From: Candidatus Omnitrophota bacterium
Lineage (GTDB): Bacteria; Omnitrophota; Gorgyraeia; JAHIPI01
Assembly: GCA_016783745.1 (NCBI GenBank)
Contig: JADHVZ010000004.1
Span: 3,544 to 67,543 of the forward strand
Reading direction: 5' to 3'
DNA length: 64,000 nucleotides
The notes under the pieces are model-generated. The model was not told where the DNA came from. It worked only from the letters and a program-made list of their open reading frames with translations, and did no database searches. A program made the translations under genes and the position numbers. This document shows positions 1 to 64,000 of this stretch, piece by piece (positions within the stretch are counted from its first letter, which is position 1; every line of letters starts with the position of its first letter).

Positions 1-3000
1 ATAGCGGCCTCACGGATACTATACCGGTTGATACGGTAGAGTATGATGGTACTTTACCGTCAACGGGCCTTAAAGATTCGGAAGGCATAACGATCACTGT
101 GTTGAGCGCCAATGATCCACCCGTCTTAAACCCCATAGGCGATAAGACGGTCAATGAAGATGTATTGCTCGAATTTACTATTACGGCTACGGATGGGGAC
201 GGCGATACACTAACGTACTCGGCATCTAATTTGCCTTCTGGCGCCGCATTCGACGCTCCGACACACACTTTCAGCTGGACGCCTTCCTATAGTAAGGCAG
301 GGGCATATCCGGATGTCCGCTTCAGCGTGGCCGACGGGATAACTACGGATACAGAAAATATAACCATTACCATAAACAACGTAAATCGCGCGCCCGTTTT
401 AAGCGCTATAGGGACAAAGAGTGTTGATGAGGGTGTACTCCTGACGTTTACGATCGCCGCTTCCGACGAAGACGGTGATTCCCTTACATACTCGGCGTCT
501 AGTCTGCCCGCTGGCGCGACATTCAGCGCAGCGGAAAAACGATTTAGCTGGACGCCGACGTTTATTCAAGCAGGCACATATTTAAATGTGCACTTTGAAA
601 TAACAGACGGCAGCATCGCGGATTCGGAAAATATAACTATAACAGTCAATGATGTTAATGCCCCGCCTTCTATGGATCCTATCGGTGATAAGAGCATTGA
701 CGAAGGATCGCTCCTTGAGTTTACGGTTACGGCATCTGATGTCGACGGAGATGCCCTGACGTATTACGCGTTGAATCTGCACTCCGGATCCGCTTTTGAT
801 GTTGATACGCAGGCCTTCAGCTGGACGCCCGGCTATACTGACGCGGGAGTCTACGACGACGTTATATTCATGGCAACCGACGGAGAAGAAGCCGAGGGCG
901 AGACAATAAGTATCACGGTCAGTGACATTAATGTGAAGCCCGTAATAGACTCACTTGACATGACCCCAGCCGCGACTATAAACGAAGGCGAAAGCATCAC
1001 CATTGTTATAAACTCGTCAGATCTTGACGGCGATGAGCTTACCTATTATGTACAAAATGAACCCGACGGTTCCGGTTTTATAGGCAGCGATTTCTACTGG
1101 AGGCCCGGATATGATCAAGCCGGTGAATACGCGGATGTGGAATTTACGGCATATGACGGCGTAGAATATTCAGATCCGTACACAGTGACTATAACCGTTA
1201 ACAATATGAACGATGCTCCGGTATTTATCACAGGCCCCACACTGATGTTATCTTATCAAGCCGGCGGTCAGGCATATGATGCGGCGATAAAAGACGGTTA
1301 TCTGTACACGGCGCACGGCGCGAATGGCTTAAAGGTGCTCGATATAAATAATCTGGACAATATCTATGTGGCGGATGCGATCAACGACTATCTTGCTTTA
1401 GAGGAAGTAGATATAGACGGCGACCTAGCTTATCTTATCGACAGCGGCAGTCTGGTCGAGATATTAGATGTAAGTGTTCCTTCTATGCCGTACAGAGAGG
1501 GAGATATCGTGGAAACGCTTGCCTCGGATGCGGCTACCAAAGATAATACCGCGTATCTGGCTTGCGGCAGCCAGCTTAAACTTTATGATATTACTGACAG
1601 GGATTTTCCGGAAGAAATAGAAGGCGTGGATCTGGGCGAAGCAAATAAAATAGCGGTAAGCGGAGATTACGCATACGCTATAAGCGCGGATGAGGACTTG
1701 AAAATAATAGACACGTTGACAAACCAGACCGTTGCTGCAAAGATATTCCAGGGGGCCGAAGCGCACGACGCTAAAGATATAGCGATTACGGGCAATAGCG
1801 CGTTTATAGCGAAAGATGCCTACGGCATTATCTGCTTTAACACCGAAGACAAAGTAAATCCCTCGGAGACCGGAGAGTTTTACATAGCAAATACTCTGGT
1901 TAAAGAGATATCTTCCTTTGGCGGGAACCGCTTATTCGCTCTCGGGTATCTGCCTGCCAGCAATAAATATAAACTTTTCTACATAGATACAACAGACCGC
2001 GCATCAATGGCTGAGGTCTGGTCGTATTCTTTTGCCGATGGCCTCGCCGTTAATGGTATGCACACGGACGGAAATACTGTATTTATCGCAGACTCAAGTG
2101 GTATGGACATGATCGTTTCTCCTCTTGAAGGCGAATATACCGTTGAAGCAGGGTCTACATTAAAAATAATGATATACGCTCTAGATCCTGACGCCGACAG
2201 CGTAACCTATTCTATGATCAACAAGCCTGAAGTAGACGAGACGGTATTTACCGATAACGAAGACGGGACAGCAACATTTTCGTGGACACCCACGGAGGCT
2301 CAGATAGGCTCTTACGGTGAGATATTCTTTATCGCGGATGATTCCTATCAGGCGGCCTGGTCGAATAGTCTTACTATCACAGTCGCGCAGAATGAAACGG
2401 CTATAATGCCGCCCTCCATTGACGAACACGCGAAGCTGCTCCTGCACTCCAACGGGACGGATGGTTCCACTACATTTACAGATTTAAGCAACTCAAATCA
2501 TACTCTAACAACTAACGGCTCTGCGCAAGTTGATACGGCCGAAAAAAAGTTCGGCACAGCTTCTTTATTACTTAACGGTGCCACCGATTATCTGACTGCT
2601 CCGGATTCGCCCGATTGGGACATATTTACTGCGAATTCTGACGATTGGACAATAGATCTGTGGATTAATCTGGCTAATGTAGGGCGCGACCATACACTTG
2701 TAAGCCAACGTTCCGGATATTACGATTATTGGATATTGGTACTTGGCTACAATCAGAAACTTAAATTTATGGCTCAAGATTCTTCTTTAGAGGTGTTTTC
2801 GCAGAGTAATGCGTTGTCCATCTTTGATAGTTGGCATCATGTTGTTCTTTGCAAGGTTGGGACTAAAGTCGCTTGTTACCTTGACGGCCAACAAGTTAGC
2901 TATAAAGAATTTGATCATAGTTTTAATTTTGTCGCTCCATTAGCAGTGGGGGCAAATTACCATCCTGGTAAAGGATGGCAAGATTTTGCTTCAGGCCATA

Positions 3001-3104
3001 TGGATGAGATAAGAATATCGCACAGCAATTATTTCAATGCCTCGCCTGATAGCGGCCTTTCGGATACTATACCGGTTGAGAGACAAGAGTACGCTGTAGA
3101 GTAA
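1..3104 (+). CDS. giant cell-surface repeat protein, 5'-partial (frame open to nt 1; codons phase from nt 3): four tandem He_PIG/cadherin-like Ig repeats, LVIVD beta-propeller-type repeats, a fifth Ig repeat and a C-terminal LamG/concanavalin A-like lectin domain
   Basis: ORF track starts at GTG 99, but the same frame has no stop back to nt 1, so the gene continues upstream. About 95-aa repeats 'P(V/S)(L/M)xPIGDK(T/S)(V/I)xE(D/G)xLLxFT(I/V)xAxDxDGD(T/S)LTY...FSWTP...AG(A/T)Y' recur four times. The middle has 'LxILDVS / LKLYDITD / LKIIDT' LVIVD-like repeats. The C-terminus has 'LLLHSNGTDGSTTFTDLSNSNHTLT...SLLLNGATDYLT...WTIDLWINL', a LamG_3-like jelly roll. Nt 1-33 nearly duplicate nt 3046-3078 (see findings). 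Confidence 0.7.
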   Translation, partial: SGLTDTIPVDTVEYDGTLPSTGLKDSEGITITVLSANDPPVLNPIGDKTVNEDVLLEFTITATDGDGDTLTYSASNLPSGAAFDAPTHTFSWTPSYSKAGAYPDVRFSVADGITTDTENITITINNVNRAPVLSAIGTKSVDEGVLLTFTIAASDEDGDSLTYSASSLPAGATFSAAEKRFSWTPTFIQAGTYLNVHFEITDGSIADSENITITVNDVNAPPSMDPIGDKSIDEGSLLEFTVTASDVDGDALTYYALNLHSGSAFDVDTQAFSWTPGYTDAGVYDDVIFMATDGEEAEGETISITVSDINVKPVIDSLDMTPAATINEGESITIVINSSDLDGDELTYYVQNEPDGSGFIGSDFYWRPGYDQAGEYADVEFTAYDGVEYSDPYTVTITVNNMNDAPVFITGPTLMLSYQAGGQAYDAAIKDGYLYTAHGANGLKVLDINNLDNIYVADAINDYLALEEVDIDGDLAYLIDSGSLVEILDVSVPSMPYREGDIVETLASDAATKDNTAYLACGSQLKLYDITDRDFPEEIEGVDLGEANKIAVSGDYAYAISADEDLKIIDTLTNQTVAAKIFQGAEAHDAKDIAITGNSAFIAKDAYGIICFNTEDKVNPSETGEFYIANTLVKEISSFGGNRLFALGYLPASNKYKLFYIDTTDRASMAEVWSYSFADGLAVNGMHTDGNTVFIADSSGMDMIVSPLEGEYTVEAGSTLKIMIYALDPDADSVTYSMINKPEVDETVFTDNEDGTATFSWTPTEAQIGSYGEIFFIADDSYQAAWSNSLTITVAQNETAIMPPSIDEHAKLLLHSNGTDGSTTFTDLSNSNHTLTTNGSAQVDTAEKKFGTASLLLNGATDYLTAPDSPDWDIFTANSDDWTIDLWINLANVGRDHTLVSQRSGYYDYWILVLGYNQKLKFMAQDSSLEVFSQSNALSIFDSWHHVVLCKVGTKVACYLDGQQVSYKEFDHSFNFVAPLAVGANYHPGKGWQDFASGHMDEIRISHSNYFNASPDSGLSDTIPVERQEYAVE

Positions 3105-3163
3105 CCCGCCGTTTGTCAAGTATTTTTTCTCCCATTTAAAATTACCAAGTCCAAATTATACTA

Positions 3164-3239
3164 TTGAAGTGGATTTGTATTATGATATAATAATATACTA
3201 GATAATATGGTAATATAGTTAAGGGAATAAATAAGGAGG
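3164..3239 (+). promoter_or_regulatory. putative sigma70-type promoter (-35 TTGAAG 3164-3169, 16-nt spacer, -10 TATAAT 3186-3191) plus Shine-Dalgarno AAGGAGG 3233-3239 for the Wzz-like gene
   Basis: The 142-bp gap 3105-3246 is AT-rich, the only such gap in the first 24 kb. Hexamers are read directly from the sequence with canonical spacing. The SD lies 7 nt upstream of ATG 3247. Confidence 0.4.
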
Positions 3240-3246
3240 AACTGGT

Positions 3247-4257
3247 ATGGAGCAAATAGAACAGGAAATAAATATACGCGAACTCATTTATACAATAGTG
3301 GAGAAAAAATGGCTGGTAATAGCCGTTTTTTTAATATCGGTTATACCGGCAATCTTGATAAGTTTGGCCATGCCACATATATATGAACTCTCCATGTTTT
3401 TAGAGCCCACTTTCATTGACATGACCGACCAGGGGCAATATCTGAAAATAGACGCGCCCCAAAATATTCGAGCCAAGATCCAGGAAAATACTTACAATTT
3501 AAAGGTGATTCATGCGTTAAATCTCGATCCGGATCAGGCCAAGCTGCGATTCGATGTCTCACAACCTGCTGGATCAAATTTGGTAAAGATCAGCATGAGG
3601 GAGAAGGCGGATAACGTAGAAATGGGGATCAAGATCCTTCATGCGCTATATGCGGAGCTGCTAAATGACTATAAGGGGATAATCGACTATAAAAAAGGCA
3701 TCTTTGAAAAGCAGATAATCGCTACCTCGGCATTTATAGCTGCTAAAAAAAAGAGCATAACGATGTTTGAACAGGAATTAATAAGTCTGAAAAACAGAGA
3801 AAATGCATTAGACATAGATTTAAAAGACGCAAAAGCCGGCTTTAGAAAAATTTTAGAAAATTCGGATAGGTTGATTTCAGAAAAGGATAACTTATCAACA
3901 TCTAATGTTGGCGACAACTTTTTTGAGCTGTATTCCAATGTCCTTGTCAGCAATATTCAGTGCATAGACAGCTTAAATTCTCATCTTGCGGAAACAGGTA
4001 AGGAAAAAATAAAGACTTTGGCCGCAATGGTAGATTTGGACGAGGAGATCAACGATCTACAGCTTCAGATGGAAGAGGCTCGCTTTAAAAAGGAGAGTAT
4101 CCAAAACATCAAATTACTCCAGGAGCCTGAAGTCTCATTGTTGCCTGTCGGCCCAAATAAGACTAAGAATGTAGCGATTGCCGGTGGGGCAGGCCTGATT
4201 TTCGGTATATTCCTGGTATTTTTTATGAAGTTCTGGGAAGGCTACAAGCGGAAGTAA
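3247..4257 (+). CDS. polysaccharide co-polymerase / chain-length determinant (Wzz, PCP-1-like)
   Basis: 336 aa with an N-terminal TM 'WLVIAVFLISVIPAILISLAM' and a long coiled-coil periplasmic region. The C-terminal proline/glycine motif 'LLPVGPNKTKNVAIAGGAGLIFGIFLVFF' (PxxP...GxGxxxG) precedes the second TM, which is the typical Wzz topology. Confidence 0.65.
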   Translation: MEQIEQEINIRELIYTIVEKKWLVIAVFLISVIPAILISLAMPHIYELSMFLEPTFIDMTDQGQYLKIDAPQNIRAKIQENTYNLKVIHALNLDPDQAKLRFDVSQPAGSNLVKISMREKADNVEMGIKILHALYAELLNDYKGIIDYKKGIFEKQIIATSAFIAAKKKSITMFEQELISLKNRENALDIDLKDAKAGFRKILENSDRLISEKDNLSTSNVGDNFFELYSNVLVSNIQCIDSLNSHLAETGKEKIKTLAAMVDLDEEINDLQLQMEEARFKKESIQNIKLLQEPEVSLLPVGPNKTKNVAIAGGAGLIFGIFLVFFMKFWEGYKRK

Positions 4258-4271
4258 TCGCGGGTATTGGA

Positions 4272-5465
4272 ATGAGTCGCAAAAAGGTTTCGGTTTTAAC
4301 ATTTTGTTTATTTGTCATATTATTTTTTATACTTACAGGCGCGTATATAAATAGCACCGATTTCTTCCGGAGGATAGCAGCGGATCATTGTAAGGCGAGC
4401 GGCCGGTATCCCCAAGCTATAGCCTTTTATAAAAAGATCATCAGGAAAGACAGTGTAAAAAAACATCTTATAGGCAGCGATTTTGCGAGTGTTAATTTCA
4501 ATTTAGGCTATTTGTATGCGCAAATAGGTCTCACAAATTCAGCGATCGAATCTTATGCCAGCGGAAGCGCAAGATCCATCGATATTAAAACCGAGGACTA
4601 TTATAGCGGTGACCTGGAAAAGGATAGATTGATAGCGGTTGGATTGCTGGAGGCCGGCAACTGGGATGCCGCTATAGATGAGTTCCAAAAGATGAAGCGG
4701 CGCTATCCCCGATCAGCCGATATCGATTCGTATCTTCGTACTGCAGATTCCTTAAAGCAGGAGGGTATTGCCTCCGGCAGAAGGGATATCTTTTTCGATA
4801 TAGGAGACGCTTATATCAGGAACCGATTATTTGATGAGGCCAGGCCCTTTTTTACCAGGAGAATATTGGATTATGGTGTCCACCCCCTGGAGGTATTGAG
4901 GCATCTCCGTAGAGCATATTACGCGGATCCGGATATCAAGCAGAAGGTCTGGGGGGATGAGATCTATGTCACACTGGAGGACTTTGAAAGGATCAAACCG
5001 CATTTAAAGAGATGGATCACCCAGGCAAGGCCGAGAACTAATGATCACCATATATCTGATGAAGTCGCTTTCAAAGGGGCTCGCTCGGAATTTTTGGACA
5101 TCCTTTATTCCAAAAAAGATTACGATTACTGGATAGTAGATGTGGATATTCCATTAGATGGCGATCTGCCGTTAGGACTGCGGGTGTTCGTAAAGAGTAA
5201 AGAGCGTTTCATAGGCCATCTTAAAGAGAACATCATCTATTCAGGAGGGAAAGGAAGCAGTGTCATAGAGCGGCCTGACGTCAAAATAAATGCCGGTGAC
5301 GGCTGGGAGATGCAAAGGACAGTAGGCCTCTATGAAAAGGCACAAGCCATAGGAGAGGAAATCGGCTGCGGCGGTTGTACGATCAAGATGGATAAGGTCA
5401 TTATAGATACTGCGGGAGGTTCCAATCAATTTTATGTCGATGATATTGAGTTATTCATTGAATAA
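4272..5465 (+). CDS. hypothetical membrane-anchored protein with TPR-like helical N-terminal region
   Basis: N-terminal hydrophobic anchor 'VSVLTFCLFVILFFILTGAY'. Helical repeat-like stretches follow ('AIAFYKKIIRKD...LGYLYAQIGLTNSAIESY'). No catalytic motif was recognised. Confidence 0.3.
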   Translation: MSRKKVSVLTFCLFVILFFILTGAYINSTDFFRRIAADHCKASGRYPQAIAFYKKIIRKDSVKKHLIGSDFASVNFNLGYLYAQIGLTNSAIESYASGSARSIDIKTEDYYSGDLEKDRLIAVGLLEAGNWDAAIDEFQKMKRRYPRSADIDSYLRTADSLKQEGIASGRRDIFFDIGDAYIRNRLFDEARPFFTRRILDYGVHPLEVLRHLRRAYYADPDIKQKVWGDEIYVTLEDFERIKPHLKRWITQARPRTNDHHISDEVAFKGARSEFLDILYSKKDYDYWIVDVDIPLDGDLPLGLRVFVKSKERFIGHLKENIIYSGGKGSSVIERPDVKINAGDGWEMQRTVGLYEKAQAIGEEIGCGGCTIKMDKVIIDTAGGSNQFYVDDIELFIE

Positions 5466-5473
5466 CATAGGGT

Positions 5474-6493
5474 ATGGGTTTTGAGATGCGGAGAAAAGTT
5501 TTCATAATAGCGGAAATAGGAAATCTTCATGACGGCTCATTAGACATGGCGAAGTCTTTCATCAGAGAAGTCGCCGGTTGCGGCGCGGATGCGATAAAGT
5601 TTCAAACACATATATTTAAAGCCGAAAGCCTGCCGGATGCCCCTAATCCTCCTTACTTCAAAAATGAAAGCAGAAAAGAGTATTTTGAAAGGACGGCTTT
5701 TAATCTGAAGCAGTGGGAAATGATCAAAAAGTTTACCGAGAATGAGTGCGGGCTGGAATTCATATCTTCTCCCTTTTCCCCGGAGGCCGTTGATTTGCTT
5801 GAGAAGCTGAGGGTCAGGACGTATAAAATCCCTTCGGGGGAGGTCACGAATGCGCCCCTGCTTTTAAAGATAGCCAAAACCGGTAAAAGGGTACTGCTTT
5901 CCAGCGGAATGAGTTCATGGGATGAGCTTGACCATGCTGTGAAAACATTGAAAAGAAACGGCTGCCCTAAGCCCGTAATATTACAGTGTACTTCCGAATA
6001 CCCCTGTCCGCCGCACAAGGTCGGGCTTAACGTCCTTCTGGAAATGAAGGAGAGGTATAAGCTGCCCGTAGGCTTGTCTGACCACACATTAGGCATAGCT
6101 TGTTCCATAGCTGCGGTCGCCCTTGGCGCGGAAGTAATAGAGAGGCACTTTACGCTCTCGAAGTCCATGTACGGAACGGATGCCGGGCATTCTTTGGAGC
6201 CCGGTGATCTCAAACTTCTTGTGAAAAACATAAGGGAGCTTGAAGCCGCCCTGTCCGCTAAAATAAATAAGGATATAACGGCTAAAGAAACGGCCGGTAT
6301 GAAGACGGTATTTGAAAAATCAATAGTCGCCGCTGCCCGCATAGAGAAAGGGACTGTCCTTAAAGAAGGGCATTTAGCTTATAAGAAGCCGGGCGACGGG
6401 ATACGGGCCGATAGATACAGGGAGATCATAGGAAAAACGGCGAAGACGGATATCGCCAGCGATACTAAAATAGACAGGAAGATGCTCAAGTGA
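5474..6493 (+). CDS. NeuB-family (non)ulosonic acid synthase, paralog 1 (N-acylneuraminate/legionaminate/pseudaminate synthase type), with C-terminal SAF domain
   Basis: 'KVFIIAEIGNLHDGSLDMAKSFIREVAGCGADAIKFQTH...LSSGMSSWDELDHAV...CTSEYPCPPHKVGLNVL...SDHTLG' match the NeuB TIM-barrel signature. The C-terminal 'SIVAAARIEKGTVLKEGHLAYKKPGDGI' is an SAF/antifreeze-like domain. Confidence 0.85.
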   Translation: MGFEMRRKVFIIAEIGNLHDGSLDMAKSFIREVAGCGADAIKFQTHIFKAESLPDAPNPPYFKNESRKEYFERTAFNLKQWEMIKKFTENECGLEFISSPFSPEAVDLLEKLRVRTYKIPSGEVTNAPLLLKIAKTGKRVLLSSGMSSWDELDHAVKTLKRNGCPKPVILQCTSEYPCPPHKVGLNVLLEMKERYKLPVGLSDHTLGIACSIAAVALGAEVIERHFTLSKSMYGTDAGHSLEPGDLKLLVKNIRELEAALSAKINKDITAKETAGMKTVFEKSIVAAARIEKGTVLKEGHLAYKKPGDGIRADRYREIIGKTAKTDIASDTKIDRKMLK

Positions 6494-7680
6494 AAAAGAA
6501 AAAAATAGGGCTTATTATAGGCAGCAGGGCGAATTACGCGAGTATAAAATCAGTTATAAGCCATATCTCAAAGCGCCGGGATTCGATGGAATTATTGATT
6601 TTTGTGGGTGCCTCCGCACTGCTGGAGAGGTACGGCCGGGTGGCGGATCTGGTAGAAGAGGATGGTTTTTCCATTACGGAGAAATTCTATATCCTGGTCG
6701 AAGGGGAAAATCCTCAGACCATGGCCATGTCAGTAGGATTGGGCATGATCGAGCTGGCCGGGCTGTTCATGAACCATAAACCGGATGTCGTGATAACAGT
6801 GGGCGACAGGTTTGAGACTATAGCTACGGCAGTCACAGCTTCTTATATGAACATCCACCTGGCTCATACGATGGGAGGCGAAATTTCCGGCACGATAGAT
6901 GAAAGCATAAGGCACGCTGTTACCAAGTTTTCCCATATTCATTTTCCGGCCAACAAAGAGGCAGCCGGAAGGATCATAAGAATGGGGGAGGACCCCGGCC
7001 ACGTTTTTGTTACGGGTTGTCCGAGGATAGACCTTGTAAAAGAGCTGATAGAGGAAAACAGGAACGGCGGCGGAATAGATAAAAATGAATTTTGGAAAAA
7101 ATACAAAGGCGTTGGAGAAGAATTCGACTTGGAGAAAGAGAGATTTTTACTGGTCTCCCAGCACCCCGTGACCACGGAATATGGTATGAACAGGGCCCGG
7201 ATGAGAGAGACGCTGATGGCCCTTTACAGTAAAAGGATGCCCACGATCTTACTCTGGCCGAATGCCGATGCCGGCTCGGATGAGATCTCCAAAGAGATAA
7301 GGACCTTCAGGGAGAAATATAAACCCGATGGTTGGCTGCACCTTTTTAAAAACCTTCCGATAGAAATATATACGAAATTGATGGATATGTGCGCCTGTAT
7401 GGTGGGGAATTCCAGCAGCGCCCTGAGAGAAGGCGCTATTGTCGGCGTGCCCGCAGTGAATATCGGGACGCGGCAGCAGGGAAGAAGCAGGGGAAAAAAT
7501 ATCGTGGACGCGGACTATGATAGAGAAAAAATCTTAGACGCGATGAATGGGCAGCTGAAAAATAGTAAGTTTGAACCCGATTATCTATATGGCGACGGCA
7601 AGGCCGGGGAGAAAATCGCGAAGATCCTGGCGGAAATAGATTTGAATAAAATCTATCTCCAAAAGAAGTTTATTGTTTAA
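6490..7680 (+). CDS. neuC: UDP-N-acetylglucosamine 2-epimerase (hydrolysing), NeuC/LegG-like
   Basis: 'IGLIIGSRANYASIKSV...DVVITVGDRFETIATAVTASYMNIHLAHTMGGEISGTIDESIRHAVTKFSHIHF...VTGCPRIDL' are typical of the NeuC/UDP-GlcNAc 2-epimerase family. Confidence 0.8.
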   Translation: MKKKKIGLIIGSRANYASIKSVISHISKRRDSMELLIFVGASALLERYGRVADLVEEDGFSITEKFYILVEGENPQTMAMSVGLGMIELAGLFMNHKPDVVITVGDRFETIATAVTASYMNIHLAHTMGGEISGTIDESIRHAVTKFSHIHFPANKEAAGRIIRMGEDPGHVFVTGCPRIDLVKELIEENRNGGGIDKNEFWKKYKGVGEEFDLEKERFLLVSQHPVTTEYGMNRARMRETLMALYSKRMPTILLWPNADAGSDEISKEIRTFREKYKPDGWLHLFKNLPIEIYTKLMDMCACMVGNSSSALREGAIVGVPAVNIGTRQQGRSRGKNIVDADYDREKILDAMNGQLKNSKFEPDYLYGDGKAGEKIAKILAEIDLNKIYLQKKFIV

Positions 7681-8725
7681 CGTACGGCTGTATAAAGGCG
7701 GCAGAATGTTTGTTTCTTATAAGCATATTTGTGATTATCAATCCGTTGATATAGGCAGGCTCAGGGGCAAGGGGAGTTATAAAACCTTGATGGAAAAAAG
7801 GGCCTACTTTTTAAAGATAGTCGGAGACAGGGATCAAAAAGTGAGAGGCGAATTTTTACAGGAGAGGCTTTGCCCTTTATGCGACGCGGACGATCATCGA
7901 TGTATTTTGGAAAAGGACGGCTTAAAAATAGTCAAATGCAGTAAGTGTGAAATGATCTATGTGAACCCGGTTTTAAGCACTGCCGCCCTGGAAAAGATAT
8001 ATAAACATGAAGATTATTCCGAAATAATGGAAAAGCTTCAGGGGGAATCCCATCAGTATAGAAAATCACGTTTCGGAAAAGAGCGGGTGGAAACGGTAAA
8101 AAGACTGCGGGATGATAGGCTGGATTTTAAAAAATGGCTGGATATAGGATGCAGTACCGGCTTTGTCTTAGAGGCCGCCAAGGAAGAGGGGTGGGATGCG
8201 GTAGGCGTAGAATTAAACCCCTATGCCGTACGGTTTGCCCGGGGGAGAGGCATAAAGGTCATCGACAGGGATTATCTGGGGATACGATTCGGCGAGTCCG
8301 AATTTTCGGAAATAACGATATTTGATGTTTTGGAGCATCTGCCGAATCCGAGTGATGTCCTGAGGAAGGCTTTTAAAGAATTAACCCAATACGGAGGCGT
8401 GTATATTTACGTACCGAACTGGGAATCCGCGAGTAGGATTTTAATGGGGGACGACGCCCATTTCATATGGCCTTCTCACCATTTGGCTTATTTTACCCCA
8501 TTTACCGTGACTAAGATGCTGGAAAGCATAGGCTTTGAAGTGATCCGCGTGGAGACTGAGGGCCTTGATATTTTTGATTATATCTGGTTTTTGAAAGATA
8601 GAGATAATGAAAAACCGGTTTCTTATTTGGAGGAAATAGCCGACAAGCTTCAATTTTTTATCAACGCGGGGCTTTACGGCAAGAATCTGAGGGTATACGC
8701 TAAAAAGACCGGTGGAAAAGGCTGA
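7673..8725 (+). CDS. class I SAM-dependent methyltransferase with N-terminal CxxC...CxxC zinc-ribbon (start ambiguous: TTG 7673, ATG 7706 or ATG 7790)
   Basis: 'CPLCDAD...CSKCEM' zinc ribbon. 'LDIGCSTGFVLEAAKEEGWDAVGVELNP' is motif I, and 'IFDVLEHLPNP' is motif II/post-I. Confidence 0.75.
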   Translation: MFNVRLYKGGRMFVSYKHICDYQSVDIGRLRGKGSYKTLMEKRAYFLKIVGDRDQKVRGEFLQERLCPLCDADDHRCILEKDGLKIVKCSKCEMIYVNPVLSTAALEKIYKHEDYSEIMEKLQGESHQYRKSRFGKERVETVKRLRDDRLDFKKWLDIGCSTGFVLEAAKEEGWDAVGVELNPYAVRFARGRGIKVIDRDYLGIRFGESEFSEITIFDVLEHLPNPSDVLRKAFKELTQYGGVYIYVPNWESASRILMGDDAHFIWPSHHLAYFTPFTVTKMLESIGFEVIRVETEGLDIFDYIWFLKDRDNEKPVSYLEEIADKLQFFINAGLYGKNLRVYAKKTGGKG

Positions 8726-9452
8726 TATGGAAAAGAACGCCAAGCGGGAAGTCTTAGCTGTTATTCCGGCGCGCGGCGGATCAAAGGGGATCCCGGGAAA
8801 GAATCTTACGCCTTTATGCGGAAGGCCGTTGATCCAATACACTATCGATGCCGCAAGAAGCAGCGCGTTTATCAGCCGCATTATCGTATCGAGTGATGAC
8901 GATGAGATAATCAGCCATTGCCAAAGGCAGAATATAGAGGCCCCCTTCAAGAGGCCCGCGGAATACGGCCGGGATGACGCGCCGATGATAGACGTGATCA
9001 GGCACGCGCTGTCATATTTAAAAAAAAATCAGGATTATAGCCCCGATTTCATAGTATTGCTCCAGCCGACTTCTCCTTTAAGGCAATCGAGGCATATTGA
9101 TGAGGCGCTGGAGGCTCTTATGCGCTCCGATGCCGATTCCGTGGTAAGCATCACGGAAGTGCCTCATAATTTCAATCCATACTCATTGATGAAGCTTGAA
9201 AACGGGCTTTTGAAACCGTTTCTTGATTATGACGAAAAAAACAACCAGAGGCAGAAAAAACCAAAATTTTACGCGCGAAACGGCGCCGCGATATACGCCT
9301 TTACCTATAGGTGCATAGCCGAAAAAGAGAGCATCTACGGGGATAAGATCCTGCCGTATTTTATGGGCAGGGACGAGTCTGTGGACATAGATTCGATCTT
9401 TGACCTGAAGTCGGCGGAAATATTATTGAATAAGAGAGAACGGATGCCATGA
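8712..9452 (+). CDS. acylneuraminate cytidylyltransferase-family CMP-sugar synthetase (NeuA-like), paralog 1
   Basis: 'VLAVIPARGGSKGIPGKNLTPLCGRPLIQYTID...LLQPTSPLR' is the CTP_transf_3 signature. Confidence 0.85.
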   Translation: MEKADMEKNAKREVLAVIPARGGSKGIPGKNLTPLCGRPLIQYTIDAARSSAFISRIIVSSDDDEIISHCQRQNIEAPFKRPAEYGRDDAPMIDVIRHALSYLKKNQDYSPDFIVLLQPTSPLRQSRHIDEALEALMRSDADSVVSITEVPHNFNPYSLMKLENGLLKPFLDYDEKNNQRQKKPKFYARNGAAIYAFTYRCIAEKESIYGDKILPYFMGRDESVDIDSIFDLKSAEILLNKRERMP

Positions 9453-10165
9453 TCTCTTTTTTAAAACCGTGGGTAAGGAATAAGGCGCAAAAAAAACTGG
9501 CCTCCCTTCCGGACGACAGAGGGATAAAGATGCTATTGCGCCTTGAGGCGCGGCTGTCTTCTTTGACGCTTGGGACGATAAAATTGGCGGAACGCTCAAG
9601 AGGGGGGATCCATCCCAAGCATTGGATCACGGATTTTGTGGGCTTCTTCCTGGACAACATCAATGCCTCCGATACGGTTCTTGAGATAGGATGCGCATAC
9701 GGGCACGTTGCCTCAAGGATAGCGGAGAAAGCCAAACATGTTACTGCCATTGACATCCGCCGGGACGCTATTGAAAAGGCCGGGCAGCAGTTCAACCGCA
9801 GCAATATCTCGTTTATCAGCGCTGACTTTTTTGATTTTACGGATGGAAGTAAATTTGATGTAGTGGTCATGTCCAATGTCCTGGAGCACATAGCGGACCG
9901 CGGGAGATTTTTGGAGAAAGCGGCCGTCTTAGGCGGGAAATTGCTTATACGCGTGCCGGCCTTTGACAGGGACTGGACGGTGCCTTATAAAAAGAAACTG
10001 GGCTTGGAATGGCGTTTAAACGATGGCCATGAAGTGGAGTATACGGAAGGCATGCTGAGAGATGAGCTTGGCCGCGCGGGCCTGTCCGTGAAATATCTAT
10101 GCTGTAAATGGGGTAACTATTGCTGCATAGCCGAGAAAAAAAGAGGCGATAACGGGCGATCATGA
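9449..10165 (+). CDS. class I SAM-dependent methyltransferase
   Basis: 'VLEIGCAYGHVASRIAEKAKHVTAIDIRRDAIEKA...FDVVVMSNVLEHIAD'. Confidence 0.75.
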   Translation: MISFLKPWVRNKAQKKLASLPDDRGIKMLLRLEARLSSLTLGTIKLAERSRGGIHPKHWITDFVGFFLDNINASDTVLEIGCAYGHVASRIAEKAKHVTAIDIRRDAIEKAGQQFNRSNISFISADFFDFTDGSKFDVVVMSNVLEHIADRGRFLEKAAVLGGKLLIRVPAFDRDWTVPYKKKLGLEWRLNDGHEVEYTEGMLRDELGRAGLSVKYLCCKWGNYCCIAEKKRGDNGRS

Positions 10166-11733
10166 ATATTATTTTTACAAGTTCGGGGATAGGCCTGAAG
10201 GTTTTTTATTCTATACTAAGAAGGATCAAAGATCCTCTGAAGGTCGAGAAGGCAGGGTTTTATGTAGCCCATTCGATGTACTATAGCCGTTTTGTCAAAG
10301 AACATCCCGATGTCGAATCTGACTATCAGGTAGTCAAAGAGTGGGAGATCCTGGAAAGGTCAAGAAAACTAAAGCCTGATCCTGAAAAAATCAGCGCCTA
10401 TGAAAAGGCCATCGGAAACCCTACCCTTTGGGAGCCTCTTGTATGCGATCGCAGGGTCTATCTGGGGAGGCGTTGTAAAGAGAAACAGGACTATCGCCCG
10501 TCGTTTACGCATGAGGGGATGCTGGGCATCCTTCAGGCGGCGCTGGAGGAGATCGAGGGCTTATTGGATAGAGTAAAGCCCGATCTTGTTTTTTCCCTGG
10601 ACCCTACTACGTTCGGGGATTATATCATGTATCTCTTTTGCAGGGCAAGGAACATACCTATGTTTTTTTTAAGGACAACAAAGATCAAGAACTACGTTGA
10701 ATTCAACGACGGCATGTTCGGCTGTTCCTCGCATATCTATAGGATGTTTCAGGAATATGAAAGAAATAACGCCTATGACAGGTGGGTAAAGGAAGCCGAA
10801 GCGTATCTGGAGGAAACTAGAAATAAGGATTCAAGGTATGAGGGGATGGTGCTTGTTTCACCCGAGAGAAAAAAAGAAGACCCGCCGGCCGGTATCGCGA
10901 GATCTCTCATAAGGGGATTGATGAGTGAGGCGGATTATCTCCTGAAATACAAGAGAGACAGCCACATCCCGGGTATCTTTATACCGTTCGCGTATCAAAA
11001 GTTTATTCTGCCTTTTAAGGCAAGGCTTCAACACCTGCGGTATTCGAGGTATTACGTGACAGAGAACAGGCTTGATTCCTTGAATTTCGCCTTTTATCCT
11101 CTCCAGTCTGAGCCGGAGATCTCGTCCTTGATCTGGGGTAAATCCTATATGAACCAGATAGAGACGATCAGAAATATTGCCCGAAGCCTTCCGGTTGGGA
11201 TGAAGCTTTTAGTAAAGGAACACCCCCGCGCCGTGGGGTATCGATCCTTCGGATATTACAAAAAGATTTTGCAAATACCTAATACCATGCTTATTTCTCC
11301 GTATGTAAAGGCGAGGCCTGTGATCAAGAGGGCTAAAGCCATTATTTCCATAGCTACTTTTGTGGCATTTGAGGCTGTAATACACAGGGTACCTTCGATA
11401 ATGCTGGGTGGGCCGCGGCCGTTTTCTATTTTACCGGATTCGATGATGCGTTACGTCCATAGCATGAATGACCTTGCCGCGGAGATCAACGGACTTTTAA
11501 GAGATTATGAATATAAAGAAAGGCCCCTCATTCATTATATCGCGGCTACCATGCGCGGGTCAGTGCCCGTTAATTACTTTACGACCATGTTAAAGAAGAA
11601 AAGCCGCTACGTTGGTTCAGCCAGCTGTGAATTTGAGGAGGAGATCGAGAAGTTGTCCCATTACACGATTCAAAGGGTCAAAGAAGTCATGGAAGCCAGA
11701 GAAGTTAAAGAAGCCAGAGAAGTGCTGTCATGA
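10162..11733 (+). CDS. KpsC/KpsS/LpsZ-like capsule-polysaccharide biosynthesis protein (GT-B-like, candidate ulosonic-acid transferase), paralog 1
   Basis: 523 aa. 'FAFYPLQSEPEISS...LLVKEHPRAVGY...AKAIISIATFVAFEAVIHRVPSIMLGG' gives an HP motif plus a GT-B C-terminal-type 'ST..EA....P' loop, as in beta-Kdo transferases and sialyltransferase-like GT-B enzymes. Motif-level only. Confidence 0.4.
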   Translation: MNIIFTSSGIGLKVFYSILRRIKDPLKVEKAGFYVAHSMYYSRFVKEHPDVESDYQVVKEWEILERSRKLKPDPEKISAYEKAIGNPTLWEPLVCDRRVYLGRRCKEKQDYRPSFTHEGMLGILQAALEEIEGLLDRVKPDLVFSLDPTTFGDYIMYLFCRARNIPMFFLRTTKIKNYVEFNDGMFGCSSHIYRMFQEYERNNAYDRWVKEAEAYLEETRNKDSRYEGMVLVSPERKKEDPPAGIARSLIRGLMSEADYLLKYKRDSHIPGIFIPFAYQKFILPFKARLQHLRYSRYYVTENRLDSLNFAFYPLQSEPEISSLIWGKSYMNQIETIRNIARSLPVGMKLLVKEHPRAVGYRSFGYYKKILQIPNTMLISPYVKARPVIKRAKAIISIATFVAFEAVIHRVPSIMLGGPRPFSILPDSMMRYVHSMNDLAAEINGLLRDYEYKERPLIHYIAATMRGSVPVNYFTTMLKKKSRYVGSASCEFEEEIEKLSHYTIQRVKEVMEAREVKEAREVLS

Positions 11734-12707
11734 AGAAGATCCTTATAACAGGCGGATGCGGGTTTATCGGAACGAATCTCATTGCCCGGCTGCTGAAGGA
11801 AAAAGACAGGCTGTTTATACGCGTTCTGGATAATCTGTCTGTTGGGACAGAAAAGGCGTTTGAGGACGTTTGCTCAGCTGATCCCGCTCCGGATGCGGAG
11901 CTTATCATAGGAGATATCCGCGATATTAAGGCCTGCATAAGGTGCTGTGAGGGGATTGATACTCTCGTGCATCTGGCCGCGGATACAGGAGTTGCCCCTT
12001 CCGTCGAAAATCCCCGCGTGGATATGGAAGTCAATGTCATCGGCACAGTCAATCTTCTAGAGGCGATGCGTGAGCGCGGAGTCGAAAGATTTATTTTCGC
12101 TTCAAGCGGAGCTCCGCTGGGTGAGGCCAAACTGCCGATCTGTGAGGAAAGCGCGCCAAAGCCGGTATCCCCGTATGGCGCAAGCAAACTGGCAGGGGAA
12201 GGATATTGTTCCGCGTATTATAGGACGTACGGCATAAAAACATTTACTTTGCGGTTCAGCAATGTGTACGGGCCGCGGTCTTTTCATAAGCAAAGTGTTG
12301 TCGCCAGGTTTATCAGGAGCGCGCTGGAAGGCAAGGCCATTGAGGTTTACGGCGATGGCAATCAGACGAGGGATTTCATACATGTTGATGACCTTGTTCA
12401 AGCAATAGTCCTGGCCGCCGGCGCAGAGGCCGGAGGAGAGGTTTTTCAGATAGCGACAAGCCGGGAAACAACTATAAGCGAGATAGCGTCACGTATTGAA
12501 AAGATAATCGAAGCGAAGGTAGGCATGACCACGGATATCGCTTATACCGGTTCCAGGCGCGGCGACGTAAGAAGAAATTTCTCAGATATTTCTAAGGCGA
12601 AGAAAATATTGGGGTTTGCCCCGTGTGTGGATTTGGCAGAGGGGCTGGAACGCACAGTCAACTGGTTTATCAGTGAGGGTGCCCCTATAGGAGAAAAAAG
12701 TGAGTAG
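11730..12707 (+). CDS. NAD-dependent sugar epimerase/dehydratase (extended SDR, GalE-like)
   Basis: 'KILITGGCGFIGTNL' Rossmann motif and 'YGASKLAGE' YxxxK catalytic dyad. Confidence 0.8.
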   Translation: MKKILITGGCGFIGTNLIARLLKEKDRLFIRVLDNLSVGTEKAFEDVCSADPAPDAELIIGDIRDIKACIRCCEGIDTLVHLAADTGVAPSVENPRVDMEVNVIGTVNLLEAMRERGVERFIFASSGAPLGEAKLPICEESAPKPVSPYGASKLAGEGYCSAYYRTYGIKTFTLRFSNVYGPRSFHKQSVVARFIRSALEGKAIEVYGDGNQTRDFIHVDDLVQAIVLAAGAEAGGEVFQIATSRETTISEIASRIEKIIEAKVGMTTDIAYTGSRRGDVRRNFSDISKAKKILGFAPCVDLAEGLERTVNWFISEGAPIGEKSE

Positions 12708-14094
12708 TAAAGCCGGTATAAAAGTAAGTGTTATAATAACCGCGCGTAATTACGGGCAATATCTCAGCCAGTGCATAGACAGCGTCCTTAGTCAGAAATA
12801 CACATTTTATGAGATCATAGCGGTAAACGACGGAAGTACGGACAATACCGCGGAGATACTCGAAGGTTATCGCGCAAAACACCCCGATAGAATAAAAGTA
12901 ATCACCCTGGCAGGCGCAGGGCTGGCGAAGGCATGCAACGCCGGTATACGGAATTCAAGCGGGGAATACATAATCCGGCTGGACGCCGACGATTATTTTG
13001 ACGAGAACATCCTGCTCGTAGAAGCGAATATCCTTGATAATAATCCGGATGTCCACCTTGTTTACACGGACTATTACCGGATCGACAAACACGGAGGGAT
13101 CATAGATTCATACCGCCTTCCCAAAGTGAATGACGAAGTAGAGCTTCTGGACAGAAGCCCTCTGGCTGGCGGCGCCATGTTCCGGCGGGAATGCTACGAG
13201 GCGATCGGCGGATATAGCGAGGAGCTGCGCTATCAGGAAGATTATGATTTTTGGATACGTTTCATAGATAGGTTTAAGGTATATAACGTAAACCTGCCCC
13301 TCATGTATTATCGCAGGCACAGCGCGAGCATGTCGAACAATTTCGATGAGCGGATGAAGGCGCGCCAGTATGTAAAGAAAAAGTTTGTGGATGAGAAAGG
13401 GTACCGAAAGAATAAAAAGATTTTTGCCGTTATTCCCGCTATGGGGCATTTCAGGGGCCACGAGAAACTGGCGCTTAGAAAGCTAAACGGCAGGCCTCTG
13501 ATCGCATATACGATCGAGCAGGCATTGAAAACAAAATTGATAGCCAGGGTAATCGTCTCGACAGAGGACGAAGAGGTAGCAAATACAGCGACGGAATTGG
13601 GAGCGGACGTTCCTTTTCTGCGGCCTCAGGAATTGGCCAGGACGAGCGTAGGTGTGGATGAGGTGCTGCGGCACATGGTCGGAGTGTGGCGGGAGAGTGG
13701 CGAAGCCGTACCCGATCTGATCGTAGTCCTGCCGTATATAGCTGTGTTTCAGAAAGAACGGCACATAACCGAAGCAATAGACACTGTTTTGCTTCATGAT
13801 ACTGACTCGGTCATAGGCGTAACGACCGACCTTACCTTTCATTGGAAGCCCGGTAAATACGGGTTGGAACCGGTCGGCTACCATAAGCGCCTGTTGAGAG
13901 AAGACAGGGAGACCGTTTATAAAGAAACCGCGTCGATCTATGTTCTAAAGACGGCAATAGTGGAGGCAGGCGGCTATCTGGGGGAACAAATAGGGCATAT
14001 TGAGATGTCCCTCCGAGACGCGTGGCGCATCCAGAGCGACTTTGATTTTTTGGTAGCTGAGAAGATATTGGAAGAGGCGGTATACAAAGAATGA
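12700..14094 (+). CDS. fusion protein: N-terminal GT2 glycosyltransferase plus C-terminal NeuA-like cytidylyltransferase module with a degenerate CTP-binding loop
   Basis: N-terminus 'VSVIITARNYGQYLSQCIDSVLSQ...AVNDGSTDNT...RLDADDYF' is a GT2 (DxD). The C-terminal half 'IFAVIPAMGHFRGHEKLALRKLNGRPLIAYTIEQAL...VIVSTEDEEV' aligns to 'IPARGGSKGIPGKN' of NeuA, but with R->M and G/S/K substitutions. Confidence 0.7.
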   Translation: MSSKAGIKVSVIITARNYGQYLSQCIDSVLSQKYTFYEIIAVNDGSTDNTAEILEGYRAKHPDRIKVITLAGAGLAKACNAGIRNSSGEYIIRLDADDYFDENILLVEANILDNNPDVHLVYTDYYRIDKHGGIIDSYRLPKVNDEVELLDRSPLAGGAMFRRECYEAIGGYSEELRYQEDYDFWIRFIDRFKVYNVNLPLMYYRRHSASMSNNFDERMKARQYVKKKFVDEKGYRKNKKIFAVIPAMGHFRGHEKLALRKLNGRPLIAYTIEQALKTKLIARVIVSTEDEEVANTATELGADVPFLRPQELARTSVGVDEVLRHMVGVWRESGEAVPDLIVVLPYIAVFQKERHITEAIDTVLLHDTDSVIGVTTDLTFHWKPGKYGLEPVGYHKRLLREDRETVYKETASIYVLKTAIVEAGGYLGEQIGHIEMSLRDAWRIQSDFDFLVAEKILEEAVYKE

Positions 14095-15086
14095 TGAAGA
14101 TGACCAGTCTTACGGATAAGACCGGGCTTAATGCCAGGCTCAGGAATGTCAGAAAGCGCGGTTTTAAACCGCGCTACTGGTGGTACCGTTTCAAGTGGAA
14201 TTATTATCCGCGATTGAGGCTGGCAAATCCAGTACCGCTCCACGTCGATATTGAATCCACGGATGCCTGTAATCTTAGATGCGCGATGTGTATACACGGC
14301 CAGGGCGGGGTAAAGGAGACCGGCTTCATCAAGCCCGAGCTTACTTATAAAGCGATCGACCAGTGCGCGGAGCTGGGTGTCTACTCGATAAAGTTCAACT
14401 ATCGCGGTGAACCTTTACTGCATAAAAACCTGGCGGATTTCGTGAAGTACGCTAAACAGAGGGGCATAATGGAGGTCCAGTTCAATACAAACGGCCTTCC
14501 CGTAAGCGAAGTTGAGATTGAAGCGTTGATAAAGGCAGGGCTCGACCGTATTATATTCTCGGTTGACGGCGCTAAGAAGGAAACGTATGAGAGGGTCCGA
14601 ATCGGCGGGAGTTATGAAAGATTACTTAAGAATATAGATACGTTTCTTGAAATCAAAAGAAGGGACGGTTTGAAGAAGCCTTTCATCCGGGTTCAGATGG
14701 TAAAAGATCCCGGAGGGGAAAAAGAGGCCAGGCAGTTTATAGAGTTCTGGACGCGGAAAGGCGTGGATAATATTGCGGTCATCAACAAGCAGGACAGGGA
14801 CAACAGGGGTGGCGCCCCGCTTAAAGACGGTAAAAGGCCCCTGGGCAGGACCTTCTGCGACCAGCCCTGGCAGAGGTTGGTTGTGACCAGGGACGGCAAG
14901 GTATTGATGTGCTGCGGAGATTGGTACAGAAAAACGGTAATAGGGGATTTAAATAAGGAAAGCTTGAAACAGATATGGCACAGTGAATTATTGAGAGGAC
15001 ATCGCTCTATGATCGCCAGAGGCCTTCTTGCGGATATCGCGGCCTGCAAGACCTGTTTCAGGCCGACAACATATAAGTGGGATTGA
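14091..15086 (+). CDS. radical SAM enzyme with C-terminal SPASM/twitch-type Cys-rich domain, paralog 1
   Basis: 'DACNLRCAMC' is CxxxCxxC, followed by a 'GEPLL' glycine-rich SAM motif. The C-terminal cysteines are 'CDQPWQRLVVTRDGKVLMCCGDW...CKTCF'. Confidence 0.85.
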   Translation: MMKMTSLTDKTGLNARLRNVRKRGFKPRYWWYRFKWNYYPRLRLANPVPLHVDIESTDACNLRCAMCIHGQGGVKETGFIKPELTYKAIDQCAELGVYSIKFNYRGEPLLHKNLADFVKYAKQRGIMEVQFNTNGLPVSEVEIEALIKAGLDRIIFSVDGAKKETYERVRIGGSYERLLKNIDTFLEIKRRDGLKKPFIRVQMVKDPGGEKEARQFIEFWTRKGVDNIAVINKQDRDNRGGAPLKDGKRPLGRTFCDQPWQRLVVTRDGKVLMCCGDWYRKTVIGDLNKESLKQIWHSELLRGHRSMIARGLLADIAACKTCFRPTTYKWD

Positions 15087-15087
15087 A

Positions 15088-16101
15088 GTGAATATAAAGG
15101 GACGTGAAATAAAGCCATATACGTCTATATTTGTGATCGCGGAAACGGCCTCAAGCCACGAAGGAAGGGTTGATATCGCCAAAAAGATGGCCGATGCCGC
15201 AGCCGCAGCGGGAGCCGATGCCATTAAGTTTCAGATGCTGGATGCCGACAGCCTGCTTGTGCCGGGGCATCATAAATATAAAAGCTTCAAAGAGATCCAA
15301 TTTTCGGAGCGGGAGTGGAGGGACATCATTGCTTATGCCAGGTCCACAGGATTATGCATTATTGCCGAGATATTTGACGATAAGAGCTTTGTGCTGGCCG
15401 AGCAGTTGAATATTGATATCTACAAGGTTCCTACTTCGGACCTGACAAATCCGTTCCTACTGTCCGGCATGGCGGCCAGTGGAAAGTTTGTCATTCTATC
15501 AGTCGGCTCTGCCACAGAAGCCGAAATCGAGTTCGCGGTTAAGGCGTTCGAGTCTAAAGGTAATAAAAATTTAGCCTTGATGCACGGTTTTCAAAACTTT
15601 CCGACAAAAATCGAGGATACGAAATTCAGACTTCTGGACTTTTTGAAGAGAAGGTACCCCTACTATATAGGGTTCGCGGATCATGTAGACGCGGAAAGCG
15701 AACTCGCGCTGGTTTTGCCGGCGGCCGCAATCGGATACGGGGCGAGTATTATCGAAAAACATATCACCTTGGACCGCTCCTTAAAAAAGAGGGATTATTA
15801 TTCGGCGCTTGATCCCCGGGAATTTTCCCGCATGGTGGGCCTGATAAGGGGCGTTGAGAAGGCATACGGTTCTCCGGGGTCAGGGCATTCTCCCGCGGAG
15901 GCCGCATACAGGAAATTAATGAAGAAAAAGATAGTCGCGGGCCGCAATATCGCAAAAGGGCAGATGATCCGCATGGAAGATATTATGTTTAGAAGGACGG
16001 ACGAAGACGGTTTGATCCCTGGCGAATATCAAAAGATCTTGCGGCAGGCAAAAAAAATTATGCCCGAGTATTCCGTGATAAGGGAAGAAGATGTCGATTA
16101 A
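15088..16101 (+). CDS. NeuB-family (non)ulosonic acid synthase, paralog 2 (start reassigned to GTG 15088, immediately after the upstream stop)
   Basis: 'IFVIAETASSHEGRVDIAKKMADAAAAAGADAIKFQM...LSVGSATEAEIEFAV...' plus a C-terminal SAF-like 'KKIVAGRNIAKGQMIRMEDIMFRR'. The ORF-track start 15028 overlaps the upstream gene, and GTG 15088 gives an N-terminus matching the paralogs. Confidence 0.8.
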   Translation: MNIKGREIKPYTSIFVIAETASSHEGRVDIAKKMADAAAAAGADAIKFQMLDADSLLVPGHHKYKSFKEIQFSEREWRDIIAYARSTGLCIIAEIFDDKSFVLAEQLNIDIYKVPTSDLTNPFLLSGMAASGKFVILSVGSATEAEIEFAVKAFESKGNKNLALMHGFQNFPTKIEDTKFRLLDFLKRRYPYYIGFADHVDAESELALVLPAAAIGYGASIIEKHITLDRSLKKRDYYSALDPREFSRMVGLIRGVEKAYGSPGSGHSPAEAAYRKLMKKKIVAGRNIAKGQMIRMEDIMFRRTDEDGLIPGEYQKILRQAKKIMPEYSVIREEDVD

Positions 16102-16855
16102 TCCAAAAATAGTCAGTTTGGTCGCCGTGAGGATGAAGTCCGTCAGGCTTCCGGGCAAGGCGCTGCTGCCTCTGTGCGGCAGGCCTGTTCTATGGCATTT
16201 GATGGGCCGCATTCTAAGGGCAAGGCTTCCCGGTAAGGCAGTCATCTGCACTTCGACACTTGAAGAAGACGATCCTATCGAGACATTCGCCGAACAGAAT
16301 GATTTCGACCTTTTTAGGGGGCATCCGGATAACGTCCTGCTGCGTTTTGCGGAGGCCGGCGAAAAATACAGAGCCGGACATATCGTAAGAATAACAGGAG
16401 ACAACCCCCTTACGGATCCGTACCTTATCGATGAGATGGCACGGCTTCACATCGCGGAACAGGCAGATTATACCTTTACGGAGGATCCGCCGCGGGGCAC
16501 AAGGCCCGAGATCATCTCGATGGCGGCAATAAAAAGGTGCCTGGAGCTGGCGGAAGAACCCGACAACAGCGAGTACATGACGCTATATTTCAAAGATTAC
16601 CCCGGGGTATTCAGGAATATAAAATATTCATGCCCTCAGAGCTATTGCCGCCCGGATTACCTGGTAACAATTGATACGCCGGAAGATCTTGAGGTTGTAA
16701 AAAGAATCTATTCCTCTCTCTACAACAAAAATAATGAATTCACATTAAGAGAGGTTATAGATTTTTTAGATTCAAGACCTGAGATCGATCACGCCGGCAG
16801 AATAAATGACCCGGCAGAATCGTTTAAAGTGAATACAGGACTTAAGGCGCTATGA
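16091..16855 (+). CDS. CTP_transf_3 cytidylyltransferase of the SpsF/PseF-like subtype (CMP-ulosonic acid synthetase)
   Basis: 'IVSLVAVRMKSVRLPGKALLPLCGRPVLWHLM...ITGDNPLTDPYLIDEMARLH' has the P-loop R...K(S)xRLPGK typical of PseF/SpsF-like cytidylyltransferases. Confidence 0.7.
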   Translation: MSINPKIVSLVAVRMKSVRLPGKALLPLCGRPVLWHLMGRILRARLPGKAVICTSTLEEDDPIETFAEQNDFDLFRGHPDNVLLRFAEAGEKYRAGHIVRITGDNPLTDPYLIDEMARLHIAEQADYTFTEDPPRGTRPEIISMAAIKRCLELAEEPDNSEYMTLYFKDYPGVFRNIKYSCPQSYCRPDYLVTIDTPEDLEVVKRIYSSLYNKNNEFTLREVIDFLDSRPEIDHAGRINDPAESFKVNTGLKAL

Positions 16856-17595
16856 AGGCATTATGCGTGATCCCGGCCAGAGGCGGCTCTAAAGGCATAC
16901 CGGGTAAGAATATCAGGCTGGTGGACGGCAAGCCGCTGATCGGGTTTGTCATCGAAGCTGTCGTGCGATCGGGTGTTTTTGATAAGGCTATTGTATCAAC
17001 GGACTCGGCAGAGATAGCGGATATCGTCAATAGATATTATCCCGAAATCGATGTACCTTTTATCAGGCCCGCAGAACTTGCCGGGGATGATGTGCCTGTT
17101 ACGGCAGTGATAAAACACGCTGTTGATTTTTATGAAAAAGAAGATTTTGGACTCGTATTTTCAGTACAGTCGACAAACCCATTTACGAGGCCTGAGACAT
17201 TGACCGGCATGCTGGATATCATGAATGGGGATAAGTGTGATTCTATAGTGACCATTGCAAAAATACTTCATTTGCATCCGTTTCGTTCTTACCGGTACGA
17301 CTCAGAGACGATGCGGATCTCCCCGCTTACGCAGTACACAAAGGAGTTATTTCTGCAGAAGCAGGACAGGCCGGACGCTTACGGCTTGACCGGCGGAGTA
17401 CTTGGCCGCAGATCTCGATTGATCAAAGAGTGGGCCGGCAAAGGACTTGCCCTCGGAGAAGATCAACGGGGATATGTGGTCCAAGAGGAAGAGGCATTTG
17501 ACCTGGATACGCCTTTTGAGATGAACCTCTTTGAGAGCTTGATTTCCGCCAGAAGCGCAAAGGCAGCCATGGCAATGGAGGAAGGCCGACGATGA
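16852..17595 (+). CDS. NeuA-like cytidylyltransferase, paralog 2
   Basis: 'ALCVIPARGGSKGIPGKNIRLVDGKPLIGFVIEAV'. Confidence 0.85.
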   Translation: MKALCVIPARGGSKGIPGKNIRLVDGKPLIGFVIEAVVRSGVFDKAIVSTDSAEIADIVNRYYPEIDVPFIRPAELAGDDVPVTAVIKHAVDFYEKEDFGLVFSVQSTNPFTRPETLTGMLDIMNGDKCDSIVTIAKILHLHPFRSYRYDSETMRISPLTQYTKELFLQKQDRPDAYGLTGGVLGRRSRLIKEWAGKGLALGEDQRGYVVQEEEAFDLDTPFEMNLFESLISARSAKAAMAMEEGRR

Positions 17596-18626
17596 AAGGC
17601 CTGAAGTTATATTCGACTACCGGAAGAAAGCATCTATATCTGCTGAATGAAGAAACAGACCGTATAATGGTGGATGCTGTCGGCAGAGAATACCTGAAAT
17701 ACAGAGAGATATGGGAGAAGGTCACAAAGGCAGAGCTGGAGCCCGATTTTCCGCCGCAGATCGATTTTGAGCTTAGTACCACTTGCAACTATTTTTGCCC
17801 CATGTGCCCGGCGGAACTGCGGGCGCCCGGCTCAAAAATGAAATGCATGGATTATTCATTATATACAAAGGTATTGAGCGACGGTTTTAAAAATGGGCTG
17901 AAATCCGTGGAATTAAATTATGTAAATGAGCCCCTTATGCTGAGGGACATAGCAAGATTCATCTCATACGCAAGGGAGGCCGGCGCTTTGGATGTACTTC
18001 TCAATTCAAACGGGAGCCTCTTGACAGAGGAGATGTCCGAAAAAATCATCTCAGCCGGCCTGACCAAGCTCTCGATATCCCTTGAGGCGGTAACCGAAGC
18101 TACATACGGCAAAATAAGGTACGGAGGAAATTTCGGCAAAGTCGTCAATAACGTCTTAAAATTTATTGAAATCAGAAAGGCTATGGGGAAGAGATTACCG
18201 TTACTCAAGCTGACGTATCTCATGACTAAGGTGAATGTCCATGAGTTCGACGAATATATCGAATACTGGAAGGACAAGGCCGATCTGATCTCTATTCAAA
18301 ACCTCACTAACCCGCTTGAGGGAGAACGCCGGCAAAAACTAGAAGACCTTTTCGCCATAGACGGTATCAAATTAGATTCCGACGAAGCCTTCAAGTGTGT
18401 CTTGCCGCTGCAAAGAATGGTGGTGAGGCATGACGGTACTGTTTTGGCCTGCTGCCATTTCAGGGGGATCGGACTTGTTCTCGGAAACGTAAAAGAACAG
18501 AACATAGTTGATATTTATCACAGCGGTTTTGCCGCAAGGATAAGACGGCTATTAATGGCCGGGGAATATGCAAAGATACCTGTCTGTAAGAGGTGCGTTG
18601 AGAATTCCCGGCTGGCAAATTACTGA
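17592..18626 (+). CDS. radical SAM enzyme with SPASM/twitch-type domain, paralog 2
   Basis: 'TTCNYFCPMC' is CxxxCxxC, followed by 'NEPLM'. The C-terminal cysteines are 'CVLPLQRMVVRHDGTVLACCHFRG...CKRC'. Same architecture as 14091-15086. Confidence 0.85.
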   Translation: MKGLKLYSTTGRKHLYLLNEETDRIMVDAVGREYLKYREIWEKVTKAELEPDFPPQIDFELSTTCNYFCPMCPAELRAPGSKMKCMDYSLYTKVLSDGFKNGLKSVELNYVNEPLMLRDIARFISYAREAGALDVLLNSNGSLLTEEMSEKIISAGLTKLSISLEAVTEATYGKIRYGGNFGKVVNNVLKFIEIRKAMGKRLPLLKLTYLMTKVNVHEFDEYIEYWKDKADLISIQNLTNPLEGERRQKLEDLFAIDGIKLDSDEAFKCVLPLQRMVVRHDGTVLACCHFRGIGLVLGNVKEQNIVDIYHSGFAARIRRLLMAGEYAKIPVCKRCVENSRLANY

Positions 18627-18653
18627 CCGATCGAATTATTTTTTATGTGAGGT

Positions 18654-19664
18654 ATGATGAATACCGCCCGAAATCACAAGATCTACGTTATCGCGGAAAT
18701 CGGCAGCAACCATAACGGCGATTTCGCCAAGGCCAGGGAGATGGTGTCTGCCGCGAAAGAAGCAGGCGCCGATGCCGTAAAATTCCAGACTTATATACCC
18801 GAAAAACTGTGCCACTCCTCTCAAGCACCGCTCCCCATCTTAAAAGATAGATATAAGAATCAGCAGGAACGGTTCCGAGAACTCACATTCACGGAACCGC
18901 AATACCGCGAACTGAAGGCCCTTGCCGATAAGCTGGGAATAGATTTTGCCTCCTCGCCTTTTGATATTGAGAGCGCGCTTATGCTGGAGCCCCTTGTGTC
19001 TTTTTACAAAATCGCCTCGGGAGATATAAACAATGTACAGCTTATAGATAGGGTCGCAAGGACGGGTAAGTCAGTTCTCATATCTACCGGCATGTCGACG
19101 CTTGAAGAGGTTGACAGGATCTATCAAAGTGTTGACCATAATAAACTGGCAATACTTCACTGTGTCTCGTTATATCCGGCGGACGGGGATAAGCTTAATT
19201 TGATGACCATACCCTTCCTAAAAGAGAGATATCCTGATATTGCGATCGGATATTCAGACCACCATCCGGGTATCGATGCCTGTTTATATGCGGCGGTTCT
19301 GGGGGCACAGATTATCGAGAAGCATTTTACGTTTGATAAGTCTATTTGCTACGGAGACCATGCGCTATCGGCAGATTACCGGGATATGCGCCGAATGGCG
19401 AGGGAGATAAAAGCGATTTCCGGGATGCTCGGCCAAAAAGATTTTCGTCACGGCGAAGAGGAATTACAAAACCGGCGTTTCTTCAGACGCGGATTGTACA
19501 CTGCCCGCGAATTGAATGCGGGCGAGAAGATTCGGCCAAGCGATATCGTGCCGCTCCGGCCGCCTGCTTCAATCAATATTTACGAGATTGAAAAAGTGAT
19601 AGGCATGACCGTGAAGCGCCCTTTAGAAAAAGAGACACCCATCTCATGGGAAGACCTGGAATAG
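18654..19664 (+). CDS. NeuB-family (non)ulosonic acid synthase, paralog 3, with SAF domain
   Basis: 'KIYVIAEIGSNHNGDFAKAREMVSAAKEAGADAVKFQTY...ISTGMSTLEEVDRIY...SDHHPG' plus a C-terminal SAF-like 'RGLYTARELNAGEKIRPSDIVPLRP'. Confidence 0.85.
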   Translation: MMNTARNHKIYVIAEIGSNHNGDFAKAREMVSAAKEAGADAVKFQTYIPEKLCHSSQAPLPILKDRYKNQQERFRELTFTEPQYRELKALADKLGIDFASSPFDIESALMLEPLVSFYKIASGDINNVQLIDRVARTGKSVLISTGMSTLEEVDRIYQSVDHNKLAILHCVSLYPADGDKLNLMTIPFLKERYPDIAIGYSDHHPGIDACLYAAVLGAQIIEKHFTFDKSICYGDHALSADYRDMRRMAREIKAISGMLGQKDFRHGEEELQNRRFFRRGLYTARELNAGEKIRPSDIVPLRPPASINIYEIEKVIGMTVKRPLEKETPISWEDLE

Positions 19665-19678
19665 ATTGTAAGTGATAT

Positions 19679-20953
19679 ATGATAATTTTTATCCTAAGAC
19701 GCTATAACGATATAGACCATATGGTGCCGGTTATCTATAAAACAGCAATGAATAAAGATGTGCCTATCGCGGCTTTGTGCATTGAGCCGACCTACGATAT
19801 CGCTTCCGACAGCCGTTTGAAATTCCTCAGAGAAAAGTGCGGGGTAAGGGTCGACTATATCTACAGGTTTTATCAGCCATCTTTGCTTCATAAGCTGGTT
19901 TCGCGGATGATCTGCGTAAGTGGCAAAAATTTATTTACTAAAATTTATCTCAGATTCTTCCAGAAATGGGTTTATGATGGGATCGCCAAGCCGTTTTTCT
20001 TTAACCGGAGATGGACAGAAGCGTTTTACAGGAATAAGGGGGTCACTATCGCCGTCTTCGATTACGCGAAGCTCCATCAATCTATTATCGGGGTTCTCAT
20101 GAAAGCCGCCCGGGCTTGTAACGTGCGGACTATTGCGATACCCCACGGCTTGAAAATATGGTCTAGTGAATCGATCAACGGTGATAGTGACAACACCATA
20201 AAGGGTTTTCACGAGCTGCTGCCATTCGATCATTTTATTTTAAGCAATAATCTATCAAAAGACATATATTATTACGAGGGCAAAGGAATGCCGGCTGAGA
20301 AAATGCGCGTTATAGGAAGCGCCAGATATTGCCCGGAGTGGAATAGGATGTGCCGGGAGATATACCCGGAATACAGGCAGCAACGGACTAAAAACGGAAA
20401 AAAACTCAAGGTTGTATATTTCGAGGGCGGAGATAGGTTTGTCCGCAGTAACGATATGATCATAAGAACTTTGAAGTCGATCAACAATTTGGAATTCGTG
20501 GATATGGTCGTGCAGCCGAGGACAAGGAGCGGCAGCCTGTCTTTTAATGAAATGAGAGGCTCTATGAACATTAATTCTGCCGTTCCGGCATACAGCCTTT
20601 GCAGATGGGCCGACGTTGTTATAGTGGGCATAACAAGCGTGTTCATGGAGGCCTTTTGCCAGGGCAAGACGGTGATTTTTCCGAAATATCTGCATACCAG
20701 GCCTACTATATTCGAAGAGAGGAAGGTAGGCTGGGTCATTGATAGCTATGATGAGCTTGAAAACGCCTTGAGGATTCTAAGGGGTAACCCGAGGTACAGG
20801 CCCTATTCCGAAGAAGATATGGAAAGTTTCTTTACTGAAATAGTCGAAGGCGGAGTAAGAAAACGCGATGTATTAAGCGGTTACAAGGATTTTATTTTAT
20901 CCTTAAACCGCCGGTATCCGGAGGAGAAAAAGATAGAATATGCCAGCGTCTAA
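19679..20953 (+). CDS. GT-B-fold protein of unknown specificity (TagF/PseG/KpsS-like C-terminal Rossmann motif), paralog 2 of candidate ulosonic-acid transferases or UDP-sugar hydrolases
   Basis: 424 aa. 'LKVVYFEGGDRFV...WADVVIVGITSVFMEAFCQGKTVIFPKY' resembles the GT-B C-terminal donor-binding loop. No stronger signature was seen. Confidence 0.35.
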   Translation: MIIFILRRYNDIDHMVPVIYKTAMNKDVPIAALCIEPTYDIASDSRLKFLREKCGVRVDYIYRFYQPSLLHKLVSRMICVSGKNLFTKIYLRFFQKWVYDGIAKPFFFNRRWTEAFYRNKGVTIAVFDYAKLHQSIIGVLMKAARACNVRTIAIPHGLKIWSSESINGDSDNTIKGFHELLPFDHFILSNNLSKDIYYYEGKGMPAEKMRVIGSARYCPEWNRMCREIYPEYRQQRTKNGKKLKVVYFEGGDRFVRSNDMIIRTLKSINNLEFVDMVVQPRTRSGSLSFNEMRGSMNINSAVPAYSLCRWADVVIVGITSVFMEAFCQGKTVIFPKYLHTRPTIFEERKVGWVIDSYDELENALRILRGNPRYRPYSEEDMESFFTEIVEGGVRKRDVLSGYKDFILSLNRRYPEEKKIEYASV

Positions 20954-22089
20954 AAAGAACAATAAATTGGTGAATGATCTGGAATTGCTCAAGATCATGT
21001 TGGGAGATATGCAGAATGCCCCGGGACTTTTCCAGCCCACAAGCTTCTGGAGATACCATGAAAGATATCATGTTCCGTGGCTTAAGAGTTCCGATTTGAA
21101 TAATTTCAGGAGCATAGCCGGCGGCGGAAACAGTAGTTTCGGAGCCAATTTTTACGGGCACTATCCCTTTGATCCTGTGACGATCGAAAAAATGCCTCAC
21201 TCCGTACGGGCGATGGGGAATATCATTAATAGGTTTTCGCGGCATATAAAGCCCCTCATGTTTTTTAACCCGGAGATCGTCTCTCTACTGTACCGCCGGC
21301 TGCGAAAGACACAGAAGATGCTTGAAAATCTTGCGTATTATTCTGCCGGATTGATCGACGGAGACGGGACCTTGGGCAGGATCGAAGATTCGGGATTGGG
21401 AAATCCGACCGATCTGATAATTATCGACGGGAAAAAATATACCAATGTGTTTTTAAAGTATTTTTCGCAATACGTTTACGCGAAGAAGTTTATCGATTTT
21501 AACGGCATAAAAAGCATTTTTGGAGATCGGCTCCGGATACGGCGGACAGGCAGAGATGTTATTAAAGGCACACCCGCATCTTAATATTTGCGTTATTGAT
21601 ATTCCTCCGCAGTTGTATGTTACCGAGCAATACCTAAGCGCCTGTTTCAAAGGACAAGTGTGCGGCTATAGAGCCTTGAGGGGGATGAATAAGATAGGGC
21701 GTGATATTTTTGATAAATACAGCATTGTAGCCCTGGCGCCGTGGCAGTTAGACTATATTGACGGTGTATCCTTCGATTTATTCTGGAATTCCGCGTCTTT
21801 TCAGGAGATGGAGCCCCCGGTAGTGGAAAATTACGCAAAATATATACAAAAGATGGTTTCAAAATGGCTTTATCTGCGAAACCAGCCGGATGGAAGTTCT
21901 ATAGTGGAGGGCCGGAAGAAAAACGTGGAGGCGCAAACCCGCATGGAGCACTATGTGAAGTTTTTCTCTGATTTTGAGCTTGTTGACCGAAGTCCTTCAA
22001 AAGTGATTCCTAATATTGCCTCAGGCGAAAGATATGACAACATGATTTTCAGGCGGAAGGCGCCTAAGGGCGGGGAGCGCGAAACATGA
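20940..22089 (+). CDS. putative sugar O-methyltransferase (class I SAM MTase) interrupted by an apparent +1 frameshift near 21511-21522
   Basis: ORF-track pieces 20940-21584 and 21520-22089 lie in adjacent frames. The second opens right after an in-frame TAA at 21508 and begins with MTase motif I 'FLEIGSGYGGQAEMLLKAHP'. The first encodes an N-terminal domain ('FQPTSFWRYHERYHVPW...NFYGHYPF') of the kind seen in sialic-acid-cluster O-methyltransferases. The junction sits in A5/T5 homopolymers (ggcataaaaagcatttttgg). Confidence 0.55.
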
Positions 22090-22583
22090 TCGATAAGGAT
22101 CAGTTAGTTTTAAGGTTGAAAAAAATCAAGCTTGTAGCCCTGGATGTGGATGGCGTGCTTACGGACGGGCGGGTTTATTTAGATGCCGACGGCCGGGAAA
22201 CACGGGCCTTTAATTTCAAGGATATCATGGGCATATCCCGCCTAAAAAAAAGAGGCGTCAAGGTAGCGTTAATATCGGGAGAAAAAAACGCTGTTATTGA
22301 CCGGTTCTGCCGGAAGCTCGGCATAGAAAAAAACTATCAGAACTGCAGGGAAAAGGATAAGGCTATTGATGAGCTCACGGATTATTACAAGCTGAAGCCA
22401 GAGGATATATGTTTCATAGGTGATGATATTAATGATATCCCCGTTTTTAAGAAGGTAGGCCTGGCCGTAGGCGTGTCCAACGGCTGGGAAGGTATAATGG
22501 GCAGCGCGCATATAGTTACGAAAAATAAAGGGGGAAACGGCGCTGTCAGGGAGATTTGCGAGTTAATCATAGCTAACATATGA
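22086..22583 (+). CDS. HAD-superfamily KdsC/YrbI-type phosphatase (3-deoxy-ulosonate 8/9-phosphate phosphatase)
   Basis: 'LVALDVDGVLTDGRVYLDADGRE...FIGDDINDIPVFKKVGLAVGVSNG' carries HAD motif I DxDGVLTDG and motif IV GDDxND at KdsC-like size (165 aa). Confidence 0.8.
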   Translation: MIDKDQLVLRLKKIKLVALDVDGVLTDGRVYLDADGRETRAFNFKDIMGISRLKKRGVKVALISGEKNAVIDRFCRKLGIEKNYQNCREKDKAIDELTDYYKLKPEDICFIGDDINDIPVFKKVGLAVGVSNGWEGIMGSAHIVTKNKGGNGAVREICELIIANI

Positions 22584-22593
22584 GGATCGCGTT

Positions 22594-23382
22594 ATGAAAG
22601 TTTTGTGTGTGATTCCTGCCCGCGGCGGCTCGAAGACTGTGCCAAAAAAGAACCTGGTGGAAATAGGCGGAAAATCGCTGCTTTATTACGCGGCGGAATG
22701 CGTGAAAAACTCGAAGGTTATTGAGCGGACAGTGCTTTCAACTGATTCCGGCGAGATAGCCGCGCAGGCCCGGTCTTTGGGGCTGGAAGTCCCGTTTATG
22801 CGGTCGGCGGAATTGGCCACGGACGAGACTACGGATTGGCCCGTTTTCAACCATTGCATGGAATGGCTGAAAGATAATGATAGATATGTTCCTGATATTG
22901 TTGTCCATTTGCGGGTGACTTCACCTTTTGCTTTTAAAATGCACGGTGGACCGACAGGCGATTTTTCACGTAATTGGATATGCGTCAAAAGAGAAGAGAT
23001 CATAGATGGGGTTGTAAATATGCTGGCTGAGAGGCCGGAACTAGATTCTGTGAGGACTGTAGAACTTGTCCGGAGTACGCCTTATAAAATGTGGCGTATG
23101 GAGGGAGGAGTAATAAAGCCTGTTATCCGGACAAGCGAAAAAGAGATCTATAATCAGCCCAGGCAAAAGATACCGCCGGCCTACCTCCAGAACGGGTATG
23201 TGGACGCGGCGCGTTATTCAACTATTATGCGAAAGAAATCAATGAACGGCGAAACAATAGGCGGCTACGTGCTCGATTGCGATTATTTTGTGGACATTGA
23301 CGGATATGCCGATATTGAACTGGGAGATCTGATCTACCGCCAGCTTATGGAGGAGGAGAGCGTAGATGAGTATAAAAGATAA
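22594..23382 (+). CDS. NeuA-like cytidylyltransferase, paralog 3
   Basis: 'VLCVIPARGGSKTVPKKNLVEIGGKSLLYYAAE'. Confidence 0.8.
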   Translation: MKVLCVIPARGGSKTVPKKNLVEIGGKSLLYYAAECVKNSKVIERTVLSTDSGEIAAQARSLGLEVPFMRSAELATDETTDWPVFNHCMEWLKDNDRYVPDIVVHLRVTSPFAFKMHGGPTGDFSRNWICVKREEIIDGVVNMLAERPELDSVRTVELVRSTPYKMWRMEGGVIKPVIRTSEKEIYNQPRQKIPPAYLQNGYVDAARYSTIMRKKSMNGETIGGYVLDCDYFVDIDGYADIELGDLIYRQLMEEESVDEYKR

Positions 23383-24193
23383 GTTTGATATAAAAGGCAG
23401 GGTCGCGGTTATAACGGGCGGCGCGGGGCTATTGGGCAAAGAATTCGCCAGGACATTGCTTGAGTACGGAGGAAAGGTCGTTATGGCGGATATCGCGCGC
23501 GATAGAGGCGCGGCCGCGCTTAAAGAGATCGGGCAAGGATCTAAAGGCGACATTGTCTATGAGTATGTCGATGTCAGCTCCAAAGATTCGGTTGAGAAGA
23601 TGGCGCAGTCCGTTAAAAAGCGTTTCGGAAAGGTGGACATATTGATCAATTGCGCGGCGCTCGATCCTAAATTCGAAGCCGGCGATATGGAAAAACACGG
23701 CTATGCATTCGAAGATTATCCGTTGGAGTCATGGGAAAGAGCGGTATCCGTCAATCTAACGGGCGCCTTTTTATGCTGTCAGGTGATCGGCCGGATCATG
23801 ATATCTCAGGAGAAAGGCGTTATTGTGAACGTCGCCTCTGAGATCGGTATGATCGCTCCTGACAATAGGATCTATATTAAAAAGGCGGAACCGGAAAAGA
23901 AAAGATTTAAACCGATCGACTATCCTGTCACAAAAGCGGCGCTTATACATCTTTCGAGGTATCTCGCGTCTTATTGGGGAGATAAGAATATTCGAGTCAA
24001 TACGCTGACACCGGCAACTGTTTATACAGATCAGGATGATGAGTTGGTGAAAAACATCTCTTACAGGGCGATCCTCGGCAGGATGTCCGATAAAAACGAA
24101 TTCTGCGGGGCGCTGATATTCTTGGTCTCTGACGCCTCAAGTTATATGACGGGCGCGAACCTCGTAGTGGACGGCGGCAGGACGGCTTGGTAG
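23366..24193 (+). CDS. short-chain dehydrogenase/reductase (classical SDR)
   Basis: 'VAVITGGAGLLGKEFARTLLEYGGKVVMAD' is TGxxxGxG; 'NCAALDP' and 'YPVTKAAL' give the YxxxK dyad. Confidence 0.8.
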   Translation: MSIKDKFDIKGRVAVITGGAGLLGKEFARTLLEYGGKVVMADIARDRGAAALKEIGQGSKGDIVYEYVDVSSKDSVEKMAQSVKKRFGKVDILINCAALDPKFEAGDMEKHGYAFEDYPLESWERAVSVNLTGAFLCCQVIGRIMISQEKGVIVNVASEIGMIAPDNRIYIKKAEPEKKRFKPIDYPVTKAALIHLSRYLASYWGDKNIRVNTLTPATVYTDQDDELVKNISYRAILGRMSDKNEFCGALIFLVSDASSYMTGANLVVDGGRTAW

Positions 24194-24219
24194 GGATTAC
24201 GTAGGGAAATGCCGGGTTA

Positions 24220-24350
24220 GGTTTACGGTTTTCGGTTCACGGTTTACGGAAAATCCAATGGGATTTAAAAAACCGTACACCGTAAACCGTACACCGTAAA
24301 CCGTACACCGTAAACCGTACACCGTAAACCGTACACCGTAAACCGTAAGT
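24220..24350. repeat. heptad-periodic repeat block: 30-bp element GGTTTACGGTTTTCGGTTCACGGTTTACGG (24220-24249), small hairpin AAATCCaatgGGATTT (24252-24267), then 14-bp tandem repeat CCGTACACCGTAAA x about 5.5 (24272-24350)
   Basis: Read directly from the sequence. The 30-mer is the reverse complement of the tandem-repeat consensus (CCGTAAACC...), so the two can pair. It ends 12 nt before ATG 24363. Confidence 0.85.
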
Positions 24351-24362
24351 GAGATATTCAAA

Positions 24363-25286
24363 ATGAACAACATAACAATCGGCATCATGCAGGGTCGGCT
24401 GATGCCTCCGGTCAACGGTCAGCTGCAGGCATTTCCGGGAAAGGGGTGGGAGAAGGAATTTTCCCGGGCCGGCCTGTGCGGGTTGGACACGATCGAATTC
24501 ATTTTTGACACGGATGAAGAATATAATCCGCTTCACGATGACGAAAAAATCGAACGGATCCGGGAATTATCGAGGGATCATAGGATCAAGGTATCCTCCG
24601 TATGCGCCGATTACTTTATGAGGAGAGGCTTCCTGCGGGTGGCTGACGAGGAGCGTAAGAAAAATGTGGAAATGCTCCGGAAGCTGACTTTAAGATGCGA
24701 TAAAATCGGTATCCGGTATATCGTAATACCGTTTGTGGATGAATCCGAAATAAAAACGGCTGAAGAGCTGTATATAGTACGGGACGCATTGATCGAAGCG
24801 CTTGACGGCACAAAAGGGTGCGATGTCTATTATGCGCTTGAGATGTCGCTTCCGGCCGAGAGAATCGTCCCGTTTCTGAAGGAGGCCGGCCACCCTCGGT
24901 TGAAGATCAATTATGATACGGGAAACTCAACGGCCCTCGGTTATGATCTAGCCTCCGAAATAGAGCAGCTGGCTCCGTGGATCGTGGATGTGCATATTAA
25001 GGACAGGAAGGTGGGCGGAGGAAGTTGTATCCTCGGAGAAGGCGATACTGACTTTGACGGTGCGTTTAGGGCGTTGGCCGGGATCGGCTTCCGCGGCCCG
25101 TATATCATCCAGGCGCAGCGCACCGGAAACGAGGCCAAACTCGCAAAGCGCTATCTGGGGTTCGTGAAAAATATGATCTCTCGCTCGCGCAGAGCATACA
25201 GCTCTCATTCTGTCTCCAAGGGGAGTTTCCCCTTAACCGTAAACCGTGAACCGAAAACCGATAACCGAAAACCGAGAACCGAATAA
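24363..25286 (+). CDS. sugar phosphate isomerase/epimerase (xylose-isomerase-like TIM barrel)
   Basis: 'GLDTIEFIFDTDEE...YIVIPFVDESE...DVHIKDRK' with metal-binding E/D/H spacing is typical of the AP-endonuclease-2/xylose-isomerase-like TIM-barrel family. The C-terminal 20 aa are encoded by the downstream heptad repeat. Confidence 0.6.
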   Translation: MNNITIGIMQGRLMPPVNGQLQAFPGKGWEKEFSRAGLCGLDTIEFIFDTDEEYNPLHDDEKIERIRELSRDHRIKVSSVCADYFMRRGFLRVADEERKKNVEMLRKLTLRCDKIGIRYIVIPFVDESEIKTAEELYIVRDALIEALDGTKGCDVYYALEMSLPAERIVPFLKEAGHPRLKINYDTGNSTALGYDLASEIEQLAPWIVDVHIKDRKVGGGSCILGEGDTDFDGAFRALAGIGFRGPYIIQAQRTGNEAKLAKRYLGFVKNMISRSRRAYSSHSVSKGSFPLTVNREPKTDNRKPRTE

Positions 25287-25288
25287 GG
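25220..25288. repeat. hairpin GGGGAgttTCCCC (25220-25232) followed by heptad repeat CCGTAAACCGTGAACCGAAAACCGATAACCGAAAACCGAGAACCGAA, an inverted copy of the 24220-24249 element
   Basis: 25238-25261 equals the reverse complement of 24226-24249 over 24/24 nt (28/30 over the full element). Confidence 0.8.
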
Positions 25289-25293
25289 ATAAT

Positions 25294-26331
25294 ATGAAGA
25301 TACTAATGGCAGGGCTGGGGTCTATCGGCCAGCGGCACCTGCGGAATATACTGTCTATTTTAGGGGAAGATGCTGAGATAAGCGCATACAGGGTCCGTAA
25401 GGGGCAGGAGGTGTTTACCGATAAGCTGTCAGTTTTAAAAGGCGCCCGGCTGGAGGAAGAATATAAATTCAGGTCTTTTGATTCTCTGGACGAGGCGCTT
25501 GCCGGTTCTCCTGAAGCGGTGTTTATTTGCAATCCGACCAGTATGCATATACCGGTCGCGCTGGCCGCCGCGAAAAAGGGCTGCCACCTCTTTATCGAAA
25601 AACCGCTTTCGCATGATCTCGAGGGAATTGAAGAGCTTGAGTCTATTGTCAGGGAGAAGGGCCTGACGGCGCTGGTGGGTTTCCAGCTGCGTTTCCACCC
25701 GTGCTATTTGAAATTAAAAGAGCTGATAGCGGAGGAAAGGGCCGGCAATATTTTATCGGCCTTCATAGAGGTAGGCGAATTTCTCCCCGCATGGCATAAA
25801 TGGGAGGACTACCGAAGGATGTATGCCTCACGAAAAGACCTGGGCGGAGGCGTTGTACTGACTCAGATACACGAAATCGACTACGCGATGGACATTTTCG
25901 GAGCGCCGCAGCGCATATGCGCTGCCGGCGGACATTTGAGCTCCCTCGATATCGACGTCGAAGATACCGTTGACGCGCTCATGGAATTTTCGCACAAAGG
26001 GAGGAGGCTGCCGGTCAGTTTTCATATGGATTATCTGCAGAGGCCCCCAAGGCGGGGATGCAGGATAATCGGGGAAGACGCGATTATCGCAATGGATTTG
26101 GTTGCGCAGAATGTAGTTATAATCAATAGTGACGGCAAAGAGGAGAGGTTCGAATACGGTGACTTTTCGAGAAATCAGCTATTTATAGATGAAATAAAAC
26201 ATTTCTTCGCATGTATCCGGGCCGAGGAGAAGCCGCTGGTCGACATATCAACGGCGCTTCAAGGGATGAAGACAGCCATGGCCGTCAAGGAATCGATGAA
26301 TAAGAGAAAAAAGGTATTATTGAAATTTTAA
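25294..26331 (+). CDS. Gfo/Idh/MocA-family NAD(P)-dependent sugar oxidoreductase (start reassigned to ATG 25294; the ORF-track N-terminus is translation of the heptad repeat)
   Basis: 'MKILMAGLGSIGQRHLRN' N-terminal Rossmann, then '...CHLFIEKPLSHDLEGIEEL', the EKP motif of the Gfo/Idh/MocA family. Confidence 0.75.
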   Translation: MKILMAGLGSIGQRHLRNILSILGEDAEISAYRVRKGQEVFTDKLSVLKGARLEEEYKFRSFDSLDEALAGSPEAVFICNPTSMHIPVALAAAKKGCHLFIEKPLSHDLEGIEELESIVREKGLTALVGFQLRFHPCYLKLKELIAEERAGNILSAFIEVGEFLPAWHKWEDYRRMYASRKDLGGGVVLTQIHEIDYAMDIFGAPQRICAAGGHLSSLDIDVEDTVDALMEFSHKGRRLPVSFHMDYLQRPPRRGCRIIGEDAIIAMDLVAQNVVIINSDGKEERFEYGDFSRNQLFIDEIKHFFACIRAEEKPLVDISTALQGMKTAMAVKESMNKRKKVLLKF

Positions 26332-26344
26332 AAAAGGAGGCATT

Positions 26345-27214
26345 ATGAAGAGGGAAGTGAAGCTCGGCGATACATGGGTGGGGAGCGGACATCCATGTTT
26401 CTTTACCGCAGAGATAGGGATCAATCACAACGGCGATATAGCGATAGCAAAGAAACTTATTGATGTGGCAATACTTACGGGATGCAATGCCGTAAAGTTT
26501 CAGAAAAGGACGATCGAGGTCGTGTATTCGCCGGAAGATCTTGACCGTCCGAGGGAAAATCCGTTCGGGCCGACCAACAGGGATTTAAAGAGAAACCTCG
26601 AATTCGGAAAGAAAGAATATGAACAGATCGATAGGTATTGCAAAGAAAAAGGTATTATGTGGTATGCCTCCTGCTGGGATGAGCAATCGATCGACTTCAT
26701 GGAGGAGTTTGATCCGCCTTGTTATAAAATAGCTTCAGCTTCGCTTACCGATGATGACCTTCTTCGTCATACCCGCAAAACCGGCAAGCCGATAATACTA
26801 TCTACGGGCATGTCGTCTATGGGTCAGATCTACCACGCCGTAGAAGTGCTTGGAGAAGAAGGCCTAGTCATCATGCATTGCACTAGCACGTATCCGTCAA
26901 AACCCGATGAGTTAAACCTGAGGATGATAGAGACGCTTCATAGAGAGTTTAAGTGTCCTATCGGTTACTCCGGACACGAAGTCGGCCTGATGACTACTTT
27001 GGCCGCAAAGGTATTAGGGGCATCTATGCTTGAGCGCCATATAACGTTGGACCGCGCGATGTGGGGAAGCGACCAGGCGGCCTCGGTAGAATCTCACGGA
27101 ATGATGAGGTTGATCAAAGACATCCGTTCCGTGGAATCGGCGCACGGTGACGGCGAGAAGATCATTTATGAGAGCGAGATGCCTATTATGAAGAAGCTGC
27201 GAAGAAAAGGATGA
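26345..27214 (+). CDS. NeuB-family synthase paralog 4, short form lacking the C-terminal SAF domain
   Basis: 'CFFTAEIGINHNGDIAIAKKLIDVAILTGCNAVKFQKRT...ILSTGMSSMGQIYHAV...CTSTYPSKPDELNL...SGHEVG'. Only 289 aa, ending about 50 aa before where the SAF domain would start. RBS AAAAGGAGG precedes it. Confidence 0.75.
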   Translation: MKREVKLGDTWVGSGHPCFFTAEIGINHNGDIAIAKKLIDVAILTGCNAVKFQKRTIEVVYSPEDLDRPRENPFGPTNRDLKRNLEFGKKEYEQIDRYCKEKGIMWYASCWDEQSIDFMEEFDPPCYKIASASLTDDDLLRHTRKTGKPIILSTGMSSMGQIYHAVEVLGEEGLVIMHCTSTYPSKPDELNLRMIETLHREFKCPIGYSGHEVGLMTTLAAKVLGASMLERHITLDRAMWGSDQAASVESHGMMRLIKDIRSVESAHGDGEKIIYESEMPIMKKLRRKG

Positions 27215-28764
27215 GTTTTGTGAAAGATAAGACGATTTTAATCGCGCTGAATCACGGCATATCGGTCAGGAACATCCTGCAGACGGATATATTCCGCATT
27301 TTACAGAAAAGCGGCATAAAGATCGTCATCCTGACGCCGAATGCTGAAAATGAATCCTTCCGGCGGATGTATAAATCGGATAACGTCTATTTTGAAAAAT
27401 TGAACTGGGATAAGTATGATGCCTATTTTCGGCGTTCTAGATTGCAGCCGAGGCTGAAGTGTGTCCGGTGGTTTACCCTAAACGGGCGCTACGATCTTAC
27501 AACCATTTCCGACTGGTATGAAAAGGTGCATAAAAAACAAAGGAACTCCTCGACGGCTCGCCATAAAATCGTGAATTTAGTTGAGGATAGTTTGATCCGT
27601 TTGCTTAGATCAAGCAGTATCTTAAGAAAGATATTTATTCGCCTCGAATCATTATTTTTCTCACCCCCATACCATAGAGATATTTTTTTAAGGCATAAAC
27701 CAGATTGGGTCCTTGTAACGAGCTTAGGCTTCTTTGACTATGATCAGTATATTATGAGGGAAGCTAAAAAGCACGGAGCCAAGCTTATATCTTATATTTT
27801 AAGCTGGGACAATACGTCAACACGCGGCATCGGCGCAGAATTTCCGGACGAGGTAATCGCCTGGACGGACATTATGAAGAAAGAGCTTATACAACTTCAC
27901 GATATTAAACCGGAAAAGATTTTTGTGGGAGGGGTAGCCCATTACGACCATTATTACCACAGGGAATCGATTTATGAGCGAAGGGATTTTTTGTCGAGAT
28001 TCAATCTATCCGAAGGGAGAAAACTCATATTTTTCGCCACAAAATCTCCGACAGGCTTTCCCTGGAACCCGGACATCGTAGAGATAATCGCCGAAGCTAT
28101 ACAAAACGATGTATTTGCATATCCCTGCCAATTACTGATCCGGCTCCACCCTATTCATTTTCGCCGCGCCGGAGGGGAACTGAGATTTAAAGATTTTTTC
28201 GACCGCTATGATAAGATCTCGCGTAGATATAAGCATGTGTCCTTCAATATACCGCATATAAGATCAAAGGAAATAGCCTTTGATCTGCCGAAGAGCGAAT
28301 TATATGATGTGGCGTCGCTGCTTCATTACTCTGATGTGATGCTGAACGTATTTTCTACGATGAATCTTGAAGCGAGCATATTCGATACGCCTATTATCAA
28401 TGTGTGCTTTGAAGGTGAAAGGGCCGGGCAATATGGCAATACACCCAGGGTCAATATCAACATCGACGAAATGCAGACTCATAACCAGCGGATTGTGAAG
28501 ACCGGCGGCATAAGGCTTGCGCGCAGTAAAAGAGAATTAGTAGATCTGATCAATATGTATCTTAAGAATCCTGAAATGGACATGGAGGGCAGGGCGAAAA
28601 TCGTCAGGGATGAATGCGGTCCTAATCAGGGCCGCGCAGGATTTATCATAGGAAAGCATATATCAAAACTGCTGGGCAGCGAAACAGGAGTGGGCGAAAT
28701 AAATGCAGACGGATTACCCGTAAGGAAAGAAGAGAGATGTGCCGATGCTTTTAACAAAAGATAA
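27211..28764 (+). CDS. GT-B-like protein with HP motif (KpsC/KpsS/TagF-like), paralog 3 of candidate ulosonic-acid transferases
   Basis: 517 aa. 'LLIRLHPIHFR' is an HP motif, and 'HYSDVMLNVFSTMNLEASIFDTPIINV' is a GT-B C-terminal loop, as in 10162-11733. Confidence 0.35.
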   Translation: MSFVKDKTILIALNHGISVRNILQTDIFRILQKSGIKIVILTPNAENESFRRMYKSDNVYFEKLNWDKYDAYFRRSRLQPRLKCVRWFTLNGRYDLTTISDWYEKVHKKQRNSSTARHKIVNLVEDSLIRLLRSSSILRKIFIRLESLFFSPPYHRDIFLRHKPDWVLVTSLGFFDYDQYIMREAKKHGAKLISYILSWDNTSTRGIGAEFPDEVIAWTDIMKKELIQLHDIKPEKIFVGGVAHYDHYYHRESIYERRDFLSRFNLSEGRKLIFFATKSPTGFPWNPDIVEIIAEAIQNDVFAYPCQLLIRLHPIHFRRAGGELRFKDFFDRYDKISRRYKHVSFNIPHIRSKEIAFDLPKSELYDVASLLHYSDVMLNVFSTMNLEASIFDTPIINVCFEGERAGQYGNTPRVNINIDEMQTHNQRIVKTGGIRLARSKRELVDLINMYLKNPEMDMEGRAKIVRDECGPNQGRAGFIIGKHISKLLGSETGVGEINADGLPVRKEERCADAFNKR

Positions 28765-29827
28765 CGCGGTCAACTTGGTTTGCCCCCGCTGCAAAAACCC
28801 GCTTGCGGAAACAGGCGATGTATTACAGTGCGGGTCGTGCGGAGTTGATTGGAAAGTCGAAAACGGTGTACCCATCCTGACGGAATCGTCAAAATGGTAT
28901 CCCAAGGAACATATGACAAAAGAGCAATTTGAGGAATTGCTTGGGGATATAGATTCGAAAGGATGGGAAGAGGCTATCAAGGTTGCAACGGGCTCTATGC
29001 GAGACTCGAAGGGTTTTAATATCCTGGCTTTTAACGAATCAAGGAGAGACCTTTCGTCTATACTCCCGCTTAATAAAGAATCCGTCGTGCTTGATTACGG
29101 ATGCGGGATGGGGGGTATTAGCTTCAATCTCGCCAAGTCGTGCGGTCATATCATCGCCGCCGACCAAAGCGCGTTTCGGGCACAATTCATACGTGCCCGC
29201 TGTAAAAATTCAGGGGTGCCCAACGTTACGCCGGTGTGCGCCGGAAATTCACGCTATCTGCCTTTTTCCGATAATAGTTTTGACGCGGTAATCATGAACG
29301 GTGTTTTGGAATGGATGCCGCTTTCCATGGAGGGAGACCCCCGCGACATTCAAATGTCGGCTCTTAAAGAGGCCGGCAGGGTCCTTAAAAAAGGGGGCAT
29401 CATCTACCTGGCGATAGAAAACAGGTTCGGCTACAGATATCTGTTTTTCGGAAAGGGCGATAGCCATAATCAAAAAAAGAAAAAGATACGCTATATTACA
29501 CTTTTACCGCGGGTTATCGCGAATCTTTATTCGAAGTTAAGGATCAAGGCGCCTTACAGATGCTATCTCTATTCGTACGGAGGCTACAGAAAAATGCTAA
29601 TAGATTCGGGTTTTAGAAAATGCGTTTTCTATTTCCCGTATCCGGACCATAATCATCTTAAGTATATCATTCCGGTCGATAACCGGAAGGCAAGTTCTTC
29701 TTTCCTGAATTATATTTTAAATGGGGCGTCTTTATCCGCAAAGGAAAGATCCGCTATTTCATTTTTGAGTTTTACGGGGCTCCTGAAGCATTTCGCGCAG
29801 GACTATTTAATTATCGCCACGAGGTGA
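28739..29827 (+). CDS. class I SAM methyltransferase with N-terminal Trm112-like CxxC...CxxC zinc ribbon
   Basis: 'CPRCKNPL...CGSCG'; 'VLDYGCGMGGISFNLAKSCGHIIAADQS' is motif I; 'FDAVIMNGVLEWMP'. Confidence 0.75.
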   Translation: MPMLLTKDNAVNLVCPRCKNPLAETGDVLQCGSCGVDWKVENGVPILTESSKWYPKEHMTKEQFEELLGDIDSKGWEEAIKVATGSMRDSKGFNILAFNESRRDLSSILPLNKESVVLDYGCGMGGISFNLAKSCGHIIAADQSAFRAQFIRARCKNSGVPNVTPVCAGNSRYLPFSDNSFDAVIMNGVLEWMPLSMEGDPRDIQMSALKEAGRVLKKGGIIYLAIENRFGYRYLFFGKGDSHNQKKKKIRYITLLPRVIANLYSKLRIKAPYRCYLYSYGGYRKMLIDSGFRKCVFYFPYPDHNHLKYIIPVDNRKASSSFLNYILNGASLSAKERSAISFLSFTGLLKHFAQDYLIIATR

Positions 29828-30804
29828 TCATGCTCGAAACAGTGAAAGTTGATAATAGCCCGGTTGCGCCGTTATTGCGGAAATGCGGCATCGGCAGCGA
29901 GGATGGTTCGCCCTTTATGATCAATAACAGGGATAAGATAACCCTGTATTTTGTTATGGAGAGGGGCTTATCCCGTTACTGCGTAAAATTGGCGAGGTAT
30001 CCGAAACATAACCGTTTTATTGAGCATGAGTATGATAACCTGTCAAAACTTCATACATTAATAAGCGGGAACAGAATTCTTGAAAATAGTATTCCTAAGC
30101 CCATATCTCTGGGGTATGACAACGACAGGGCTTATGCAGTCACCGATTTTTTCAACGGCCGCAAATTGTTTTCGGCCGCGTTTAGGCCGAAACAGTACGA
30201 ACAGATAGTTTCATGGTTGATCGAGCTGCACTGGCTGACCAGGAAAGAGGCAGGATTCGATAGGGATATCTTGATGCGGTATATAAATCATCGCCTTGAG
30301 CCGGTAGCGACACTTGATGATATGCCCGAAGATTTACGCCTTTTGTTTGATAATATCATGGACGGCTGGAACCGGATGGGCAGGAAGTCGATTCCGGCGG
30401 TTTTCACCCATAATGATTTTACAATCGCAAATATTTTATTCAATAACGACGATCTTTATGTAGTCGACTGGAGCTGGGCTACTGAGGCCGGATTTCTTTT
30501 TGTAGACCTATTGGATGCTCTTCTATACTCAGTATACAAAGGGAACGATGATTATATTTCCGCTTTAAAAATACTTTTTTCAGGAAGCACCGTAAAACGC
30601 GGGAAGATGATCGCCGGATCGATCAAAAGATACAAAGATAGATTTGACCTGTCCGATGAGCTGGCCCGCTGGTTGACGGAAGTATTCCTTTTCGGCAAGG
30701 CGGCTCAATTTCACCAAGCGGGGCGCATGGATAGATTTAATCCGCTGGCTGATTGCTGTAGTTATGTTCATGGACTGAGGGCATCGGAGTTATTTTCTCA
30801 ATAG
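29824..30804 (+). CDS. protein-kinase-like fold small-molecule kinase (APH/choline kinase/Kdo-kinase superfamily)
   Basis: 'FTHNDFTIANILFNNDDLYVVDWSWA' carries the HxDxxxxN catalytic loop and a DW(E) metal-binding motif. Confidence 0.55.
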   Translation: MIMLETVKVDNSPVAPLLRKCGIGSEDGSPFMINNRDKITLYFVMERGLSRYCVKLARYPKHNRFIEHEYDNLSKLHTLISGNRILENSIPKPISLGYDNDRAYAVTDFFNGRKLFSAAFRPKQYEQIVSWLIELHWLTRKEAGFDRDILMRYINHRLEPVATLDDMPEDLRLLFDNIMDGWNRMGRKSIPAVFTHNDFTIANILFNNDDLYVVDWSWATEAGFLFVDLLDALLYSVYKGNDDYISALKILFSGSTVKRGKMIAGSIKRYKDRFDLSDELARWLTEVFLFGKAAQFHQAGRMDRFNPLADCCSYVHGLRASELFSQ

Positions 30805-30813
30805 GAAGAGGCA

Positions 30814-31845
30814 ATGATGGCATATTTCAAAGGGCAAAAGCGCAGGTTATCGTTTATGGAAAAGTATATGACAGGCTTGAGGCCTGTCGATTGCCCCGTA
30901 TGCGGGAGCGGTAAGTCTACGGTGCTGGGGGCCAGAAGCAGGGGCGGGCTCAGTATAAATTCGGTGCTATGCGCCAACTGTTCGCTGGTGTACCTTAATC
31001 CCAAGCCCTTGCCGGAAAAATACCACGAGTTTTACGCCTCCGGAGACTACAGGCGTTTTTTGAATATTGTCAAGGGAGCAAAAACCGGCGATGATATCAA
31101 CAATTTCTTTACCGAAAAAAAGTTTATTGATAGAAAAGAATATGGCGCGCAAATAGCCAGAAAGTATTTCAGCAATATTTTGGTAAAGGACGACTTATAT
31201 TTCGATTTCGGATGCGATTCCGGCGGCATTATGGCGGGCGTGCGCGATGAAACAGGCTGCAGGATCATGGGTAATGAGCCCTCCAGGCTATGCGCGGATT
31301 TTATCCGCGAAAGACTTGGGGTCCGGATACTTTGCTGTGGCATGGAAGGCATGTGTGATTCCGATAAGGAAATATATAAAGGCAAGGCGAAAGCCGCATC
31401 ACTCATCGGCGTACTGGAACATGTCAATGACCCGATCGCATGTTTGAATATCGCCTATGGGGTACTCTCGGACGGGGGATTCCTCTACGTTGAGAGCCTC
31501 GATATCCTTAAACGCATGGAAAGGAATAAGGAGTCGGTTGAAGATGCGGCAACAATAGATCACCAATATTATTTCCATGAAGACGTGTATAAATATATGC
31601 TGCGATCCTGCAATTTTGAAGTTAAGAGATTCGATTATGACGAAAAAGGCAAGATCATGAGGGTGTTGGCTCAAAAGGTCGGGCCTGAATCGCCTAAAAA
31701 TAGATTTGAAGCAGCAGAAATAGTAGATAGGATCTCGCGGCTGAATAGCGAGGCAGCGCGCTATCAAGCGGGTATTTTCAGAAGGGCCGGAAAGAAGGCG
31801 GCACAAGCGGCAAGAAAGGTGCTAAAGTGGAAGTCACCCTCATAA
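30814..31845 (+). CDS. class I SAM methyltransferase with N-terminal zinc ribbon
   Basis: 'CPVCGSG...CANCS'; 'YFDFGCDSGGIMAGV' is motif I; 'ASLIGVLEHVNDP'. Confidence 0.7.
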   Translation: MMAYFKGQKRRLSFMEKYMTGLRPVDCPVCGSGKSTVLGARSRGGLSINSVLCANCSLVYLNPKPLPEKYHEFYASGDYRRFLNIVKGAKTGDDINNFFTEKKFIDRKEYGAQIARKYFSNILVKDDLYFDFGCDSGGIMAGVRDETGCRIMGNEPSRLCADFIRERLGVRILCCGMEGMCDSDKEIYKGKAKAASLIGVLEHVNDPIACLNIAYGVLSDGGFLYVESLDILKRMERNKESVEDAATIDHQYYFHEDVYKYMLRSCNFEVKRFDYDEKGKIMRVLAQKVGPESPKNRFEAAEIVDRISRLNSEAARYQAGIFRRAGKKAAQAARKVLKWKSPS

Positions 31846-33296
31846 ACGTAGGGGACATTATCGCGTACGGGCTCAGGTGCGTCTCCTCAAACCTGAAAAA
31901 GCACGGAATCGGTACGAGGATGATATTTATTCCCCCAAGATTTGCCGATATTTCGCACAAGAATCTCTTTGCCGGTATTGCGGAAGTAGCCGGAGATTCC
32001 GCCTTTATAGGCATATCGCTTATGGCGGGACAGTATAAGAGCGCCGTTTATTTGACCGAAAATTTAAAAAAAATAACGGATGCCCCGGTTTACTGGGGAG
32101 GGATACATCCGACCGTTTGCCCGGATGAAAGCATAAAGCACGCTGACGCTATCTGCATAGGGGAAGGCGAGGAAACCGCGGTTGCCCTGGCAAAGAGAAT
32201 GGGATCCGGAGGGGGTTTGGAAGGTCTGGACGGCATATGGTTCAAAAAGGACGGAGGGGTCGTAAAGAACCGCCAGAGACGCATCCCGGAGGATCTTGAT
32301 TCATTACCGCCTCCGGACTATAGTTTCGATACTCACTATGTGTTCGATTTTGATAAGGGGATCATGGCGCGTATGGACGATCATTATTTCTTTAAACACA
32401 GAGGGGACAGGTACACCACCCTTCCTACGCGCGGGTGCGCGATGAATTGCTCCTATTGCGTCAATGCGTATTTGCATGATATGTATCCGGGATCGAATAG
32501 ATTGAGAAGCAAAAGCGTCGATACGCTTATCTTGGAGTTAAAATGGGTAAAGGACAATCTGAAATTTATCCGGCAAATAAACTTCTATGACGATGATTTT
32601 CTTCGGTTACCTGTGGAATATATCCGTGATTTTGTCGATCGTTACAAGCGGGAGATCGATATGCCTCTGGTCTTGACGGGTATAAGCCCCGCCAATTTCA
32701 ACATGGAAAAACTGGAATTGATCAGCCGGAAGATCAGATTGGATAAATTACGGATGGGGGTTCAATCCGGCTCAGAGAGGACCAGGAAGGAAATATTCAA
32801 TCGGCCGCATTCCGATAAACAATTGCTTAGTGTGATCCAACAGTTATCCCGGGTAAGAAGAAAGGGCCGTATTCTCTACGACGTCATTTTAGATGTTCCT
32901 TGGGAGAATGAAAAAGATAAAATCGATACCTTCCGCTTTTTGATGAAGATCCCGAGGCCCTTTTGGCTCATTGTCTATTACCTGACATTCTATCCCGGTA
33001 CAGCGCTTTATGAAAGGGCACAGAAGGAAGGCGTATTGAATGATATCAATAACGGTTATTCCCAAAGGTATCAACGCCCGCGCACAAAGGACAAGTTAAA
33101 TAAGATCATTACCTTGACAGATAAGATGCCGCGGTGGTTTCTATGGCTTTTATTCTATACGAGAAAGGCCGCTTTAATTTCAGATGTTTTGATTTTTTCC
33201 GGGGATATGGTCATCGTTATCCATAATGCTTTACGGCGGATACTTACGGGAATAGCCCTAACCAAGAGAAGATTGAGTTTTAGACGGGCACAATGA
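31827..33296 (+). CDS. B12-binding (class B) radical SAM enzyme, paralog 1
   Basis: N-terminal cobalamin-binding-like Rossmann region 'VTLINVGDIIAYGLRCVSSNLKKHG', then 'TRGCAMNCSYCVNA' CxxxCxxC. Confidence 0.8.
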   Translation: MEVTLINVGDIIAYGLRCVSSNLKKHGIGTRMIFIPPRFADISHKNLFAGIAEVAGDSAFIGISLMAGQYKSAVYLTENLKKITDAPVYWGGIHPTVCPDESIKHADAICIGEGEETAVALAKRMGSGGGLEGLDGIWFKKDGGVVKNRQRRIPEDLDSLPPPDYSFDTHYVFDFDKGIMARMDDHYFFKHRGDRYTTLPTRGCAMNCSYCVNAYLHDMYPGSNRLRSKSVDTLILELKWVKDNLKFIRQINFYDDDFLRLPVEYIRDFVDRYKREIDMPLVLTGISPANFNMEKLELISRKIRLDKLRMGVQSGSERTRKEIFNRPHSDKQLLSVIQQLSRVRRKGRILYDVILDVPWENEKDKIDTFRFLMKIPRPFWLIVYYLTFYPGTALYERAQKEGVLNDINNGYSQRYQRPRTKDKLNKIITLTDKMPRWFLWLLFYTRKAALISDVLIFSGDMVIVIHNALRRILTGIALTKRRLSFRRAQ

Positions 33297-34744
33297 AGAA
33301 GGTAGTATTGACCAATATAGGCTGTTCTTCTGCCGGCGCAAAGCCGATCGCGACATCAATACTATCGGCCGTGCTGAAAAAAAGAGGCCATAGCGTCTCT
33401 CTATTTGATACCACATTTATGGATTTGGGGTTTATGCTCGACGGCGAGATATCCGACAGGCTGAAGATGTTTAAGCCCGTTGACTGGAAGGGGCGCGGTC
33501 TGGTAAGAGACAAAAATGTCGATGCCAAAGAGGAATTTATAAGATTCCTGGATAGGGAAAAGCCGGATGTCATCGCTGCAAGCGCTTTTAGCGATATGTA
33601 CAGGCATACAATGGAATTTTTGAGGATTGCCAAGGAAAGATACGGTATCCCCGTTATTATCGGTGGCATTCATGCCACACTGCTGCCCGATGAAGTCATA
33701 GCTGAAGATTGCGTAGACGCCCTTTGTGTCGGAGAGGGAGAAGATGCCCTGGTCGAGTATGTAGACTCACTTGACGGTAAAAAAGCGACAAGGACCGATA
33801 TAAAAAATCTATGGATCAAGCGCGATGGGTCCGTATATAAAAATTCCCTCCGCGAGCTTAAAGAACTTGATTCCCTCCCATTTATGGATTACTCCATTTA
33901 CGACGAAAGACAATTCCTGCGCCCGTTCGAAGGAAGGATATTACGAAGCGGCGACTACCAGGATAAACGCGGCTGCCCGCGCAGGTGCACCTATTGCGCA
34001 TATGCGGTGATAAATAAGGATATATACCCCGGGGGGAGGATCAAGTTTTATTCAGCGGAGAGATTTGCGGAAGAGGCAAAATACCTGAAGCAGGCTTTTG
34101 ACCTGGAATTCTTCAAAATATTCTCGGAGGATATATTCTTGAGGCCGGAGGATGATCTGGCGAGAATGTCGGAATTGTATTCAAAAAAAGTGGGGCTGCC
34201 TTTTACGACCAGCGCGCACCCGCTTTCCGTTACGGAAAAGAAGGCAGGGTTGTTAAAAAAGATGAATTGTGTCAGCGTTTCCGTGGCGCTGGAATGCGGC
34301 AACGCCCAATACCGCGAAAACATGCTGGGGCGTAAATATACAAACGGGCAGTTTGCCAGGAGCATTAAAATTTTACAGGAAGCCGGCATACGGGCGGTCT
34401 CTTTAAATATGATAGGCCTGCCGGGAGAGACGAGAAAGATGATATTCGAGACCATCGAGGTCAATAGAAAGGTAAAGCCGGATTTCGCGGACTTCGGATG
34501 TTTTTTTCCGTTTCGGGGAACGCCCCTGGGGGACACAGCGGTCAGGGACGGGTTAGCGTATCCCGGCGAAATAAAAAGATCCAGGAGCGACCACGGAAAA
34601 TCAATACTCCACATGCCTCACCTAGGGGCAGAGGAGATCAACGGCATAATGAAGATGCATCATTTTTATCTGCGTTATCCTAAGGCCCTGTGGCCGTTTT
34701 TCAGATTGCGCGAAAGGGATAATTTTTTTAAGGTAAAGGCGTAA
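33293..34744 (+). CDS. B12-binding (class B) radical SAM enzyme, paralog 2
   Basis: 'VVLTNIGCSSAGAKPIATSILSAVLKKRGH...IIGGIHATL', then 'RGCPRRCTYCAYA'. Confidence 0.8.
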   Translation: MKKVVLTNIGCSSAGAKPIATSILSAVLKKRGHSVSLFDTTFMDLGFMLDGEISDRLKMFKPVDWKGRGLVRDKNVDAKEEFIRFLDREKPDVIAASAFSDMYRHTMEFLRIAKERYGIPVIIGGIHATLLPDEVIAEDCVDALCVGEGEDALVEYVDSLDGKKATRTDIKNLWIKRDGSVYKNSLRELKELDSLPFMDYSIYDERQFLRPFEGRILRSGDYQDKRGCPRRCTYCAYAVINKDIYPGGRIKFYSAERFAEEAKYLKQAFDLEFFKIFSEDIFLRPEDDLARMSELYSKKVGLPFTTSAHPLSVTEKKAGLLKKMNCVSVSVALECGNAQYRENMLGRKYTNGQFARSIKILQEAGIRAVSLNMIGLPGETRKMIFETIEVNRKVKPDFADFGCFFPFRGTPLGDTAVRDGLAYPGEIKRSRSDHGKSILHMPHLGAEEINGIMKMHHFYLRYPKALWPFFRLRERDNFFKVKA

Positions 34745-34748
34745 ATAA

Positions 34749-36521
34749 ATGGCGATAGGCGAAAAAATAAGATTCTTGTGGAAGGCTATAAGGGTATATA
34801 AATATTTCGCCCTTTTTCTCTTTTTCATCATCCTGGCAGCCGCGCTGACGGAAACTATCGGCATCGGTATGGTCATGCCGTTCCTGGAAGTTGTTTTCGA
34901 TCCGGGCAGTTCGTCGGGTTCTGTCAGGTTCATGGAGCCTATTTTGAGTCGTTTTCCGGATGCGCACAGGCTTATGGTCATAGGCATATTACTTATGGGG
35001 TTGATCCTGATAAAAAATCTACTTATCATATTCAGGATCGGCCTTTCCACACATTTTGTTTTTCGCTTCAGAAGATTATGGCAGTGCGCGGTTATGGAGA
35101 AATACATGTATGCGGAATACTCTTTTCTCCTATCTCATAAACAAGGGTATCTGTTAAACAATCTTTTAATAGAACCTGGCAGAGCGGCAAAATCACTGCA
35201 GCAACTAATAGAGTTTTCCTCAAAGGCGATTTTAGCTTTTTCTCTTTATTGCCTGTTGATCATAGTAAGCTGGAAAGCTACTTTAAGCATTACTTTTGTG
35301 GGTCTTCTCATAGTCCTCCTGCTGAGTAAACCTACTTATAATTACGCTATCGGAGTCGGACGAAAAAAAGTATCACTTTCGCAGGATATAACTGCCATGG
35401 GCGCGGAGAATATCAGCGCGATCCGTCAGATAAAGATATTTTCTCTTGAAAACGATACTTGCCGCAGATTCAGGGAAAAGCTGGAGGACATCATTCGCGT
35501 AATGACGAAGTTCAACGTGATCCGCAGATTACCCAATCCAATCGCGGAGACACTCTTTATAGCAGGAGTAGTGTTGACACTCTTATACCTTAATTATTTT
35601 ACCTTAGTTCCACTGATGACCATAGCTCCGGTTATAGGGCTTTTTGTTGTCACTTCCCAGAGGTTTTTTCCGGTCGTTTCGCAATTGTTTGCCGAGCGGA
35701 TGAACATCCTTACGTTTATTCCTTCCCTGAAGGTGGCGTATGGTTTATATGATTCGAAAATACGAAACGAAGAATTGAAGACAGGGGAGGCTATTGACTC
35801 TATCAAGAGAGGCATTGAATTTAAAAACGTTTTTTTTACGTATAAAGGCTCACGGCCGCTTTTTGAGGATTTAAGCCTAATCATTCCGAAGGGAAAGACA
35901 ACAGCGATCGTAGGCCCGTCCGGTTCGGGCAAATCGACCATGGTCGACCTGTTGACCGGTTTTTTTAAGAAGCAGAACGGGGAGATATTAATAAACGGCA
36001 TAGACATCGATAGGATAAACCTGCGGTCATGCCGCAGGCTCATAGGATATGTCAGCCAGGATACGTTTCTCTTTAACGCTACGGTGAGAGAAAATATTAT
36101 TGCCGGAAGACCGGACGCGCCGGAGCGGGAGATGGTAATGGCCGCGAAGCAGGCTCACGCGGATGAGTTTATACGCCGGCTGCCGCAGGGATATGATACG
36201 GTGCTGGGTGACAGGGGGTTGAAGGTCTCCGGGGGGCAGCGCCAGAGGATCGCCATAGCAAGAGTTCTTATACGCAACCCGGAGGTGTTGATATTTGATG
36301 AAGCCACCAGCTCGCTTGACTCCGAATCCGAAAGGTTGATCCAGGAATCGATTGATTCGTTCGCGGGCAAAAAAACCATTATCGTCATATCTCACCGTTT
36401 CTCGACAGTGAAGAATGCCGACGTGATCTATGTTTTTGATAAAGGCCATATAGTGGAATCCGGGACATTTGAGGAGCTCGAGAAGAGTAAGGGCCGATTT
36501 TATCAGATGAATATCGTGTAA
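34749..36521 (+). CDS. ABC exporter, fused TMD-NBD half transporter (MsbA/PglK-like; candidate lipid-linked glycan flippase)
   Basis: Six predicted N-terminal TM helices. Walker A 'GPSGSGKST', signature 'LSGGQRQRIAIAR', Walker B 'LIFDEATSSLD'. Confidence 0.9.
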   Translation: MAIGEKIRFLWKAIRVYKYFALFLFFIILAAALTETIGIGMVMPFLEVVFDPGSSSGSVRFMEPILSRFPDAHRLMVIGILLMGLILIKNLLIIFRIGLSTHFVFRFRRLWQCAVMEKYMYAEYSFLLSHKQGYLLNNLLIEPGRAAKSLQQLIEFSSKAILAFSLYCLLIIVSWKATLSITFVGLLIVLLLSKPTYNYAIGVGRKKVSLSQDITAMGAENISAIRQIKIFSLENDTCRRFREKLEDIIRVMTKFNVIRRLPNPIAETLFIAGVVLTLLYLNYFTLVPLMTIAPVIGLFVVTSQRFFPVVSQLFAERMNILTFIPSLKVAYGLYDSKIRNEELKTGEAIDSIKRGIEFKNVFFTYKGSRPLFEDLSLIIPKGKTTAIVGPSGSGKSTMVDLLTGFFKKQNGEILINGIDIDRINLRSCRRLIGYVSQDTFLFNATVRENIIAGRPDAPEREMVMAAKQAHADEFIRRLPQGYDTVLGDRGLKVSGGQRQRIAIARVLIRNPEVLIFDEATSSLDSESERLIQESIDSFAGKKTIIVISHRFSTVKNADVIYVFDKGHIVESGTFEELEKSKGRFYQMNIV

Positions 36522-36582
36522 AGAGTTTTATGTGCCGTTCAGGTGGTTTGGAAGTACTTTTTTACAAAAGGAGGGTAAGTAG

Positions 36583-38061
36583 ATGAAAGAAAAAATTTTT
36601 AACGCGAAATGTACGTGCCGGAATTGTCCGGCAGCCGATTTTGGCGGGAAATCTGAAAAAGATCAAGGCGGATCAGAGGCCCGCGTCATGGTTGAGTGCA
36701 GGCGCAGGCCGGAGCTCGGTTTCTTTGATCCCACAAACGTTACCTTTGAAAAATGTTCGGAATGGATCAGCACGCCGTACGGCTATTTTTTAAAGGATAT
36801 GCGCGTGATGATCTTAGGCATTGACGGGTATCTGGGCTGGACTCTTGCATTATGGCTCGGCAAACTTGGATGCAAGGTGAGCGGGGTGGATAACTATAAC
36901 AGGCGCAACTGGGTGAAGGAAAGAGGGGCGCATACGGTTGTTCCAATATCGAGGATGACCGAAAGGCTTCACGCAGCGAAAGAGGTGCTGGGCATACATA
37001 TTAATTTCCGCGAGATAGATATCCTTAATAAGTCTTCCTTGAAGGAGTTTATCGATGAGATAAAACCGGAGGCCATAGTCCATTATGCCGAATGCCCAAG
37101 CGCGCCTTACAGCATGATAGACTTTGAGCATGCAAGCCTGGTTCAAACAAACAATGTGATAGGGACGTTGGGTGTTCTTTTCAGTATGCATGAAGTGGTG
37201 CCGGAAACATCGCTCATTAAATTGGGAACGATGGGGGAGTACGGGACGCCGTTATCGGGCAGGCCGCTTTTTGAGGGATTTTTTCCCGAGGACGCGGTCC
37301 TTCACTGGAAGAACCGCAAATGGAGCATGGGCGGGGAATTGACGCCGCGTTATCCCGCGTCTTTCTACCATATTACCAAAGTCCAGGATACCATAAACGT
37401 GCATCAATCCTGCAGGTATTGGCAGCTCCGTTCATATGACGTGATGCAGGGGGTCATATACGGAGTGCACACCGAGCAGGTTGCCGCCGACCCGCGGCTG
37501 CGGACGCGCCTGGATATCGACGAATGGTTCGGGACGGTAGTCAACCGGTATGTCGCTCAGGCGATCATCGGTTTCCCGCTTACGATTTTCGGGGGAGGAG
37601 GCCAGACGCGCGGTTTCATCTCTCTGGAAGACGCTATGCAGTGCATAACCCGGCTCATCGCGAAACCGCCCGCGCCAGGTGAGTACGGCGTGATAAATCA
37701 GATGTCCGGATATTACAACGTGAAGCAGCTTGCCGAAACGGTAGCGAAAATCGGCTCAGAAGAATTCGATTTTGACGTAAAGATCCAGAGGGTGGAGAAC
37801 CCGCGGATAGAGGCAAACAGGCACACCTTTGAGCCGATATTTGACAAATTGCCGGATGAGTTCGGGTTTATTCAAAGCAACACTTTAGAAAATGAAATAA
37901 GGAGGATGTTTAAACTTTTGTCTCAGCCCCATATAAAGAGCAGGATCGAGGAAAAAAGGCATCTTATCATGCCCAGGACGTGGTGGTCGGGCGTAAAGAA
38001 GGAGGTCAAGAGGATCGAGATGCTGAATAACTCAATCCGGGAAACGGTAGCTAAGCAATGA
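36583..38061 (+). CDS. UDP-sulfoquinovose synthase family enzyme (SQD1/SqdB/Agl3-like extended SDR) with about 60-aa Cys-containing N-terminal extension
   Basis: Long collinear similarity to SQD1 as I recall it. 'RVMILGIDGYLGWTLALWL' matches RVMVIGGDGYCGWATALHL; 'CPSAPYSMID' matches QRSAPYSMID; 'NNVIGTLGVLFSMHE', 'LIKLGTMGEYGTP', 'SFYHITKVQD' (YxxxK), 'QGVIYGV', 'GGQTRGFISLEDAMQCI' and 'VENPRIEA' also match. The N-terminus 'KCTCRNCPAADFGG' is extra. Confidence 0.75.
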   Translation: MKEKIFNAKCTCRNCPAADFGGKSEKDQGGSEARVMVECRRRPELGFFDPTNVTFEKCSEWISTPYGYFLKDMRVMILGIDGYLGWTLALWLGKLGCKVSGVDNYNRRNWVKERGAHTVVPISRMTERLHAAKEVLGIHINFREIDILNKSSLKEFIDEIKPEAIVHYAECPSAPYSMIDFEHASLVQTNNVIGTLGVLFSMHEVVPETSLIKLGTMGEYGTPLSGRPLFEGFFPEDAVLHWKNRKWSMGGELTPRYPASFYHITKVQDTINVHQSCRYWQLRSYDVMQGVIYGVHTEQVAADPRLRTRLDIDEWFGTVVNRYVAQAIIGFPLTIFGGGGQTRGFISLEDAMQCITRLIAKPPAPGEYGVINQMSGYYNVKQLAETVAKIGSEEFDFDVKIQRVENPRIEANRHTFEPIFDKLPDEFGFIQSNTLENEIRRMFKLLSQPHIKSRIEEKRHLIMPRTWWSGVKKEVKRIEMLNNSIRETVAKQ

Positions 38062-39185
38062 AAGTCGAATTCTATAAACACAATATCGGTGAAGAAGAGA
38101 AGAGGAAGGCCTTGGAAGTCCTCGATGGCATATTCCTAACTACAGGAAAATACGTAGAGGAGTTCGAAAAGACATTTTCGGATTATCTCGGTGTAGAATT
38201 TGCCGTAGGCGTTTCATCCTGCACGGCTGCGCTTCATCTTGCTCTCATGCATTACGGCATCGGCGCGGGAGACGAAGTCATTACAACACCGCTTACATTT
38301 ATAGCTACGGCAAATGCAATTCTTTATAGCGGAGCAAAACTTGTATTTGTTGATGTTGAAAAAGAGACAGGGTTGATAGATCCCGAAAAGGTGGAAGCTG
38401 CCGTAACGAAGCGCACAAAAGCTATTATACCCGTGCACCTCTACGGGGTGATGGCGGACATGAAAAGGTTGCGTAAAGTCGCCGATAAATACGGATTAAA
38501 AATCATAGAGGATTCAGCGCACTGCATCGAAGGCGAGAGAGACGGCATAAGGCCGGGCGAGTCAGGCGATGCGGCCTGTTTCAGTTTTTACGCGACAAAG
38601 AATATAACAAGCGGAGAAGGCGGCGCGATAACTGTTCACACAAAAGAGGAGAAAGACAGGCTTTACAAATTACGTTCCCACGGCATGTCCAGGGAAGCAT
38701 ACGGCAGATATGAAAGTCTTTACAGGCACTGGGACATGGAGACACTGGGCTGGAAATACAACATGAACAACATACAGGCCGCCCTATTATTAAATCAGAT
38801 CAAGAATGTAGAAAAATATTGGAAAAGAAGAGAAGAGATCTGCCGGCGGTACGAGTCGGCCTTTAAGGATGAGAAAAAGATACGGCTTCTAACCATACCT
38901 CCGCATACAAAGAGCGCGCGGCATCTGATCACGATTTTGGTAGATCCCCAGACAAGGGATGAGATCCTCGCAAAACTCCAAAAAAGGGATATAGGCGTTG
39001 CGGTAAATTTCAGGCCTATACACCTTTTGACATACTATCGGCAGACATACGGCTATAAAATAGGCGCGTTTCCCGCAAGCGAGGAGATAGGGGGCGGGAC
39101 TATCAGCCTACCGCTCTATCCCCAACTCACAGATGAGGAGATCGAATACGTTATCAAATCGGTAAAAGAGGCGATCAGAAAATAG
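38058..39185 (+). CDS. DegT/DnrJ/EryC1/StrS-family PLP-dependent sugar aminotransferase
   Basis: 'GVSSCTAALHLAL...GDEVITTPLTFIATANAI...AIIPVHLYG...EDSAHC...FSFYATKNITSGEGG', with the catalytic Lys in 'ATKN'. Confidence 0.85.
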   Translation: MKVEFYKHNIGEEEKRKALEVLDGIFLTTGKYVEEFEKTFSDYLGVEFAVGVSSCTAALHLALMHYGIGAGDEVITTPLTFIATANAILYSGAKLVFVDVEKETGLIDPEKVEAAVTKRTKAIIPVHLYGVMADMKRLRKVADKYGLKIIEDSAHCIEGERDGIRPGESGDAACFSFYATKNITSGEGGAITVHTKEEKDRLYKLRSHGMSREAYGRYESLYRHWDMETLGWKYNMNNIQAALLLNQIKNVEKYWKRREEICRRYESAFKDEKKIRLLTIPPHTKSARHLITILVDPQTRDEILAKLQKRDIGVAVNFRPIHLLTYYRQTYGYKIGAFPASEEIGGGTISLPLYPQLTDEEIEYVIKSVKEAIRK

Positions 39186-40115
39186 ATGAGTTATTTAAGC
39201 GATATAAAAAAGGTGATACGCACCAACGAAGCTATTGAGTTCCCGAAAGTCATCCTCATAGACAACTTCAACGGATGCAATCTGCGCTGTTCAATATGCG
39301 ACCACAAAAATATGGAAAAATACAGGCGCATTCAAAAAATGGATCTCGAGTTGTATGAAAAGGTCATAGATGAGATAGCCGTGATGGATCCTGATGCCAG
39401 GGTATGGGAGATATTTTTTGGTGACCCGTTTTTATGTAAAGATATGCCTATGAGGATAAAATATGCGAAAGATAAAGGCCTTAAAGACGTAGTTCTCAAT
39501 ACAAACGGCGCATTGATGACTCCTGAGAGAGCTAAACCCGTTATCGAAGCCGGTCTGGATGCCATGTATGTGGGCATTGACGCTACGAAGGCCGGGACCT
39601 ATGATAAGATAAGAGTAGGGGGAGATTTTAATAAAACCGTGGAAAATACGCTGAGCTACAGAGATCTATTGAAAAAATACGGCACGGAAAACCAAAAGCT
39701 ATATGTTCAATTTGTGGTCTGCGGCATAAACAGCGATGAAGCGGAAGGTTTCAAAGATTTTTGGACGAAGGAAAAAATTAATGTTAAGATCCGGCCAAAA
39801 GTGAGCTGGGCGGGCCTGGTAGAGGCCATGAATCTACGTGACAACAAGGGCCTGACCCGCAAACCTTGTTACTGGCTCATGCGGACGATCAATATATGCG
39901 CCGACGGTGAGGTTACGCTTTGCTCGGTAGATGTCCATTGCCATGTAAAGTGCGGCAATGCGGCGGATAAGACTATAAAAGAGATATGGGACGGCAAACT
40001 CAAAGAATACCGCGCCATGCATAATGCGGGCAGGTATGATGCGCTGCCGCCCATGTGCAGAGATTGCGGAGACTGGCAATCTACCTATGCGGAGTTTTTT
40101 AAGCCCGCGCTTTAA
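39186..40115 (+). CDS. radical SAM enzyme with SPASM/twitch-type domain, paralog 3
   Basis: 'FNGCNLRCSICDH' is CxxxCxxC, followed by 'GDPFL'. The C-terminal cysteines are 'CYWLMRTINICADGEVTLCSVDVHCHVKCGN...CRDCGDW'. Confidence 0.85.
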   Translation: MSYLSDIKKVIRTNEAIEFPKVILIDNFNGCNLRCSICDHKNMEKYRRIQKMDLELYEKVIDEIAVMDPDARVWEIFFGDPFLCKDMPMRIKYAKDKGLKDVVLNTNGALMTPERAKPVIEAGLDAMYVGIDATKAGTYDKIRVGGDFNKTVENTLSYRDLLKKYGTENQKLYVQFVVCGINSDEAEGFKDFWTKEKINVKIRPKVSWAGLVEAMNLRDNKGLTRKPCYWLMRTINICADGEVTLCSVDVHCHVKCGNAADKTIKEIWDGKLKEYRAMHNAGRYDALPPMCRDCGDWQSTYAEFFKPAL

Positions 40116-40133
40116 ACGGTCAAGGATAGAAGA

Positions 40134-41111
40134 ATGCCTGAAAAAGAGATAAGCCACACTAAAGAGAGATACGCTATCAAGGGGGGCGCCGAAGAATTTC
40201 CCTTGATGCTCATATTGTCACTTGTTTATGTCTGTAACAGCAAGTGCCCCAATTGTCCGTATAGCAACTGCGATATTCAGAAAACTTATGACGATGCGCC
40301 GGTAATGCCGGAAGATATCTTCAGAAGGATCGTTGAAGAATCCGGACGATACAATGCCTATCTCAGAATAACAGCCGGCGGTGAGCCTATGCTCCACCCA
40401 AAGGCCGTCGACTTGATGGCCTACGCTAAAAGGCAAGGCACGAGGATAGGGTTGATCACGAATGGCTCACTATTCGACAGGAAGAAACTAACTTCTCTTA
40501 TAGAAGCCGGCGTAGATAATATCGAATTCAGCATCGATGCCGGCGACGAGGAGACATATAAGAGGGTGAGGCCCGGCCTGGATTGGAAAAGAGTGAATGA
40601 AAATGTCCGAATGGCGGCTGATATCAGAGATCATCTGAAGGCGCCTACCCGGATTATTGTCAGCGTCATAAACCAAAAGGACGTTGACATAAAAGCGGCC
40701 GATGGTTATTGGGGGAAAATCGCGGATAAGGTTCAGATAAGGAAATACTTGACCTGGGGCTACAACAAAGATCATTCGGCGGATCCCACACCTTATCTTC
40801 CTCTCGAAGAAGCGGTTCCGTGCCCATGGCTTTTTGAAAGGTTTAACATAGATACGAGGGGTGATGTTACCGTATGCGGCGAAGATATTGCTTTCGGCGA
40901 AAAATTCGGCAATGTTATGGAACACTCAATAAAAGAACTGTGGCGGCACCCCAAAATGGAATATTTCAGAAAGACGCATTTAGGCAAAAAAGGCGCCGAG
41001 ATCCCCATATGCGGCAAGTGTGATGATTGGCAGTACCGTTCATGGAATTATAATTACTGGAAAGTCGTCGATGATGCCGAGAAGACTAAAGGACTGAGAT
41101 CGAAGAGATGA
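40134..41111 (+). CDS. radical SAM enzyme with SPASM/twitch-type domain, paralog 4
   Basis: 'CNSKCPNCPY' is CxxxCxxC, followed by 'GEPML'. The C-terminal cysteines are 'CPWLFERFNIDTRGDVTVCGED...CGKCDDW'. Confidence 0.85.
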   Translation: MPEKEISHTKERYAIKGGAEEFPLMLILSLVYVCNSKCPNCPYSNCDIQKTYDDAPVMPEDIFRRIVEESGRYNAYLRITAGGEPMLHPKAVDLMAYAKRQGTRIGLITNGSLFDRKKLTSLIEAGVDNIEFSIDAGDEETYKRVRPGLDWKRVNENVRMAADIRDHLKAPTRIIVSVINQKDVDIKAADGYWGKIADKVQIRKYLTWGYNKDHSADPTPYLPLEEAVPCPWLFERFNIDTRGDVTVCGEDIAFGEKFGNVMEHSIKELWRHPKMEYFRKTHLGKKGAEIPICGKCDDWQYRSWNYNYWKVVDDAEKTKGLRSKR

Positions 41112-42028
41112 AGACTCATAAAAAAGTATTCTTAATAACGGGCGGATTCGGGTTTTTAGGCCCGCATCTCGTTCAACTTTTACTTAAGAAGGTCAGTCAT
41201 TGCGCGATGTATGTAGTAGGCAGGAAGAAGGCCAAGCTTATTTGGAAAGGAGACTCAAGGGTCAAATTCATTTACGGTGATTTGCGGGATGCCGGACTTT
41301 GGGCCGGATTGCCTAAGGACATCACGCATGTCTTTCATTTGGCCGCCGTTATTCCCTGGGGAAAGATGGATCAAAATAGGACGGACGTATTTATGGATAA
41401 CGTCCTGCCTATTTCGCATCTAATCGGATCCAGCCGGGCCTGGCCCGGGTTGAGGCAGGTTATATATTCTTCATCTATCTCGGTCTATGCGAGGACAAAT
41501 CGATTTATAAGAGAAGGTTCGCTTAAGGATCCGCCGAATGTTTACGGCGCTGCCAAGCTGGAAGGAGAGATCCTGTTGCAGAATTTAATAGCAAGGGGGA
41601 TCAAGGTCACTTACTTAAGGTATAGCTCTATTTACGGACATGGGCATCACCCAGGGACTGTCCTGCCGGTCATGCTCGATCGGGCTTTAAAAAGAAAAGA
41701 GGTCCTTGTCTATGGAACGGGCAATCGAACACAGGATTTTCTTTATTGCGAAGATGCGGCAAACGCAAATCTTCTGGCTTATGAGAAGAGCGCGAACGGA
41801 GTATTTAACATAGGATGCGGGGTGCCGGTTTCTATGAGGGAACTGGCTCATGCTATCAGCGATGTTTTTACGAATGGCAAAGCGAAGCTTATGCGGCAGC
41901 CCGCGAAAAAAAACCGCGAGCCGGGTTATAAAATCGACATTTCCAGAGCAAAGAGGGCATTGGGTTACCGGCCGACGCGAATAAAAGAAGGTTTGCGAAG
42001 ACTAAAGAAGGATATGGAGAGGTATTAG
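41108..42028 (+). CDS. NAD-dependent sugar epimerase/dehydratase (extended SDR)
   Basis: 'VFLITGGFGFLGPHL' Rossmann motif and 'YGAAKLEGE' YxxxK dyad. Confidence 0.8.
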   Translation: MKTHKKVFLITGGFGFLGPHLVQLLLKKVSHCAMYVVGRKKAKLIWKGDSRVKFIYGDLRDAGLWAGLPKDITHVFHLAAVIPWGKMDQNRTDVFMDNVLPISHLIGSSRAWPGLRQVIYSSSISVYARTNRFIREGSLKDPPNVYGAAKLEGEILLQNLIARGIKVTYLRYSSIYGHGHHPGTVLPVMLDRALKRKEVLVYGTGNRTQDFLYCEDAANANLLAYEKSANGVFNIGCGVPVSMRELAHAISDVFTNGKAKLMRQPAKKNREPGYKIDISRAKRALGYRPTRIKEGLRRLKKDMERY

Positions 42029-43819
42029 GTGGATTTTCATCGCGTGTTAGTAACTGCAGTAGGCGGAAACATCGGCCAGGGGGTCATCAAGGCCCTCAGG
42101 GCTGGAAAAAGGCACTACCACATCGTCGGGGTGGATATGGAACCTCTCTCGGCGGGTTTTTCGCTTGTCGACAGCTATTATCGGATGCCGAGGACGGGAG
42201 ACCCGAGTTTCAATGATAAATTAATCGAAATCGCGCGACGGGAAAAAATAGAAGGGATTTATGTCTGCTCTCCGACTGAGCTTGAACCCTTTAGCATCTA
42301 TAAGGAAGAGCTGGAAAGAGAGTTGGGCCTCACGGTATTCGTGAACCCTATAGATGTGATCCGCATCGGCTCTGATAAGCTTGAGACGGCCGATTTCCTG
42401 CAAGGGGAGGGACTGCCTTATCTTGAAGCCGTGTCCGCTCAGGATGAAAAGGGCTTGAGCCGGCTGATACATAAATATAATTGGCCTTTACTGATGAAGC
42501 CGCGCAAAGGCTTTAGCTCAAGGGATCTGTTTGTCGTGGATTCCATGGAAAAGATAAAGGCTGTGCGGATGCTGGTTTCCGATTCGATAGTCCAAAGATA
42601 TCTACCGGACGATAACACCGAATATACCGCGGGCACGGTCTCCGGTCCGGACAAGAAAGTCCGAGCGTCCATAACCCTGCACAGGGACCTCATCCAGGGC
42701 ACTTCATATAGAACGGAGTTGGTGCAGGATAGAGATATTACCGATCAGGTCGTAAGCATAGTCGAGGCTTTAGGCGCCGTAGGCGTCTGTAATATCCAAT
42801 TCCGTTTACATGACGGAAAGGCCTATGTATTCGAGATCAATCCGCGCTTTTCCGGCACAAGCGGCATACGCTATCTTTATGGTTTTAACGATCCCGAGAT
42901 GGCCTTCGAACTCTTTCGGCTGGGTGTCGATATCGGTCAACCGGAGCTGCGTCCGGCAGCGGTCCTCAGGTATTGGAACGAGATCTTTATATCAGGAGCT
43001 ACGTTTGACAAACTTCATGACGGGACGCAAGGACACCGGGGCATCCAGAAGGTGATCAAAAGGCCTATTATTGAGAGATCCGCGCGCGATCTTGACCTTT
43101 CCCATGAGCAGGAGAAGAGCTCTTTAGACAGCATGGCCGATAGGTATTTCACCCAAAAGGCCCTCGGGCCGGATGACAAACAGATGGGATTTATTATAGA
43201 CGAGATCTTAACTGTCTGCCGCGGGCCAAAGGTCTTAAAATTGGGCTATGGTAACGGCCATTCAGTCCTGAAACTTGTAGATATGGGATTTGACGTGACC
43301 GTAGTGGAGGGTGCTTCTCAACTGGCAAATGAGTGCCGTGACGGCTTCGGCGGAAGGGTAAAAATAGCCCATTCTCTTTTTGAAGAATTTAAACCGGAAG
43401 AATATTATGATACTATCATCGCGTCATGCGTGCTTGAGCATGTGAAAGATCCGAAGGAGCTTTTACACTTACTTACAGCCTGGCTTGCGCCTGAAGGAAG
43501 TCTACATATTGCGGTTCCAAATGCTCTGTCTTTGCATAGAAGGGTCGGGCTTAAAATGGGTTTGCTGCGGGAACCTATGGAACTCAGTCCCCAGGAACTT
43601 GAAGTAGGGCATCGCCGTTCATACACGGTAGATACTTTGAAGGCGGAGCTTGATAGTGCCGGGCTGAATGTGAATTTTATCAAAGGTATATTTTTGAAGC
43701 CTCTCTCAAGCGGGCAGATGATGGACTGGCCCCATGATCTTCTAGAGGGCTATAATAAACTAAGTGATGAATTGCCGGAATATACCGCGTTTATTTACGG
43801 AAGTTGTTCGAAAAAATAA
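42029..43819 (+). CDS. fusion: N-terminal ATP-grasp ligase domain plus C-terminal class I SAM methyltransferase domain (GTG start)
   Basis: ATP-grasp: 'WPLLMKPRKGFSSRDLFVV...GVCNIQFRLHDGKAYVFEINPRFSGTSG'. MTase: 'VLKLGYGNGHSVLKLVDMGFDVTVVEGAS...TIIASCVLEHVKDP'. Confidence 0.75.
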   Translation: MDFHRVLVTAVGGNIGQGVIKALRAGKRHYHIVGVDMEPLSAGFSLVDSYYRMPRTGDPSFNDKLIEIARREKIEGIYVCSPTELEPFSIYKEELERELGLTVFVNPIDVIRIGSDKLETADFLQGEGLPYLEAVSAQDEKGLSRLIHKYNWPLLMKPRKGFSSRDLFVVDSMEKIKAVRMLVSDSIVQRYLPDDNTEYTAGTVSGPDKKVRASITLHRDLIQGTSYRTELVQDRDITDQVVSIVEALGAVGVCNIQFRLHDGKAYVFEINPRFSGTSGIRYLYGFNDPEMAFELFRLGVDIGQPELRPAAVLRYWNEIFISGATFDKLHDGTQGHRGIQKVIKRPIIERSARDLDLSHEQEKSSLDSMADRYFTQKALGPDDKQMGFIIDEILTVCRGPKVLKLGYGNGHSVLKLVDMGFDVTVVEGASQLANECRDGFGGRVKIAHSLFEEFKPEEYYDTIIASCVLEHVKDPKELLHLLTAWLAPEGSLHIAVPNALSLHRRVGLKMGLLREPMELSPQELEVGHRRSYTVDTLKAELDSAGLNVNFIKGIFLKPLSSGQMMDWPHDLLEGYNKLSDELPEYTAFIYGSCSKK

Positions 43820-43830
43820 AGAGGCCTGAA

Positions 43831-44415
43831 ATGTCAATAAGTCTTAAGGGGTTGATCAGAAGTGATCTGGAAAGATATTCTCAGACATATAAATTGAGAG
43901 GCCAGGCTTACTCAAAGTGGCGGGTGGCGTTTGAGAGTTTTGTCTTTAAGGCCGGGTTTCAGGCTGTCCTCCTTTATCGCGTAAGCCATTGGTTTTATCG
44001 TATAAGATTCACCGGCTTAGCGTGGTTGTTGGCCCGTTTGAATGTCACCCTGACAGGCGCGGAGATCGAATTCAATGCCGAAATAGGCCCTGGTATGTTT
44101 ATATCACATCCTGTGGGAATAGTGATAGGCAGGGGTACGAGGATCGGTTCCGGTGCCACCCTATTTCAGGGTGTTTCTTTCGGCGTTAAGAGCTGGCATC
44201 CGGATGACATAAAGAAGTTTCCAAAGGTAGGGAACAACTGTTTCTTTTTTGCGCATGCGGTGATCCTTGGGGACGTGACTATCGGGGATAATTGTGTTGT
44301 GGCTGCCCAGGCAGTAGTCACCAAAGATATGCCGGACGGCTACCTTGCCAAAGGCGTGCCCGCGGAGATCTATTCGGAAAAAGGGCAAGAAGTCATCTCT
44401 TCCTGGAGCTATTAA
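43831..44415 (+). CDS. left-handed beta-helix (hexapeptide-repeat) acyl/acetyltransferase, serine-acetyltransferase-like (start placed at ATG 43831 behind RBS AAGAGG)
   Basis: 'GAEIEFNAEIGPGMFISHPVGIVIGRGTRIGSGATLFQGVSFG...GNNCFFFAHAVILGDVTIGDNCVVAAQAVV' hexapeptide repeats. Confidence 0.75.
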   Translation: MSISLKGLIRSDLERYSQTYKLRGQAYSKWRVAFESFVFKAGFQAVLLYRVSHWFYRIRFTGLAWLLARLNVTLTGAEIEFNAEIGPGMFISHPVGIVIGRGTRIGSGATLFQGVSFGVKSWHPDDIKKFPKVGNNCFFFAHAVILGDVTIGDNCVVAAQAVVTKDMPDGYLAKGVPAEIYSEKGQEVISSWSY

Positions 44416-44424
44416 GGCAAAATT

Positions 44425-46278
44425 ATGTGCGGGATATGCGGTTATAGCGGCGAAAAAAACGATAAGTTGATGGCGAAGATGCTGGAGCGCATGCGCCATA
44501 GGGGCCCTAATGACAGCGGCTGTTACATGGATAGGAACAGAAAGATCAATATTGGCATGGTCCGTCTTTCTATCATCGACCTGCACGGCGGGCATCAGCC
44601 GATATCAAATGAGGACGGGGCCATAAGAGTGGTCTTTAACGGTGAAATATATAATTATATCGAACTGCGGGATGAGCTTGAAAGAAAGGGGCATCGGTTT
44701 AAGACATTGAGCGATACGGAGACTATAGTACACGCCTATGAAGAATACGGGCTCTCTTTCCCCGATAAGTTAAACGGGATGTTTGCTATAGGCATCTGGG
44801 ATCTTCGCGAAAATAAACTTATCTTAATAAGGGACCGGTTCGGTATCAAGCCGCTGTTTTACGCTCATAGGCCCGGCATGCTGGTTTTCGGTTCTGAGAT
44901 CAAAGTCCTCTTATCACATCCGGATGTCAGCAGAGATATCGATTACGAAGCTCTTTCCCACTATTTTTCTTTAAGGAATATCCCGGCGCCTTTCACTGTG
45001 TATAAATCCATTAAGGCGCTGTTGCCGGGACAGATGCTGATCTGGGATGGAAAGCGATGCGAGATATCCGGGTGGTATAAATTGGATATGGAAACAAAAT
45101 GGGGCGATGATGATGAGGATGTATTGATCGACAGGATCAATGAGCTGCTGCGAGACAGCGTCAGACTGAGATTACGCTCAGACGTTGAATACGGAGCTTA
45201 TCTATCCGGGGGCATGGATTCTTCGACCGTGGTCGGTATCATGAGTGAATTTTCAAAAAAACCGGTAAAGACTTTCAGCCTCTCTTATGCCGATTCTCCT
45301 GGACATAAACAGGATGCCCATTTCGCGCGTAAGGTCGCCCGACGTTATTCGACTGAACACCATGAATACGTTATGGGCTGGAATGACTTGCAAAGGGAGA
45401 TGCCGGAGGTTATCCGCCATCTGGATCAACCTTTTGCCGGGGTTATCTCATCCTATTGGCTTTCACGCTTCATGAGCAAATATGTGACTGTCGCCCTATC
45501 AGGTGACGGCGCAGACGACACCTTTGCCTCTTACGGACACCATCGGCTCATCGCCCCTATTGCCGCGGCTCAAAGAGTAGGGCATGGGGGAGGATCGATT
45601 GATGAAGCGGATCTCGGCTTTTTTAAAGAAAAAGAGGGACTAGTACGCGAATTGGCGCAGCGTTCGCCCTGGGAGTGGAGGCTTTCTTACGCTTCTTTTA
45701 TGGAGCACGAGAAGGAGATGCTCTTTTCAGCAAAAGGTAAGGATGCGATGATGCCTTACTCGACATCAGAGTTTTTTAAAGATGTCTACCTGCGTTGCGT
45801 ATCCGGGACCGATGAGCTTAACAGGATGTTGTATCTGGATATAAACACGCTTCTTCCGAATGAGATCCTCTATTTTAACGACATGCTTTCAATGCGTAAT
45901 TCAATGGAGGTGCGGACGCCATTTCTTGACTTCCGGCTCGTCGAATTGGCCTGTTCCATACCCGGGACGCTTAAGATCAAGGGCATGTCCCTTAAATATA
46001 TTTTAAGGAAAGTAGCCTCACGCTATCTTCCCGATGAAATATTAAAGAGGCCAAAGGAGGGATTCGTTCTTCCTAAGAATACGTGGCTTAGGCAAGGTAT
46101 GGCACCGATGCTCAGGGATGTTTTGTCGAAAGACCGCATAGCCATTCACGGATATTTAAATCACGAATACGTCGATTCTTTAATAAAGGACTTTTTTGCT
46201 GGAAACGATACGTTAACGTTTAAGGTCTGGAGTCTTATGGTCTTCCAGGTCTGGTATGAGAATCATTTAAAGATATGA
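44425..46278 (+). CDS. asparagine synthetase B-type glutamine amidotransferase (PseA/WbpS-like sugar amidotransferase candidate)
   Basis: N-terminal 'MCGICGY' Ntn Cys2, and the adenylation-domain PP-loop 'SGGMDSS'. Confidence 0.85.
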   Translation: MCGICGYSGEKNDKLMAKMLERMRHRGPNDSGCYMDRNRKINIGMVRLSIIDLHGGHQPISNEDGAIRVVFNGEIYNYIELRDELERKGHRFKTLSDTETIVHAYEEYGLSFPDKLNGMFAIGIWDLRENKLILIRDRFGIKPLFYAHRPGMLVFGSEIKVLLSHPDVSRDIDYEALSHYFSLRNIPAPFTVYKSIKALLPGQMLIWDGKRCEISGWYKLDMETKWGDDDEDVLIDRINELLRDSVRLRLRSDVEYGAYLSGGMDSSTVVGIMSEFSKKPVKTFSLSYADSPGHKQDAHFARKVARRYSTEHHEYVMGWNDLQREMPEVIRHLDQPFAGVISSYWLSRFMSKYVTVALSGDGADDTFASYGHHRLIAPIAAAQRVGHGGGSIDEADLGFFKEKEGLVRELAQRSPWEWRLSYASFMEHEKEMLFSAKGKDAMMPYSTSEFFKDVYLRCVSGTDELNRMLYLDINTLLPNEILYFNDMLSMRNSMEVRTPFLDFRLVELACSIPGTLKIKGMSLKYILRKVASRYLPDEILKRPKEGFVLPKNTWLRQGMAPMLRDVLSKDRIAIHGYLNHEYVDSLIKDFFAGNDTLTFKVWSLMVFQVWYENHLKI

Positions 46279-47078
46279 ATGAAATAAATAAACAGCATTT
46301 AAACAGATATTTTCATTTCGACAGATTGATGAAGGACTGTTCGATAGAATGCGTCCTCGAGCGATATAAGTCGGATCACGACGGCATTGACCAGTCTGTC
46401 CTGATCATGAGGCCCGCAGGCAGGAGATCCAAAAGGATTTTCTTCTTTTTCCACGGCATGAGCGGGGATCGCGGCGACGGTATCGTAGCCCAGGACCTGG
46501 TAAAAAAACTGGACGCCACTATTGTCTCGATGGGCGGCCGCGGCCCTTGCTGGATCTCAGACGGGTTTATACAGGATGCCGAAAAAGTCATAGAGCAGTA
46601 TTCTAAGGGGTACAAGGGGTATTATTTAATGGGTATCTCTATGGGCGGGACTCAGGCGTTTTCCCTGGCGGGTTTACTTTCCAATGAATTGCAGCGGGCG
46701 ATATCAGGCGTGATCGCCCTTATGCCGGGTTCAGACCTGCCGGCTATCGCTGATAGATCCAGCCATAAAAGCGTCAGGGATACATTGATATCTTCCGTAG
46801 GCGGAGATATTACCAGGTTAGAGCAGAGGAGCCCGGATAGGCTTATCGGTAAATATAGAAAGGGTCTTCCGTTCAGCATATTTTATAACGAGCATGATAC
46901 GGTCCTTTTAAGCGAAAAACTGGAAGGGTTTATTCAAGATCTGCAAAAAAGACACCCCGTAAGCGTTTTTACGGCGCCCGGAGAACATGATTTCACTTAT
47001 GAAGATTTTGACTACAAAAAGATATTTGATGCTTTAGGCAGAGATCCAGCGGCAAAAGAGGTGTTAAATTTTTCTTAA
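46275..47078 (+). CDS. alpha/beta-hydrolase-fold esterase-like protein
   Basis: 'YLMGISMGGTQAF' is a GxSxG nucleophile elbow. The upstream 'FFFFHGMSG' fits the oxyanion-region HG motif. Confidence 0.45.
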   Translation: MNEINKQHLNRYFHFDRLMKDCSIECVLERYKSDHDGIDQSVLIMRPAGRRSKRIFFFFHGMSGDRGDGIVAQDLVKKLDATIVSMGGRGPCWISDGFIQDAEKVIEQYSKGYKGYYLMGISMGGTQAFSLAGLLSNELQRAISGVIALMPGSDLPAIADRSSHKSVRDTLISSVGGDITRLEQRSPDRLIGKYRKGLPFSIFYNEHDTVLLSEKLEGFIQDLQKRHPVSVFTAPGEHDFTYEDFDYKKIFDALGRDPAAKEVLNFS

Positions 47079-47090
47079 AAGAAGGAGTAT

Positions 47091-48128
47091 ATGATGAAGA
47101 CGGTATTACTTACAGGCGGAGCGGGATTTATGGGCAGCAACGTAGTCAAACACATTTACAATAAATATCCTGATTATAAAATAATCATCCTGGACGCCTT
47201 GACCTATGCCAGTGATATCGAGAACCTTCCGGTGAACATCAATGAAAACAGCGACAACAGGATCGTCTTCTGGTACGGCAATGTGAGGAACGGCGAGCTT
47301 GTAGATAGCCTTGTCTCTCAATCCGATATTGTCCTGCACTTTGCCGCCGAGACCCATGTAACGCGCTCCATATACGACAATTTTTTGTTCTTTGAAACAG
47401 ACGTGTTAGGGACTCAAGCAGTGGCCAATGCGGTCGTAAAGTACAAGGATAGAGTAGAGAGATTTATTCACATCTCCACATCCGAGGTCTACGGAACCGC
47501 TATGAAGGAAGTGATGGACGAAGAGCATCCGTTGATGCCGATGACTCCTTATGCCTCGGCGAAGGCAGGCGCCGACAGGCTGGTCTACTCCTACTGGAAG
47601 ACCTATGATATACCGGCTACGATCATCCGCCCCTTCAACAATTACGGCCCCTTCCAACATCTTGAAAAGGCGGTCCCGAGGTTCATAACCAGTTGTATGT
47701 TGGACGAGCCCCTCAGGGTCCACGGAGACGGAAGCGCGTCAAGGGACTATGTATTTGTGGAGGATATGTGCAGGGCCGTTGATATTGTGATGCACGCCGA
47801 TATCGAAAAAGTCAAAGGCGAGACCTTTAATGTGGCGTCCGGAACGCACCGCTCTATTCTGTCTATCGCGTATGACGTCGTAAGGTCCATGGGAAAGGAC
47901 GGATCAGCGATCACTTTCGTCGGAGACCGTCCCGGCCAGGTCTTCAGGCATACGGGAAGCGTCATAAAGGCGAAGAATATATTAAACTGGAGCCCCACCG
48001 TGGCTTGGGAGGAAGGACTGGAAAGCACGATAAAGTGGTATATGGACAATAGGAGTTGGTGGGAGAAGCAGCTGTGGATGAGGACGGTCCCGGTCATAAC
48101 TAGTATGGGTAAAAAGGAAATACATTGA
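47091..48128 (+). CDS. dTDP/NDP-sugar 4,6-dehydratase family enzyme (RfbB-like)
   Basis: 'VLLTGGAGFMGSNVV...ILDALTYASDIENL...HFAAETHVTRSI...YASAKAGADRL...IIRPFNNYGPFQHLEKAVPRFI' closely follow the RfbB motif order. Confidence 0.8.
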   Translation: MMKTVLLTGGAGFMGSNVVKHIYNKYPDYKIIILDALTYASDIENLPVNINENSDNRIVFWYGNVRNGELVDSLVSQSDIVLHFAAETHVTRSIYDNFLFFETDVLGTQAVANAVVKYKDRVERFIHISTSEVYGTAMKEVMDEEHPLMPMTPYASAKAGADRLVYSYWKTYDIPATIIRPFNNYGPFQHLEKAVPRFITSCMLDEPLRVHGDGSASRDYVFVEDMCRAVDIVMHADIEKVKGETFNVASGTHRSILSIAYDVVRSMGKDGSAITFVGDRPGQVFRHTGSVIKAKNILNWSPTVAWEEGLESTIKWYMDNRSWWEKQLWMRTVPVITSMGKKEIH

Positions 48129-49057
48129 TGGAGACAGCGCCTGCGAATATAGGCCGACTCAAAAGTAAGTTCGACGGAAGCGTATCCCTTTTATGCTGGG
48201 CATATAACGAAGAGGCCTCTGTCGGCGATTTTCTCGAAAGGGCGTCGGCCTTGATGGAAGAGGCGGTGGAAGACTATGAGATCGTGATGATAGATGACGG
48301 GAGCACTGACAAGACTTATGAGATCGCCAGAAGTTTTCAGGAAAAAGACCCCCGCTTGAAAATATTCAGAAATGAGAAAAATTCCAATGTGGGTGTTTCG
48401 ATCCCAAAAGCTATAAAGAACGCGTCAAAAGAGTATCTATTCTGGCAGACCGTTGATTGGTGCTACGATATCTCAAATTTGAGGATCTTTCTCGAATATT
48501 TAAAGTCATATGATATTGTTCAGGGGGTAAGGAGAAGGCCGGTAAAAGTAAAGGGTAGATTGATAAAGCCCATAGCGGCGGTTATAAGACTCTTTGGCAT
48601 AAAACATCTGACCAGGCGCTCGGATACGCTGATGAAAGCGGTGATCTCAGTGATCAACTATAGCCTTATAAGAGGTCTTTTTGGGTTGCCCGTATCCGAT
48701 TTTCAAAACGTTACTTTTTACCAGACAAAAATGGTCCGATCTTTGAGATCGGAGGCGAAGAGCGCTTTCACCAATCCGGAGCTCTTGATAAAATCTTATT
48801 GGAAAGGGGCATCCATAAAAGAAGTCCCCATAAGTTTTATACCGAGGACAAAAGGGAAGCCTAAGGGCACGGCTTTGAGATCTGTGGCAAATGCCGTTAA
48901 CGACATACTTAAGCTGCACTTTAGATGGGTGATACTGGGCAGAAGGGATCTCATCCGGCCGGGTAAAGTGCACAGGCTCGATCCGTCTGAGTGGAAAGAA
49001 GGATATGAAGGTATTACTGATAATCCCGCCTACAGACTTGAAGAAGTCTTACGGTAA
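48125..49057 (+). CDS. GT2 polyprenyl-phosphate sugar synthase (DPM1/ArnC/GtrB-like)
   Basis: 'SLLCWAYNEEASVGDFLERA...YEIVMIDDGSTDKTYEIAR' gives the GT2 DxD context in a compact 310-aa DPM1-like architecture. Confidence 0.7.
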   Translation: MMETAPANIGRLKSKFDGSVSLLCWAYNEEASVGDFLERASALMEEAVEDYEIVMIDDGSTDKTYEIARSFQEKDPRLKIFRNEKNSNVGVSIPKAIKNASKEYLFWQTVDWCYDISNLRIFLEYLKSYDIVQGVRRRPVKVKGRLIKPIAAVIRLFGIKHLTRRSDTLMKAVISVINYSLIRGLFGLPVSDFQNVTFYQTKMVRSLRSEAKSAFTNPELLIKSYWKGASIKEVPISFIPRTKGKPKGTALRSVANAVNDILKLHFRWVILGRRDLIRPGKVHRLDPSEWKEGYEGITDNPAYRLEEVLR

Positions 49058-50435
49058 GCTGAGAAAATTTTTAAATCCGCAGCCGTCGATAGGTATCGCT
49101 TATATAGCGGCGGTTTTAAGAAAAAACGGCTATGATGTAAAAATAACCGATGCCTATGTCGATGAAAACGGCATAGAAGAGATCATGGATGCGGTAAAGG
49201 AGTATTCGCCCGGTGTCATCGGCATAAGCGTTTTGACTGCATCTGCGGATGTGGTTTACGAAATATCAAAAACCATACGCGCGAGATTTCCTTATATTAA
49301 AATCGTAATGGGGAATATTCATGCGTCTCTATTTTCAGACGAGATATTATCAAAGGGCTATGCCGATTTCATAGTGCATCGCGAGGGAGAGCTGACTATG
49401 CTTGAGATCCTTCGAATGCTGGAGACCGGCGGAGATGCCGAAGATATAAAAGGCGTGTCCTTTAAAAAAGAAGGCACCGCCGTACATAATCCTATGAGGC
49501 CGTTTATAGCCGAACTCGATGATCTTCCTTATCCGGCGTGGGACTTGTTTCCGCTGGATAAATATTCTACCGACCCAAGGTCCGAGCTGAAAAGGGGCGC
49601 GGTTCCGATGGAATTACTTGTGACCAGAGGTTGCCCGTTTCAGTGCACATTCTGCTCCTCAAGAGAAGATAGAAGCCTTGGCAGTAGATATAGGATGCGG
49701 GATCCTAAAACGGTAGTGAACGAAATGGTCTATATGTACGAGAGGTACGGCAAGGATACCTTCGCATTTATGGATTTGGCATTTCCTCTTGTAAAGGAGC
49801 ACGCATACGGGTTGTGCGATGAGATAATTAATAGGGGATATGGAGAGAGGTTTATTTGGCATACCGAATGCCGCGTTACACCTCTTGACCAGGAACTGCT
49901 TTTTCATATGAGGAAAGCGGGTTGTGTGAGGTTATACCTCGGTATCGAATCCGGCAATGACGAAACCCTTAAGGCACTTAAGAAAAACTGCACGACAGAA
50001 GATGCTAGAAATGCCGTGAAAATGGCCCATGGGGCCGGGATGGAAGTCGACGGGATGTTTATGATAGGCCTGCCGGGCGAGACCGAGGAAATGATAGAGA
50101 AGACCGTTGATTTTGCCATAGAGCTGGATGTAAGATATGCGATCTTTAATCTATTCGTCCCTTAGCCCGGGTGCGAGCTCTGGGATACGTTGCGGGGAGA
50201 AGGCAAAGTTAAATATACGAACTGGAGCGACTTTACCTCGTATCCGACGTATTCTGGCGGCGAGCCGATATATGTCCCTGACGGCATTACCAAAGACAGG
50301 CTTATGGAATTGCAGTCCCGTGCCATGAAAAGGTTTTATGTAAGGCCGAGGTTTATTTTTGATGAGTTCAAAAGGTTTAAAATAGATAAGACGGCGCATT
50401 ATTTGGAAGGGTTGAAAGGTATCCTTTTATGGTGA
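49005..50435 (+). CDS. B12-binding (class B) radical SAM enzyme, paralog 3, interrupted by an in-frame TAG at 50163-50165
   Basis: 'KVLLIIPPTD...IGIAYIAAVLRKNGYDVKI' is the B12 domain, and 'TRGCPFQCTFCSS' is CxxxCxxC. ORF-track pieces 49005-50165 and 50190-50435 are in the same frame, separated only by TAG. The downstream piece 'PGCELWDTL...' continues the conserved 'P-x-PG(T/C)ELW' C-terminal motif. Confidence 0.7.
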
Positions 50436-52561
50436 AAAATAAAGACAAAAAAATATTCTTAATTGTAATCCTAATTTGCCTGATTTTTCTGCCAACATCA
50501 AGGCTGCTTACCACCGGCACCTCAGCCAACTTTCTTATGCAGGCATTGCACCTGGTCAGAGGAGATAAGGATTGGGTCGGCTGTTACGGCACTTTCGGGT
50601 CCCATGCCCTGAAGCCGCCCGGGTATTCGATACTGATGGCCGGAGTTTTTAAGATCGCCGGCATTTCCTTAGAAAGTGTTTTTTACGCAACAAGATTTTT
50701 TTACGGACTGAATGTGCTGGTTGTTTTTCTGCTGGCGAGTGCCCTGTTCGGAACCGGCGCAGGTCTTATAAGCAGCATATTCATTGTCTCATCCTACGCG
50801 ATAAATGACGCGGGGACGTACTTAAATTATGACGTCATAAATCCCTCTCTTATATTATTGAGTATATGGATTTTTATTAAGCAGTTCCGAAGCAATAAAT
50901 TGACGTATTCTTTTTTATCGGGCGTTGTTTTAGGGTCAGCGTATTGGATAAGGGAGTTTACCCTGTTGTTTATACTGTTGCCATGGTGTATATTTTTATT
51001 CAAAAAAGAATTCGGCTTGAAATATGTCATTAAATCCATAGCGGCATTCTATGTCTCCTTTGCTATAGTGATAGCCCCGTGGATGATCTACGTTCTGAAT
51101 AAAGGATTGGGGCCGCTTATGATATTAGGCGGAGGTTCGCCGGAATCGCTCGGCAAGGTTTACGGCAACTCGAACATGATATCTCTTGTCATAAATAAAG
51201 AGATGTTCAAAGGCCTGGCCGAATATTACAGGGATTATTTGAAGCCCAATTTTATTATCGCGCCTCTTATGGTGATCGCCTGGCTATATACAATGGCTTT
51301 AAGTATCATTAAAAGAAACAGAAATGTGATTTTTTTAGGAATATGCGGGGCATTATGCCTGCCTCTATTGATATTTCTCGGCAAGACGGGTGAAAGGCTG
51401 GGGCAGGCCGTGATATTCTTTGATCTGAGCTTTATTGCCGTCGCGTTTATGCTGGTAAACGCTGCCGGCTTGATTTCCTCAAAAGCGGTCATATTGCGGC
51501 GTAAGCGCGTACAGATCTTAGCCATAACGCTTTTAGCTGTTTTAGCTGCCGTTTCCTTGATCGTAAGCCCTAAGATAAGAAAGCGGACAAAGGCGCGCGT
51601 AACTGCCATAAAGAGTTTCTACGTTGACGGAAGATTTAAGATGGAGGGGCGGCTTAATCCTTATGTTAAAGATGCGTGCGAGTGGCTGGTCGCTAATCTG
51701 CCTAAGGGCGATATAGTGTACGTCGACGGCGGGATATGGGAGACTTTTGATTTTTTCACAAGGCTCAATTTTGATAAGAGGTCCATGGAAATAAACGGCG
51801 GTTGGTATAATTTAGCGACAGATACCGTCAAAGCCTCCGCCCTCAAAGGGGGCGATATAATAGGGTTTTGGCCCTCCATGAGCATTAACATGAATACTAA
51901 AAGTAAATACGACAGATATAGAAAAGTGGAATTTATCACTAAAGAACCTATGTACGATTTGCTTCAAAAAGCAATAGACGCTCACGTAGTCGTCTCAAAC
52001 AGGAATAATTTCATAGGCTATTATTTAGAGAGAATGGGCGCGGTCTTAAAATATAAGAATCGCGAGGTGAGGATCTATAGCGGCCTGAAGGATCCCTTAG
52101 GCCTCCGCAATGAGGTATCGTTGATCACGGGTGACTCATTTGTCAGTATTATACCATGGCTCAAGGAGACATATCCGGACGAGTACGGTGATTTTGAGGA
52201 TTTTCTCGGCAGGCAAAACTTGACGTATGACGACTTGCTTGAAAATACCTATAAGAAACATCAGAAGGATTGGATCACTCAAAATATACCCATGGGATCC
52301 AAGATCGCCCTTTCCTGCTGCTGCGAGGTAAAAGATTTTTTTATAACGGACTTTCAGTCCAAACTCTGCAATCAGGATAAACCTCTATCATGGTTTAAAG
52401 AAAGATATGATTTTTTAATCATACATTGGTGCATGCGATATTATAATTCGCTTCCGGGCTTATTCGAAGATATAGAAGGGGAAGATGCCGTGATTTGGTT
52501 TCCGAATAGCCCATACTTAGGAGAAGGGTCAGGGGAGGTGTATAAACTAAAAAGTGAATAA
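50429..52561 (+). CDS. GT-C-fold polytopic membrane glycosyltransferase (ArnT/PMT GT39/GT83-like) with large C-terminal soluble domain
   Basis: 710 aa with about 11-13 hydrophobic helices in the first about 380 aa ('YPGYSILMAGVFKIAG...' loop after TM1). It lies directly downstream of a DPM1-like GT2, the classic ArnC-ArnT / GtrB-GtrC / Dpm1-Pmt pairing. Confidence 0.45.
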   Translation: MVKNKDKKIFLIVILICLIFLPTSRLLTTGTSANFLMQALHLVRGDKDWVGCYGTFGSHALKPPGYSILMAGVFKIAGISLESVFYATRFFYGLNVLVVFLLASALFGTGAGLISSIFIVSSYAINDAGTYLNYDVINPSLILLSIWIFIKQFRSNKLTYSFLSGVVLGSAYWIREFTLLFILLPWCIFLFKKEFGLKYVIKSIAAFYVSFAIVIAPWMIYVLNKGLGPLMILGGGSPESLGKVYGNSNMISLVINKEMFKGLAEYYRDYLKPNFIIAPLMVIAWLYTMALSIIKRNRNVIFLGICGALCLPLLIFLGKTGERLGQAVIFFDLSFIAVAFMLVNAAGLISSKAVILRRKRVQILAITLLAVLAAVSLIVSPKIRKRTKARVTAIKSFYVDGRFKMEGRLNPYVKDACEWLVANLPKGDIVYVDGGIWETFDFFTRLNFDKRSMEINGGWYNLATDTVKASALKGGDIIGFWPSMSINMNTKSKYDRYRKVEFITKEPMYDLLQKAIDAHVVVSNRNNFIGYYLERMGAVLKYKNREVRIYSGLKDPLGLRNEVSLITGDSFVSIIPWLKETYPDEYGDFEDFLGRQNLTYDDLLENTYKKHQKDWITQNIPMGSKIALSCCCEVKDFFITDFQSKLCNQDKPLSWFKERYDFLIIHWCMRYYNSLPGLFEDIEGEDAVIWFPNSPYLGEGSGEVYKLKSE

Positions 52562-53780
52562 AGCGCAGAATGTATTGAAGAAAATGCCGGGTGTTTCCGC
52601 CGCCGGAGATATATTCCGGAAAAAAGTCTTACACTGGCTTCTTTCCATGCAGACGGGAGCCACTCAATTCCGGATGAACAACATGGCCGATAGTACAATA
52701 TTCACCTCCTGCTTCGCTTTGTTTATTTTTGACATTCTGGGTGAGACGAAAAAGTGGCTGCGGGAAGAAAAAGACTTATGGGTCAGATATATAACTTCCT
52801 ACCAGGATAAAGAGACGGGTTATTTCATACCGGATAATTATAAGGGCGACCTGGATACAAAAACCGTACAGCAGCTCACATGTTTCTGCCTCAGCGCGCT
52901 TGAGATCCTGAAAGCGTCCCCTAATTACAAACTCTCTTTTCTTAAAAAGTGGCCGCAGCCAAGCAATATTTACGACTATTTGAACAGAATCGGGTGCTTT
53001 CAAGGAAAGCCTATGACAGGTAATATGGCCATGTTTCTGGCTATTTTCCTGACATATCAGTATGAGAAATGCGGGGACGAATTAGCGCTCAATTTTATCG
53101 ATACATGGTTTCACTGGCACGAAAGGACGCAGAACAAAAGGACCGGTTTCTGGGGAAAAGGGGTAAGCAATAAATATTATTTCGGATTTCAAAACGCTTT
53201 TCACCAGCTTCTTATTTATGACTACTGGAACAGGCCTATCCCTAATCACGAACGCATCATAGACTCTGTGCTTTTACTGCAGGATGAGGAAGGCTATTTC
53301 GCGCCGACTCCCGGTGGCTGGGCCTGTTATGATTATGACGCTATCCACATTCTGTCTCACGCGTACCGTACCATCGATCATAGAAAAAATAATATAGAGA
53401 ACAGCCTTAAAAAGGTATTTCACGCGATAATAGCCAAGCAAAACAGTGACGGCGGCTTTTGCCAGTCAAGCGAGAAGCCTTCAAGTATGACAGATATATT
53501 CAATAATAGAGATTTCTTTATCCGTAACGACGCGCCCTATCTCGCCTATTACAGGATGAGAAACGCCTTAAGCATATTGCTTAAAGGCAATAAGACCATT
53601 ATGACGAAATGGACAGTGAAGGGTAGGTTGTGGAACGAAAGCAATCTCTGGGATACATGGTTGTACTGTCTTTGCCTTGCAGAGATCGCGAATTCCATCG
53701 AGATCGAGAAGCATCTCGATCTGAAGAATACAAATTTTCATAAAATGGCAGGCATAGGATATTTTAACCCGAGGAAATAG
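52554..53780 (+). CDS. alpha/alpha-toroid repeat protein (prenyltransferase/terpene-cyclase-like fold), function unknown
   Basis: Repeated 'aromatic-x-aromatic...(Q/K)xxDGGF/W' units, e.g. 'KQNSDGGFCQS', 'YQDKETGYF', 'LLQDEEGYFAP', resemble QW/prenyltransferase repeats. Confidence 0.3.
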   Translation: MNKAQNVLKKMPGVSAAGDIFRKKVLHWLLSMQTGATQFRMNNMADSTIFTSCFALFIFDILGETKKWLREEKDLWVRYITSYQDKETGYFIPDNYKGDLDTKTVQQLTCFCLSALEILKASPNYKLSFLKKWPQPSNIYDYLNRIGCFQGKPMTGNMAMFLAIFLTYQYEKCGDELALNFIDTWFHWHERTQNKRTGFWGKGVSNKYYFGFQNAFHQLLIYDYWNRPIPNHERIIDSVLLLQDEEGYFAPTPGGWACYDYDAIHILSHAYRTIDHRKNNIENSLKKVFHAIIAKQNSDGGFCQSSEKPSSMTDIFNNRDFFIRNDAPYLAYYRMRNALSILLKGNKTIMTKWTVKGRLWNESNLWDTWLYCLCLAEIANSIEIEKHLDLKNTNFHKMAGIGYFNPRK

Positions 53781-53782
53781 AT

Positions 53783-54916
53783 ATGATTAAACCGCATGGC
53801 GGCAGATTGATAAACCGATACGTTAAAACGGGATCCGTGGCGCCCTTGCGCGGCTTACCGCGTGTACGTTTATCAGAGGTGGCTCTTTCCGACCTTTATA
53901 ATATCGCTGACGGCACATTCAGCCCGTTGACCGGTTTTATGAGGGGCCCCGAGCTCGGCGATGTTATTAACAGGAATAAAGTGAACGGGGTGCCGTGGAC
54001 TATTCCGGTCGTGCTGGACGCGGATAAGGCGGCCGTAAATGGCCTTAAGAAGGGAAAGTCTATCGCGCTTGAAGGCGATGACGGCAAAGTCGTGGCCAGG
54101 ATGGAATTAGAGGACATATATACCCATAAAAAAGACGAATACGCCCTGAAGGTGTTTGGCACCAGGGACCGCAGACATCCCGGAGTGAATCTGGCGTATG
54201 AGATGAAGGAGTATCTTTTGGGCGGAAAGGTGCATGTTTTCAGGAAGCAGGATAACGTAAAGAATTATCTTTCACCGCTTGAGGTCCGTAAGATAATCAC
54301 GGATAAAGGTTACAAGTCTGTTGCGGGCTTCCAGACAAGAAATGTGCTTCACCGCGCCCATGAATACCTGCAGCGCTGCGCGCTGGAACATGTGGACGGA
54401 CTTTTTCTGCAGCCGATCATAGGCTGGAAAAAGAAAGGTGATTTTACCGCGGATGCCATAATCAAGGCATACCGTGAATTTATATCTGACTATTATCCGG
54501 GAAACAGGGTGGTATTCGGGACTTTAAAAACAGCGATGCGTTACGCGGGCCCAAAGGAAGCCGTTTTTCATGCTATAATCAGAAAGAATTTCGGATGCAC
54601 TCATTTTATCGTGGGAAGGGACCATGCCGGTGTGGGCGGCTATTACGGAAAATATGAAGCGCACGATATATTTGATAAGATCGGGGATGTCGGTATCAAT
54701 ATTTTAAAGTTCAAGGAACCGCTTTATTGCAAAAAATGTGATCTGGTCGTAACAGAGAAGACTTGCGGCCACGGCCCCGAATATCACCAGGAGATAAGCG
54801 GTACTTTAGTCAGGAAGATAATCAAGAACGGGCATCAGCCGAAGCATAAGATCTTCAGGCCGGAAGTCTATAAGATATTACTTAAAGAGTTTAAGAGGAA
54901 ACATTTGTTTTATTAA
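53783..54916 (+). CDS. sat: sulfate adenylyltransferase (ATP sulfurylase)
   Basis: 'GFQTRNVLHRAHEYL' is the QTRN/HRAH motif, and 'HFIVGRDHAGVGGYYG' is the GRDHAG motif. Confidence 0.9.
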   Translation: MIKPHGGRLINRYVKTGSVAPLRGLPRVRLSEVALSDLYNIADGTFSPLTGFMRGPELGDVINRNKVNGVPWTIPVVLDADKAAVNGLKKGKSIALEGDDGKVVARMELEDIYTHKKDEYALKVFGTRDRRHPGVNLAYEMKEYLLGGKVHVFRKQDNVKNYLSPLEVRKIITDKGYKSVAGFQTRNVLHRAHEYLQRCALEHVDGLFLQPIIGWKKKGDFTADAIIKAYREFISDYYPGNRVVFGTLKTAMRYAGPKEAVFHAIIRKNFGCTHFIVGRDHAGVGGYYGKYEAHDIFDKIGDVGINILKFKEPLYCKKCDLVVTEKTCGHGPEYHQEISGTLVRKIIKNGHQPKHKIFRPEVYKILLKEFKRKHLFY

Positions 54917-55115
54917 TCATGATAATTAAATCACAAATAACAAGCATCAAATCACAAACAAATAACAATCACCAAATTCCAAATCTCAAACAAGCTGTTT
55001 TGAATTTTGAATTTGATATTTTGAATTTGTTTGTTATTTGTAATTTGTGATTTGTAATTTATTCGTTATTTGTTTGTAATTTGTAATTTCATGCTAATTT
55101 GAAATATACATCGAT
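54917..55115. repeat. about 200-bp intergenic inverted array of degenerate heptamer repeats: left arm A/C-rich (AAATCAC/AAATAAC units), right arm complementary T/G-rich (TTTGTGA/TTTGTAA units), centred near 54995-55000
   Basis: Read directly. Left: aaatcacaaataacaagcatcaaatcacaaacaaataacaatcaccaaattccaaatctcaaacaagc. Right: gttttgaattttgaatttgatattttgaatttgtttgttatttgtaatttgtgatttgtaatttattcgttatttgtttgtaatttgtaatttc. Confidence 0.8.
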
Positions 55116-55133
55116 TTGTTCAAGGGAGAATTT

Positions 55134-56561
55134 ATGAATAAAACTAAAATAGTATGCACAATAGGCCCAAGTTCATGCGAGGTGCCTGTACTTAAGAAAC
55201 TGATCAACGCGGGGATGAACGTTGTCCGGTTGAACGGGTCGCATAACAGCCTGGACTGGCATGAAGCCGTGATCAAGCGCATAAGATCACTGGATAAGAA
55301 CATCTCAATACTTCTTGACCTGCCCGGCAGGAAGATACGGACAAAGGCCTGGGGAAGGTCATTTCACTTCGCTAAGGGGCAGAGGCTTGTATTCACATCG
55401 AGTCAGGACTACAGAGGTGAGGGTAAAATACCCGTAAATCACAGTGAGATCCACCGCGCGCTAAAAAAATCGGATATGATCCTGGCGGAAGACGGAACGC
55501 TGAAATTCAAAGTCGAATCAATCGATGGCCGGGATATACTGTGCAGGGCGCTTTCCACCTGCACGCTGGAAAGCGGGAAGGGCCTGAATATCCCCTCAGT
55601 AAAGCTCGGCGCGGCGGTAGCCACGGAAACAGATAAAAAGCTGATAAGATTTGCCATAAATAAGGGCGTGGATTGGGTCGGTTTATCCTATGTCGAAAAC
55701 GGCGAACAGGTGAGAAAGGTCAAAAGACTACTGGCGGGCAGCGGCATAGGCGTTGTATCGAAAATAGAGAACCAGGCAGCTCTTGAGAATCTCGAGAGCA
55801 TTATAGAGGAATCAGCCGCCCTGATGGTGGACAGAGGAGACCTGGGGGCTGAGATCGGGATCGAGCGCATAAGTTTAGCGCAAAAAGGTGTTATATCCAG
55901 AGGCAATGAATACGGTAAACCTGTAATAGTAGCCACGGAGATGCTTCATTCAATGGTCCATAATCCTCATCCCACAAAGGCTGAGGTCATGGATATAAGC
56001 AATTCCATTCTCGACGGCGCTTCGGCGATCATGCTGTCGGCCGAGACGGCTGTAGGCAAGAACCCCGTAGCCGCCGTGAAGATCATGAGGAGTGTCGCCA
56101 ATGAAGTCGAGAAAGGCCGTTCTATTTACGATAAGGCCATGGTTTCTTTAAAGCGCACTTCAATACCCAACGCCATCGGAAGATCTATCTATGAGATATG
56201 TAAAGAGATGCCCATAGATAAAGTAGTATGCATCACATTTTCGGGTTATGCGGCAAGCATGGTCAGCCGCTACCGCATAGAACCTCCTATTATAGCCGTA
56301 AGCGATAAGCTGGAGAAAACCAGGGCGTTTAATCTGTTGTGGGGGGTGGAAGGGGTACCGCTTAAGATACGATTTTACCGGGACAGGTATGACCATATAC
56401 TGGAGAGCGCGGAAAAACTCTGGAGGGCCGGAAGACTTTCCGGTTCCGACCAGGTCATATTCACCGCAGTATTATTCCCGAAAAAAGGCAATAAGATGAA
56501 TTTTCTCGCGATACATAAAATCAGCGATTTGGAGAGGGTGTTCAAGTGGAAGAAAAAATAG
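55134..56561 (+). CDS. pyruvate kinase family protein (paralog embedded in the glycan locus; start placed at ATG 55134 behind GGGAG)
   Basis: 'KIVCTIGPSS...GMNVVRLNGSHNS...LLDLPGRKIRT...MVDRGDLGAEIGIE...KPVIVATEMLHSMVHNPHPTKAEVMDISNSILDGASAIMLSAETAVGKNPVAAVKIM' are collinear with the canonical PK motifs. Confidence 0.85.
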   Translation: MNKTKIVCTIGPSSCEVPVLKKLINAGMNVVRLNGSHNSLDWHEAVIKRIRSLDKNISILLDLPGRKIRTKAWGRSFHFAKGQRLVFTSSQDYRGEGKIPVNHSEIHRALKKSDMILAEDGTLKFKVESIDGRDILCRALSTCTLESGKGLNIPSVKLGAAVATETDKKLIRFAINKGVDWVGLSYVENGEQVRKVKRLLAGSGIGVVSKIENQAALENLESIIEESAALMVDRGDLGAEIGIERISLAQKGVISRGNEYGKPVIVATEMLHSMVHNPHPTKAEVMDISNSILDGASAIMLSAETAVGKNPVAAVKIMRSVANEVEKGRSIYDKAMVSLKRTSIPNAIGRSIYEICKEMPIDKVVCITFSGYAASMVSRYRIEPPIIAVSDKLEKTRAFNLLWGVEGVPLKIRFYRDRYDHILESAEKLWRAGRLSGSDQVIFTAVLFPKKGNKMNFLAIHKISDLERVFKWKKK

Positions 56562-57715
56562 TCCTTATTTCAAAAGATATTTTAAGAGCAGACTACCTGC
56601 CCGCATACGGTAACAAATACTGGAAGACCCCCAACATCGACGAATTAGCCTGCAAAGGTACCATATTCAGAAGGCATTATGTCTCTTCGCCTTCTACGGG
56701 TATGGGATTCACGTGCATGTTTTCCGGGCTGAATGCCTATGAACTCGAAAGAAAGAGCTTTACCGTGGTCGACGAATTCAAACAGGCCGCCACGCTTTTT
56801 GACTTATTAGTAGAAAAAGGGTATGCCTGCCATGTCTTATGGGATGAATTTTGGTGGGAAAAAATAGGATACCCCTATTCCAAATGTTATGGCCCGAGCA
56901 CCGTCTTTCATAATATAAAGATCGGGCAGATGGTGGGGCCTCATAAGATCGATAAGAGTGAGGTTGCCGAGGGCCAGGGAGAAAAAACAATAGAAAAAAT
57001 CACCGCGGAAGTAGATTCGATAAAGGACGACAAGCTTTTTCTTTGGATCCATTTGCCGCATGTGGTATACGGCCGGACCGCATACGGTTCGGATATAGAC
57101 TTGTTTGACAGATTAGTCGGAGATATCAGGAACAGGTTTTCGGACGGATCTATCTATATTACGGCCGATCACGGCCATATGAATTGCGAGAAGGGGCTGC
57201 CCATATACGGATTCCACGTATATGAGGGAGCGGTCCGGATCCCTTTGATCACGCCGCGAATAGACAATATGGGGGAAGTAAGATTTCCCACGAGTAATAT
57301 ACAATTGAAGGATATAATCTTGAATAAAAAGCTGGCCAGGCCGGATTATGTTTTCTGCGATACGCAGTATTACGCTCAGCCGCACAGAAAATTAGCGGTT
57401 ATAAAAGATAACTATAAGTACATTTACAACAAGTGGGACGGGACAGAAGAGCTGTATGATTGCGAATGGGACAAAAATGAAGATGTAAACCTGCTGAAAA
57501 AGAAGTGGTTTGACCGTGACAGGTTCAGATGGTATCACACAGCGGAGATTTATTTTTACCCCTATTATGAAAAGGCTTACGAATATTACCGCCTTCTCAA
57601 GGCAAAGAAAGATGAGATCTGGAGAAAGAGCGCTTTTTTGGAAGAGGCTATAAATCTTCTCAAGTATCAGGCGAAAGCGTTCTTAAAAAAAATAGAAAAT
57701 ATAAAGAAACGATAA
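56546..57715 (+). CDS. alkaline-phosphatase-superfamily phosphodiesterase/nucleotide pyrophosphatase-like enzyme (NPP type, Thr nucleophile); not a sulfatase
   Basis: 'ISKDILRADYLPAYGN...TPNIDELACKGTIF...SSPSTGMGF' parallels the NPP 'DGFRADYL...TPNLDRL...FPTKTFPNH' pattern, and 'ITADHGHMN' is the distal metal-binding DHG. It lacks the sulfatase C/S-x-P-x-R motif. Confidence 0.55.
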   Translation: MEEKIVLISKDILRADYLPAYGNKYWKTPNIDELACKGTIFRRHYVSSPSTGMGFTCMFSGLNAYELERKSFTVVDEFKQAATLFDLLVEKGYACHVLWDEFWWEKIGYPYSKCYGPSTVFHNIKIGQMVGPHKIDKSEVAEGQGEKTIEKITAEVDSIKDDKLFLWIHLPHVVYGRTAYGSDIDLFDRLVGDIRNRFSDGSIYITADHGHMNCEKGLPIYGFHVYEGAVRIPLITPRIDNMGEVRFPTSNIQLKDIILNKKLARPDYVFCDTQYYAQPHRKLAVIKDNYKYIYNKWDGTEELYDCEWDKNEDVNLLKKKWFDRDRFRWYHTAEIYFYPYYEKAYEYYRLLKAKKDEIWRKSAFLEEAINLLKYQAKAFLKKIENIKKR

Positions 57716-57725
57716 GAGCTAAGAT

Positions 57726-58592
57726 ATGAAAGTAGTCATCCTTACGCACTCTAGTGACAGGCATTATTATTTTTGCAACCGGCTCATAGAAAATGTGAAT
57801 GTCGTAGGAGTTATTTCCGGGGCCAAGACTGTTTATAGTGGATTCGGAGAAAAACTGAGGAAGGCGGTCAGCAAGAATGGATTTAAGTATAAAGCTGGCA
57901 GCATATCATTGAACATATTTTTCAGAAAATACGGAAATCTTTTCAGACAGGAAAAGGAAGCCGCGGAAGAGATGTTTTTCAGTGGAGAGAAAGACGCCTT
58001 TCAGAAAAATTATTCCGGCCTGTTACTTGCTCATGTCGGCTCCCCGCGCCGCTCTATAAACGATAAATATTATATTGATCTCATCCGTCAAAAAAATCCT
58101 GACGTTATCGCGGTGATGGGAACCTGCCTGCTCGGCAAAGAAATTATCTCTTCCGCTCCGCATGCCCTCAATTTGCACACGGGATTAGCCCCATATTACA
58201 GAGGGGACAGCACCAATTTGTGGCCTATCATCGAGGAGGATTTTGGCGTCTTCGGAGCCACTGTTCACAGGATGTCTTTAGGTATCGATTCGGGCGACAT
58301 CATTTTTACGAAGCAGCCCGCGGTTTATCGGGATGATACCTTTGGAAAAATTAACAGCAGATGTATTGAGATCGGGACTGAACGTATGATCAGGGCGATC
58401 AAGGGCCTTGAAAGCGGAAAAGCGACTTTCGTAAAACAGTGGACAAGAGGAAAATTATTCAATAGTCGGGATGTAAACAGCTATACCGCATACAGATACT
58501 TTAAAACAAAAGAAAAATATCTTTCAAGGTATTGCGAGCTTAAGGCAAGCGATCGATTACCCCGGATAAGGACTATCGGCGATGTTTTTTAA
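57726..58592 (+). CDS. formyltransferase-domain protein (sugar N-formyltransferase candidate; Fmt/ArnA N-domain fold)
   Basis: 'ALNLHTGLAPYYRGDSTNLWPIIE...GATVHRMSLGIDSGDII' matches the N10-formyl-THF transferase motif (catalytic N/H...D). Confidence 0.6.
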   Translation: MKVVILTHSSDRHYYFCNRLIENVNVVGVISGAKTVYSGFGEKLRKAVSKNGFKYKAGSISLNIFFRKYGNLFRQEKEAAEEMFFSGEKDAFQKNYSGLLLAHVGSPRRSINDKYYIDLIRQKNPDVIAVMGTCLLGKEIISSAPHALNLHTGLAPYYRGDSTNLWPIIEEDFGVFGATVHRMSLGIDSGDIIFTKQPAVYRDDTFGKINSRCIEIGTERMIRAIKGLESGKATFVKQWTRGKLFNSRDVNSYTAYRYFKTKEKYLSRYCELKASDRLPRIRTIGDVF

Positions 58593-59553
58593 AGTACCAT
58601 CCATGATAAATAGATTACAACGGAGATGGACTTCACATATTTTGCTTTACCATGCGACATTCAGCGAGGTCTCAGAGAATATAGGATCAGAGCTGCATAA
58701 CGTAAGCCCGGATGTCCTTTATAAAGAATTAAAATGGCTTGCCGCTTATTTCGACGCAGTGGATATCGATGATTATTTCCAGGCAGCCGATAAGACCGGA
58801 AAATTCGTCGTTACTTTCGATGACGGCTATAACTCGTTTTTTCAAGAGGGCTTCCCTGTCATCAAGGCTCTGAAGATTCCGTGCGCTGTTTTTTTGTGCG
58901 GCAGCACGATCGACGGTAAAATTTTCTGGCGGGATAAGATCAGATTTTTAATAAGCAACAGCTTAGTCGGTGAATTTTTGGAGTTCTACCGTAGATTTTC
59001 GGATCCGGACCCTCTTTTAAACGAAGCCACTTTTTACAGACGGACAAAAACACCGTCTGTCAATAGCCTCGAGCTGAATACGCTATTAGACAGGTTTTTT
59101 GAAAAGAAACGCATTGATACAAAAAATTTCGAGTATTGTCTCAAAGATAAGAATGATCTGATCAAAGACCCGTTTATAACATACGGGAATCATACGTATG
59201 ATCATTATATTCTATCTTCGCTATCAGAAGAGCAGCAAGAGGACCAGATACGGAAGAACGATGAATTGCTTCGGTCGCTTGGGGTAAGGATGTCCAGGAT
59301 ATTCTCTGTGCCATTCGGAGGCCAAAGAGACTTCAATCAGGCCTCTTGCCGGCTGATGAAGAAATACGGGTATACGGGATTTATGTATTCAAGAGACCGC
59401 ATAAATGTATCAAGAATGACGGGTGTGAGGACGAATTGTTCCCTACCCTCCTTTGAACGCTACATGCCCGCGGGGAACTTTGCGTCTTTCCAAAAACAGC
59501 TGACAAAGATGGCTTTCAAGGGTTTGTGCAGAAAAGTTTTTAAAGAGGGATAA
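58582..59553 (+). CDS. polysaccharide deacetylase (CE4, NodB-homology domain)
   Basis: 'FVVTFDDGYNSFFQEGFPVIKALKIPCAVF' is NodB motif 1 (TFDDG); 'HTYDH' is the His-His metal motif. Confidence 0.7.
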   Translation: MFFKVPSMINRLQRRWTSHILLYHATFSEVSENIGSELHNVSPDVLYKELKWLAAYFDAVDIDDYFQAADKTGKFVVTFDDGYNSFFQEGFPVIKALKIPCAVFLCGSTIDGKIFWRDKIRFLISNSLVGEFLEFYRRFSDPDPLLNEATFYRRTKTPSVNSLELNTLLDRFFEKKRIDTKNFEYCLKDKNDLIKDPFITYGNHTYDHYILSSLSEEQQEDQIRKNDELLRSLGVRMSRIFSVPFGGQRDFNQASCRLMKKYGYTGFMYSRDRINVSRMTGVRTNCSLPSFERYMPAGNFASFQKQLTKMAFKGLCRKVFKEG

Positions 59554-59570
59554 CAGGGCAGTATAATACA

Positions 59571-60710
59571 ATGAACGCGCTTTATATACATTTGAGCTCA
59601 TTAGCCGAAAAACGCGCTAATGTTATACAGGTAATGCAGATGTGTAACGCCTTGGAGGAGGCTGGTATCGCTGTTACGCTTGCGATACCTAAGAATAGTC
59701 ACAGATCAGGAAATATGGAGACGATAAGAGACGAGCTGGGAAGACCTGCCGGATTTAAAGTCCAGGAGTATTCAAAATATACTATTAGAGGCAGGCCTAT
59801 GTCGCTCGGAGCTTATTGGGGAGTAAGATCTATTCTGGATAAAGACAGGCATTATGATTTTTGTTATACCAGGAATTTTTTTCTGGCAAATTTGGCGATA
59901 AATAAGGGGTTGAAAACAATATATGAGGAACATTACGACAGATTGCATCCTTCGAGCTTATTGAATAGATGGTATATCAAGGAATTTCTAAAAAATGTCC
60001 ATTCGGTGAATCTCATTAAGATCGTTACTATCAGCCAGGCGCTTGCCGATATCTGGAGAAAGCGCGGTGTCCCCTCAGAAAAGATGTCGGTCCTGCATGA
60101 CGGTGTCGCCCTTGAGGATTACGCGGCGGTAAAAGGCCGGGATCAGGCGCGTTTGGAATTGGGGATCAAGACAAAAAAGAAAATAGTTGTGTATGCTGGA
60201 AGCCTGTACGGAGACAGAGGTATTGAAAATATATTGAAAGCCGCTGATTCATTTCCTGAAGCTTACTTCATTGTCGTGGGCGGGCCCGAGAAACATAAGC
60301 GCATGTATGAGTCAAGTGCCGCTAAGCGCGGACTCACAAACATCATTTTTAAAGGGAGGGTCCCTCATCATAAAGTCAGAGATTACCTTTTTGCGGCAGA
60401 CGTATTGATCGCGCTTTTTAGCCGGCGGGTGCCGACTATAAATGTATGTTCGCCGCTAAAGGTGTTTGAATACATGGCAGCGGAACGCATTATCCTCACT
60501 CAAGACTTCCCTGTAATAAGGGAAGTGCTTAAAGACGGTGATAACGCTTTGTTGGCAGACCCCGATTCCTACGAAGATCTTGAATCTAAAATGCGGCATG
60601 CCCTCTCAATCGAATATCCAAATGCGCTTGCCATTAAGGCGAGAATCGACGCGTTTAATAAATATAGTTGGAAAAAAAGGGCCGAGGCGATTTTAAATAT
60701 ACTGAAATGA
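59571..60710 (+). CDS. GT4-family (GT-B) glycosyltransferase
   Basis: C-terminal 'SPLKVFEYMAAERIILTQDFPVIREVLKDGDNALLADP' carries the EX7E motif. Confidence 0.7.
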   Translation: MNALYIHLSSLAEKRANVIQVMQMCNALEEAGIAVTLAIPKNSHRSGNMETIRDELGRPAGFKVQEYSKYTIRGRPMSLGAYWGVRSILDKDRHYDFCYTRNFFLANLAINKGLKTIYEEHYDRLHPSSLLNRWYIKEFLKNVHSVNLIKIVTISQALADIWRKRGVPSEKMSVLHDGVALEDYAAVKGRDQARLELGIKTKKKIVVYAGSLYGDRGIENILKAADSFPEAYFIVVGGPEKHKRMYESSAAKRGLTNIIFKGRVPHHKVRDYLFAADVLIALFSRRVPTINVCSPLKVFEYMAAERIILTQDFPVIREVLKDGDNALLADPDSYEDLESKMRHALSIEYPNALAIKARIDAFNKYSWKKRAEAILNILK

Positions 60711-60763
60711 CAGTTTGTAGAGATAGACGGCGTTGTTGTGGCTAAAAAATAACGGCAGGGACT

Positions 60764-62224
60764 ATGGAAGCGATGTTAACCTTTAGGCAAAATTGGAGAT
60801 TGATCATTTCACTTACATTTCTTTCGGCTCTCTTCATATGGAAATTCGGCGTCGGGACACTGTTTACTTTAGCATTTCTATGCATGGCGTTCCTCTTTCT
60901 TATGTCGATTATTTTTAGGTCAAATAAGACCGCGCTGGTCATCATCCTTACGCTGGCGTTCACCCGGGGAATAATATTATTGGCCGGCATTCCCACGATT
61001 GTGCCAAGGTCGATCATGGAGATCTCAATACTTTTACTATTGGTAAAGTCGCTTTATCTGCAATCTATTGTGGTGAAAAGATCTGTAAAGGTAATAGGAT
61101 TTTCGCCGCTCCTCGCCCTTTTCATAGTCTCTTTATTTTCATTGTATGTTAATAAAAAACCGTTTTTTCCTTATCTATTCTTTTTAAGAGATATCTTTAT
61201 TTATTATTTATTTTTTGTCGCCTTACTCAATTTGGATTTAGCCGAGAGAACGCTAAAATTCATAAATAAATATATCGTATTCCTTTTTTTACTTCAAATA
61301 CCTGCCGCGATAACAAAATTTATTATCATAGGAATGGAGGAGGGAAGGGGCATCGGAACAGTGTCGGTTTATGCCGGCCCCCTCTCCGTGACTCTACCTT
61401 TGTTCGCAATAGCCTTTCTGCTTTCGTTATATTTTTTTAGAAAACGTAACATATACCTGCTTGCGATACTTGCTTTTATTGCCTTTAGCCTTATGGGACA
61501 AAAGAGAGCCCTCGCTTTCTATCTACCGCTTTTGTCCCTGTTTCTTTATCATGCTTACAGAAAAATGGTATATCATAAAAGCGTCTTAATATTGAACCTG
61601 AGACAGATCAAAATCGTCGTTTTAATAGGATTAATTTTTTTACTGGCGCTCTATTCCACCGCGAAGACGCAGAACTTCCTGAATCCCGAAGAAAGAATAG
61701 GCGGCAGTTTTAATATACGCTTCATGTCAAAGAAGGTCTCTCAGTATATGACAGAGAAGACAAATGAAGGGCGCACCCTCGGCCGCCTGGCCACTACGGT
61801 ACATTCATATAACATTTTAAGGAAAGAAGGGCCTGTGACTTCGATGCTAGGGCTCGGAGCGGGTATACTGACGGCATCTTCCTTAATGGATACAGACCTC
61901 AGCGCAACGTACCTGCGGCTCGGGATCATGGGCGGGAAAACGGGTCTGGTATGGCTGCTTCTTCAGGTCGGTATATTAGGCGTATTTTTTCTACTGCTGT
62001 TCTATTTTCAATTATATAGACGGGCATATATAGTTTATAAACATGTTTCGGATCCTTATTGGAAACCGATAATCCTGGGTTTCCTGGGAGTTACTTTTGT
62101 ATTTGTTTTAGATTTTTTGACTTATTCGGTCAGCAGCATGTTTTTGGGGATCTTGACGCCGGTATATTTCTACCTGGCGGCAGCCTGCTTTAAGTCGATA
62201 CATTTCGAGAAAACCGTATTATAG
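60764..62224 (+). CDS. polytopic membrane protein, Wzy-like O-antigen/glycan polymerase or ligase candidate
   Basis: 486 aa with about 12 hydrophobic helices and a large loop 'NPEERIGGSFNIRFMSKK...RTLGRLATT' between late TMs, flanked by two GT4 genes. Confidence 0.4.
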   Translation: MEAMLTFRQNWRLIISLTFLSALFIWKFGVGTLFTLAFLCMAFLFLMSIIFRSNKTALVIILTLAFTRGIILLAGIPTIVPRSIMEISILLLLVKSLYLQSIVVKRSVKVIGFSPLLALFIVSLFSLYVNKKPFFPYLFFLRDIFIYYLFFVALLNLDLAERTLKFINKYIVFLFLLQIPAAITKFIIIGMEEGRGIGTVSVYAGPLSVTLPLFAIAFLLSLYFFRKRNIYLLAILAFIAFSLMGQKRALAFYLPLLSLFLYHAYRKMVYHKSVLILNLRQIKIVVLIGLIFLLALYSTAKTQNFLNPEERIGGSFNIRFMSKKVSQYMTEKTNEGRTLGRLATTVHSYNILRKEGPVTSMLGLGAGILTASSLMDTDLSATYLRLGIMGGKTGLVWLLLQVGILGVFFLLLFYFQLYRRAYIVYKHVSDPYWKPIILGFLGVTFVFVLDFLTYSVSSMFLGILTPVYFYLAAACFKSIHFEKTVL

Positions 62225-62232
62225 AGGGCGGT

Positions 62233-63390
62233 ATGCAGAAGAGGATTAAAATACTATATCTATTTCCGTCATTAAGAAGGGCGGGCCCGACATCGGGCAT
62301 GCTCGCTTTAATAAAGTATATGGACCGCAAAAGGTACGATATAACGGTAGGCTCCCTCGATAGATTACCTGAGAAGTCCAGGTCTATTGGTCCCGCCCTG
62401 GAAAAAATGAATATTAGAATTAAAACCTTTAATATGCACGGCTGGTGGGGTTTACTAAAAGCAGGGCGCGTGAAAAAATTTATTGCCCAGGAGAGTTTTG
62501 ATATAGTCCATAGCTGCGGAATAAGGCCCGATATCGTAAACTCCAGAATAAAAAAGAATATATCGGTGTCATCGGTAAGGGAGATAATCGGCGGAAATTA
62601 CCGCCTTTTGTGCGGGCCCGTTTTTTCTAAGGCCTTCTCTTTTGTTCATAAGAAGGCTCTGAGAAAAATGGATTATATAATAACGGTCTCGAATGCGGTG
62701 GAGGATTACCTGGTGAGAAAAGGCCTCGATAAGAAAAGCATTTCCTGCGTCCATAATTTCATAGATCCTGAATGGCGCAAAGTATCGGCTTCCGTCCGCC
62801 GCAGGGATCCGGGCAACGGGGCCACGAACATCGGTTATATAGGTAATCTGATACCTTTGAAAAGAGTCGATTGGATCATAAAGGCCGTAGGTGATATAAA
62901 AAAGAAGTATCCCGGGAAGAGGCTTCGCCTGCATATCGCGGGGGAGGGTTTTATGAATAGCCGCTTAAGGTCTTTAACGAGGAAACTGGGCCTGGGTGAT
63001 TCCATTAAATTCTATGGGCACTTGAATGACGCGGCGATACTGATGGACAGGCTGGATGTCTTTATCATGGCTTCTGAATTCGAGGGCTTGCCGAGGGTGT
63101 TGATGGAGGCGATGTCCGTCGGTATAACGTGTGTAGCCCCTGACACGGGCGGGATCCCGGAACTTATAGAGAATGACTCGACCGGATATCTTTTTGACTC
63201 CTCAAGCTACGGCGATATGGCGGCAAAATTAGAGGATGTGGTCATAGGCGGGAGATTTTTGGACGCCGAAAAAATAAGGAAACGTATCGAAGATGACTTT
63301 AACGCGGAAAAAGGGTCCGGAAAGACTCAGGAGCTGTACGAGGATATGATATCCGGCGAACGGTTGAGGAAGAAGGCATATGGCGGATAG
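62233..63390 (+). CDS. GT4-family (GT-B) glycosyltransferase
   Basis: 'VFIMASEFEGLPRVLMEAMSVGITCVAPDTGGIPELIENDSTGYLFD' is the EX7E region. Confidence 0.75.
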   Translation: MQKRIKILYLFPSLRRAGPTSGMLALIKYMDRKRYDITVGSLDRLPEKSRSIGPALEKMNIRIKTFNMHGWWGLLKAGRVKKFIAQESFDIVHSCGIRPDIVNSRIKKNISVSSVREIIGGNYRLLCGPVFSKAFSFVHKKALRKMDYIITVSNAVEDYLVRKGLDKKSISCVHNFIDPEWRKVSASVRRRDPGNGATNIGYIGNLIPLKRVDWIIKAVGDIKKKYPGKRLRLHIAGEGFMNSRLRSLTRKLGLGDSIKFYGHLNDAAILMDRLDVFIMASEFEGLPRVLMEAMSVGITCVAPDTGGIPELIENDSTGYLFDSSSYGDMAAKLEDVVIGGRFLDAEKIRKRIEDDFNAEKGSGKTQELYEDMISGERLRKKAYGG

Positions 63391-64000
63391 GACTATCTTA
63401 AATATACTCGCTCATTTAAAGCGGTTTAACTGGCTGAAGGCCCAGTATCTAAAGGCCAAGATATCCTGGGATTTCCCCATAGACCTCCATATAGAGCCCA
63501 CTAATCTCTGTAATCTGGACTGCTCCTTTTGCGCAAGCCCTCAGAATAAAGAGGCAAAAAAGGGCTACATGGATATGGCACTTTACAAAAAGATAATCGA
63601 TGAATGCGCCGCGTCCGGAAAGGTCATGTTGTTATTGCTGCATAAGGACGGGGAGTCGCTTTTACATTCCGGCCTGCCGGAGATGATCCGGTACGCAAAA
63701 GAGAAAAAGGCCGCTAAGATCATCCATCTATCGACGAACGGGCTTGAGCTGGATAAAAATAAAAGCAGGCTTTTGATAGAGTCCGGACTGGACGATATAT
63801 TAATAGCTCTGGATGCCGCCAGGAGATCGACATATCTCCGGATAAAGGGCGTGGACAGGCTGGAGGAAGTCGAGGATAATATTATGCATTTTGTCGAGGC
63901 CAGGAAGGCAATTAACGGAAAGAGGCCGTTTATCCGCGTCAAGATGATCAGGACGGAAAAAAATAGCGCTGAAGTGCCGCTTTTTAAAAGAAAATGGGAA
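63380..64000 (+). CDS. radical SAM enzyme (fifth short SPASM-type paralog by N-terminal similarity), 3'-partial at the window edge; not in the ORF track because no stop occurs before nt 64000
   Basis: My own translation from ATG 63380, which overlaps the upstream stop: 'MADRTILNILAHL...DLHIEPTNLCNLDCSFCASP...LLLLHKDGESLLHSGLPEMIRYAKEK...STNGLEL' gives CxxxCxxC plus 'GESLL'. The minus-strand ORF 63583-63942 is its antisense shadow. Confidence 0.75.
   Translation, partial: MADRTILNILAHLKRFNWLKAQYLKAKISWDFPIDLHIEPTNLCNLDCSFCASPQNKEAKKGYMDMALYKKIIDECAASGKVMLLLLHKDGESLLHSGLPEMIRYAKEKKAAKIIHLSTNGLELDKNKSRLLIESGLDDILIALDAARRSTYLRIKGVDRLEEVEDNIMHFVEARKAINGKRPFIRVKMIRTEKNSAEVPLFKRKWE

Follow-up and report, generated by a model that had tools for sequence, protein, structure and literature searches.

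A rare array of four divergent NeuB synthases in a surface-glycan locus may direct the synthesis of several ulosonic acids

The question raised by this locus is whether four NeuB-type gene sets lying side by side supply several different acids, each with its own activation enzyme, or are redundant copies. The window, that is the whole 64-kb stretch of DNA analysed, is occupied throughout by a surface-glycan locus on a single strand. Within this locus of at least 60 kb, positions 5474-28764 form a tightly coupled array of about 23 kb, with four synthases of the NeuB family, a single NeuC and five cytidylyltransferase (CT) domains of the CTP_transf_3 type, all on the same strand. The DNA comes from an Omnitrophota bacterium known solely through metagenomes, and an identical protein carries the name Candidatus Omnitrophica at NCBI. 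A preliminary description had placed NeuB synthases at 5474, 15088, 18654 and 26345 along with a NeuC, and these identifications are borne out by Pfam NeuB matches and by a NeuC score above the equivalog cut-off. An HMM scan of the 64-kb window in six frames returned exactly four NeuB and five CT domains, and no sixth CT domain. The locus also encodes a Wzz-like protein, an ABC exporter, a PMT_2-type GT-C, GT2 and GT4 enzymes and a giant Ig-like protein.

Our preferred reading, which we hold as a whole at a probability of roughly 0.7, is that 5474-28764 is the ulosonic-acid portion of the surface-glycan locus and is built of four modules, A to D, in each of which a synthase can be matched with an intact cytidylyltransferase and a transferase of GT-B type. 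Each NeuB-family enzyme would join PEP to a sugar of its own, which yields a 2-keto-3-deoxy acid; the CTP_transf_3 enzyme dedicated to this acid would activate it to a CMP-sugar, and the GT-B-type transferase, which shows features seen in users of CMP-sugars, would move the sugar onto an acceptor. The methyltransferases and radical-SAM enzymes would tailor the products of the modules.

Neighbouring genes of the array lie -17 to +27 bp apart except at three places. There is a 169-bp gap at 24193-24363, the genes that meet at 25246 overlap by 41 bp unless the later start of other assemblies is used, and a frameshift falls at about 21520-21584. The single strand and the overlapping or nearly touching reading frames argue for co-expression, and the operon-like layout proposed earlier is reproduced in independent assemblies. 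The contigs are metagenomic with a coverage of about 8x, which is the sole reason to consider that the array might be an assembly chimera of several organisms. However, the A-B junction was recovered in contigs of four different sequencing runs, the B-C-D junction and the stretch downstream of D were recovered in further contigs, and the array junctions are also present in an 83-kb NCBI MAG contig. GC content and GC skew are even across the window.

A related reading makes the paralogues recent copies that share one specificity. The four NeuBs are only 29-36% identical to each other, and each is nearer to the proteins of other organisms (44-94% identity to proteins of other, mostly unrelated contigs) than to its neighbours in the array. 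This divergence and the outside nearest relatives, together with the reproduced junctions and the uniform GC, refute duplication and chimerism alike, and we regard either as barely credible. All four synthases retain the positions of Glu25, Lys53, Gln55, Lys129, His215, Glu234, His236 and Asp247 (N. meningitidis NeuB numbering), including the metal and PEP residues, while the sugar-contact positions carry clade-specific changes in the NeuB2 and NeuB4 families. Near-identity and loss of catalytic residues were both outcomes that the preliminary description had raised; as judged from their sequences, none of the four NeuBs is a recent duplicate or a pseudo-enzyme. The phylogeny it had called for separates them into four clades, with bootstrap values of 99 for NeuB1, 96 for NeuB2, 98 for NeuB4 and a weak 23 for NeuB3, but gives no supported grouping of any of them with a synthase characterised for Neu5Ac, Pse or Leg. 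None of the four reaches an equivalog cut-off among the NCBIfam profiles either. Every product assignment is therefore indirect, and the Neu, Leg, Pse and KDN labels suggested earlier cannot be assigned by sequence.

The genes of module A are as follows.

5474..6493, + strand: NeuB1, NeuB-family synthase with SAF domain, Neu5Ac-type by context (Pfam NeuB, PF03102, E 2e-76, plus SAF)
6490..7680, + strand: NeuC, hydrolysing UDP-GlcNAc 2-epimerase (TIGR03568, 362.6 bits, above the equivalog cut-off of 235.9)
7673..8725, + strand: SAM-dependent methyltransferase (Pfam Methyltransf_23, E 3e-19)
8712..9452, + strand: CT1, CMP-sialic-acid-synthetase-like cytidylyltransferase (CTP_transf_3, PF02348, E 4e-27)
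9449..10165, + strand: second SAM-dependent methyltransferase (several methyltransferase Pfam families, E ~1e-14 to 1e-16)
10162..11733, + strand: KpsC/WbbB-like (retaining beta-Kdo-transferase-like) GT-B, putative CMP-ulosonic acid transferase

NeuB1 scores 358 bits against TIGR03569, under the cut-off of 400. Its catalytic residues are kept, with a Lys at the position of Arg314 of N. meningitidis NeuB, a substitution that reportedly weakens the Neisseria enzyme. NeuC is present in 30 of the 35 loci of the NeuB1 clade, and a DegT aminotransferase in 6 of these 35 as against 33 of the 45 other loci (p = 5e-7). CT1 retains Arg12, Lys21, Asp209 and Asp211, and its top match among solved structures is the CMP-Neu5Ac synthetase 6ifd (E 1e-40). 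Given that NeuB1-clade loci are rich in NeuC and poor in aminotransferases, and that the nearest solved relatives of CT1 are CMP-Neu5Ac synthetases, module A would most likely convert UDP-GlcNAc to a sialic acid of the Neu5Ac type that may also be methylated; the label is given by context only.

Module B would be a mobile, uncharacterised cassette.

11730..12707, + strand: SDR-type NDP-sugar 4,6-dehydratase/epimerase (Pfam Epimerase, E 3e-60)
12700..14094, + strand: GT2 fused to a degenerate CT-like domain, probably non-catalytic (Glycos_transf_2, E 1e-31; CTP_transf_3, E 9e-11)
14091..15086, + strand: radical SAM/SPASM enzyme (Radical_SAM and SPASM domains)
15088..16101, + strand: NeuB2, divergent NeuB-family synthase with a remodelled sugar pocket (Pfam NeuB, E 1e-52)
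16091..16855, + strand: CT3, KdsB-like cytidylyltransferase, NeuB2 partner (CTP_transf_3, E 6e-19)
17592..18626, + strand: second radical SAM/SPASM enzyme (Radical_SAM and SPASM domains)

This cassette is found with identical gene order in two comparison loci, L093 and L094, at 52-70% identity. The SDR, which resembles dTDP-glucose dehydratase and LegB but stays under both cut-offs, has a counterpart at the same cassette position in L094 (57% identity). The first radical SAM enzyme has orthologues of 62-63% identity at the same position in both loci, and the second has one of 52% identity in L094. The former gives weak matches to MoaA and BlsE, which are nucleotide-handling radical SAM families, and to spiro-SPASM. 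The GT2::CT protein has about 50 full-length relatives in metagenomes. Throughout the NeuB2 family Gln184 does not vary, and either Asp or Glu stands at position 110; the NeuB2 of the window retains its catalytic core and has a five-residue insert after His215. An upstream TTG start at 15028 was rejected for this gene, as the ATG at 15088 fits the homologues of 337-344 aa better. NeuB::CT fusions make up 44 of the 120 top NeuB2 relatives, all 44 with a CT3-type domain, and also occur in L108 and L111. This fusion in many relatives suggests that NeuB2 and the KdsB-like CT3 function as a unit. The nearest NCBIfam families of CT3 are KdsB (E 1e-13), so that it stands closer to this Kdo activator than to NeuA or PseF. 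The product of module B would probably be modified through radical chemistry.

Module C, which would provide a third acid, consists of four genes.

16852..17595, + strand: CT4, PseF/NeuA-like cytidylyltransferase, probable NeuB3 partner (CTP_transf_3, E 6e-26; catalytic residues kept)
18654..19664, + strand: NeuB3, NeuB-family synthase with SAF domain (Pfam NeuB, E 1e-70, plus SAF)
19679..20953, + strand: rare GT-B-fold protein, putative transferase for the NeuB3 product (AlphaFold pLDDT 85.6 and Foldseek)
20940..22089, + strand: NanM-type sugar O-methyltransferase, split by a frameshift into 20940-21584 and 21520-22089 (TIGR04371)

NeuB3 keeps Arg314 and the catalytic residues, and the NeuBs closest to it (37-44% identity) adjoin GT2::CT cassettes. 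A CT4-like gene directly adjoins a NeuB3-like gene in L093, L115, L119 and L125, which makes CT4 the probable partner of NeuB3; this pairing is not exclusive, as CT4 also belongs to cassette B in L094. The protein at 19679..20953 has no match in Pfam or NCBIfam and only 19 homologues among 5.8 billion proteins. Its predicted model nevertheless matches GT-B glycosyltransferases and 2-epimerases (Foldseek E ~1e-11), its family is homologous to that of the 27211 protein of module D (hhalign 99.2%), and its gene co-occurs with a NeuB3-like gene in L089. The GT-B candidates proposed earlier at 10162, 19679 and 27211 hold up.

The two methyltransferase reading frames cover positions 3-153 and 155-273 of the TIGR04371 profile, and two independent assemblies, L095 and L096, show the identical split. 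With its methyltransferase frameshifted, module C could be decaying. The array as a whole could likewise be partly redundant, with one or more modules, above all C, and the pseudo-CT domain left as relics of cassette swapping, and fewer than four sugars made. In L089, a close relative, one module is indeed replaced and the remainder kept. The degenerate domain in question is that of the GT2 fusion (~13417-14094), where M, L, R and Q stand in place of Arg12, Lys21, Asp209 and Asp211. It is also degenerate at these positions in the L093, L094 and L016 homologues. That even these distant homologues share the degeneracy suggests that the domain has been kept for a non-catalytic function and is not decaying. 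Since the four NeuBs, four CTs and three transferases have their full length and have kept their key residues, we consider decay of part of the array unlikely.

The same evidence bears on the number of activators. The CT domains are 21-34% identical to each other, and four of the five keep their key residues, CT3 in a KdsB-like variant with Thr at the Asp209 position. Four activators thus look competent, and not the five or six counted in the preliminary description, which had located the five domains correctly. Cassette B alone has three CT domains for one NeuB, so the number of CT genes overstates the number of sugars. Related cassettes have up to four CT domains with zero or one NeuB within reach, and their CTP_transf_3 proteins may activate products that do not come from a NeuB. 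The proposal of several different acids, each with its own activator, is supported in part, by the old divergence, the four clades and an intact CT for each synthase, but not by the CT count.

Module D contains six enzymes and a transferase.

22086..22583, + strand: KdsC-family HAD phosphatase (TIGR01670, 148.6 bits, above the cut-off of 107)
22594..23382, + strand: CT5, cytidylyltransferase, NeuB4 partner (CTP_transf_3, E 3e-16; catalytic residues kept)
23366..24193, + strand: short-chain dehydrogenase (adh_short_C2, E 5e-46)
24363..25286, + strand: xylose-isomerase-like TIM barrel, sugar-phosphate isomerase/epimerase type (AP_endonuc_2, E 2e-25)
25246..26331, + strand: Gfo/Idh/MocA oxidoreductase (GFO_IDH_MocA, E 2e-16; kept in L089 and L091)
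26345..27214, + strand: NeuB4, SAF-less NeuB-family synthase, putatively of the phosphorylated-substrate type (Pfam NeuB, E 2e-77)
27211..28764, + strand: GT-B/TagF-like glycosyltransferase, distant relative of Tannerella Pse/Leg transferases (NF046086)

This looks like a phosphorylated route, similar to KDN or animal-type Neu5Ac synthesis, in which a sugar-phosphate and PEP would give an acid-phosphate that is then dephosphorylated. Such routes are documented for KDN in B. thetaiotaomicron and Prymnesium (PMC6200933) and proposed for Leptospira (PMC3438082). The top solved structure for NeuB4 is the SAF-less Leptospira protein 6ncs. The NeuB4 family is about 70% identical across phyla, with Gly214 invariant and Ser134 in 102 of 121 members. 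The phosphatase scores 118 bits against the KDN-9-P phosphatase equivalog, under the cut-off of 180. The dehydrogenase, the TIM barrel and the oxidoreductase would prepare or modify the substrate. The TIM barrel has a weak likeness to L-ribulose-5-P 3-epimerase, and may be the same kind of domain as the C-terminal one "homologous to endonucleases" that is fused to one NulO synthase of Leptospira (PMC3438082). It is kept in L089 and L091, as are CT5 and the dehydrogenase within the same cassette; the dehydrogenase is 94% identical in L089 and 46% identical in L091. The cassette as a whole is conserved across phyla, being kept in an Opitutales contig and in a 94%-identical relative. The transferase matches NF046086, the BFO_1060 family, only partially (E 2.5e-13, 50 bits against a cut-off of 200); BFO_1060 is a homologue of the Tannerella transferases of Pse/Leg derivatives that were defined by gene knock-out (PMC5420450). 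The profile of the module D transferase also matches TarL (E 1e-4), the protein has an HP motif at 313, and homologues occur in 15 of the 80 NeuB loci.

In our preferred reading three or four distinct CMP-sugars would be made and displayed, and all the acids may end on one glycan, as the preliminary description had implied. Another possibility, somewhat less likely than not, keeps the four distinct modules but sends their sugars to separate glycoconjugates, such as lipopolysaccharide, a capsule and an adhesin or S-layer glycoprotein, or has the modules used alternately; some products may also not have nine carbons (Kdo-like eight-carbon or higher-carbon acids). This differs from the preferred reading only in the destination of the sugars and in chain length. 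Separate destinations would suit the transferase that each module has of its own, the export and glycosyltransferase genes and the giant Ig-like protein of the locus, and the swap of a single module in L089. The KdsB-like character of CT3 and the likeness of the module A transferase to Kdo transferases would suit other chain lengths. On the other hand, the signs of co-expression speak against separate destinations, and all four synthases belong to the NeuB and not the KdsA family. In the four-module reading, the gene content, the divergence, the kept catalytic residues, the folds, the fusions and the conservation of cassettes B and D are observed, while the substrates, the order of steps, the partnership of CT4 and NeuB3 and the display of three or four CMP-sugars are inferred.

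The preliminary description had held that bacteria usually carry one such set. This is true of the majority, with one NeuB set in 68 of 80 comparison loci, but two sets are common (11 loci) and three occur (1 locus); none of the 80 has four. In Leptospira and Campylobacter the number of such sets is two or three. The four-set array is thus rare, and two of its four gene sets are uncharacterised cassettes; it extends the known biology and does not break it.

The roughly 55 genes of the window all lie on the plus strand and fill its entire 64 kb as one array, with an even GC content of about 0.46 and a GC skew that is positive all along; nearly all of them belong to sugar or glycan metabolism. 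Between 5474 and 28764, Pfam identifies four NeuB-family synthases (5474, 15088, 18654 and 26345; E 1e-52 to 2e-77) and five CTP_transf_3 cytidylyltransferase (CT) domains (8712, the C-terminal half of 12700-14094, 16091, 16852 and 22594), and a six-frame HMM scan of the whole window gave no further domain of either kind. The array that the preliminary description had noticed is confirmed by these domain counts, by its coordinates, including the ATG at 15088 for NeuB2 (homologues have 337-344 aa), and by several assemblies. Neighbouring genes in this stretch overlap by 4-17 bp or are separated by at most 27 bp with three exceptions: one 169-bp gap, one frameshift, and a 41-bp overlap at 25246, which vanishes when the later start used in other assemblies is adopted. 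A promoter and terminator scan gave no excess over shuffled sequence. The genes are grouped here into four modules.

Modules of the array, genes in order
5474-11733 (+): module A; NeuB1, NeuC, methyltransferase, CT1, second methyltransferase, 523-aa protein
11730-18626 (+): module B (cassette B); SDR, GT2 fused to a degenerate CT domain (GT2::CT), radical SAM/SPASM, NeuB2, CT3, CT4, radical SAM/SPASM
18654-22089 (+): module C; NeuB3, 424-aa protein, NanM-type O-methyltransferase
22086-28764 (+): module D (cassette D); KdsC-family phosphatase, CT5, SDR, xylose-isomerase-like TIM barrel, GFO oxidoreductase, NeuB4 without a SAF domain, 517-aa protein

An array like this could be produced artificially by a chimeric assembly, or be inflated by duplication. 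However, the same proteins, in the same order, were assembled from no fewer than four sequencing runs and by two assemblers, with contigs spanning the A-B junction, the B-C-D junctions and the stretch from D downstream, and one window protein is identical to a protein on an 83-kb NCBI MAG contig, which together argue that the array is not a chimera. Recent duplication of the NeuB genes is ruled out by the 29-36% identity of the paralogues to one another. We therefore consider both explanations excluded, with only a very small residual probability.

The four synthases are divergent and appear catalytically intact. Their NeuB domains (PF03102) score 179-260 bits against a Pfam gathering cut-off of 22.1. 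Each is much nearer to proteins from elsewhere than to its paralogues: NeuB1 is 56% identical to a protein of a Fuerstiella MAG, NeuB2 and NeuB3 have outside relatives at 60-63% and 44%, and those of NeuB4 reach 94%, with others at about 70% across several phyla. An alignment to N. meningitidis NeuB, with that sequence rebuilt from PDB alignment printouts, shows Glu25, Lys53, Gln55, Lys129, His215, Glu234, His236 and Asp247 in all four, and the same eight residues are conserved in the NeuB2 and NeuB4 families; we take their catalytic roles, with His215 and His236 as metal ligands, to be those of the published N. meningitidis structure. At the position of Arg314 in the SAF domain, NeuB2 and NeuB3 have Arg and NeuB1 has Lys despite its SAF domain, and NeuB4 is without this domain, like the Leptospira enzyme 6ncs. 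Among the sugar-contact positions, Gly214 is invariant in the NeuB4 family and Ser134 is found in 102 of its 121 members, whereas the NeuB2 family has an invariant Gln184 and an acidic residue at position 110. The window NeuB2 also carries a 5-residue insert after His215.

The NeuB phylogeny proposed in the preliminary description, built as a neighbour-joining tree of 174 NeuB domains, places the four in separate clades. Their bootstraps are 99 (NeuB1), 96 (NeuB2) and 98 (NeuB4), but only a weak 23 in the case of NeuB3. The only characterised anchors in the tree were N. meningitidis NeuB, C. jejuni PseI, B. subtilis SpsE and Leptospira 6ncs, without LegI, KDN-9-P synthase or E. coli NeuB; these four sequences were likewise reconstructed from printed PDB alignments, and no window NeuB groups with any of them with support. 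NeuB1 is sister to N. meningitidis NeuB at a bootstrap of only 15, and the deep nodes, at 0-23, are unresolved, so that assigning products from characterised anchors was rejected. Assignment by equivalog models was rejected as well, since all four NeuBs and all the CTs fall below the cut-offs: for TIGR03569 (Neu5Ac synthase) the best scores are 358, 216, 284 and 247 bits against 400, and every NeuB scores lower still with TIGR03586 (pseudaminic acid synthase), short of its equivalog cut-off. Given the separate clades, the low mutual identity and the retained catalytic residues, the synthases are neither near-identical duplicates nor pseudo-enzymes, the two outcomes that would have spoken against the original interpretation.

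The cytidylyltransferases give a more mixed picture. The five domains (PF02348) score 42-96 bits (gathering cut-off 22.6) and are 21-34% identical to one another. In an alignment to N. meningitidis CMP-Neu5Ac synthetase, whose numbering we use, Arg12, Lys21, Asp209 and Asp211 are present in CT1 (8712-9452), CT4 (16852-17595) and CT5 (22594-23382); the roles of these residues, with Arg12 and Lys21 in the P-loop, are presumed from that enzyme. CT3 (16091-16855) has R, K, T and D at these positions, a KdsB-like variant, and the NCBIfam families nearest to it are KdsB. At the same four positions the GT2-fused domain reads M, L, R and Q, and its homologues on three other contigs (L093, L094 and L016) are degenerate there as well. 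Against the PseF equivalog TIGR03584 (cut-off 205.7) CT1 scores best with 148 bits, the others give 81-115, CT3 has no match, and none passes. On this basis the fused domain, though conserved, probably has no cytidylyltransferase activity; the GT2::CT fusion has about 50 full-length relatives in JGI metagenomes. Thus, of the five to six CMP-transferases first proposed, five domains stand but only four are predicted to work as activators, for four synthases. Partial decay of the array would be another way to look at the degenerate domain, and we judge it improbable next to the intact synthases and the conservation of the fusion.

Module A is the closest to a described pathway. Its NeuC (6490-7680) passes the TIGR03568 equivalog (362.6 bits against 235.9), and the best solved relatives of CT1 are CMP-Neu5Ac synthetases. 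In loci of the NeuB1 clade a NeuC homologue is present in 30 of 35 and a DegT-type aminotransferase within 10 kb in 6 of 35, compared to 33 of 45 for the aminotransferase in the other NeuB loci (Fisher p = 5e-7). We infer a three-gene pattern of the Neu5Ac type rather than of the Leg or Pse type. Like the NeuCBA pathway of N. meningitidis and E. coli K1, the module combines a hydrolysing 2-epimerase, a synthase and a CMP-synthetase, with no aminotransferase nearby. It differs in that NeuB1 is only about 30-35% identical to the N. meningitidis enzyme, falls below the equivalog cut-off and has Lys at Arg314, and in that two methyltransferases and a KpsC-like transferase take the place of the polysialyltransferase or Lst-type transferase.

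The gene order of cassette B is repeated at 52-70% identity in L093 and L094, two contigs unrelated to the window; neither an SDR nor a second radical SAM gene was seen in L093. Several metagenome contigs carry rearranged versions. Among the 120 best relatives of NeuB2, 44 are NeuB::CT fusions, and the CT domain is of the CT3 type in all 44, a Rosetta stone link between NeuB2 and CT3. No CT::radical-SAM fusion occurs among the fetched loci; a "spiro-SPASM" connection of the SPASM genes comes from weak NCBIfam matches alone, the N-terminal part of spiro-SPASM resembling CT3. Our literature search found no paper that joins radical SAM/SPASM enzymes with nonulosonic acids. In total the window has seven radical-SAM genes, four of the SPASM type (14091, 17592, 39186 and 40134) and three of the B12-binding type (31827, 33293 and 49005).

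The 22 metagenome loci with a GT2::CT fusion hold between none and two NeuB genes and one to four CTs. In three contigs (L133, L142 and L144) the 10 kb around a relative of the fusion contain no NeuB, although three to four CTP_transf_3 domains are present along with an aminotransferase and an ABC exporter, and so CT3-like enzymes may also activate substrates that do not come from NeuB. A UDP-sulfoquinovose-synthase-like gene lies immediately beside cassette B genes in eight contigs (L094, L111, L112, L115, L124, L125, L128 and L145), and this adjacency suggests that such a gene may supply the NeuB2 pathway. The window has its own copy (36583-38061; 429 bits, cut-off 575), together with ATP sulfurylase (53783-54916) and sulfatase-like (56546-57715) genes, a set that points to a sulfonated or sulfated sugar. 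As a tentative proposal, which we consider less likely than not, the product of cassette B could be a CMP-activated ulosonic acid of a class not yet described. Its carbon skeleton or its stereochemistry would be remodelled by the radical-SAM enzymes while it is a nucleotide sugar, and the result might be, for instance, a sulfonated, deoxygenated, C-branched or higher-carbon acid. If this is true, the dead CT domain of the GT2 fusion would be a CMP-sugar-binding module, and with the three other modules the locus would encode one of the most diverse acidic-sugar repertoires at a single site.

In module C, CT4 is likely the activator for NeuB3, though it also travels with cassette B, since a CT4-like gene directly adjoins a NeuB3-like gene in four other contigs (L093, L115, L119 and L125). 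A frameshift near 21520-21584 breaks the NanM-type O-methyltransferase (TIGR04371; 20940-22089) into two ORFs. Independent assemblies of the same community show this break too, which may reflect either a true pseudogene or a slippery site.

For module D the gene content suggests a phosphorylated route, as a SAF-less synthase occurs together with a KdsC-type phosphatase. The latter passes TIGR01670 (148.6 against 107 bits) and reaches 118 bits with the KDN-9-P phosphatase equivalog, below its cut-off of 180. All six enzyme families of the module surround a NeuB4 homologue of 69% identity on an Opitutales contig and are found together once more in a relative at 94% identity, and synthase, KdsC-type phosphatase and CMP-synthetase form one conserved unit in cassette D and in two comparison contigs, L089 and L091. 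Such a route is known for KDN in Bacteroides (B. thetaiotaomicron BT1714, BT1713) and in Prymnesium parvum, with a NeuB-family synthase acting on a sugar-6-phosphate, a KdsC-type HAD phosphatase and a CMP-synthetase (PMC6200933). Module D holds all three component types but goes beyond that pathway in conserving genes for an SDR, a TIM-barrel isomerase/epimerase and a GFO oxidoreductase. A proposal of such a route also exists for Leptospira: one of its synthases carries a fused domain, described as endonuclease-like, that the authors read as a phosphatase (PMC3438082); that domain may be of the same kind as the TIM barrel of module D.

Compared with the window from 18654 to 36521, L089 (JGI 3300033153) proves to be a close relative: identity is 86-94% from 26345 on, 94% in the SDR at 23366 and 67-77% in the genes for the phosphatase, CT5, TIM and GFO. 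Upstream, L089 has a different module, with carbamoyltransferase, CT3-like, NeuB3-like (40%), deacetylase and sulfotransferase-like genes and a gene like 19679-20953 (34%). Such a pattern points to the swapping of cassettes at a putative recombination hot spot near 22 kb.

Modules A, C and D each contain a candidate transferase. That of module A, at 10162-11733, has 5,599 relatives at E <=0.001 in a representative library, and 32 of 33 aligned family members match Pfam Capsule_synth. Its family profile finds KpsC (E 1e-10) and WbbB (2e-5), and its modified GT-B fold is closest to these two. In KpsC, KpsS and WbbB the motifs are a QxxxD nucleophile, the catalytic His of an HP motif and a Glu base (PMC10148158). 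The HP motif of 10162-11733 (H354, P355) is invariant, and QSEPE at 315-319 lies about 35 residues upstream, near the spacing estimated for the nucleophile in KpsC, with Glu in place of the Asp; the family consensus is (H/Q)xEPE. Further differences from KpsC, KpsS and WbbB (GT107, GT99; PMC10148158, PMC9587256) are that the protein has one module instead of two, is about 200 residues longer than a single KpsC module, and has a NeuB/NeuC module for a neighbour instead of the Kdo pathway, from which we infer that its donor is probably a nine-carbon acid.

The candidate at 19679-20953 has no Pfam or NCBIfam match, only 19 homologues among 5.8 billion proteins, and a best E of only 0.03 in a solved-structure profile search; its AlphaFold model (pLDDT 85.6) has a GT-B fold according to Foldseek. 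Its family is homologous to that of 27211-28764 (hhalign 99.2%), which in turn is homologous to the 10162 family through the C-terminal domain, at 96.9% probability once the family alignment is used and 11% with 10162 as a single sequence. The 27211 protein has an HP motif and is predicted to be GT-B/TagB-like. Used as a lone query in a genome scan it found no confirmed relative, and weak homologues occur in 15 of 80 NeuB loci. It matches NF046086, the BFO_1060 family, with 49.9 bits (E 2.5e-13, cut-off 200), and as only its central 130 residues (155-287) match, it is a distant relative at best. This family includes Tannerella transferases of Pse/Leg derivatives defined by gene knock-out; like the 27211 gene, Tanf_01245, TFUB4_00887 and BFO_1060 of Tannerella forsythia lie directly downstream of a CMP-acid biosynthesis module (PMC5420450). 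Three GT-B proteins are therefore present as first described, and their likeness to KpsC/S is borne out directly for 10162-11733.

Taken together, we favor a modular reading, at a probability of roughly 0.7, in which the NeuB of each module would make one acid, the CT would activate it and the GT-B protein would transfer it, with tailoring by the methyltransferases, the SDR, GFO and TIM enzymes and the radical-SAM enzymes, and in which all the products would be made and displayed. The main rival, which is compatible with this, holds that the sugars go to different glycoconjugates or are not all nine-carbon acids; we regard it as a serious possibility, though still below even odds. The gene content, the divergence, the residues, the folds, the fusions and the conservation of the cassettes are observed, whereas the substrates are predictions. 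The original interpretation of several different acids, each with its own activation enzyme, is partly supported: it is borne out for old, distinct and apparently intact paralogues, but not for a fifth active CT or for the product labels.

Other parts of the locus may bear on its chemistry. NeuB2 or NeuB3 could receive a diamino-sugar precursor from another sugar-tailoring block, at 38058-47078. Its aminotransferase is PseC-like (350 bits against a cut-off of 423), two more radical SAM/SPASM genes lie in it, and it also encodes an epimerase, an ATP-grasp::methyltransferase fusion, a hexapeptide acetyltransferase and an Asn-synthase-like amidotransferase. At 55116-56561 a pyruvate kinase lies within the glycan locus beside the ATP sulfurylase, and a single ORF in the comparison contig L082 (18573-21005) matches both; the kinase might be tied to PEP supply for the four PEP-consuming synthases. 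At 57726-59553 a formyltransferase adjoins a polysaccharide deacetylase, a pair linked in Ca. Kuenenia to free-amine and N-formyl legionaminic-type acids (preprint 10.64898/2026.04.20.719630). Directly upstream of the array, the 1001-aa product of 99-3104 combines Ig-like, cadherin-like, LVIVD and LamG domains. It weakly resembles the extension at the N-terminus of phage endosialidases (PF12218, E 8.5e-4, below cut-off) and may be a glycosylated surface protein or a glycan-binding protein.

We examined how unusual this density is in a census of 80 genome loci centred on a NeuB1-like gene with 10 kb on each side. A single NeuB was found in 68, in agreement with the earlier statement that bacteria usually carry one such set, two in 11, three in one (a Bacteriovorax MAG) and four in none, and CT domains reached at most three per locus. 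Counted likewise, the window has three NeuB and five CT around NeuB2 or NeuB3, and four NeuB over 21.7 kb. The frequency of four-NeuB loci would then be roughly one per cent or less, in a small sample biased to NeuB1-like genes. In a large phylogeny paper on nonulosonic acid synthases we found no copy-number data.

C. jejuni has three NeuB paralogues, for Pse, Leg and Neu5Ac, each with its own CMP-synthetase, PseI and LegI in the flagellar locus and NeuB1 for LOS, and many of its tailoring enzymes act at the CMP-sugar level. Its NeuBs are spread over separate loci and serve separate glycoconjugates through Maf or Cst transferases, whereas those of the window share one locus, and none of them groups with C. 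jejuni PseI with support. The cluster of Leptospira interrogans brings several distinct synthases and CMP-synthetases together, as well as aminotransferases, and several nonulosonic acid species were detected biochemically (PMC3438082). It has two synthases and two synthetases, compared to four synthases, four synthetases predicted to work and the degenerate CT domain here. The radical-SAM-linked cassette B is not in that cluster as described (PMC3438082), the host phylum here is Omnitrophota, and the best solved relative of NeuB4 is the SAF-less Leptospira enzyme. Recent CMP-sugar profiling has found at least a dozen derivatives in each strain, with tailoring of the CMP-sugars themselves, and Magnetospirillum was seen to have higher-carbon acids. 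With clusters of two to three synthases and many CMP-sugar derivatives per organism already documented, no current view is overturned.

The significance of the locus rests chiefly on the density of its modules and on two widespread, uncharacterised cassettes that can serve as enzyme targets: the six-gene NeuB4 unit, about 70% identical across phyla, and above all the radical-SAM-linked NeuB2/CT3 cassette with its conserved pseudo-cytidylyltransferase domain, whose role is testable. It also adds three candidates to the few known transferases that use CMP-activated acids, and new biosynthetic enzymes are useful because sialic-acid-like sugars are hard to synthesise chemically. These sugars influence the recognition of bacterial surfaces by phages, predators and hosts, and the host phylum is a little-known one of very small, possibly host-dependent bacteria. 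In it, the locus is a natural case of the cassette-wise, modular assembly of several sialic-acid-like pathways.

Follow-up and report, generated by a model that had tools for sequence, protein, structure and literature searches.

Positions 11730–19664 hold a single copy of an ancient, widely distributed two-synthase ulosonic-acid module, and not a duplication. The module sits in a surface-glycan operon of a Candidatus Omnitrophica MAG, which fills the 64-kb stretch of DNA analysed here (the window) and extends past it. It is made up of two anciently diverged NeuB-family synthases, three CTP_transf_3 units (one of them GT2-fused), a dehydratase-like SDR and two radical SAM enzymes, rSAM1 and rSAM2. 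rSAM1 is the distinguishing component, and there is normally one radical SAM gene per module. A BtrN-like radical SAM enzyme in a CMP-ulosonic-sugar module for cell-surface glycan is apparently undescribed; a search of the literature available found no paper connecting radical SAM enzymes with nonulosonic acids, in agreement with the first-pass annotation, which had held that this pairing is not a described pathway.

Components of the module

The ORFs claimed by the first-pass annotation are all present where it placed them. The genes of the module run, all on the forward strand, in the order 4,6-dehydratase-like SDR, GT2::cytidylyltransferase fusion, rSAM1, NeuB_b, CTP_b, CTP_c, rSAM2 and NeuB_c; those of 12700–19664 abut or overlap, the biggest gap being 27 nt. 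The SDR (11730–12707, 325 aa) resembles nucleotide-sugar 4,6-dehydratases/epimerases and matches Pfam Epimerase and GDP_Man_Dehyd over its full length, although its top NCBIfam matches, dTDP-glucose 4,6-dehydratase (206 bits) and LegB (162 bits), are both below cutoff. GT2::CTP_d (12700–14094, 464 aa) joins a GT2 domain (Pfam Glycos_transf_2, residues 10–213 or 10–130) to a PseF-like cytidylyltransferase (CTP_transf_3, residues 258–313; PseF model, residues 243–376). The annotation had described two successive triads of cytidylyltransferase, radical SAM and NeuB genes, of which the domain types and positions hold, but it overlooked CTP_b (16091–16855, 254 aa; Pfam CTP_transf_3) between them. 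Its first 'CMP-transferase module' does contain a cytidylyltransferase, but this is just the C-terminal half of the GT2 fusion protein. CTP_b is KdsB-like, with weak matches to the KdsB subfamily and to the N-terminal part of the TIGR04321 spiro-SPASM model, and CTP_c (16852–17595, 247 aa; CTP_transf_3) is PseF-like. Both rSAM1 (14091–15086, 331 aa), which is BtrN-like with one auxiliary-cluster ('twitch') domain, and rSAM2 (17592–18626, 344 aa), a second twitch-type enzyme, match Pfam Radical_SAM and SPASM.

Enzymes of the NeuB family convert PEP and an aldose to a 3-deoxy-2-ulosonic acid. The two ulosonate synthases of the module are NeuB_b (15088–16101, 337 aa; Pfam NeuB), a PEP-aldol enzyme, and NeuB_c (18654–19664, 336 aa; Pfam NeuB and SAF). 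NeuB_b most likely starts at the GTG at 15088, one base past the rSAM1 stop codon, 15028 being the other start given. The synthases are 31% identical to each other, and the CTP units 21–34%. Against TIGR03569 (cutoff 399.65) NeuB_b scores 216 bits and NeuB_c 284 bits, and CTP_c scores 114.6 bits against PseF (cutoff 205.7). No NeuB or CTP unit of 12700–19664 reaches an NCBIfam equivalog cutoff, so that, strictly speaking, the products of the module appear to be something other than Neu5Ac, Pse or Kdo.

The canonical nonulosonic acid pathways (NeuC-NeuB-NeuA; PseB/C/H/G/I/F; LegB/C/H/G/I/F) and those to Kdo and KDN (KdsA/KdsC/KdsB) have in common with the module a NeuB- or DAHP_synth_1-family synthase, a CTP_transf_3 enzyme, a KdsC-type phosphatase and a 4,6-dehydratase-like SDR. 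What sets the module apart is its radical SAM enzyme, its pair of synthases, its two to three cytidylyltransferase units and its GT2::CTP fusion; it almost always lacks a sugar-releasing enzyme of the NeuC/LegG/PseG type, and its NeuB and CTP proteins all fall below the NeuB, PseI, PseF and KdsB equivalog cutoffs.

Recurrence in other genomes

A survey of rSAM1 relatives, limited to the 80 best of 196 genome hits and made with crude ORF calling and phmmer references derived from the window, covered 79 genomes spread over numerous phyla of Bacteria and Archaea; the counts of loci in this and later sections refer to these best hits unless another family is named. The carriers include a cultured bacterium, Acetobacterium wieringae (L065). 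A NeuB gene lies within 300 bp of the rSAM1 relative in 36/79 loci, within 3 kb in 52/79 and within 10 kb in 59/79, and CTP_transf_3 is found within 3 kb in 44/79. For comparison, NeuB is adjacent in none of 80 control metagenome loci of the rSAM3 family, as against those 36/79 (Fisher p = 6e-14), so that the pairing of rSAM1 with NeuB is far above chance. Homologs elsewhere thus co-localise with NeuB and CTP_transf_3 genes, and some are fused to them, as would be expected from the sugar-tailoring role that the annotation had proposed. At least two NeuB genes are present in 41/79 loci, in the recurring order rSAM-NeuB-CTP-GT2::CTP-NeuB. Orthologs of NeuB_b, usually directly 3' of the radical SAM gene, and of CTP_b each occur in 48/79 loci; NeuB_c orthologs, as the second synthase, and CTP_d-type units each occur in 35/79. 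Members of the SDR's ortholog cluster lie within 10 kb in 40/79 loci (adjacent in 14), and B12-radical SAM genes are nearby in 18/79. In five loci a gene of the DAHP_synth_1 family (KDO8P/DAHP-synthase-like) replaces NeuB directly 3' of the radical SAM gene, which couples the latter to two different families of PEP-aldol ulosonate synthase. NeuC-type hydrolysing 2-epimerases are found within 10 kb in 2/79 loci only, and another source of the aldose is therefore needed.

Natural fusions link the same activities. Among the best 80 of 196 hits, NeuB_b::CTP_b is found in 10 loci and NeuB_b::CTP_b::GT2::CTP_d in 3 (L023, L024 and L044), making 13 together. An rSAM1-type domain is fused to a NeuB_c-type NeuB+SAF protein in P0452 and to a CTP_b-type unit in P0358, and in P0385 a radical SAM domain is fused to a 2-hydroxyacid dehydrogenase. 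The curated NCBIfam subfamily TIGR04321 ('spiro-SPASM protein', 510 positions) joins both activities as P0358 does, its positions 89–150 matching CTP_b and 215–505 matching radical SAM/SPASM, whereas in the window the genes are separate (113.6 bits; cutoff 250); a literature search found no paper mentioning it.

rSAM2, 29% identical to rSAM1, is an accessory enzyme present in a subset of module loci. A word-index search (E <= 1e-10) returned 73 proteins for rSAM2 compared with 586 for rSAM1. CTP_transf_3 occurs in all five rSAM2 contexts and NeuB in three, and a class-I methyltransferase lies directly 3' of the rSAM2 relative in four.

The relationship of rSAM1 to BtrN

BtrN, the 2-deoxy-scyllo-inosamine dehydrogenase of butirosin synthesis (PDB 4M7T), is the prototype 'twitch' radical SAM enzyme and acts on an aminocyclitol. 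The annotation had named it among possible relatives, and it proves to be the best solved relative of rSAM1 by both sequence and fold: it is the top PDB match of the rSAM1 profile (E = 1.6e-26, spanning both domains; anSME gives E = 7e-6), and the best Foldseek match (4m7t, E = 1e-15) of an AF2 model with a pLDDT of 89.5. The second-best fold match is BlsE (7VOB), a radical decarboxylase, and DesII is also among the matches. Across 39 orthologs the invariant cysteines of rSAM1 are C60/C64/C67 and C256/C274/C275/C319/C322. Of these, C256/C274/C319/C322 align with C169/C187/C232/C235 of BtrN at identical spacing, so that the two share CxxxCxxC, four auxiliary cysteines at C-x17-C-x44-C-x2-C, small size and, presumably, a carbohydrate-like small-molecule substrate. 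The radical SAM paralogs of the window likewise align over their full length and retain CxxxCxxC and the auxiliary-cluster cysteines. The 'SPASM/twitch' label given to them needs dividing: rSAM1, rSAM2 and rSAM4, with four or five C-terminal cysteines, are of the twitch type and not seven-cysteine SPASM enzymes, whereas rSAM3 has seven.

There are also differences. Identity to BtrN is about 23%, and the rSAM1 family has about 48 additional N-terminal residues, many invariant Arg and Lys residues, and an extra invariant cysteine (C275) beside the second auxiliary ligand, C274. This 'CC' motif is common to rSAM1 orthologs and rSAM2; the position is Phe in BtrN, and the extra cysteine is absent from rSAM4 too. 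The genomic context differs as well, rSAM1 belonging to a NeuB/cytidylyltransferase surface-glycan cluster and BtrN to an aminoglycoside cluster with 2-deoxy-scyllo-inosose synthase. An aminotransferase is often nearby, as BtrS is near BtrN, and adjoins a radical SAM gene in L020, L022, L061, L066, L172 and, in the window, at 38058/39186 (rSAM3); a DegT gene is found no farther than 3 kb from the rSAM1 relative in just 5/79 loci, and the conserved core of the module is usually without an aminotransferase.

Precedent for such chemistry comes from antibiotic pathways, to which BlsE (cytosylglucuronate decarboxylase), DesII and HygY/NeoN all belong: small radical SAM enzymes, twitch-type or related, act there on sugars and nucleotide sugars by oxidation, epimerisation, decarboxylation or deamination. 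To our knowledge none of them has been described from the biosynthesis of ulosonic acids or of cell-surface glycans, and the BlsE NCBIfam model itself gives 44.7 bits (cutoff 400).

Proposed reaction and rival readings

From homology and context, on which every functional step below is drawn, the module is best read as oxidising or epimerising an ulosonic acid or its precursor by radical chemistry that depends on neither oxygen nor NAD. rSAM1 would cleave SAM reductively, and the 5'-deoxyadenosyl radical would take a hydrogen from a sugar carbon that bears a hydroxyl group, the choice of carbon being as conjectural as the substrate. For the latter, the CTP::rSAM and NeuB::rSAM fusions tip the balance slightly towards an ulosonic acid or its CMP ester, the alternative being a nucleotide-hexose precursor. 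An electron would then pass to the auxiliary [4Fe-4S] cluster to give a keto sugar, as in BtrN, which might be re-reduced or epimerised, or transaminated where DegT is adjacent. This tailoring, needing neither oxygen nor NAD, would precede CMP-activation and transfer of the modified sugar. The full account, one ancient ulosonic-acid module whose BtrN-like enzyme oxidises a sugar to a keto sugar, seems to us about as probable as all other accounts together, and it does not account for why there should be two synthases and three cytidylyltransferase units. With about 23% identity to BtrN and a decarboxylase as next-best fold match, the reaction type is compatible with alternatives.

Twitch-type radical SAM sugar epimerases (HygY and NeoN) are one precedent, and rSAM1 and rSAM2 could be epimerases of this type, in which a protein cysteine returns hydrogen on the opposite face to give the manno-type aldose normally obtained from NeuC, or stereoisomeric ulosonic acids. 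The scarcity of NeuC-type enzymes is in line with this, as is C275, which as a hydrogen-atom donor would favour an epimerase over a dehydrogenase. However, P0452 has a single cysteine at the site, the extra one may be a spare cluster ligand, and C275 can be likened to the HygY/NeoN donor cysteine by its presence only; we regard epimerisation as a credible but rather unlikely alternative. A quite improbable scheme would place the two synthases in series: a CMP-ulosonate made by NeuB_b and CTP_b would undergo radical decarboxylation or fragmentation to an aldehyde, to which NeuB_c would add a second PEP, giving a C10–C12 ulosonic acid. The fusion partners in P0358, P0452 and NeuB_b::CTP_b fit the order NeuB_b, CTP_b, rSAM, NeuB_c, and the fold match to BlsE is a further point for it, but the scheme is built purely on fusion topology, and radical decarboxylation of a 2-ulosonate has, as far as we know, no precedent. 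In Magnetospirillum gryphiswaldense, CMP-activated C10 ulosonic acids that are unassigned and bear two N-acetyl groups have been reported (bioRxiv 10.64898/2026.04.20.719630); these are in keeping with the scheme, although a heptose precursor, or C-methylation by B12-radical SAM enzymes, could also account for them.

Much less weight attaches to two other readings. The annotation's 'duplicated cassette' would be a recent local tandem duplication of three genes with redundant or slightly diverged function. The order of domain types does repeat, but the paralogs are 21–36% identical, distant phyla contain separate orthologs of each, the composite two-NeuB order recurs there too, and the closest relatives among the best 80 of 196 hits (L004 and L049) have both NeuB genes with a single radical SAM gene; this combination of identities and orthology refutes recent duplication, which we consider highly unlikely. 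We give barely any credence to the proposal that the radical SAM enzymes mature peptides or proteins, as in RiPP or sactipeptide biosynthesis or anSME-type sulfatase maturation, and only happen to be encoded within a glycan operon. The Pfam SPASM domain, weak NCBIfam matches to many maturase families and a Sulfatase-domain protein at 56546–57715 might suggest it. Every such maturase match is far below cutoff, however; gaps of at most 27 nt in 12700–19664 are too short to hold a precursor-peptide gene, the Pfam search gave no RRE/PqqD domain, and a convincing sulfatase target is missing, as the sulfatase-like protein has SSPST instead of the C/S-x-P-x-R motif. With sugar enzymes as conserved neighbours and fusion partners, and anSME so far behind BtrN, a maturase role for rSAM1 is effectively refuted, and the annotation's view of sugar-tailoring enzymes tied to ulosonate synthesis and activation is borne out.

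Other radical SAM and ulosonate genes of the window

The window has four NeuB genes (5474, 15088, 18654 and 26345) and five CTP_transf_3 units. A classical set without a radical SAM gene, NeuB_a–NeuC–methyltransferase–CTP_a, lies at 5474–9452 (forward strand, as are the features given with both ends below; NCBIfam): NeuC clears its cutoff (362.6 bits; cutoff 235.9), NeuB_a reaches 357.7 bits (cutoff 399.65) and CTP_a 148 bits against PseF. A KdsC-family ulosonate-phosphate phosphatase at 22086–22583 (TIGR01670, 148.6 bits, above the cutoff of 106.95) precedes a fourth ulosonate set at 22594–27214 (Pfam, NCBIfam), which comprises CTP_e, an SDR, a xylose-isomerase-like TIM barrel, a Gfo/Idh/MocA oxidoreductase and a SAF-less NeuB_d. 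Three B12-radical SAM genes lie at 31827, 33293 and 49005, and a fourth lies just past the end of the window.

Further radical SAM/SPASM genes had been reported at 39186, 40134 and 63380, and Pfam supports all three, the last being 3'-truncated. rSAM3 (39186–40115; Radical_SAM and SPASM; seven C-terminal cysteines) follows a DegT/PseC-like aminotransferase (38058–39185; Pfam DegT_DnrJ_EryC1, 408 bits; PseC, 350 bits, cutoff 423), and its partner is the twitch-type rSAM4 (40134–41111; Radical_SAM and SPASM). The pairing with nonulosonic-acid genes that had been extended to this pair does not hold, and the linkage to NeuB is specific to particular paralogs: rSAM3 belongs to a separate module. 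rSAM3 is highly conserved, its relatives being 63–74% identical across phyla, and rSAM4 adjoins it in 37/80 metagenome loci and is also paired with it in L088. Of the 28 long rSAM3 loci, 24 contain an Asn-synthase-like gene, 23 have DegT within 10 kb, and 3 have NeuB within that distance. rSAM5 (63380–64000; Pfam Radical_SAM) is the 5' part of a 323-aa radical SAM/SPASM gene; sister contigs carry the full gene with SPASM, followed by a B12-radical SAM gene, a methyltransferase gene and, farther 3', Bac_transf.

Layout of the module and the question of its duplication

The window is almost entirely a single plus-strand operon. It contains five small SPASM/twitch radical SAM genes (rSAM1–rSAM5, at 14091, 17592, 39186, 40134 and 63380, the last truncated at its 3′ end by the end of the window), four NeuB-family synthase genes (NeuB_a–d, at 5474, 15088, 18654 and 26345) and five CTP_transf_3 cytidylyltransferase units (CTP_a–e). 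Pfam and NCBIfam searches identify, all on the plus strand, an SDR resembling nucleotide-sugar 4,6-dehydratases (11730–12707); a GT2 domain fused to a PseF-like cytidylyltransferase domain (GT2::CTP_d, 12700–14094); rSAM1, with Radical_SAM and SPASM matches (14091–15086); NeuB_b (15088–16101), whose GTG start lies one base after the rSAM1 stop; the KdsB-like CTP_b (16091–16855); the PseF-like CTP_c (16852–17595); rSAM2 (17592–18626); and NeuB_c, with a SAF domain (18654–19664). Neighbouring genes overlap by 4–11 nt or abut, and the largest gap is 27 nt.

The first-pass annotation described 12700–19664 as an ordered triad of cytidylyltransferase, radical SAM and NeuB genes, duplicated back to back. 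Genes of all three kinds are indeed present, but CTP_b, which lies between the supposed copies, had been missed, and the first cytidylyltransferase module is the C-terminal part of the GT2 fusion. The duplication itself does not survive comparison: the window's paralogs are only 21–36% identical (radical SAM proteins 23–32% pairwise, n = 5; NeuB proteins 29–36%, n = 4; CTP units 21–34%), and for every one of them separate orthologs exist in distant phyla. Across 79 genome loci, orthologs of the NeuB_b and CTP_b types were each found 48 times, and those of the NeuB_c and CTP_d types 35 times each. The closest relatives (L004 and L049; 60–62% identity) have the order GT2::CTP, rSAM, NeuB, CTP, CTP, NeuB, with a single radical SAM gene, and in another locus (L084) the order is that of the window, rSAM2 included. 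A recent tandem duplication is rejected on the low identities and the pattern of orthology; given these and the order in the closest relatives, the two triads are therefore better regarded as one composite module with an accessory paralog.

At family level, all four NeuB proteins match PF03102 and the CTP units match PF02348. The equivalog models are not reached: against cutoffs of 399.65 bits for TIGR03569 (NeuB/NnaB) and 340.25 bits for TIGR03586 (PseI), the respective scores are 358 and 266 bits for NeuB_a, 216 and 171 for NeuB_b, 284 and 238 for NeuB_c, and 247 and 194 for NeuB_d. Likewise, CTP_c (114.6 bits) and CTP_d (81 bits) fall below the PseF cutoff of 205.7 (TIGR03584), and CTP_b (50 bits) below the KdsB-subfamily cutoff of 193.

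Enzyme class of the radical SAM proteins

All five proteins match the Radical SAM family PF04055 above the Pfam gathering threshold (>29.5 bits each), as had been proposed, and the CxxxCxxC signature is kept, in the form CNLxCxxC, throughout the alignment of the five paralogs and also in 39 rSAM1 orthologs. All five stay below every NCBIfam cutoff. The SPASM label holds in part: PF13186 is matched above its cutoff, but the seven-cysteine motif that defines SPASM domains strictly (CX9-15GX4C ... CX2CX5CX3C ... C, two auxiliary clusters) is absent from rSAM1, rSAM2 and rSAM4, which have five, five and four C-terminal cysteines, respectively, in a single-cluster pattern; only rSAM3 has seven.

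BtrN, the 2-deoxy-scyllo-inosamine dehydrogenase, with which a comparison had been suggested, proved to be the nearest relative of known structure by both profile and fold. A profile of 39 rSAM1 sequences matches it with E = 1.6e-26, the next matches being at least 10 orders of magnitude weaker, and the alignment extends over the core as well as the auxiliary domain. The BtrN ligands C169, C187, C232 and C235 align with the invariant C256, C274, C319 and C322 of rSAM1 at identical spacing, and an AF2 model of rSAM1 (pLDDT 89.5) has BtrN (PDB 4m7t) as its top Foldseek match (E = 1e-15), followed by BlsE. On the four ligand cysteines and the modelled fold, the rSAM1 family belongs to the twitch type of radical SAM enzymes, with a single auxiliary cluster, and is predicted to act on carbohydrates. 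Also invariant in the family are a further cysteine (C275) and many arginine and lysine residues (R33, K101, R105, K122, R153, R170, R200, R262 and R305), which would suit an anionic substrate.

The genomic setting is not that of BtrN, whose substrate is 2-deoxy-scyllo-inosamine and whose gene belongs to an aminoglycoside cluster that also encodes DOI synthase and BtrS; the relatives of rSAM1 lie instead in glycan clusters with NeuB and CTP_transf_3 genes, and a gene resembling 3-dehydroquinate synthase occurs in only five of the loci. These five (L057, L060, L062, L063 and L075), from Margulisiibacteriota, Saganbacteria and some alphaproteobacterial versions of the module, have this sugar-phosphate cyclase-like gene ~3.5–6 kb from the radical SAM gene, which is intriguing beside a BtrN-like enzyme because the substrate of BtrN is a cyclitol made by a cyclase of the same kind.

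Two better known roles of SPASM proteins were also considered. Maturation of a RiPP or sactipeptide fails as an explanation because gaps of at most 27 nt in 12700–19664 leave no room for an adjacent precursor-peptide gene and Pfam detects no PqqD/RRE domain; every match to an NCBIfam maturase model is far below cutoff. The anSME reading is rejected on the single-cluster cysteine pattern of rSAM1, rSAM2 and rSAM4 and on the lack of a C/S-x-P-x-R sulfatase target, the sulfatase-like protein at 56546–57715 having SSPST in its place. The match of the rSAM1 profile to an anSME structure has E = 7e-6, compared with 1.6e-26 for BtrN.

Association with ulosonate synthesis

The neighbourhood of rSAM1 relatives was surveyed in one genome per species by simple ORF calling and phmmer with references derived from the window. 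This gave 196 relatives, and 79 loci were examined from the best 80 hits, the number taken in each scan. A NeuB gene lies within 300 bp of the rSAM1 relative in 36 of the 79 loci, within 3 kb in 52 and within 10 kb in 59; about half of the loci that lack one break off just downstream. Two or more NeuB genes are near in 41 loci, CTP_transf_3 is found within 3 kb in 44, and NeuC within 10 kb in two. The recurrent order is rSAM, NeuB (~335 aa), CTP_b (~255), GT2::CTP (~462), in some cases a further CTP unit, and NeuB (~352). In five loci, the gene directly after the radical SAM gene belongs not to NeuB but to the DAHP_synth_1 family (KDO8P/DAHP-synthase-like); what stays constant beside rSAM1 is therefore a PEP-aldol step of ulosonate synthesis, not a single family of proteins. 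Bacterial carriers include Pelagibacteraceae, Rhodospirillaceae, Nitrospira, Omnitrophota, NC10, Desulfomonile, Geobacter, Arcobacteraceae, Cloacimonadota, Pirellulales, Scalindua, Patescibacteria, Margulisiibacteriota, Elusimicrobia, Acidobacteriota, Actinomycetota and Acetobacterium; archaeal carriers include Woese-, Aenigmat-, Had- and Undinarchaeota and Methanosarcinales.

The rSAM3 family (39186), whose members are 63–74% identical across phyla and have seven conserved C-terminal cysteines, served as an internal control. No NeuB gene adjoins a relative of rSAM3 in 80 metagenome loci, and only three of the 28 loci that are 8 kb or longer have one within 10 kb; the difference in adjacency between the two families is significant (Fisher p = 6e-14). 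The linkage of the rSAM1 family to ulosonate synthesis is thus real and paralog-specific. The proposed pairing of the radical SAM paralogs with NeuB and activation genes is borne out for this family, but it does not extend to the genes at 39186 and 40134. Relatives of rSAM3 adjoin rSAM4 in 37 of the 80 loci, and those of at least 8 kb have an Asn-synthase-like gene in 24 of 28 cases and DegT in 23 of 28. Thus, rSAM3 and rSAM4 are rejected as part of the NeuB system and form a different conserved module, putatively for amino-sugar tailoring, which recurs in two further loci (L087 and L088). In the window, the corresponding region (38058–46278) encodes DegT, rSAM3, rSAM4, an SDR, an ATP-grasp::methyltransferase fusion, a hexapeptide acyltransferase and the Asn-synthase-like protein; the cultured Desulfohalovibrio reitneri (L087) carries rSAM3–rSAM4 with the Asn-synthase-like and DegT genes. 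The rSAM2 family is smaller than that of rSAM1 (73 versus 586 proteins at E ≤ 1e-10 in the same word-index search); the five contexts examined all have CTP_transf_3, three have NeuB and four have a class-I methyltransferase directly downstream.

Gene fusions point the same way and supply a concrete, testable order of steps. NeuB_b is fused to CTP_b in 10 loci, and three (L023, L024 and L044) have the four-domain fusion NeuB_b::CTP_b::GT2::CTP_d. An exhaustive profile search with the rSAM1 family returned 7,535 clusters (50% identity) at E ≤ 1e-30, and the top matches include, as single metagenomic representatives, fusions of the radical SAM protein to NeuB with SAF (P0452), to a CTP_b-type unit (P0358), to a D-2-hydroxyacid dehydrogenase (P0385) and to an FkbM methyltransferase (P0339), as well as tandem rSAM::rSAM proteins. 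The curated but uncharacterised spiro-SPASM family TIGR04321 has the same architecture as P0358, its N-terminal part matching CTP_b and its C-terminal part the radical SAM proteins. The genes of the window are separate and are not members, the best score being that of rSAM3 (113.6 bits; cutoff 250).

D-2-hydroxyacid dehydrogenase genes also recur near these radical SAM genes (L085, 11933–12895; neighbour cluster c30 in L054, L067, L070 and L072), and their recurrence and fusion hint that the 2-keto group of the ulosonate is possibly reduced in some variants. In the cultured acetogen Acetobacterium wieringae (L065; NZ_JAIPPU010000002.1), the rSAM1 relative comes directly after a set of NeuB, NeuC and CTP_transf_3 genes, and this species lends itself to genetic work and to the profiling of CMP-sugars.

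Predicted chemistry and the wider glycan cluster

It is very probable that rSAM1 is a sugar-tailoring radical SAM enzyme of an ulosonate pathway, in line with the original proposal of radical-mediated modification of CMP-ulosonic acids or their precursors. The fusions of radical SAM domains with CTP units and NeuB slightly favour an ulosonic acid, free or as the CMP ester, as the substrate; given the 4,6-dehydratase-like SDR upstream, a nucleotide-hexose precursor is a further candidate. The GT2 domain could be the transferase for the CMP-sugar or, by analogy with PseG, the sugar-releasing hydrolase that is otherwise missing.

The likeliest single reading, to which we give about an even chance, is a dehydrogenase of the BtrN type. 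The 5′-deoxyadenosyl radical would take hydrogen from a carbinol carbon, the auxiliary cluster would oxidise the substrate radical to a ketone, and this would be re-reduced or epimerised, or transaminated where an aminotransferase adjoins, as one does the radical SAM gene in L020, L022, L061, L066 and L172 and at 38058/39186 in the window. That rSAM1 is itself a radical SAM epimerase is a less probable but credible alternative. Serial chain extension by two synthases, by way of radical decarboxylation or fragmentation, seems improbable. It would make the module an iterative line, an unlikely arrangement in which NeuB_b (or the KDO8P-synthase-like protein) and the KdsB-like unit give a CMP-ulosonate, the radical SAM enzyme converts this to an aldehyde and the second NeuB adds PEP. 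Were it true, the module, which is widespread and occurs in SAR11, Nitrospira and DPANN archaea, would be the genetic basis of CMP-ulosonic acids of C10 or longer, seen by mass spectrometry and without assigned genes. Unassigned CMP-activated C10 ulosonic acids are reported in Magnetospirillum gryphiswaldense (2026 preprint, bioRxiv 10.64898/2026.04.20.719630); this indicates that ulosonate chemistry without assigned genes exists, and provides no link to the present module.

A conserved radical SAM step would bring new chemistry to ulosonate biosynthesis, be it oxidation independent of oxygen and NAD, epimerisation or a change of carbon skeleton. Sialic-acid-like sugars influence the charge of the cell surface, recognition involving phages and hosts, and the assembly of flagella and, to our knowledge, their pathways involve only NAD-, PLP- and acyl-CoA-dependent tailoring. 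Radical SAM sugar tailoring and ulosonate pathways are each well known separately. Full-text literature searches found no paper that connects radical SAM enzymes to nonulosonic acids, nor any that mentions spiro-SPASM or TIGR04321, and papers on Leptospira NulO and on NulO-synthase phylogeny do not mention radical enzymes; the conserved combination is new relative to the literature searched. The family (about 7,500 clusters) spans abundant uncultured lineages (Pelagibacteraceae, Nitrospira, Omnitrophota, Patescibacteria and DPANN archaea). Such a step would point to a function for the orphan spiro-SPASM family and for the ‘radical SAM/SPASM domain-containing proteins’ that lie unannotated in glycan loci, and could account for unassigned nonulosonic and higher-carbon ulosonic acids in environmental glycomics.

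The wider locus is a lipid-linked surface-glycan cluster, which also encodes a KdsC-family phosphatase, a bona fide NeuC, a Wzz-like protein, an ABC exporter and a PMT_2 glycosyltransferase, with a Bac_transf initiating transferase beyond the window. Three B12-binding radical SAM genes (31827 and 33293, within 31827–34744, and 49005–50165) and a fourth just past the window end, directly after rSAM5 (12116–13618 of L169), bring the radical SAM genes of the cluster to nine. Such genes accompany rSAM1 relatives in 18 of the 79 loci, and their products may be C-methyltransferases acting on the sugars. The fourth ulosonate set (22086–27214) is unusual in its make-up: a KdsC-family phosphatase, CTP_transf_3, a short-chain dehydrogenase, a xylose-isomerase-like TIM barrel, a Gfo/Idh/MocA oxidoreductase and a NeuB of 289 aa without a SAF domain. 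Within the operon, 53783–57715 encodes an ATP-sulfurylase, a pyruvate kinase homolog, odd beside four PEP-consuming synthases, and the sulfatase-fold protein without the C/S-x-P-x-R motif; these genes may have to do with the supply of PEP or with glycan sulfation or phosphorylation. The cluster is immediately preceded (99–3104) by the gene for a protein of 1001 aa with He_PIG, Big_9, cadherin-like and LamG domains, which could lie at the cell surface and is a possible target of glycosylation. Finally, ORFs of 189–523 aa without a Pfam match are interleaved with the ulosonate genes (10162–11733, 19679–22089, 27211–28764 and 60764–62224), and related loci have recurring unannotated families of 560–660 aa (neighbour clusters c11, c21 and c22, and c7, which is weakly Glyphos_transf-like) and the Pfam LIC12162 family; the window ORFs and these recurring families are candidate ulosonate transferases.

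Follow-up and report, generated by a model that had tools for sequence, protein, structure and literature searches.

Gene content and organization of the locus

The window analysed here is a stretch of 64,000 nucleotides from a Candidatus Omnitrophota bacterium. On its forward strand lies a complete open reading frame (ORF; 12700..14094, 464 aa, GTG start, TGA stop) in which a GT2 glycosyltransferase domain is fused to a NeuA-like domain, as the first-pass annotation had recognized. An AGGAG ribosome-binding site (RBS) lies 8 nt 5' of the GTG. The ORF shares its first 8 nt with the end of the upstream gene, and its stop is interleaved with the ATG of the next gene (ATGA). A protein identical to the ORF product is found on four contigs, and the ORF is typical of its family, differing from the consensus at no more than 3 of the 134 positions that are well conserved.

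All genes discussed next are on the same strand. The upstream gene (11730..12707) encodes an NAD-dependent NDP-sugar epimerase/dehydratase (Pfam PF01370, 204 bits), and an epimerase is also directly upstream of the fusion at several other loci. Downstream follow a radical SAM/SPASM enzyme (14091..15086), a NeuB-family nonulosonic acid synthase (15028..16101; PF03102, 179 bits) and two stand-alone cytidylyltransferases supported by Pfam and NCBIfam matches: an SpsF/KdsB-like one with RLPGKAL...TGDNP (16091..16855), and a canonical NeuA/PseF-type ORF with IPARGGSKGIPGKN ... DLD (16852..17595). The window contains four NeuB genes and four intact stand-alone cytidylyltransferases in total, and three paralogues within it carry the loop IPARGGSKGIPGKN or IPARGGSKTVPKKN, compared with IPAMGHFRGHEK in the fusion. 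Actual CMP activation at the locus can be left to the stand-alone cytidylyltransferases.

The fusion architecture is found in 257 species-representative genomes of bacteria and archaea and defines a widespread, uncharacterised family. We retrieved at least 118 full-length homologues and used two alignments, a close set (n = 118) and a broad set of fusions (n = 81).

The GT2 domain

The N-terminal domain (aa 8–230; 12721..13389) has a GT-A fold and retains all catalytic motifs. It matches Pfam Glycos_transf_2 (PF00535) over aa 10–130 (E 1.2e-31, 110.4 bits against a cut-off of 23.3), while the nearest named NCBIfam matches are EpsE, TuaG and WcaA. An AF2 model of the whole protein has a pLDDT of 91.9 and a pTM of 0.90, and its GT2 domain is matched by Foldseek to PDB 6p61 (TM 0.94, 36% identity), with K4CP, SpsA and WrtF among the other matches. 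The DGS nucleotide-binding motif (D44-G-S46) is present upstream of R93-L-D-A-D-D-Y99 (12976..12996), which holds the DxD metal/NDP-sugar motif. R93, L94, D95, A96, D97 and D98 never vary among the 81 fusions or in the 118-sequence alignment; more generally, the nucleotide-sugar/metal motifs DGS, RLDADD and PLxxYRxH are invariant across the family. Many basic residues in the acceptor half are also invariant among the 81 fusions (e.g. R162, R205, H207 and R222), and 81 of the 223 GT2 columns show at least 90% conservation. Mean pairwise identity is 0.63 for the GT2 domain and 0.46 for the C-terminal domain, the GT2 value being the higher in 99% of pairs. The GT2 domain is under strong purifying selection. 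Our best reading is that it is an intact-looking and probably active glycosyltransferase, whose exact reaction we infer below from its genomic setting.

PDB 6p61, a structural-genomics entry, is a Leptospira borgpetersenii glycosyltransferase from a family of ∼220 aa proteins that shares RxDADD, PLxxYRxH and the NeuB and cytidylyltransferase neighbours with the fusion GT2. Members are 60–87% identical across phyla and occur in the gene order Fe-ADH–GT2–NeuB–cytidylyltransferase. Unlike the fusion, they stand alone without a C-terminal domain; their loci carry Fe-ADH and aminotransferase genes where fusion loci have radical SAM/SPASM instead, and W185, which is invariant in the fusion family, is Arg in 6p61.

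Fold and active-site residues of the C-terminal domain

A variable linker (aa 231–240; 13390..13419) with the highest column entropy in the protein (2.86 bits) separates the two domains and lies between helix 215–233 and strand 241–246 in the predicted model. The C-terminal domain (aa 241–464; 13420..14091) is identified by profile and Foldseek as NeuA/PseF-like. Its direct family matches are partial: Pfam CTP_transf_3 (PF02348) covers just 56 residues (aa 258–313, E 9e-11, 42.4 bits against a cut-off of 22.6) and begins at profile position 17, so that the P-loop is skipped, and NCBIfam PseF (TIGR03584) scores 81.2 bits over aa 243–376 only, under its cut-off of 205.7 bits. By contrast with these partial matches, the whole-domain fold is shared with NeuA/PseF/LegF enzymes (1eyr, 6ifd, 9ftb/9ftc, 9t4z and 1qwj; PF02348). 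The family profile matches the NeuA structures 9ftb, 9t4z, 6ifd, 1eyr and 1qwj with E values of 1e-25 to 1e-20, and Foldseek against NeuA-type structures gives a TMt of 0.83–0.89. With a pLDDT mostly above 90 in this region, the model predicts that the C-terminal half is a full CMP-nonulosonic-acid synthetase (NeuA/PseF type) fold.

Residues were mapped by aligning a 40-sequence family profile to residues 3–227 of PDB 1eyr (N. meningitidis NeuA; E 5e-22). Where canonical enzymes have the P-loop PARGGSKGxxxKN, the fusion, in which the domain sits behind a GT2, has a degenerate loop IPAMGHFRGHEKLA that is one residue short (aa 245–258; 13432..13473). Nucleotides 13432–13467, att ccc gct atg ggg cat ttc agg ggc cac gag aaa, encode IPAMGHFRGHEK; this is a deterministic reading of the DNA, so no chance model applies to it. 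In the loop, R12 of NeuA becomes M248, S15 becomes F251, K16 is conservatively replaced by R252 and N22 becomes A258, while K21 corresponds to L257 without a gap and to K256 if the loop is taken as one residue shorter. Outside the loop, P345-Y-I-A-V349 (13732..13746) stands in place of the canonical Q-P-T-S-P, with Q104 replaced by P345 and P108 by V349, the latter in the fusion of this window alone among family sequences. R443-I-Q445 (14026..14034) stands in place of the Mg2+-binding D209-I-D211, so that both Mg2+ ligands are gone. The loop degeneracy proposed by the first-pass annotation therefore stands, together with further losses (Q104, D209 and D211) that it had missed. Its replacement of Arg by Met is borne out, as is that of Lys by Arg at K16, but a change of Lys to His is not, and gap placement restores the second Lys (K256 at K21) but not the Arg.

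Other nucleotide- and sugar-site residues are kept. R308 (13621..13623) is the equivalent of R71, and the region FHWKPGKYGLEPVGYHKRLLRE (aa 376–405; 13825..13914), which aligns with the domain-swap dimerisation hairpin of NeuA, contains K383 (K142 equivalent), an invariant G388 and R400 (equivalent of R165, the sugar-carboxylate Arg). A basic residue at the R173 position and the sugar-pocket Tyr (Y179) are retained as well. In N. meningitidis NeuA, R12 and K21 contact the phosphates, N22 the ribose and R71 reads the cytosine base, the roles of R12, S15, K16, K21, N22, R71 and R165 having been described together (PMC6580227). R12 and K21 are required for catalysis, activity is not measurable in D209A, and kcat falls 15,000-fold in D211A (PMC2901514). 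Mapped onto these roles, the losses in the C-terminal domain are those of triphosphate and metal chemistry, and the base-recognition residue is kept.

Family-wide constraint on the C-terminal domain

These losses are general in the family. At the D209 position the close set has R84/H19/K14 and no Asp (0/118), and the broad set has Asp in 3/81. The R12 position is M49/R41 in the close set; R252 is found in 87/118 and K256 in 70/118, while in the broad set Lys never occurs at the ungapped K21 position and Asn never at the N22 position. The cytosine-reading Arg is present in 117/118 and 81/81 sequences, and the carboxylate position has Arg or Lys in 107/118 and 72/81. The sugar pocket is less constant in distant members (at the Y179 position Tyr remains in just 42/81), and very few polar residues of the C-terminal domain are conserved across the broad family.

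In the fused domain, variability is greatest in the P-loop (2.13 bits), lower in the N-lobe (1.78) and lowest in the hairpin (1.47). In the stand-alone NeuA-type enzymes of the same loci, the P-loop has 0.95 bits, the N-lobe 1.89 and the hairpin, the least conserved, 2.26; R12 is kept in 28/30, K21 in 29/30 and N22 in 28/30. Compared with the stand-alone cytidylyltransferases at these loci, the constraint pattern of the fused domain is thus inverted. In an archaeal subgroup (PARAESRINGGK ... HID), the loop has its canonical length and contains the Arg and both basic residues, and the second Asp is present too, which suggests that some members may retain activity.

Taken together, the C-terminal domain is probably not a working canonical cytidylyltransferase. 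The pseudo-enzyme reading raised in the first-pass annotation is supported because the Mg2+ Asps are lost, the catalytic loop evolves freely and intact stand-alone cytidylyltransferases lie alongside. Its other suggestion, an altered nucleotide specificity, finds no support because the sole invariant residue of the nucleotide site is the cytosine-reading Arg.

Genomic context of the fusion

Of the 51 well-flanked loci, 50 have NeuB within 10 kb of the fusion; the two genes are directly adjacent in 35/81. An intact stand-alone cytidylyltransferase is nearby in 45/51 and a radical SAM/SPASM gene in 25/51. Most of the stand-alone cytidylyltransferases near fusions are SpsF/KdsB-like (57/87) with conserved catalytic motifs, and loci L001–L007 have one stand-alone cytidylyltransferase per NeuB. 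NeuC is nearby in only 3/51 loci, and 8 of the 10 loci with precomputed annotation have no PseG-type or NeuC-type Pfam match; absence of NeuC and PseG was scored within about 10 kb of flank, and a distant Capsule_synth/Epimerase_2-like protein occurs in 25 loci. At two minimal loci (L079 and L082), the fusion has a Wzx flippase and a GT4 as neighbours, a setting expected of an ordinary glycan-assembly transferase and one that counts against the hydrolase-plus-sensor model described below.

Proposed function

Relying on these comparisons, we lean towards the view that the fusion combines an active GT2 performing an in-pathway step with a dimerising pseudo-cytidylyltransferase module that binds a cytidine-nonulosonate (NulO) ligand. 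The GT2 clade, whether or not it has the C-terminal domain, adjoins NeuB and a cytidylyltransferase, in flanks (about 10 kb) where NeuC is almost always missing and PseG was not seen, and it is unusually conserved across phyla, which suggests that its substrate would be small, at the nucleotide-sugar level and inside the pathway, rather than a variable glycan. The C-terminal domain would have no CMP-sugar synthesis left and would dimerise the whole protein. We give about even chances to its still binding a cytidine/NulO ligand, most simply CMP-NulO, the product of the pathway. The fused domain may also serve channelling.

A specific and tentative version, which we favour among such models although it is less likely than not, is that the GT2 acts as a hydrolase and the C-terminal domain as a sensor: the former would free a hexose from its NDP carrier or pass it to NeuB, the step that other systems leave to PseG or NeuC, while the C-terminal domain would sense CMP-NulO and gate that committed step. 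PseG, which hydrolyses a UDP-sugar in pseudaminic acid synthesis, was reportedly described by Liu & Tanner in 2006 as a 'masked glycosyltransferase'. PseG and NeuC have GT-B-type folds, and H. pylori HP0326 is a natural PseF–PseG fusion. These hydrolases and hydrolysing 2-epimerases (PseG and NeuC/LegG) have a GT fold, deliver free hexose to a NeuB-type synthase and have their genes next to those for NeuB and a cytidylyltransferase, but we propose them as functional analogues only, since the fusion GT2 is a GT-A/GT2 protein with DxD, and a hydrolase role here would be by analogy. The fusion ORF has no Pfam or NCBIfam match indicating homology to PseG (GT-B, GT28-like) or Epimerase_2, and our literature search found no precedent for a dedicated nucleotide-sugar hydrolase of the GT-A/GT2 type. 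Moreover, the invariant basic residues in the acceptor half suit an anionic acceptor better than water.

The sensor gating would parallel the feedback of CMP-Neu5Ac on animal GNE, in which the end product acts through an allosteric site on the committed step of the same pathway (PMC13214540). The same source also describes a dead phosphatase-like C-terminal module that vertebrate CMP-sialic acid synthetase keeps for oligomerisation (PMC13214540). The folds and organisms are unrelated to those of the fusion, and the analogy is one of logic and not of homology.

Alternative explanations

An ordinary role in glycan assembly, with the GT2 adding a hexose to a NulO-containing acceptor held by the dead domain, seems unlikely to us. 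The acceptor could be a lipid-linked glycan, or CMP-NulO itself to yield a CMP-disaccharide, although we know of no CMP-activated disaccharide donor. GT2s of polysaccharide loci are normally transferases, the nearest named NCBIfam matches are EpsE, TuaG and WcaA, and the invariant Arg/His residues of the acceptor half, the retained cytosine-reading and carboxylate-binding residues and the Wzx and GT4 neighbours at L079 and L082 all fit such a role. However, cross-phylum conservation of the GT2 is far above that usual for glycan-acceptor transferases, and the minimal Fe-ADH–GT2–NeuB–cytidylyltransferase modules lack assembly genes.

Rather less credence goes to a pure structural scaffold, a domain kept only to dimerise the GT2 by domain swapping and no longer binding any ligand. 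The hairpin, the best-conserved part of the fused domain and the least conserved in real enzymes (PMC6580227), and the scarcity of conserved polar residues across the broad family agree with it. A precedent comes from vertebrate CMP-sialic acid synthetase, whose inactive phosphatase-like module reportedly serves as a tetramerisation interface (Oschlies 2009). Against this, the cytosine-reading Arg is retained in every broad-set fusion while its neighbours vary, and the carboxylate position remains Arg or Lys in most; these Args may also be structural, so the argument is not decisive.

It is improbable that the domain is still an active nucleotidyltransferase in a bifunctional protein, making CMP- or other NMP-sugars with non-canonical residues, for which R252 and K256 would serve the phosphates and basic or other acidic residues would replace the DxD. 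Both loop residues are fairly conserved in the close set, a one-residue gap puts K256 at K21, the archaeal subgroup has its canonical-length loop and second Asp, and the metal ligands of KdsB lie at other sequence positions than those of NeuA (PMC2901514). The near-total lack of Asp at the D209 position, where D209A kills NeuA activity (PMC2901514), the lack of Asn at N22 and a P-loop that is the most variable rather than the most conserved segment speak against it, as do the well-sampled loci that each already have one intact stand-alone cytidylyltransferase per NeuB. Loci without a nearby stand-alone enzyme have fused domains that are no more canonical.

Still more remote is a repurposed C-terminal domain that binds CMP-NulO and moves the nonulosonic acid to an acceptor rather than to pyrophosphate, which would make the protein a hexose–NulO synthase with two GT-A domains, designed like K4CP or PmHS2. 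The basic residue at the D209 position would then stabilise CMP-phosphate as it leaves, in the manner of metal-independent sialyltransferases, and the domain would represent a new sialyltransferase-like family of nucleotidyltransferase origin. Retention of cytosine and sugar-pocket residues with loss of only PPi and Mg2+ residues is in its favour; what speaks against it is that the broad family has hardly any conserved polar residues that could be catalytic. The K4CP (2z86) and PmHS2 (8vh7) polymerases have tandem GT-A-like domains, as the fusion does, but its second domain is a nucleotidyltransferase derivative without DxD and not a GT2. Foldseek matches K4CP to the fusion GT2 domain only (∼230 columns) and aligns PmHS2 over ∼430–520 columns, with a poor full-length superposition (rmsd about 20 Å).

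Finally, a frameshifted gene pair as considered in the first-pass annotation, an assembly chimera or a pseudogene can be set aside, as no supporting evidence was found and the reading frame is unbroken, has an RBS and is coupled to its neighbours, its protein is identical on four contigs and close to consensus (3/134 deviations), and the architecture recurs in at least 118 proteins and 257 genomes.

Implications

Many bacteria and archaea have surfaces coated with nonulosonic acids (sialic, legionaminic and pseudaminic acids and related sugars), whose pathways are considered well mapped. Our results reveal a conserved GT2 partner of NeuB that occurs unfused in Leptospira and numerous other phyla and, in 257 genomes, is fused to an apparently dead CMP-sugar synthetase, at loci mostly without the known hexose-releasing enzymes. 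The automatic annotation of fusion proteins as 'CMP-N-acetylneuraminic acid synthetase' (JGI names) is probably wrong, and counting them as synthetases would overestimate the CMP-sugar activation capacity of uncultured lineages. If the GT2 does supply the NeuB substrate, it would carry out an obligatory step of the pathway in a new way; if a CMP-sugar is sensed by the dead domain, that domain would be an enzyme recycled as a product sensor of its own pathway.

The fusion gene and its two domains

The open reading frame at 12700–14094 (+ strand) encodes a 464-aa protein (hereafter the fusion) from a GTG start with AGGAG 8 nt 5' of it. Both ends run into neighbouring genes: the start by 8 nt into the stop of the epimerase gene upstream, and the stop into the ATG of the gene that follows (as ATGA). 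Pfam assigns aa 10–130 to Glycos_transf_2 (E 1.2e-31) and only aa 258–313 to CTP_transf_3; the latter match begins at profile position 17 and thus skips the P-loop. The NCBIfam PseF model scores 81 bits over aa 243–376 (cut-off 205.7). The N-terminal domain shows every GT2 feature that could be tested. The C-terminal domain (C-domain) has the fold and profile similarity of the NeuA family but lacks its P-loop and DxD motif and falls below the equivalog score, so filing it as a synthetase of CMP-activated nonulosonic acids (NulOs) is unwarranted. Database names of relatives range from 'glycosyltransferase' to 'CMP-N-acetylneuraminic acid synthetase'.

The loop described as degenerate in the first-pass annotation is indeed so: nt 13432–13467 read IPAMGHFRGHEK, where three stand-alone paralogues in the window have IPARGGSKGIPGKN or IPARGGSKTVPKKN. 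A frameshift or two-gene origin is rejected by the continuous reading frame and by conservation of the architecture among relatives, and an artefact is excluded. Decay in this lineage alone is likewise rejected, as the query agrees with the family consensus at all but 3 of 134 well-conserved positions, which is typical of its members.

AlphaFold2 modelling with a 118-sequence alignment gave a pLDDT of 91.9 and a pTM of 0.90. In Foldseek searches against the PDB, the best match of the N-domain is 6p61 (36% identity, TM 0.94), a Leptospira glycosyltransferase without assigned function, followed by K4CP, PmHS2, SpsA and WrtF. Matches of the C-domain include the V. cholerae, N. meningitidis and murine synthetases, together with the Aeromonas (CMP-Pse) and Pp (CMP-Kdn) synthetases (TMt 0.81–0.89 for all).

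Residues lost and retained in the C-domain

A profile of 40 C-domains was aligned to N. meningitidis NeuA (PDB 1eyr, residues 3–227, E 5e-22), with an index that agrees with the published K142, R165, R173, N175, Y179, F192, F193, D209 and D211. In NeuA, R12, S15, K16 and K21 contact the phosphates, N22 the ribose; the cytosine base is read by R71, and the 'catalytic arginine' R165 binds the sugar carboxylate (PMC6580227). Activity of the D209A variant is not measurable, and in D211A kcat falls 15,000-fold (PMC2901514). In the fusion, R12 (M248), S15 (F251), N22 (A258), Q104 (P345), D209 (R443) and D211 (Q445) are lost, K16 is conservatively replaced by R252, and K21 aligns with L257. By contrast, R71 (R308), K142 (K383), R165 (R400) and Y179 (Y414) are kept, as is the basic character of R173 (K408). 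By this alignment, the C-domain appears to be without triphosphate and metal chemistry while retaining the residues for cytidine and acidic-sugar recognition.

Among the substitutions proposed earlier, Arg to Met stands (M248 at the R12 position) and Lys to Arg is found at K16, but Lys to His has no support in the alignment. Shifting the gap so that the loop is one residue shorter, a check suggested with that proposal, recovers the second Lys (K256 at K21) and not the Arg. An altered base specificity, also raised there, is rejected on account of the invariant cytosine-reading Arg (117/118 fusions of the close set, 81/81 of the broad set, both defined below). The query also carries a Val (V349, window 13744–13746), unique in the family, at the P108-equivalent Pro of the (T/S)SP motif, which is otherwise near-invariant (113/118 and 80/81).

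Distribution and variation of the family

The protein database contains 997 relatives. Among the best 120 (49–100% identical), 118 span the full length and have both domains (the close set); sources are Omnitrophota, Nitrospirota, Planctomycetota, Elusimicrobiota, Magnetospirillum, Aenigmatarchaeota and Hadesarchaea. When each species was represented by a single genome, 257 genomes proved to have relatives, among them those of the cultured Haloarcula regularis, Halosimplex and Wenzhouxiangella. A second set consists of 81 distinct fusions taken from genomes, with 31–100% identity to the query (the broad set). In the close set, the R12 position is mainly Met (49), Arg (41) or Val (11), the D209 position Arg (84), His (19) or Lys (14) and never Asp, and the D211 position Glu (54), Asp (29) or Gln (8). 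In the broad set, Asp occupies the D209 position in 3 of 81 fusions, while the ungapped K21 position is never Lys and the N22 position never Asn.

Genomic context

The window makes up a single long glycan locus whose genes are co-directional. It has four genes for the NulO synthase NeuB (starting at 5474, 15028, 18654 and 26345), as many intact cytidylyltransferases of the stand-alone kind (8712, 16091, 16852 and 22594), NeuC (6490), a HAD phosphatase (22086) and several methyltransferases. Since four stand-alone cytidylyltransferases are available for four NeuB, the fused domain is a fifth, supernumerary copy; the two counts are also equal in loci L001–L007. That four NeuB and four cytidylyltransferases lie within 5474–27214 of a single co-directional locus suggests that one Omnitrophota-type genome could make up to four different CMP-ulosonic acids. 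Interspersed among these genes are four radical SAM/SPASM genes (14091–15086, 17592–18626, 39186–40115 and 40134–41111) and two B12-binding radical SAM genes (31827–33296 and 33293–34744). All ORFs of at least 300 aa in 1–64000 are on the + strand and GC skew is positive in each 2-kb bin, so the window has a single transcriptional and replication orientation.

In the 51 fusion loci flanked by 6 kb or more on each side, NeuB is a neighbour in 50, a stand-alone cytidylyltransferase in 45, radical SAM/SPASM in 25 and NeuC in 3. NeuB abuts the fusion (gap of at most 100 nt) in 35 of 81 distinct loci and lies within 1.5 kb in 60. No Epimerase_2 or PseG-type Pfam match occurs in 8 of the 10 loci carrying precomputed annotation. 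Where no stand-alone cytidylyltransferase lies near the fusion, the fused domain might have been expected to be canonical; it is not. The commonest stand-alone partner (57/87) is the SpsF/KdsB-like type, represented in the window at 16091–16855; this protein gives a weak match to the N-terminal region of NCBIfam TIGR04321 ('spiro-SPASM protein'), a model that describes a natural cytidylyltransferase-like and radical SAM fusion.

Two further proteins encoded in the window deserve mention. The 523-aa product of 10162–11733 has a weak Capsule_synth (KpsC/KpsS-like) match, and a jackhmmer search from it retrieved ∼530–640-aa proteins in 25 fusion loci, a set that merged with proteins of which some carry a precomputed Epimerase_2 annotation; it could be a NulO transferase or a NeuC-like enzyme. 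The Pfam copy used is without PF27859 (LIC12162) and PF27878 (PFTS_polysacc), and leaves large neighbours of the fusion unannotated. The second, a predicted 1001-aa surface protein (with He_PIG, Big_9, cadherin-like, PKD, LVIVD and LamG domains), is encoded at 99–3104, directly 5' of a Wzz-like gene and the glycan locus, and may be a glycan carrier.

The GT2 domain also has stand-alone relatives of ∼220 aa, the 6p61 family, with about 4,000 matches that are 60–87% identical across phyla. Modules of Fe-ADH, GT2, NeuB and cytidylyltransferase, with an aminotransferase, occur in Leptospira, a deltaproteobacterium and an Acidoferrales genome (L088 5910–9440, L089 5910–10636 and L090 4558–10886) and may represent a variant of the NulO pathway that is so far uncharacterised. 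Linkage to NeuB is thus a property of the GT2 clade itself, and the dead domain is an add-on of one branch. In the deltaproteobacterial MAG, 8876–10636 of L089 encodes a 586-aa NeuB–SAF–CTP_transf_3 fusion, which unites the synthase with the activating enzyme.

Constraint and possible function

Constraint was compared, as column entropy in bits per region, between fusion C-domains and 30 stand-alone NeuA-type enzymes from the same loci. The P-loop has 2.13 bits in the fusion versus 0.95 in the stand-alone enzymes, and therefore selection on its catalytic loop is relaxed; the dimerisation hairpin has 1.47 versus 2.26 bits, and therefore selection there is tightened; the N-lobe has 1.78 versus 1.89 bits. 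The stand-alone enzymes keep R12 (28/30), K21 (29/30) and N22 (28/30), and the motifs particular to the SpsF/KdsB-like type, RxKxxRLPGK and TGDNP, are conserved in that type (n = 54). It is likely that the C-domain is not a working canonical cytidylyltransferase. That this putative pseudo-enzyme still binds a cytidine–NulO ligand, predicted from its invariant cytosine-reading Arg and retained carboxylate Arg/Lys, has an even chance, and dimerisation is predicted because the hairpin is constrained.

In the GT2 half, 81 of 223 columns reach at least 90% conservation, and mean pairwise identity is 0.63 versus 0.46 in the C-domain (GT2 higher in 99% of pairs). We infer that the substrate of the GT2 domain is small, invariant and internal to the NulO pathway. 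A possible, tentatively favoured model is that the domain releases the hexose from its NDP carrier, or hands it over, for use by NeuB; by sensing CMP-NulO, the dead domain would control this committed step, a parallel to animal GNE, in which CMP-Neu5Ac gates the committed step (PMC13214540). The data themselves show intact, strongly constrained GT2 motifs, a NeuA-fold domain without catalytic metal ligands and with a freely evolving P-loop, intact cytidylyltransferases beside the fusion, and an obligate link to NeuB.

A rather unlikely alternative is an ordinary assembly transferase with an acceptor-recognition module, or an enzyme that glycosylates CMP-NulO itself. It is supported by basic residues of the GT2 acceptor half that are invariant among the 81 broad-set fusions, and by Wzx/GT4 neighbours in two loci (L079 and L082). 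The C-domain could serve as a dimerisation scaffold only, for which the C-terminal module of vertebrate CMAS is a precedent (PMC13214540); this is distinctly improbable. Residual or non-canonical cytidylyltransferase activity seems very doubtful for the family, and is most plausible in an archaeal and related subgroup that reads PARAESRINGGK ... HID, with a canonical-length loop, the Arg, both basic residues and the second Asp. Decay therefore runs as a gradient across the family, with the query's clade at its more degenerate end for the loop. A repurposed CMP-NulO transferase is very unlikely, a reading weakened by the dearth of conserved polar catalytic candidates across the broad family (n = 81).

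Full-text searches retrieved no description of the fusion, of a pseudo-cytidylyltransferase or of a GT-A sugar hydrolase. A B. subtilis sps study goes no further than to rule out SpsA (GT2) as the CMP-Leg transferase, and papers on Halorubrum and Leptospira NulOs, which use normal LegG/NeuC, do not mention the fusion protein. The degenerate loop is by itself unremarkable, being a trait of the whole family. Judged from sequence comparison, the fusion would carry a pseudo-enzyme domain of known fold in an uncharacterised, widespread NulO-pathway protein. A conserved GT2 partner of NeuB without assigned function, combined with inverted constraint, poses a directly testable question about a pathway thought complete.
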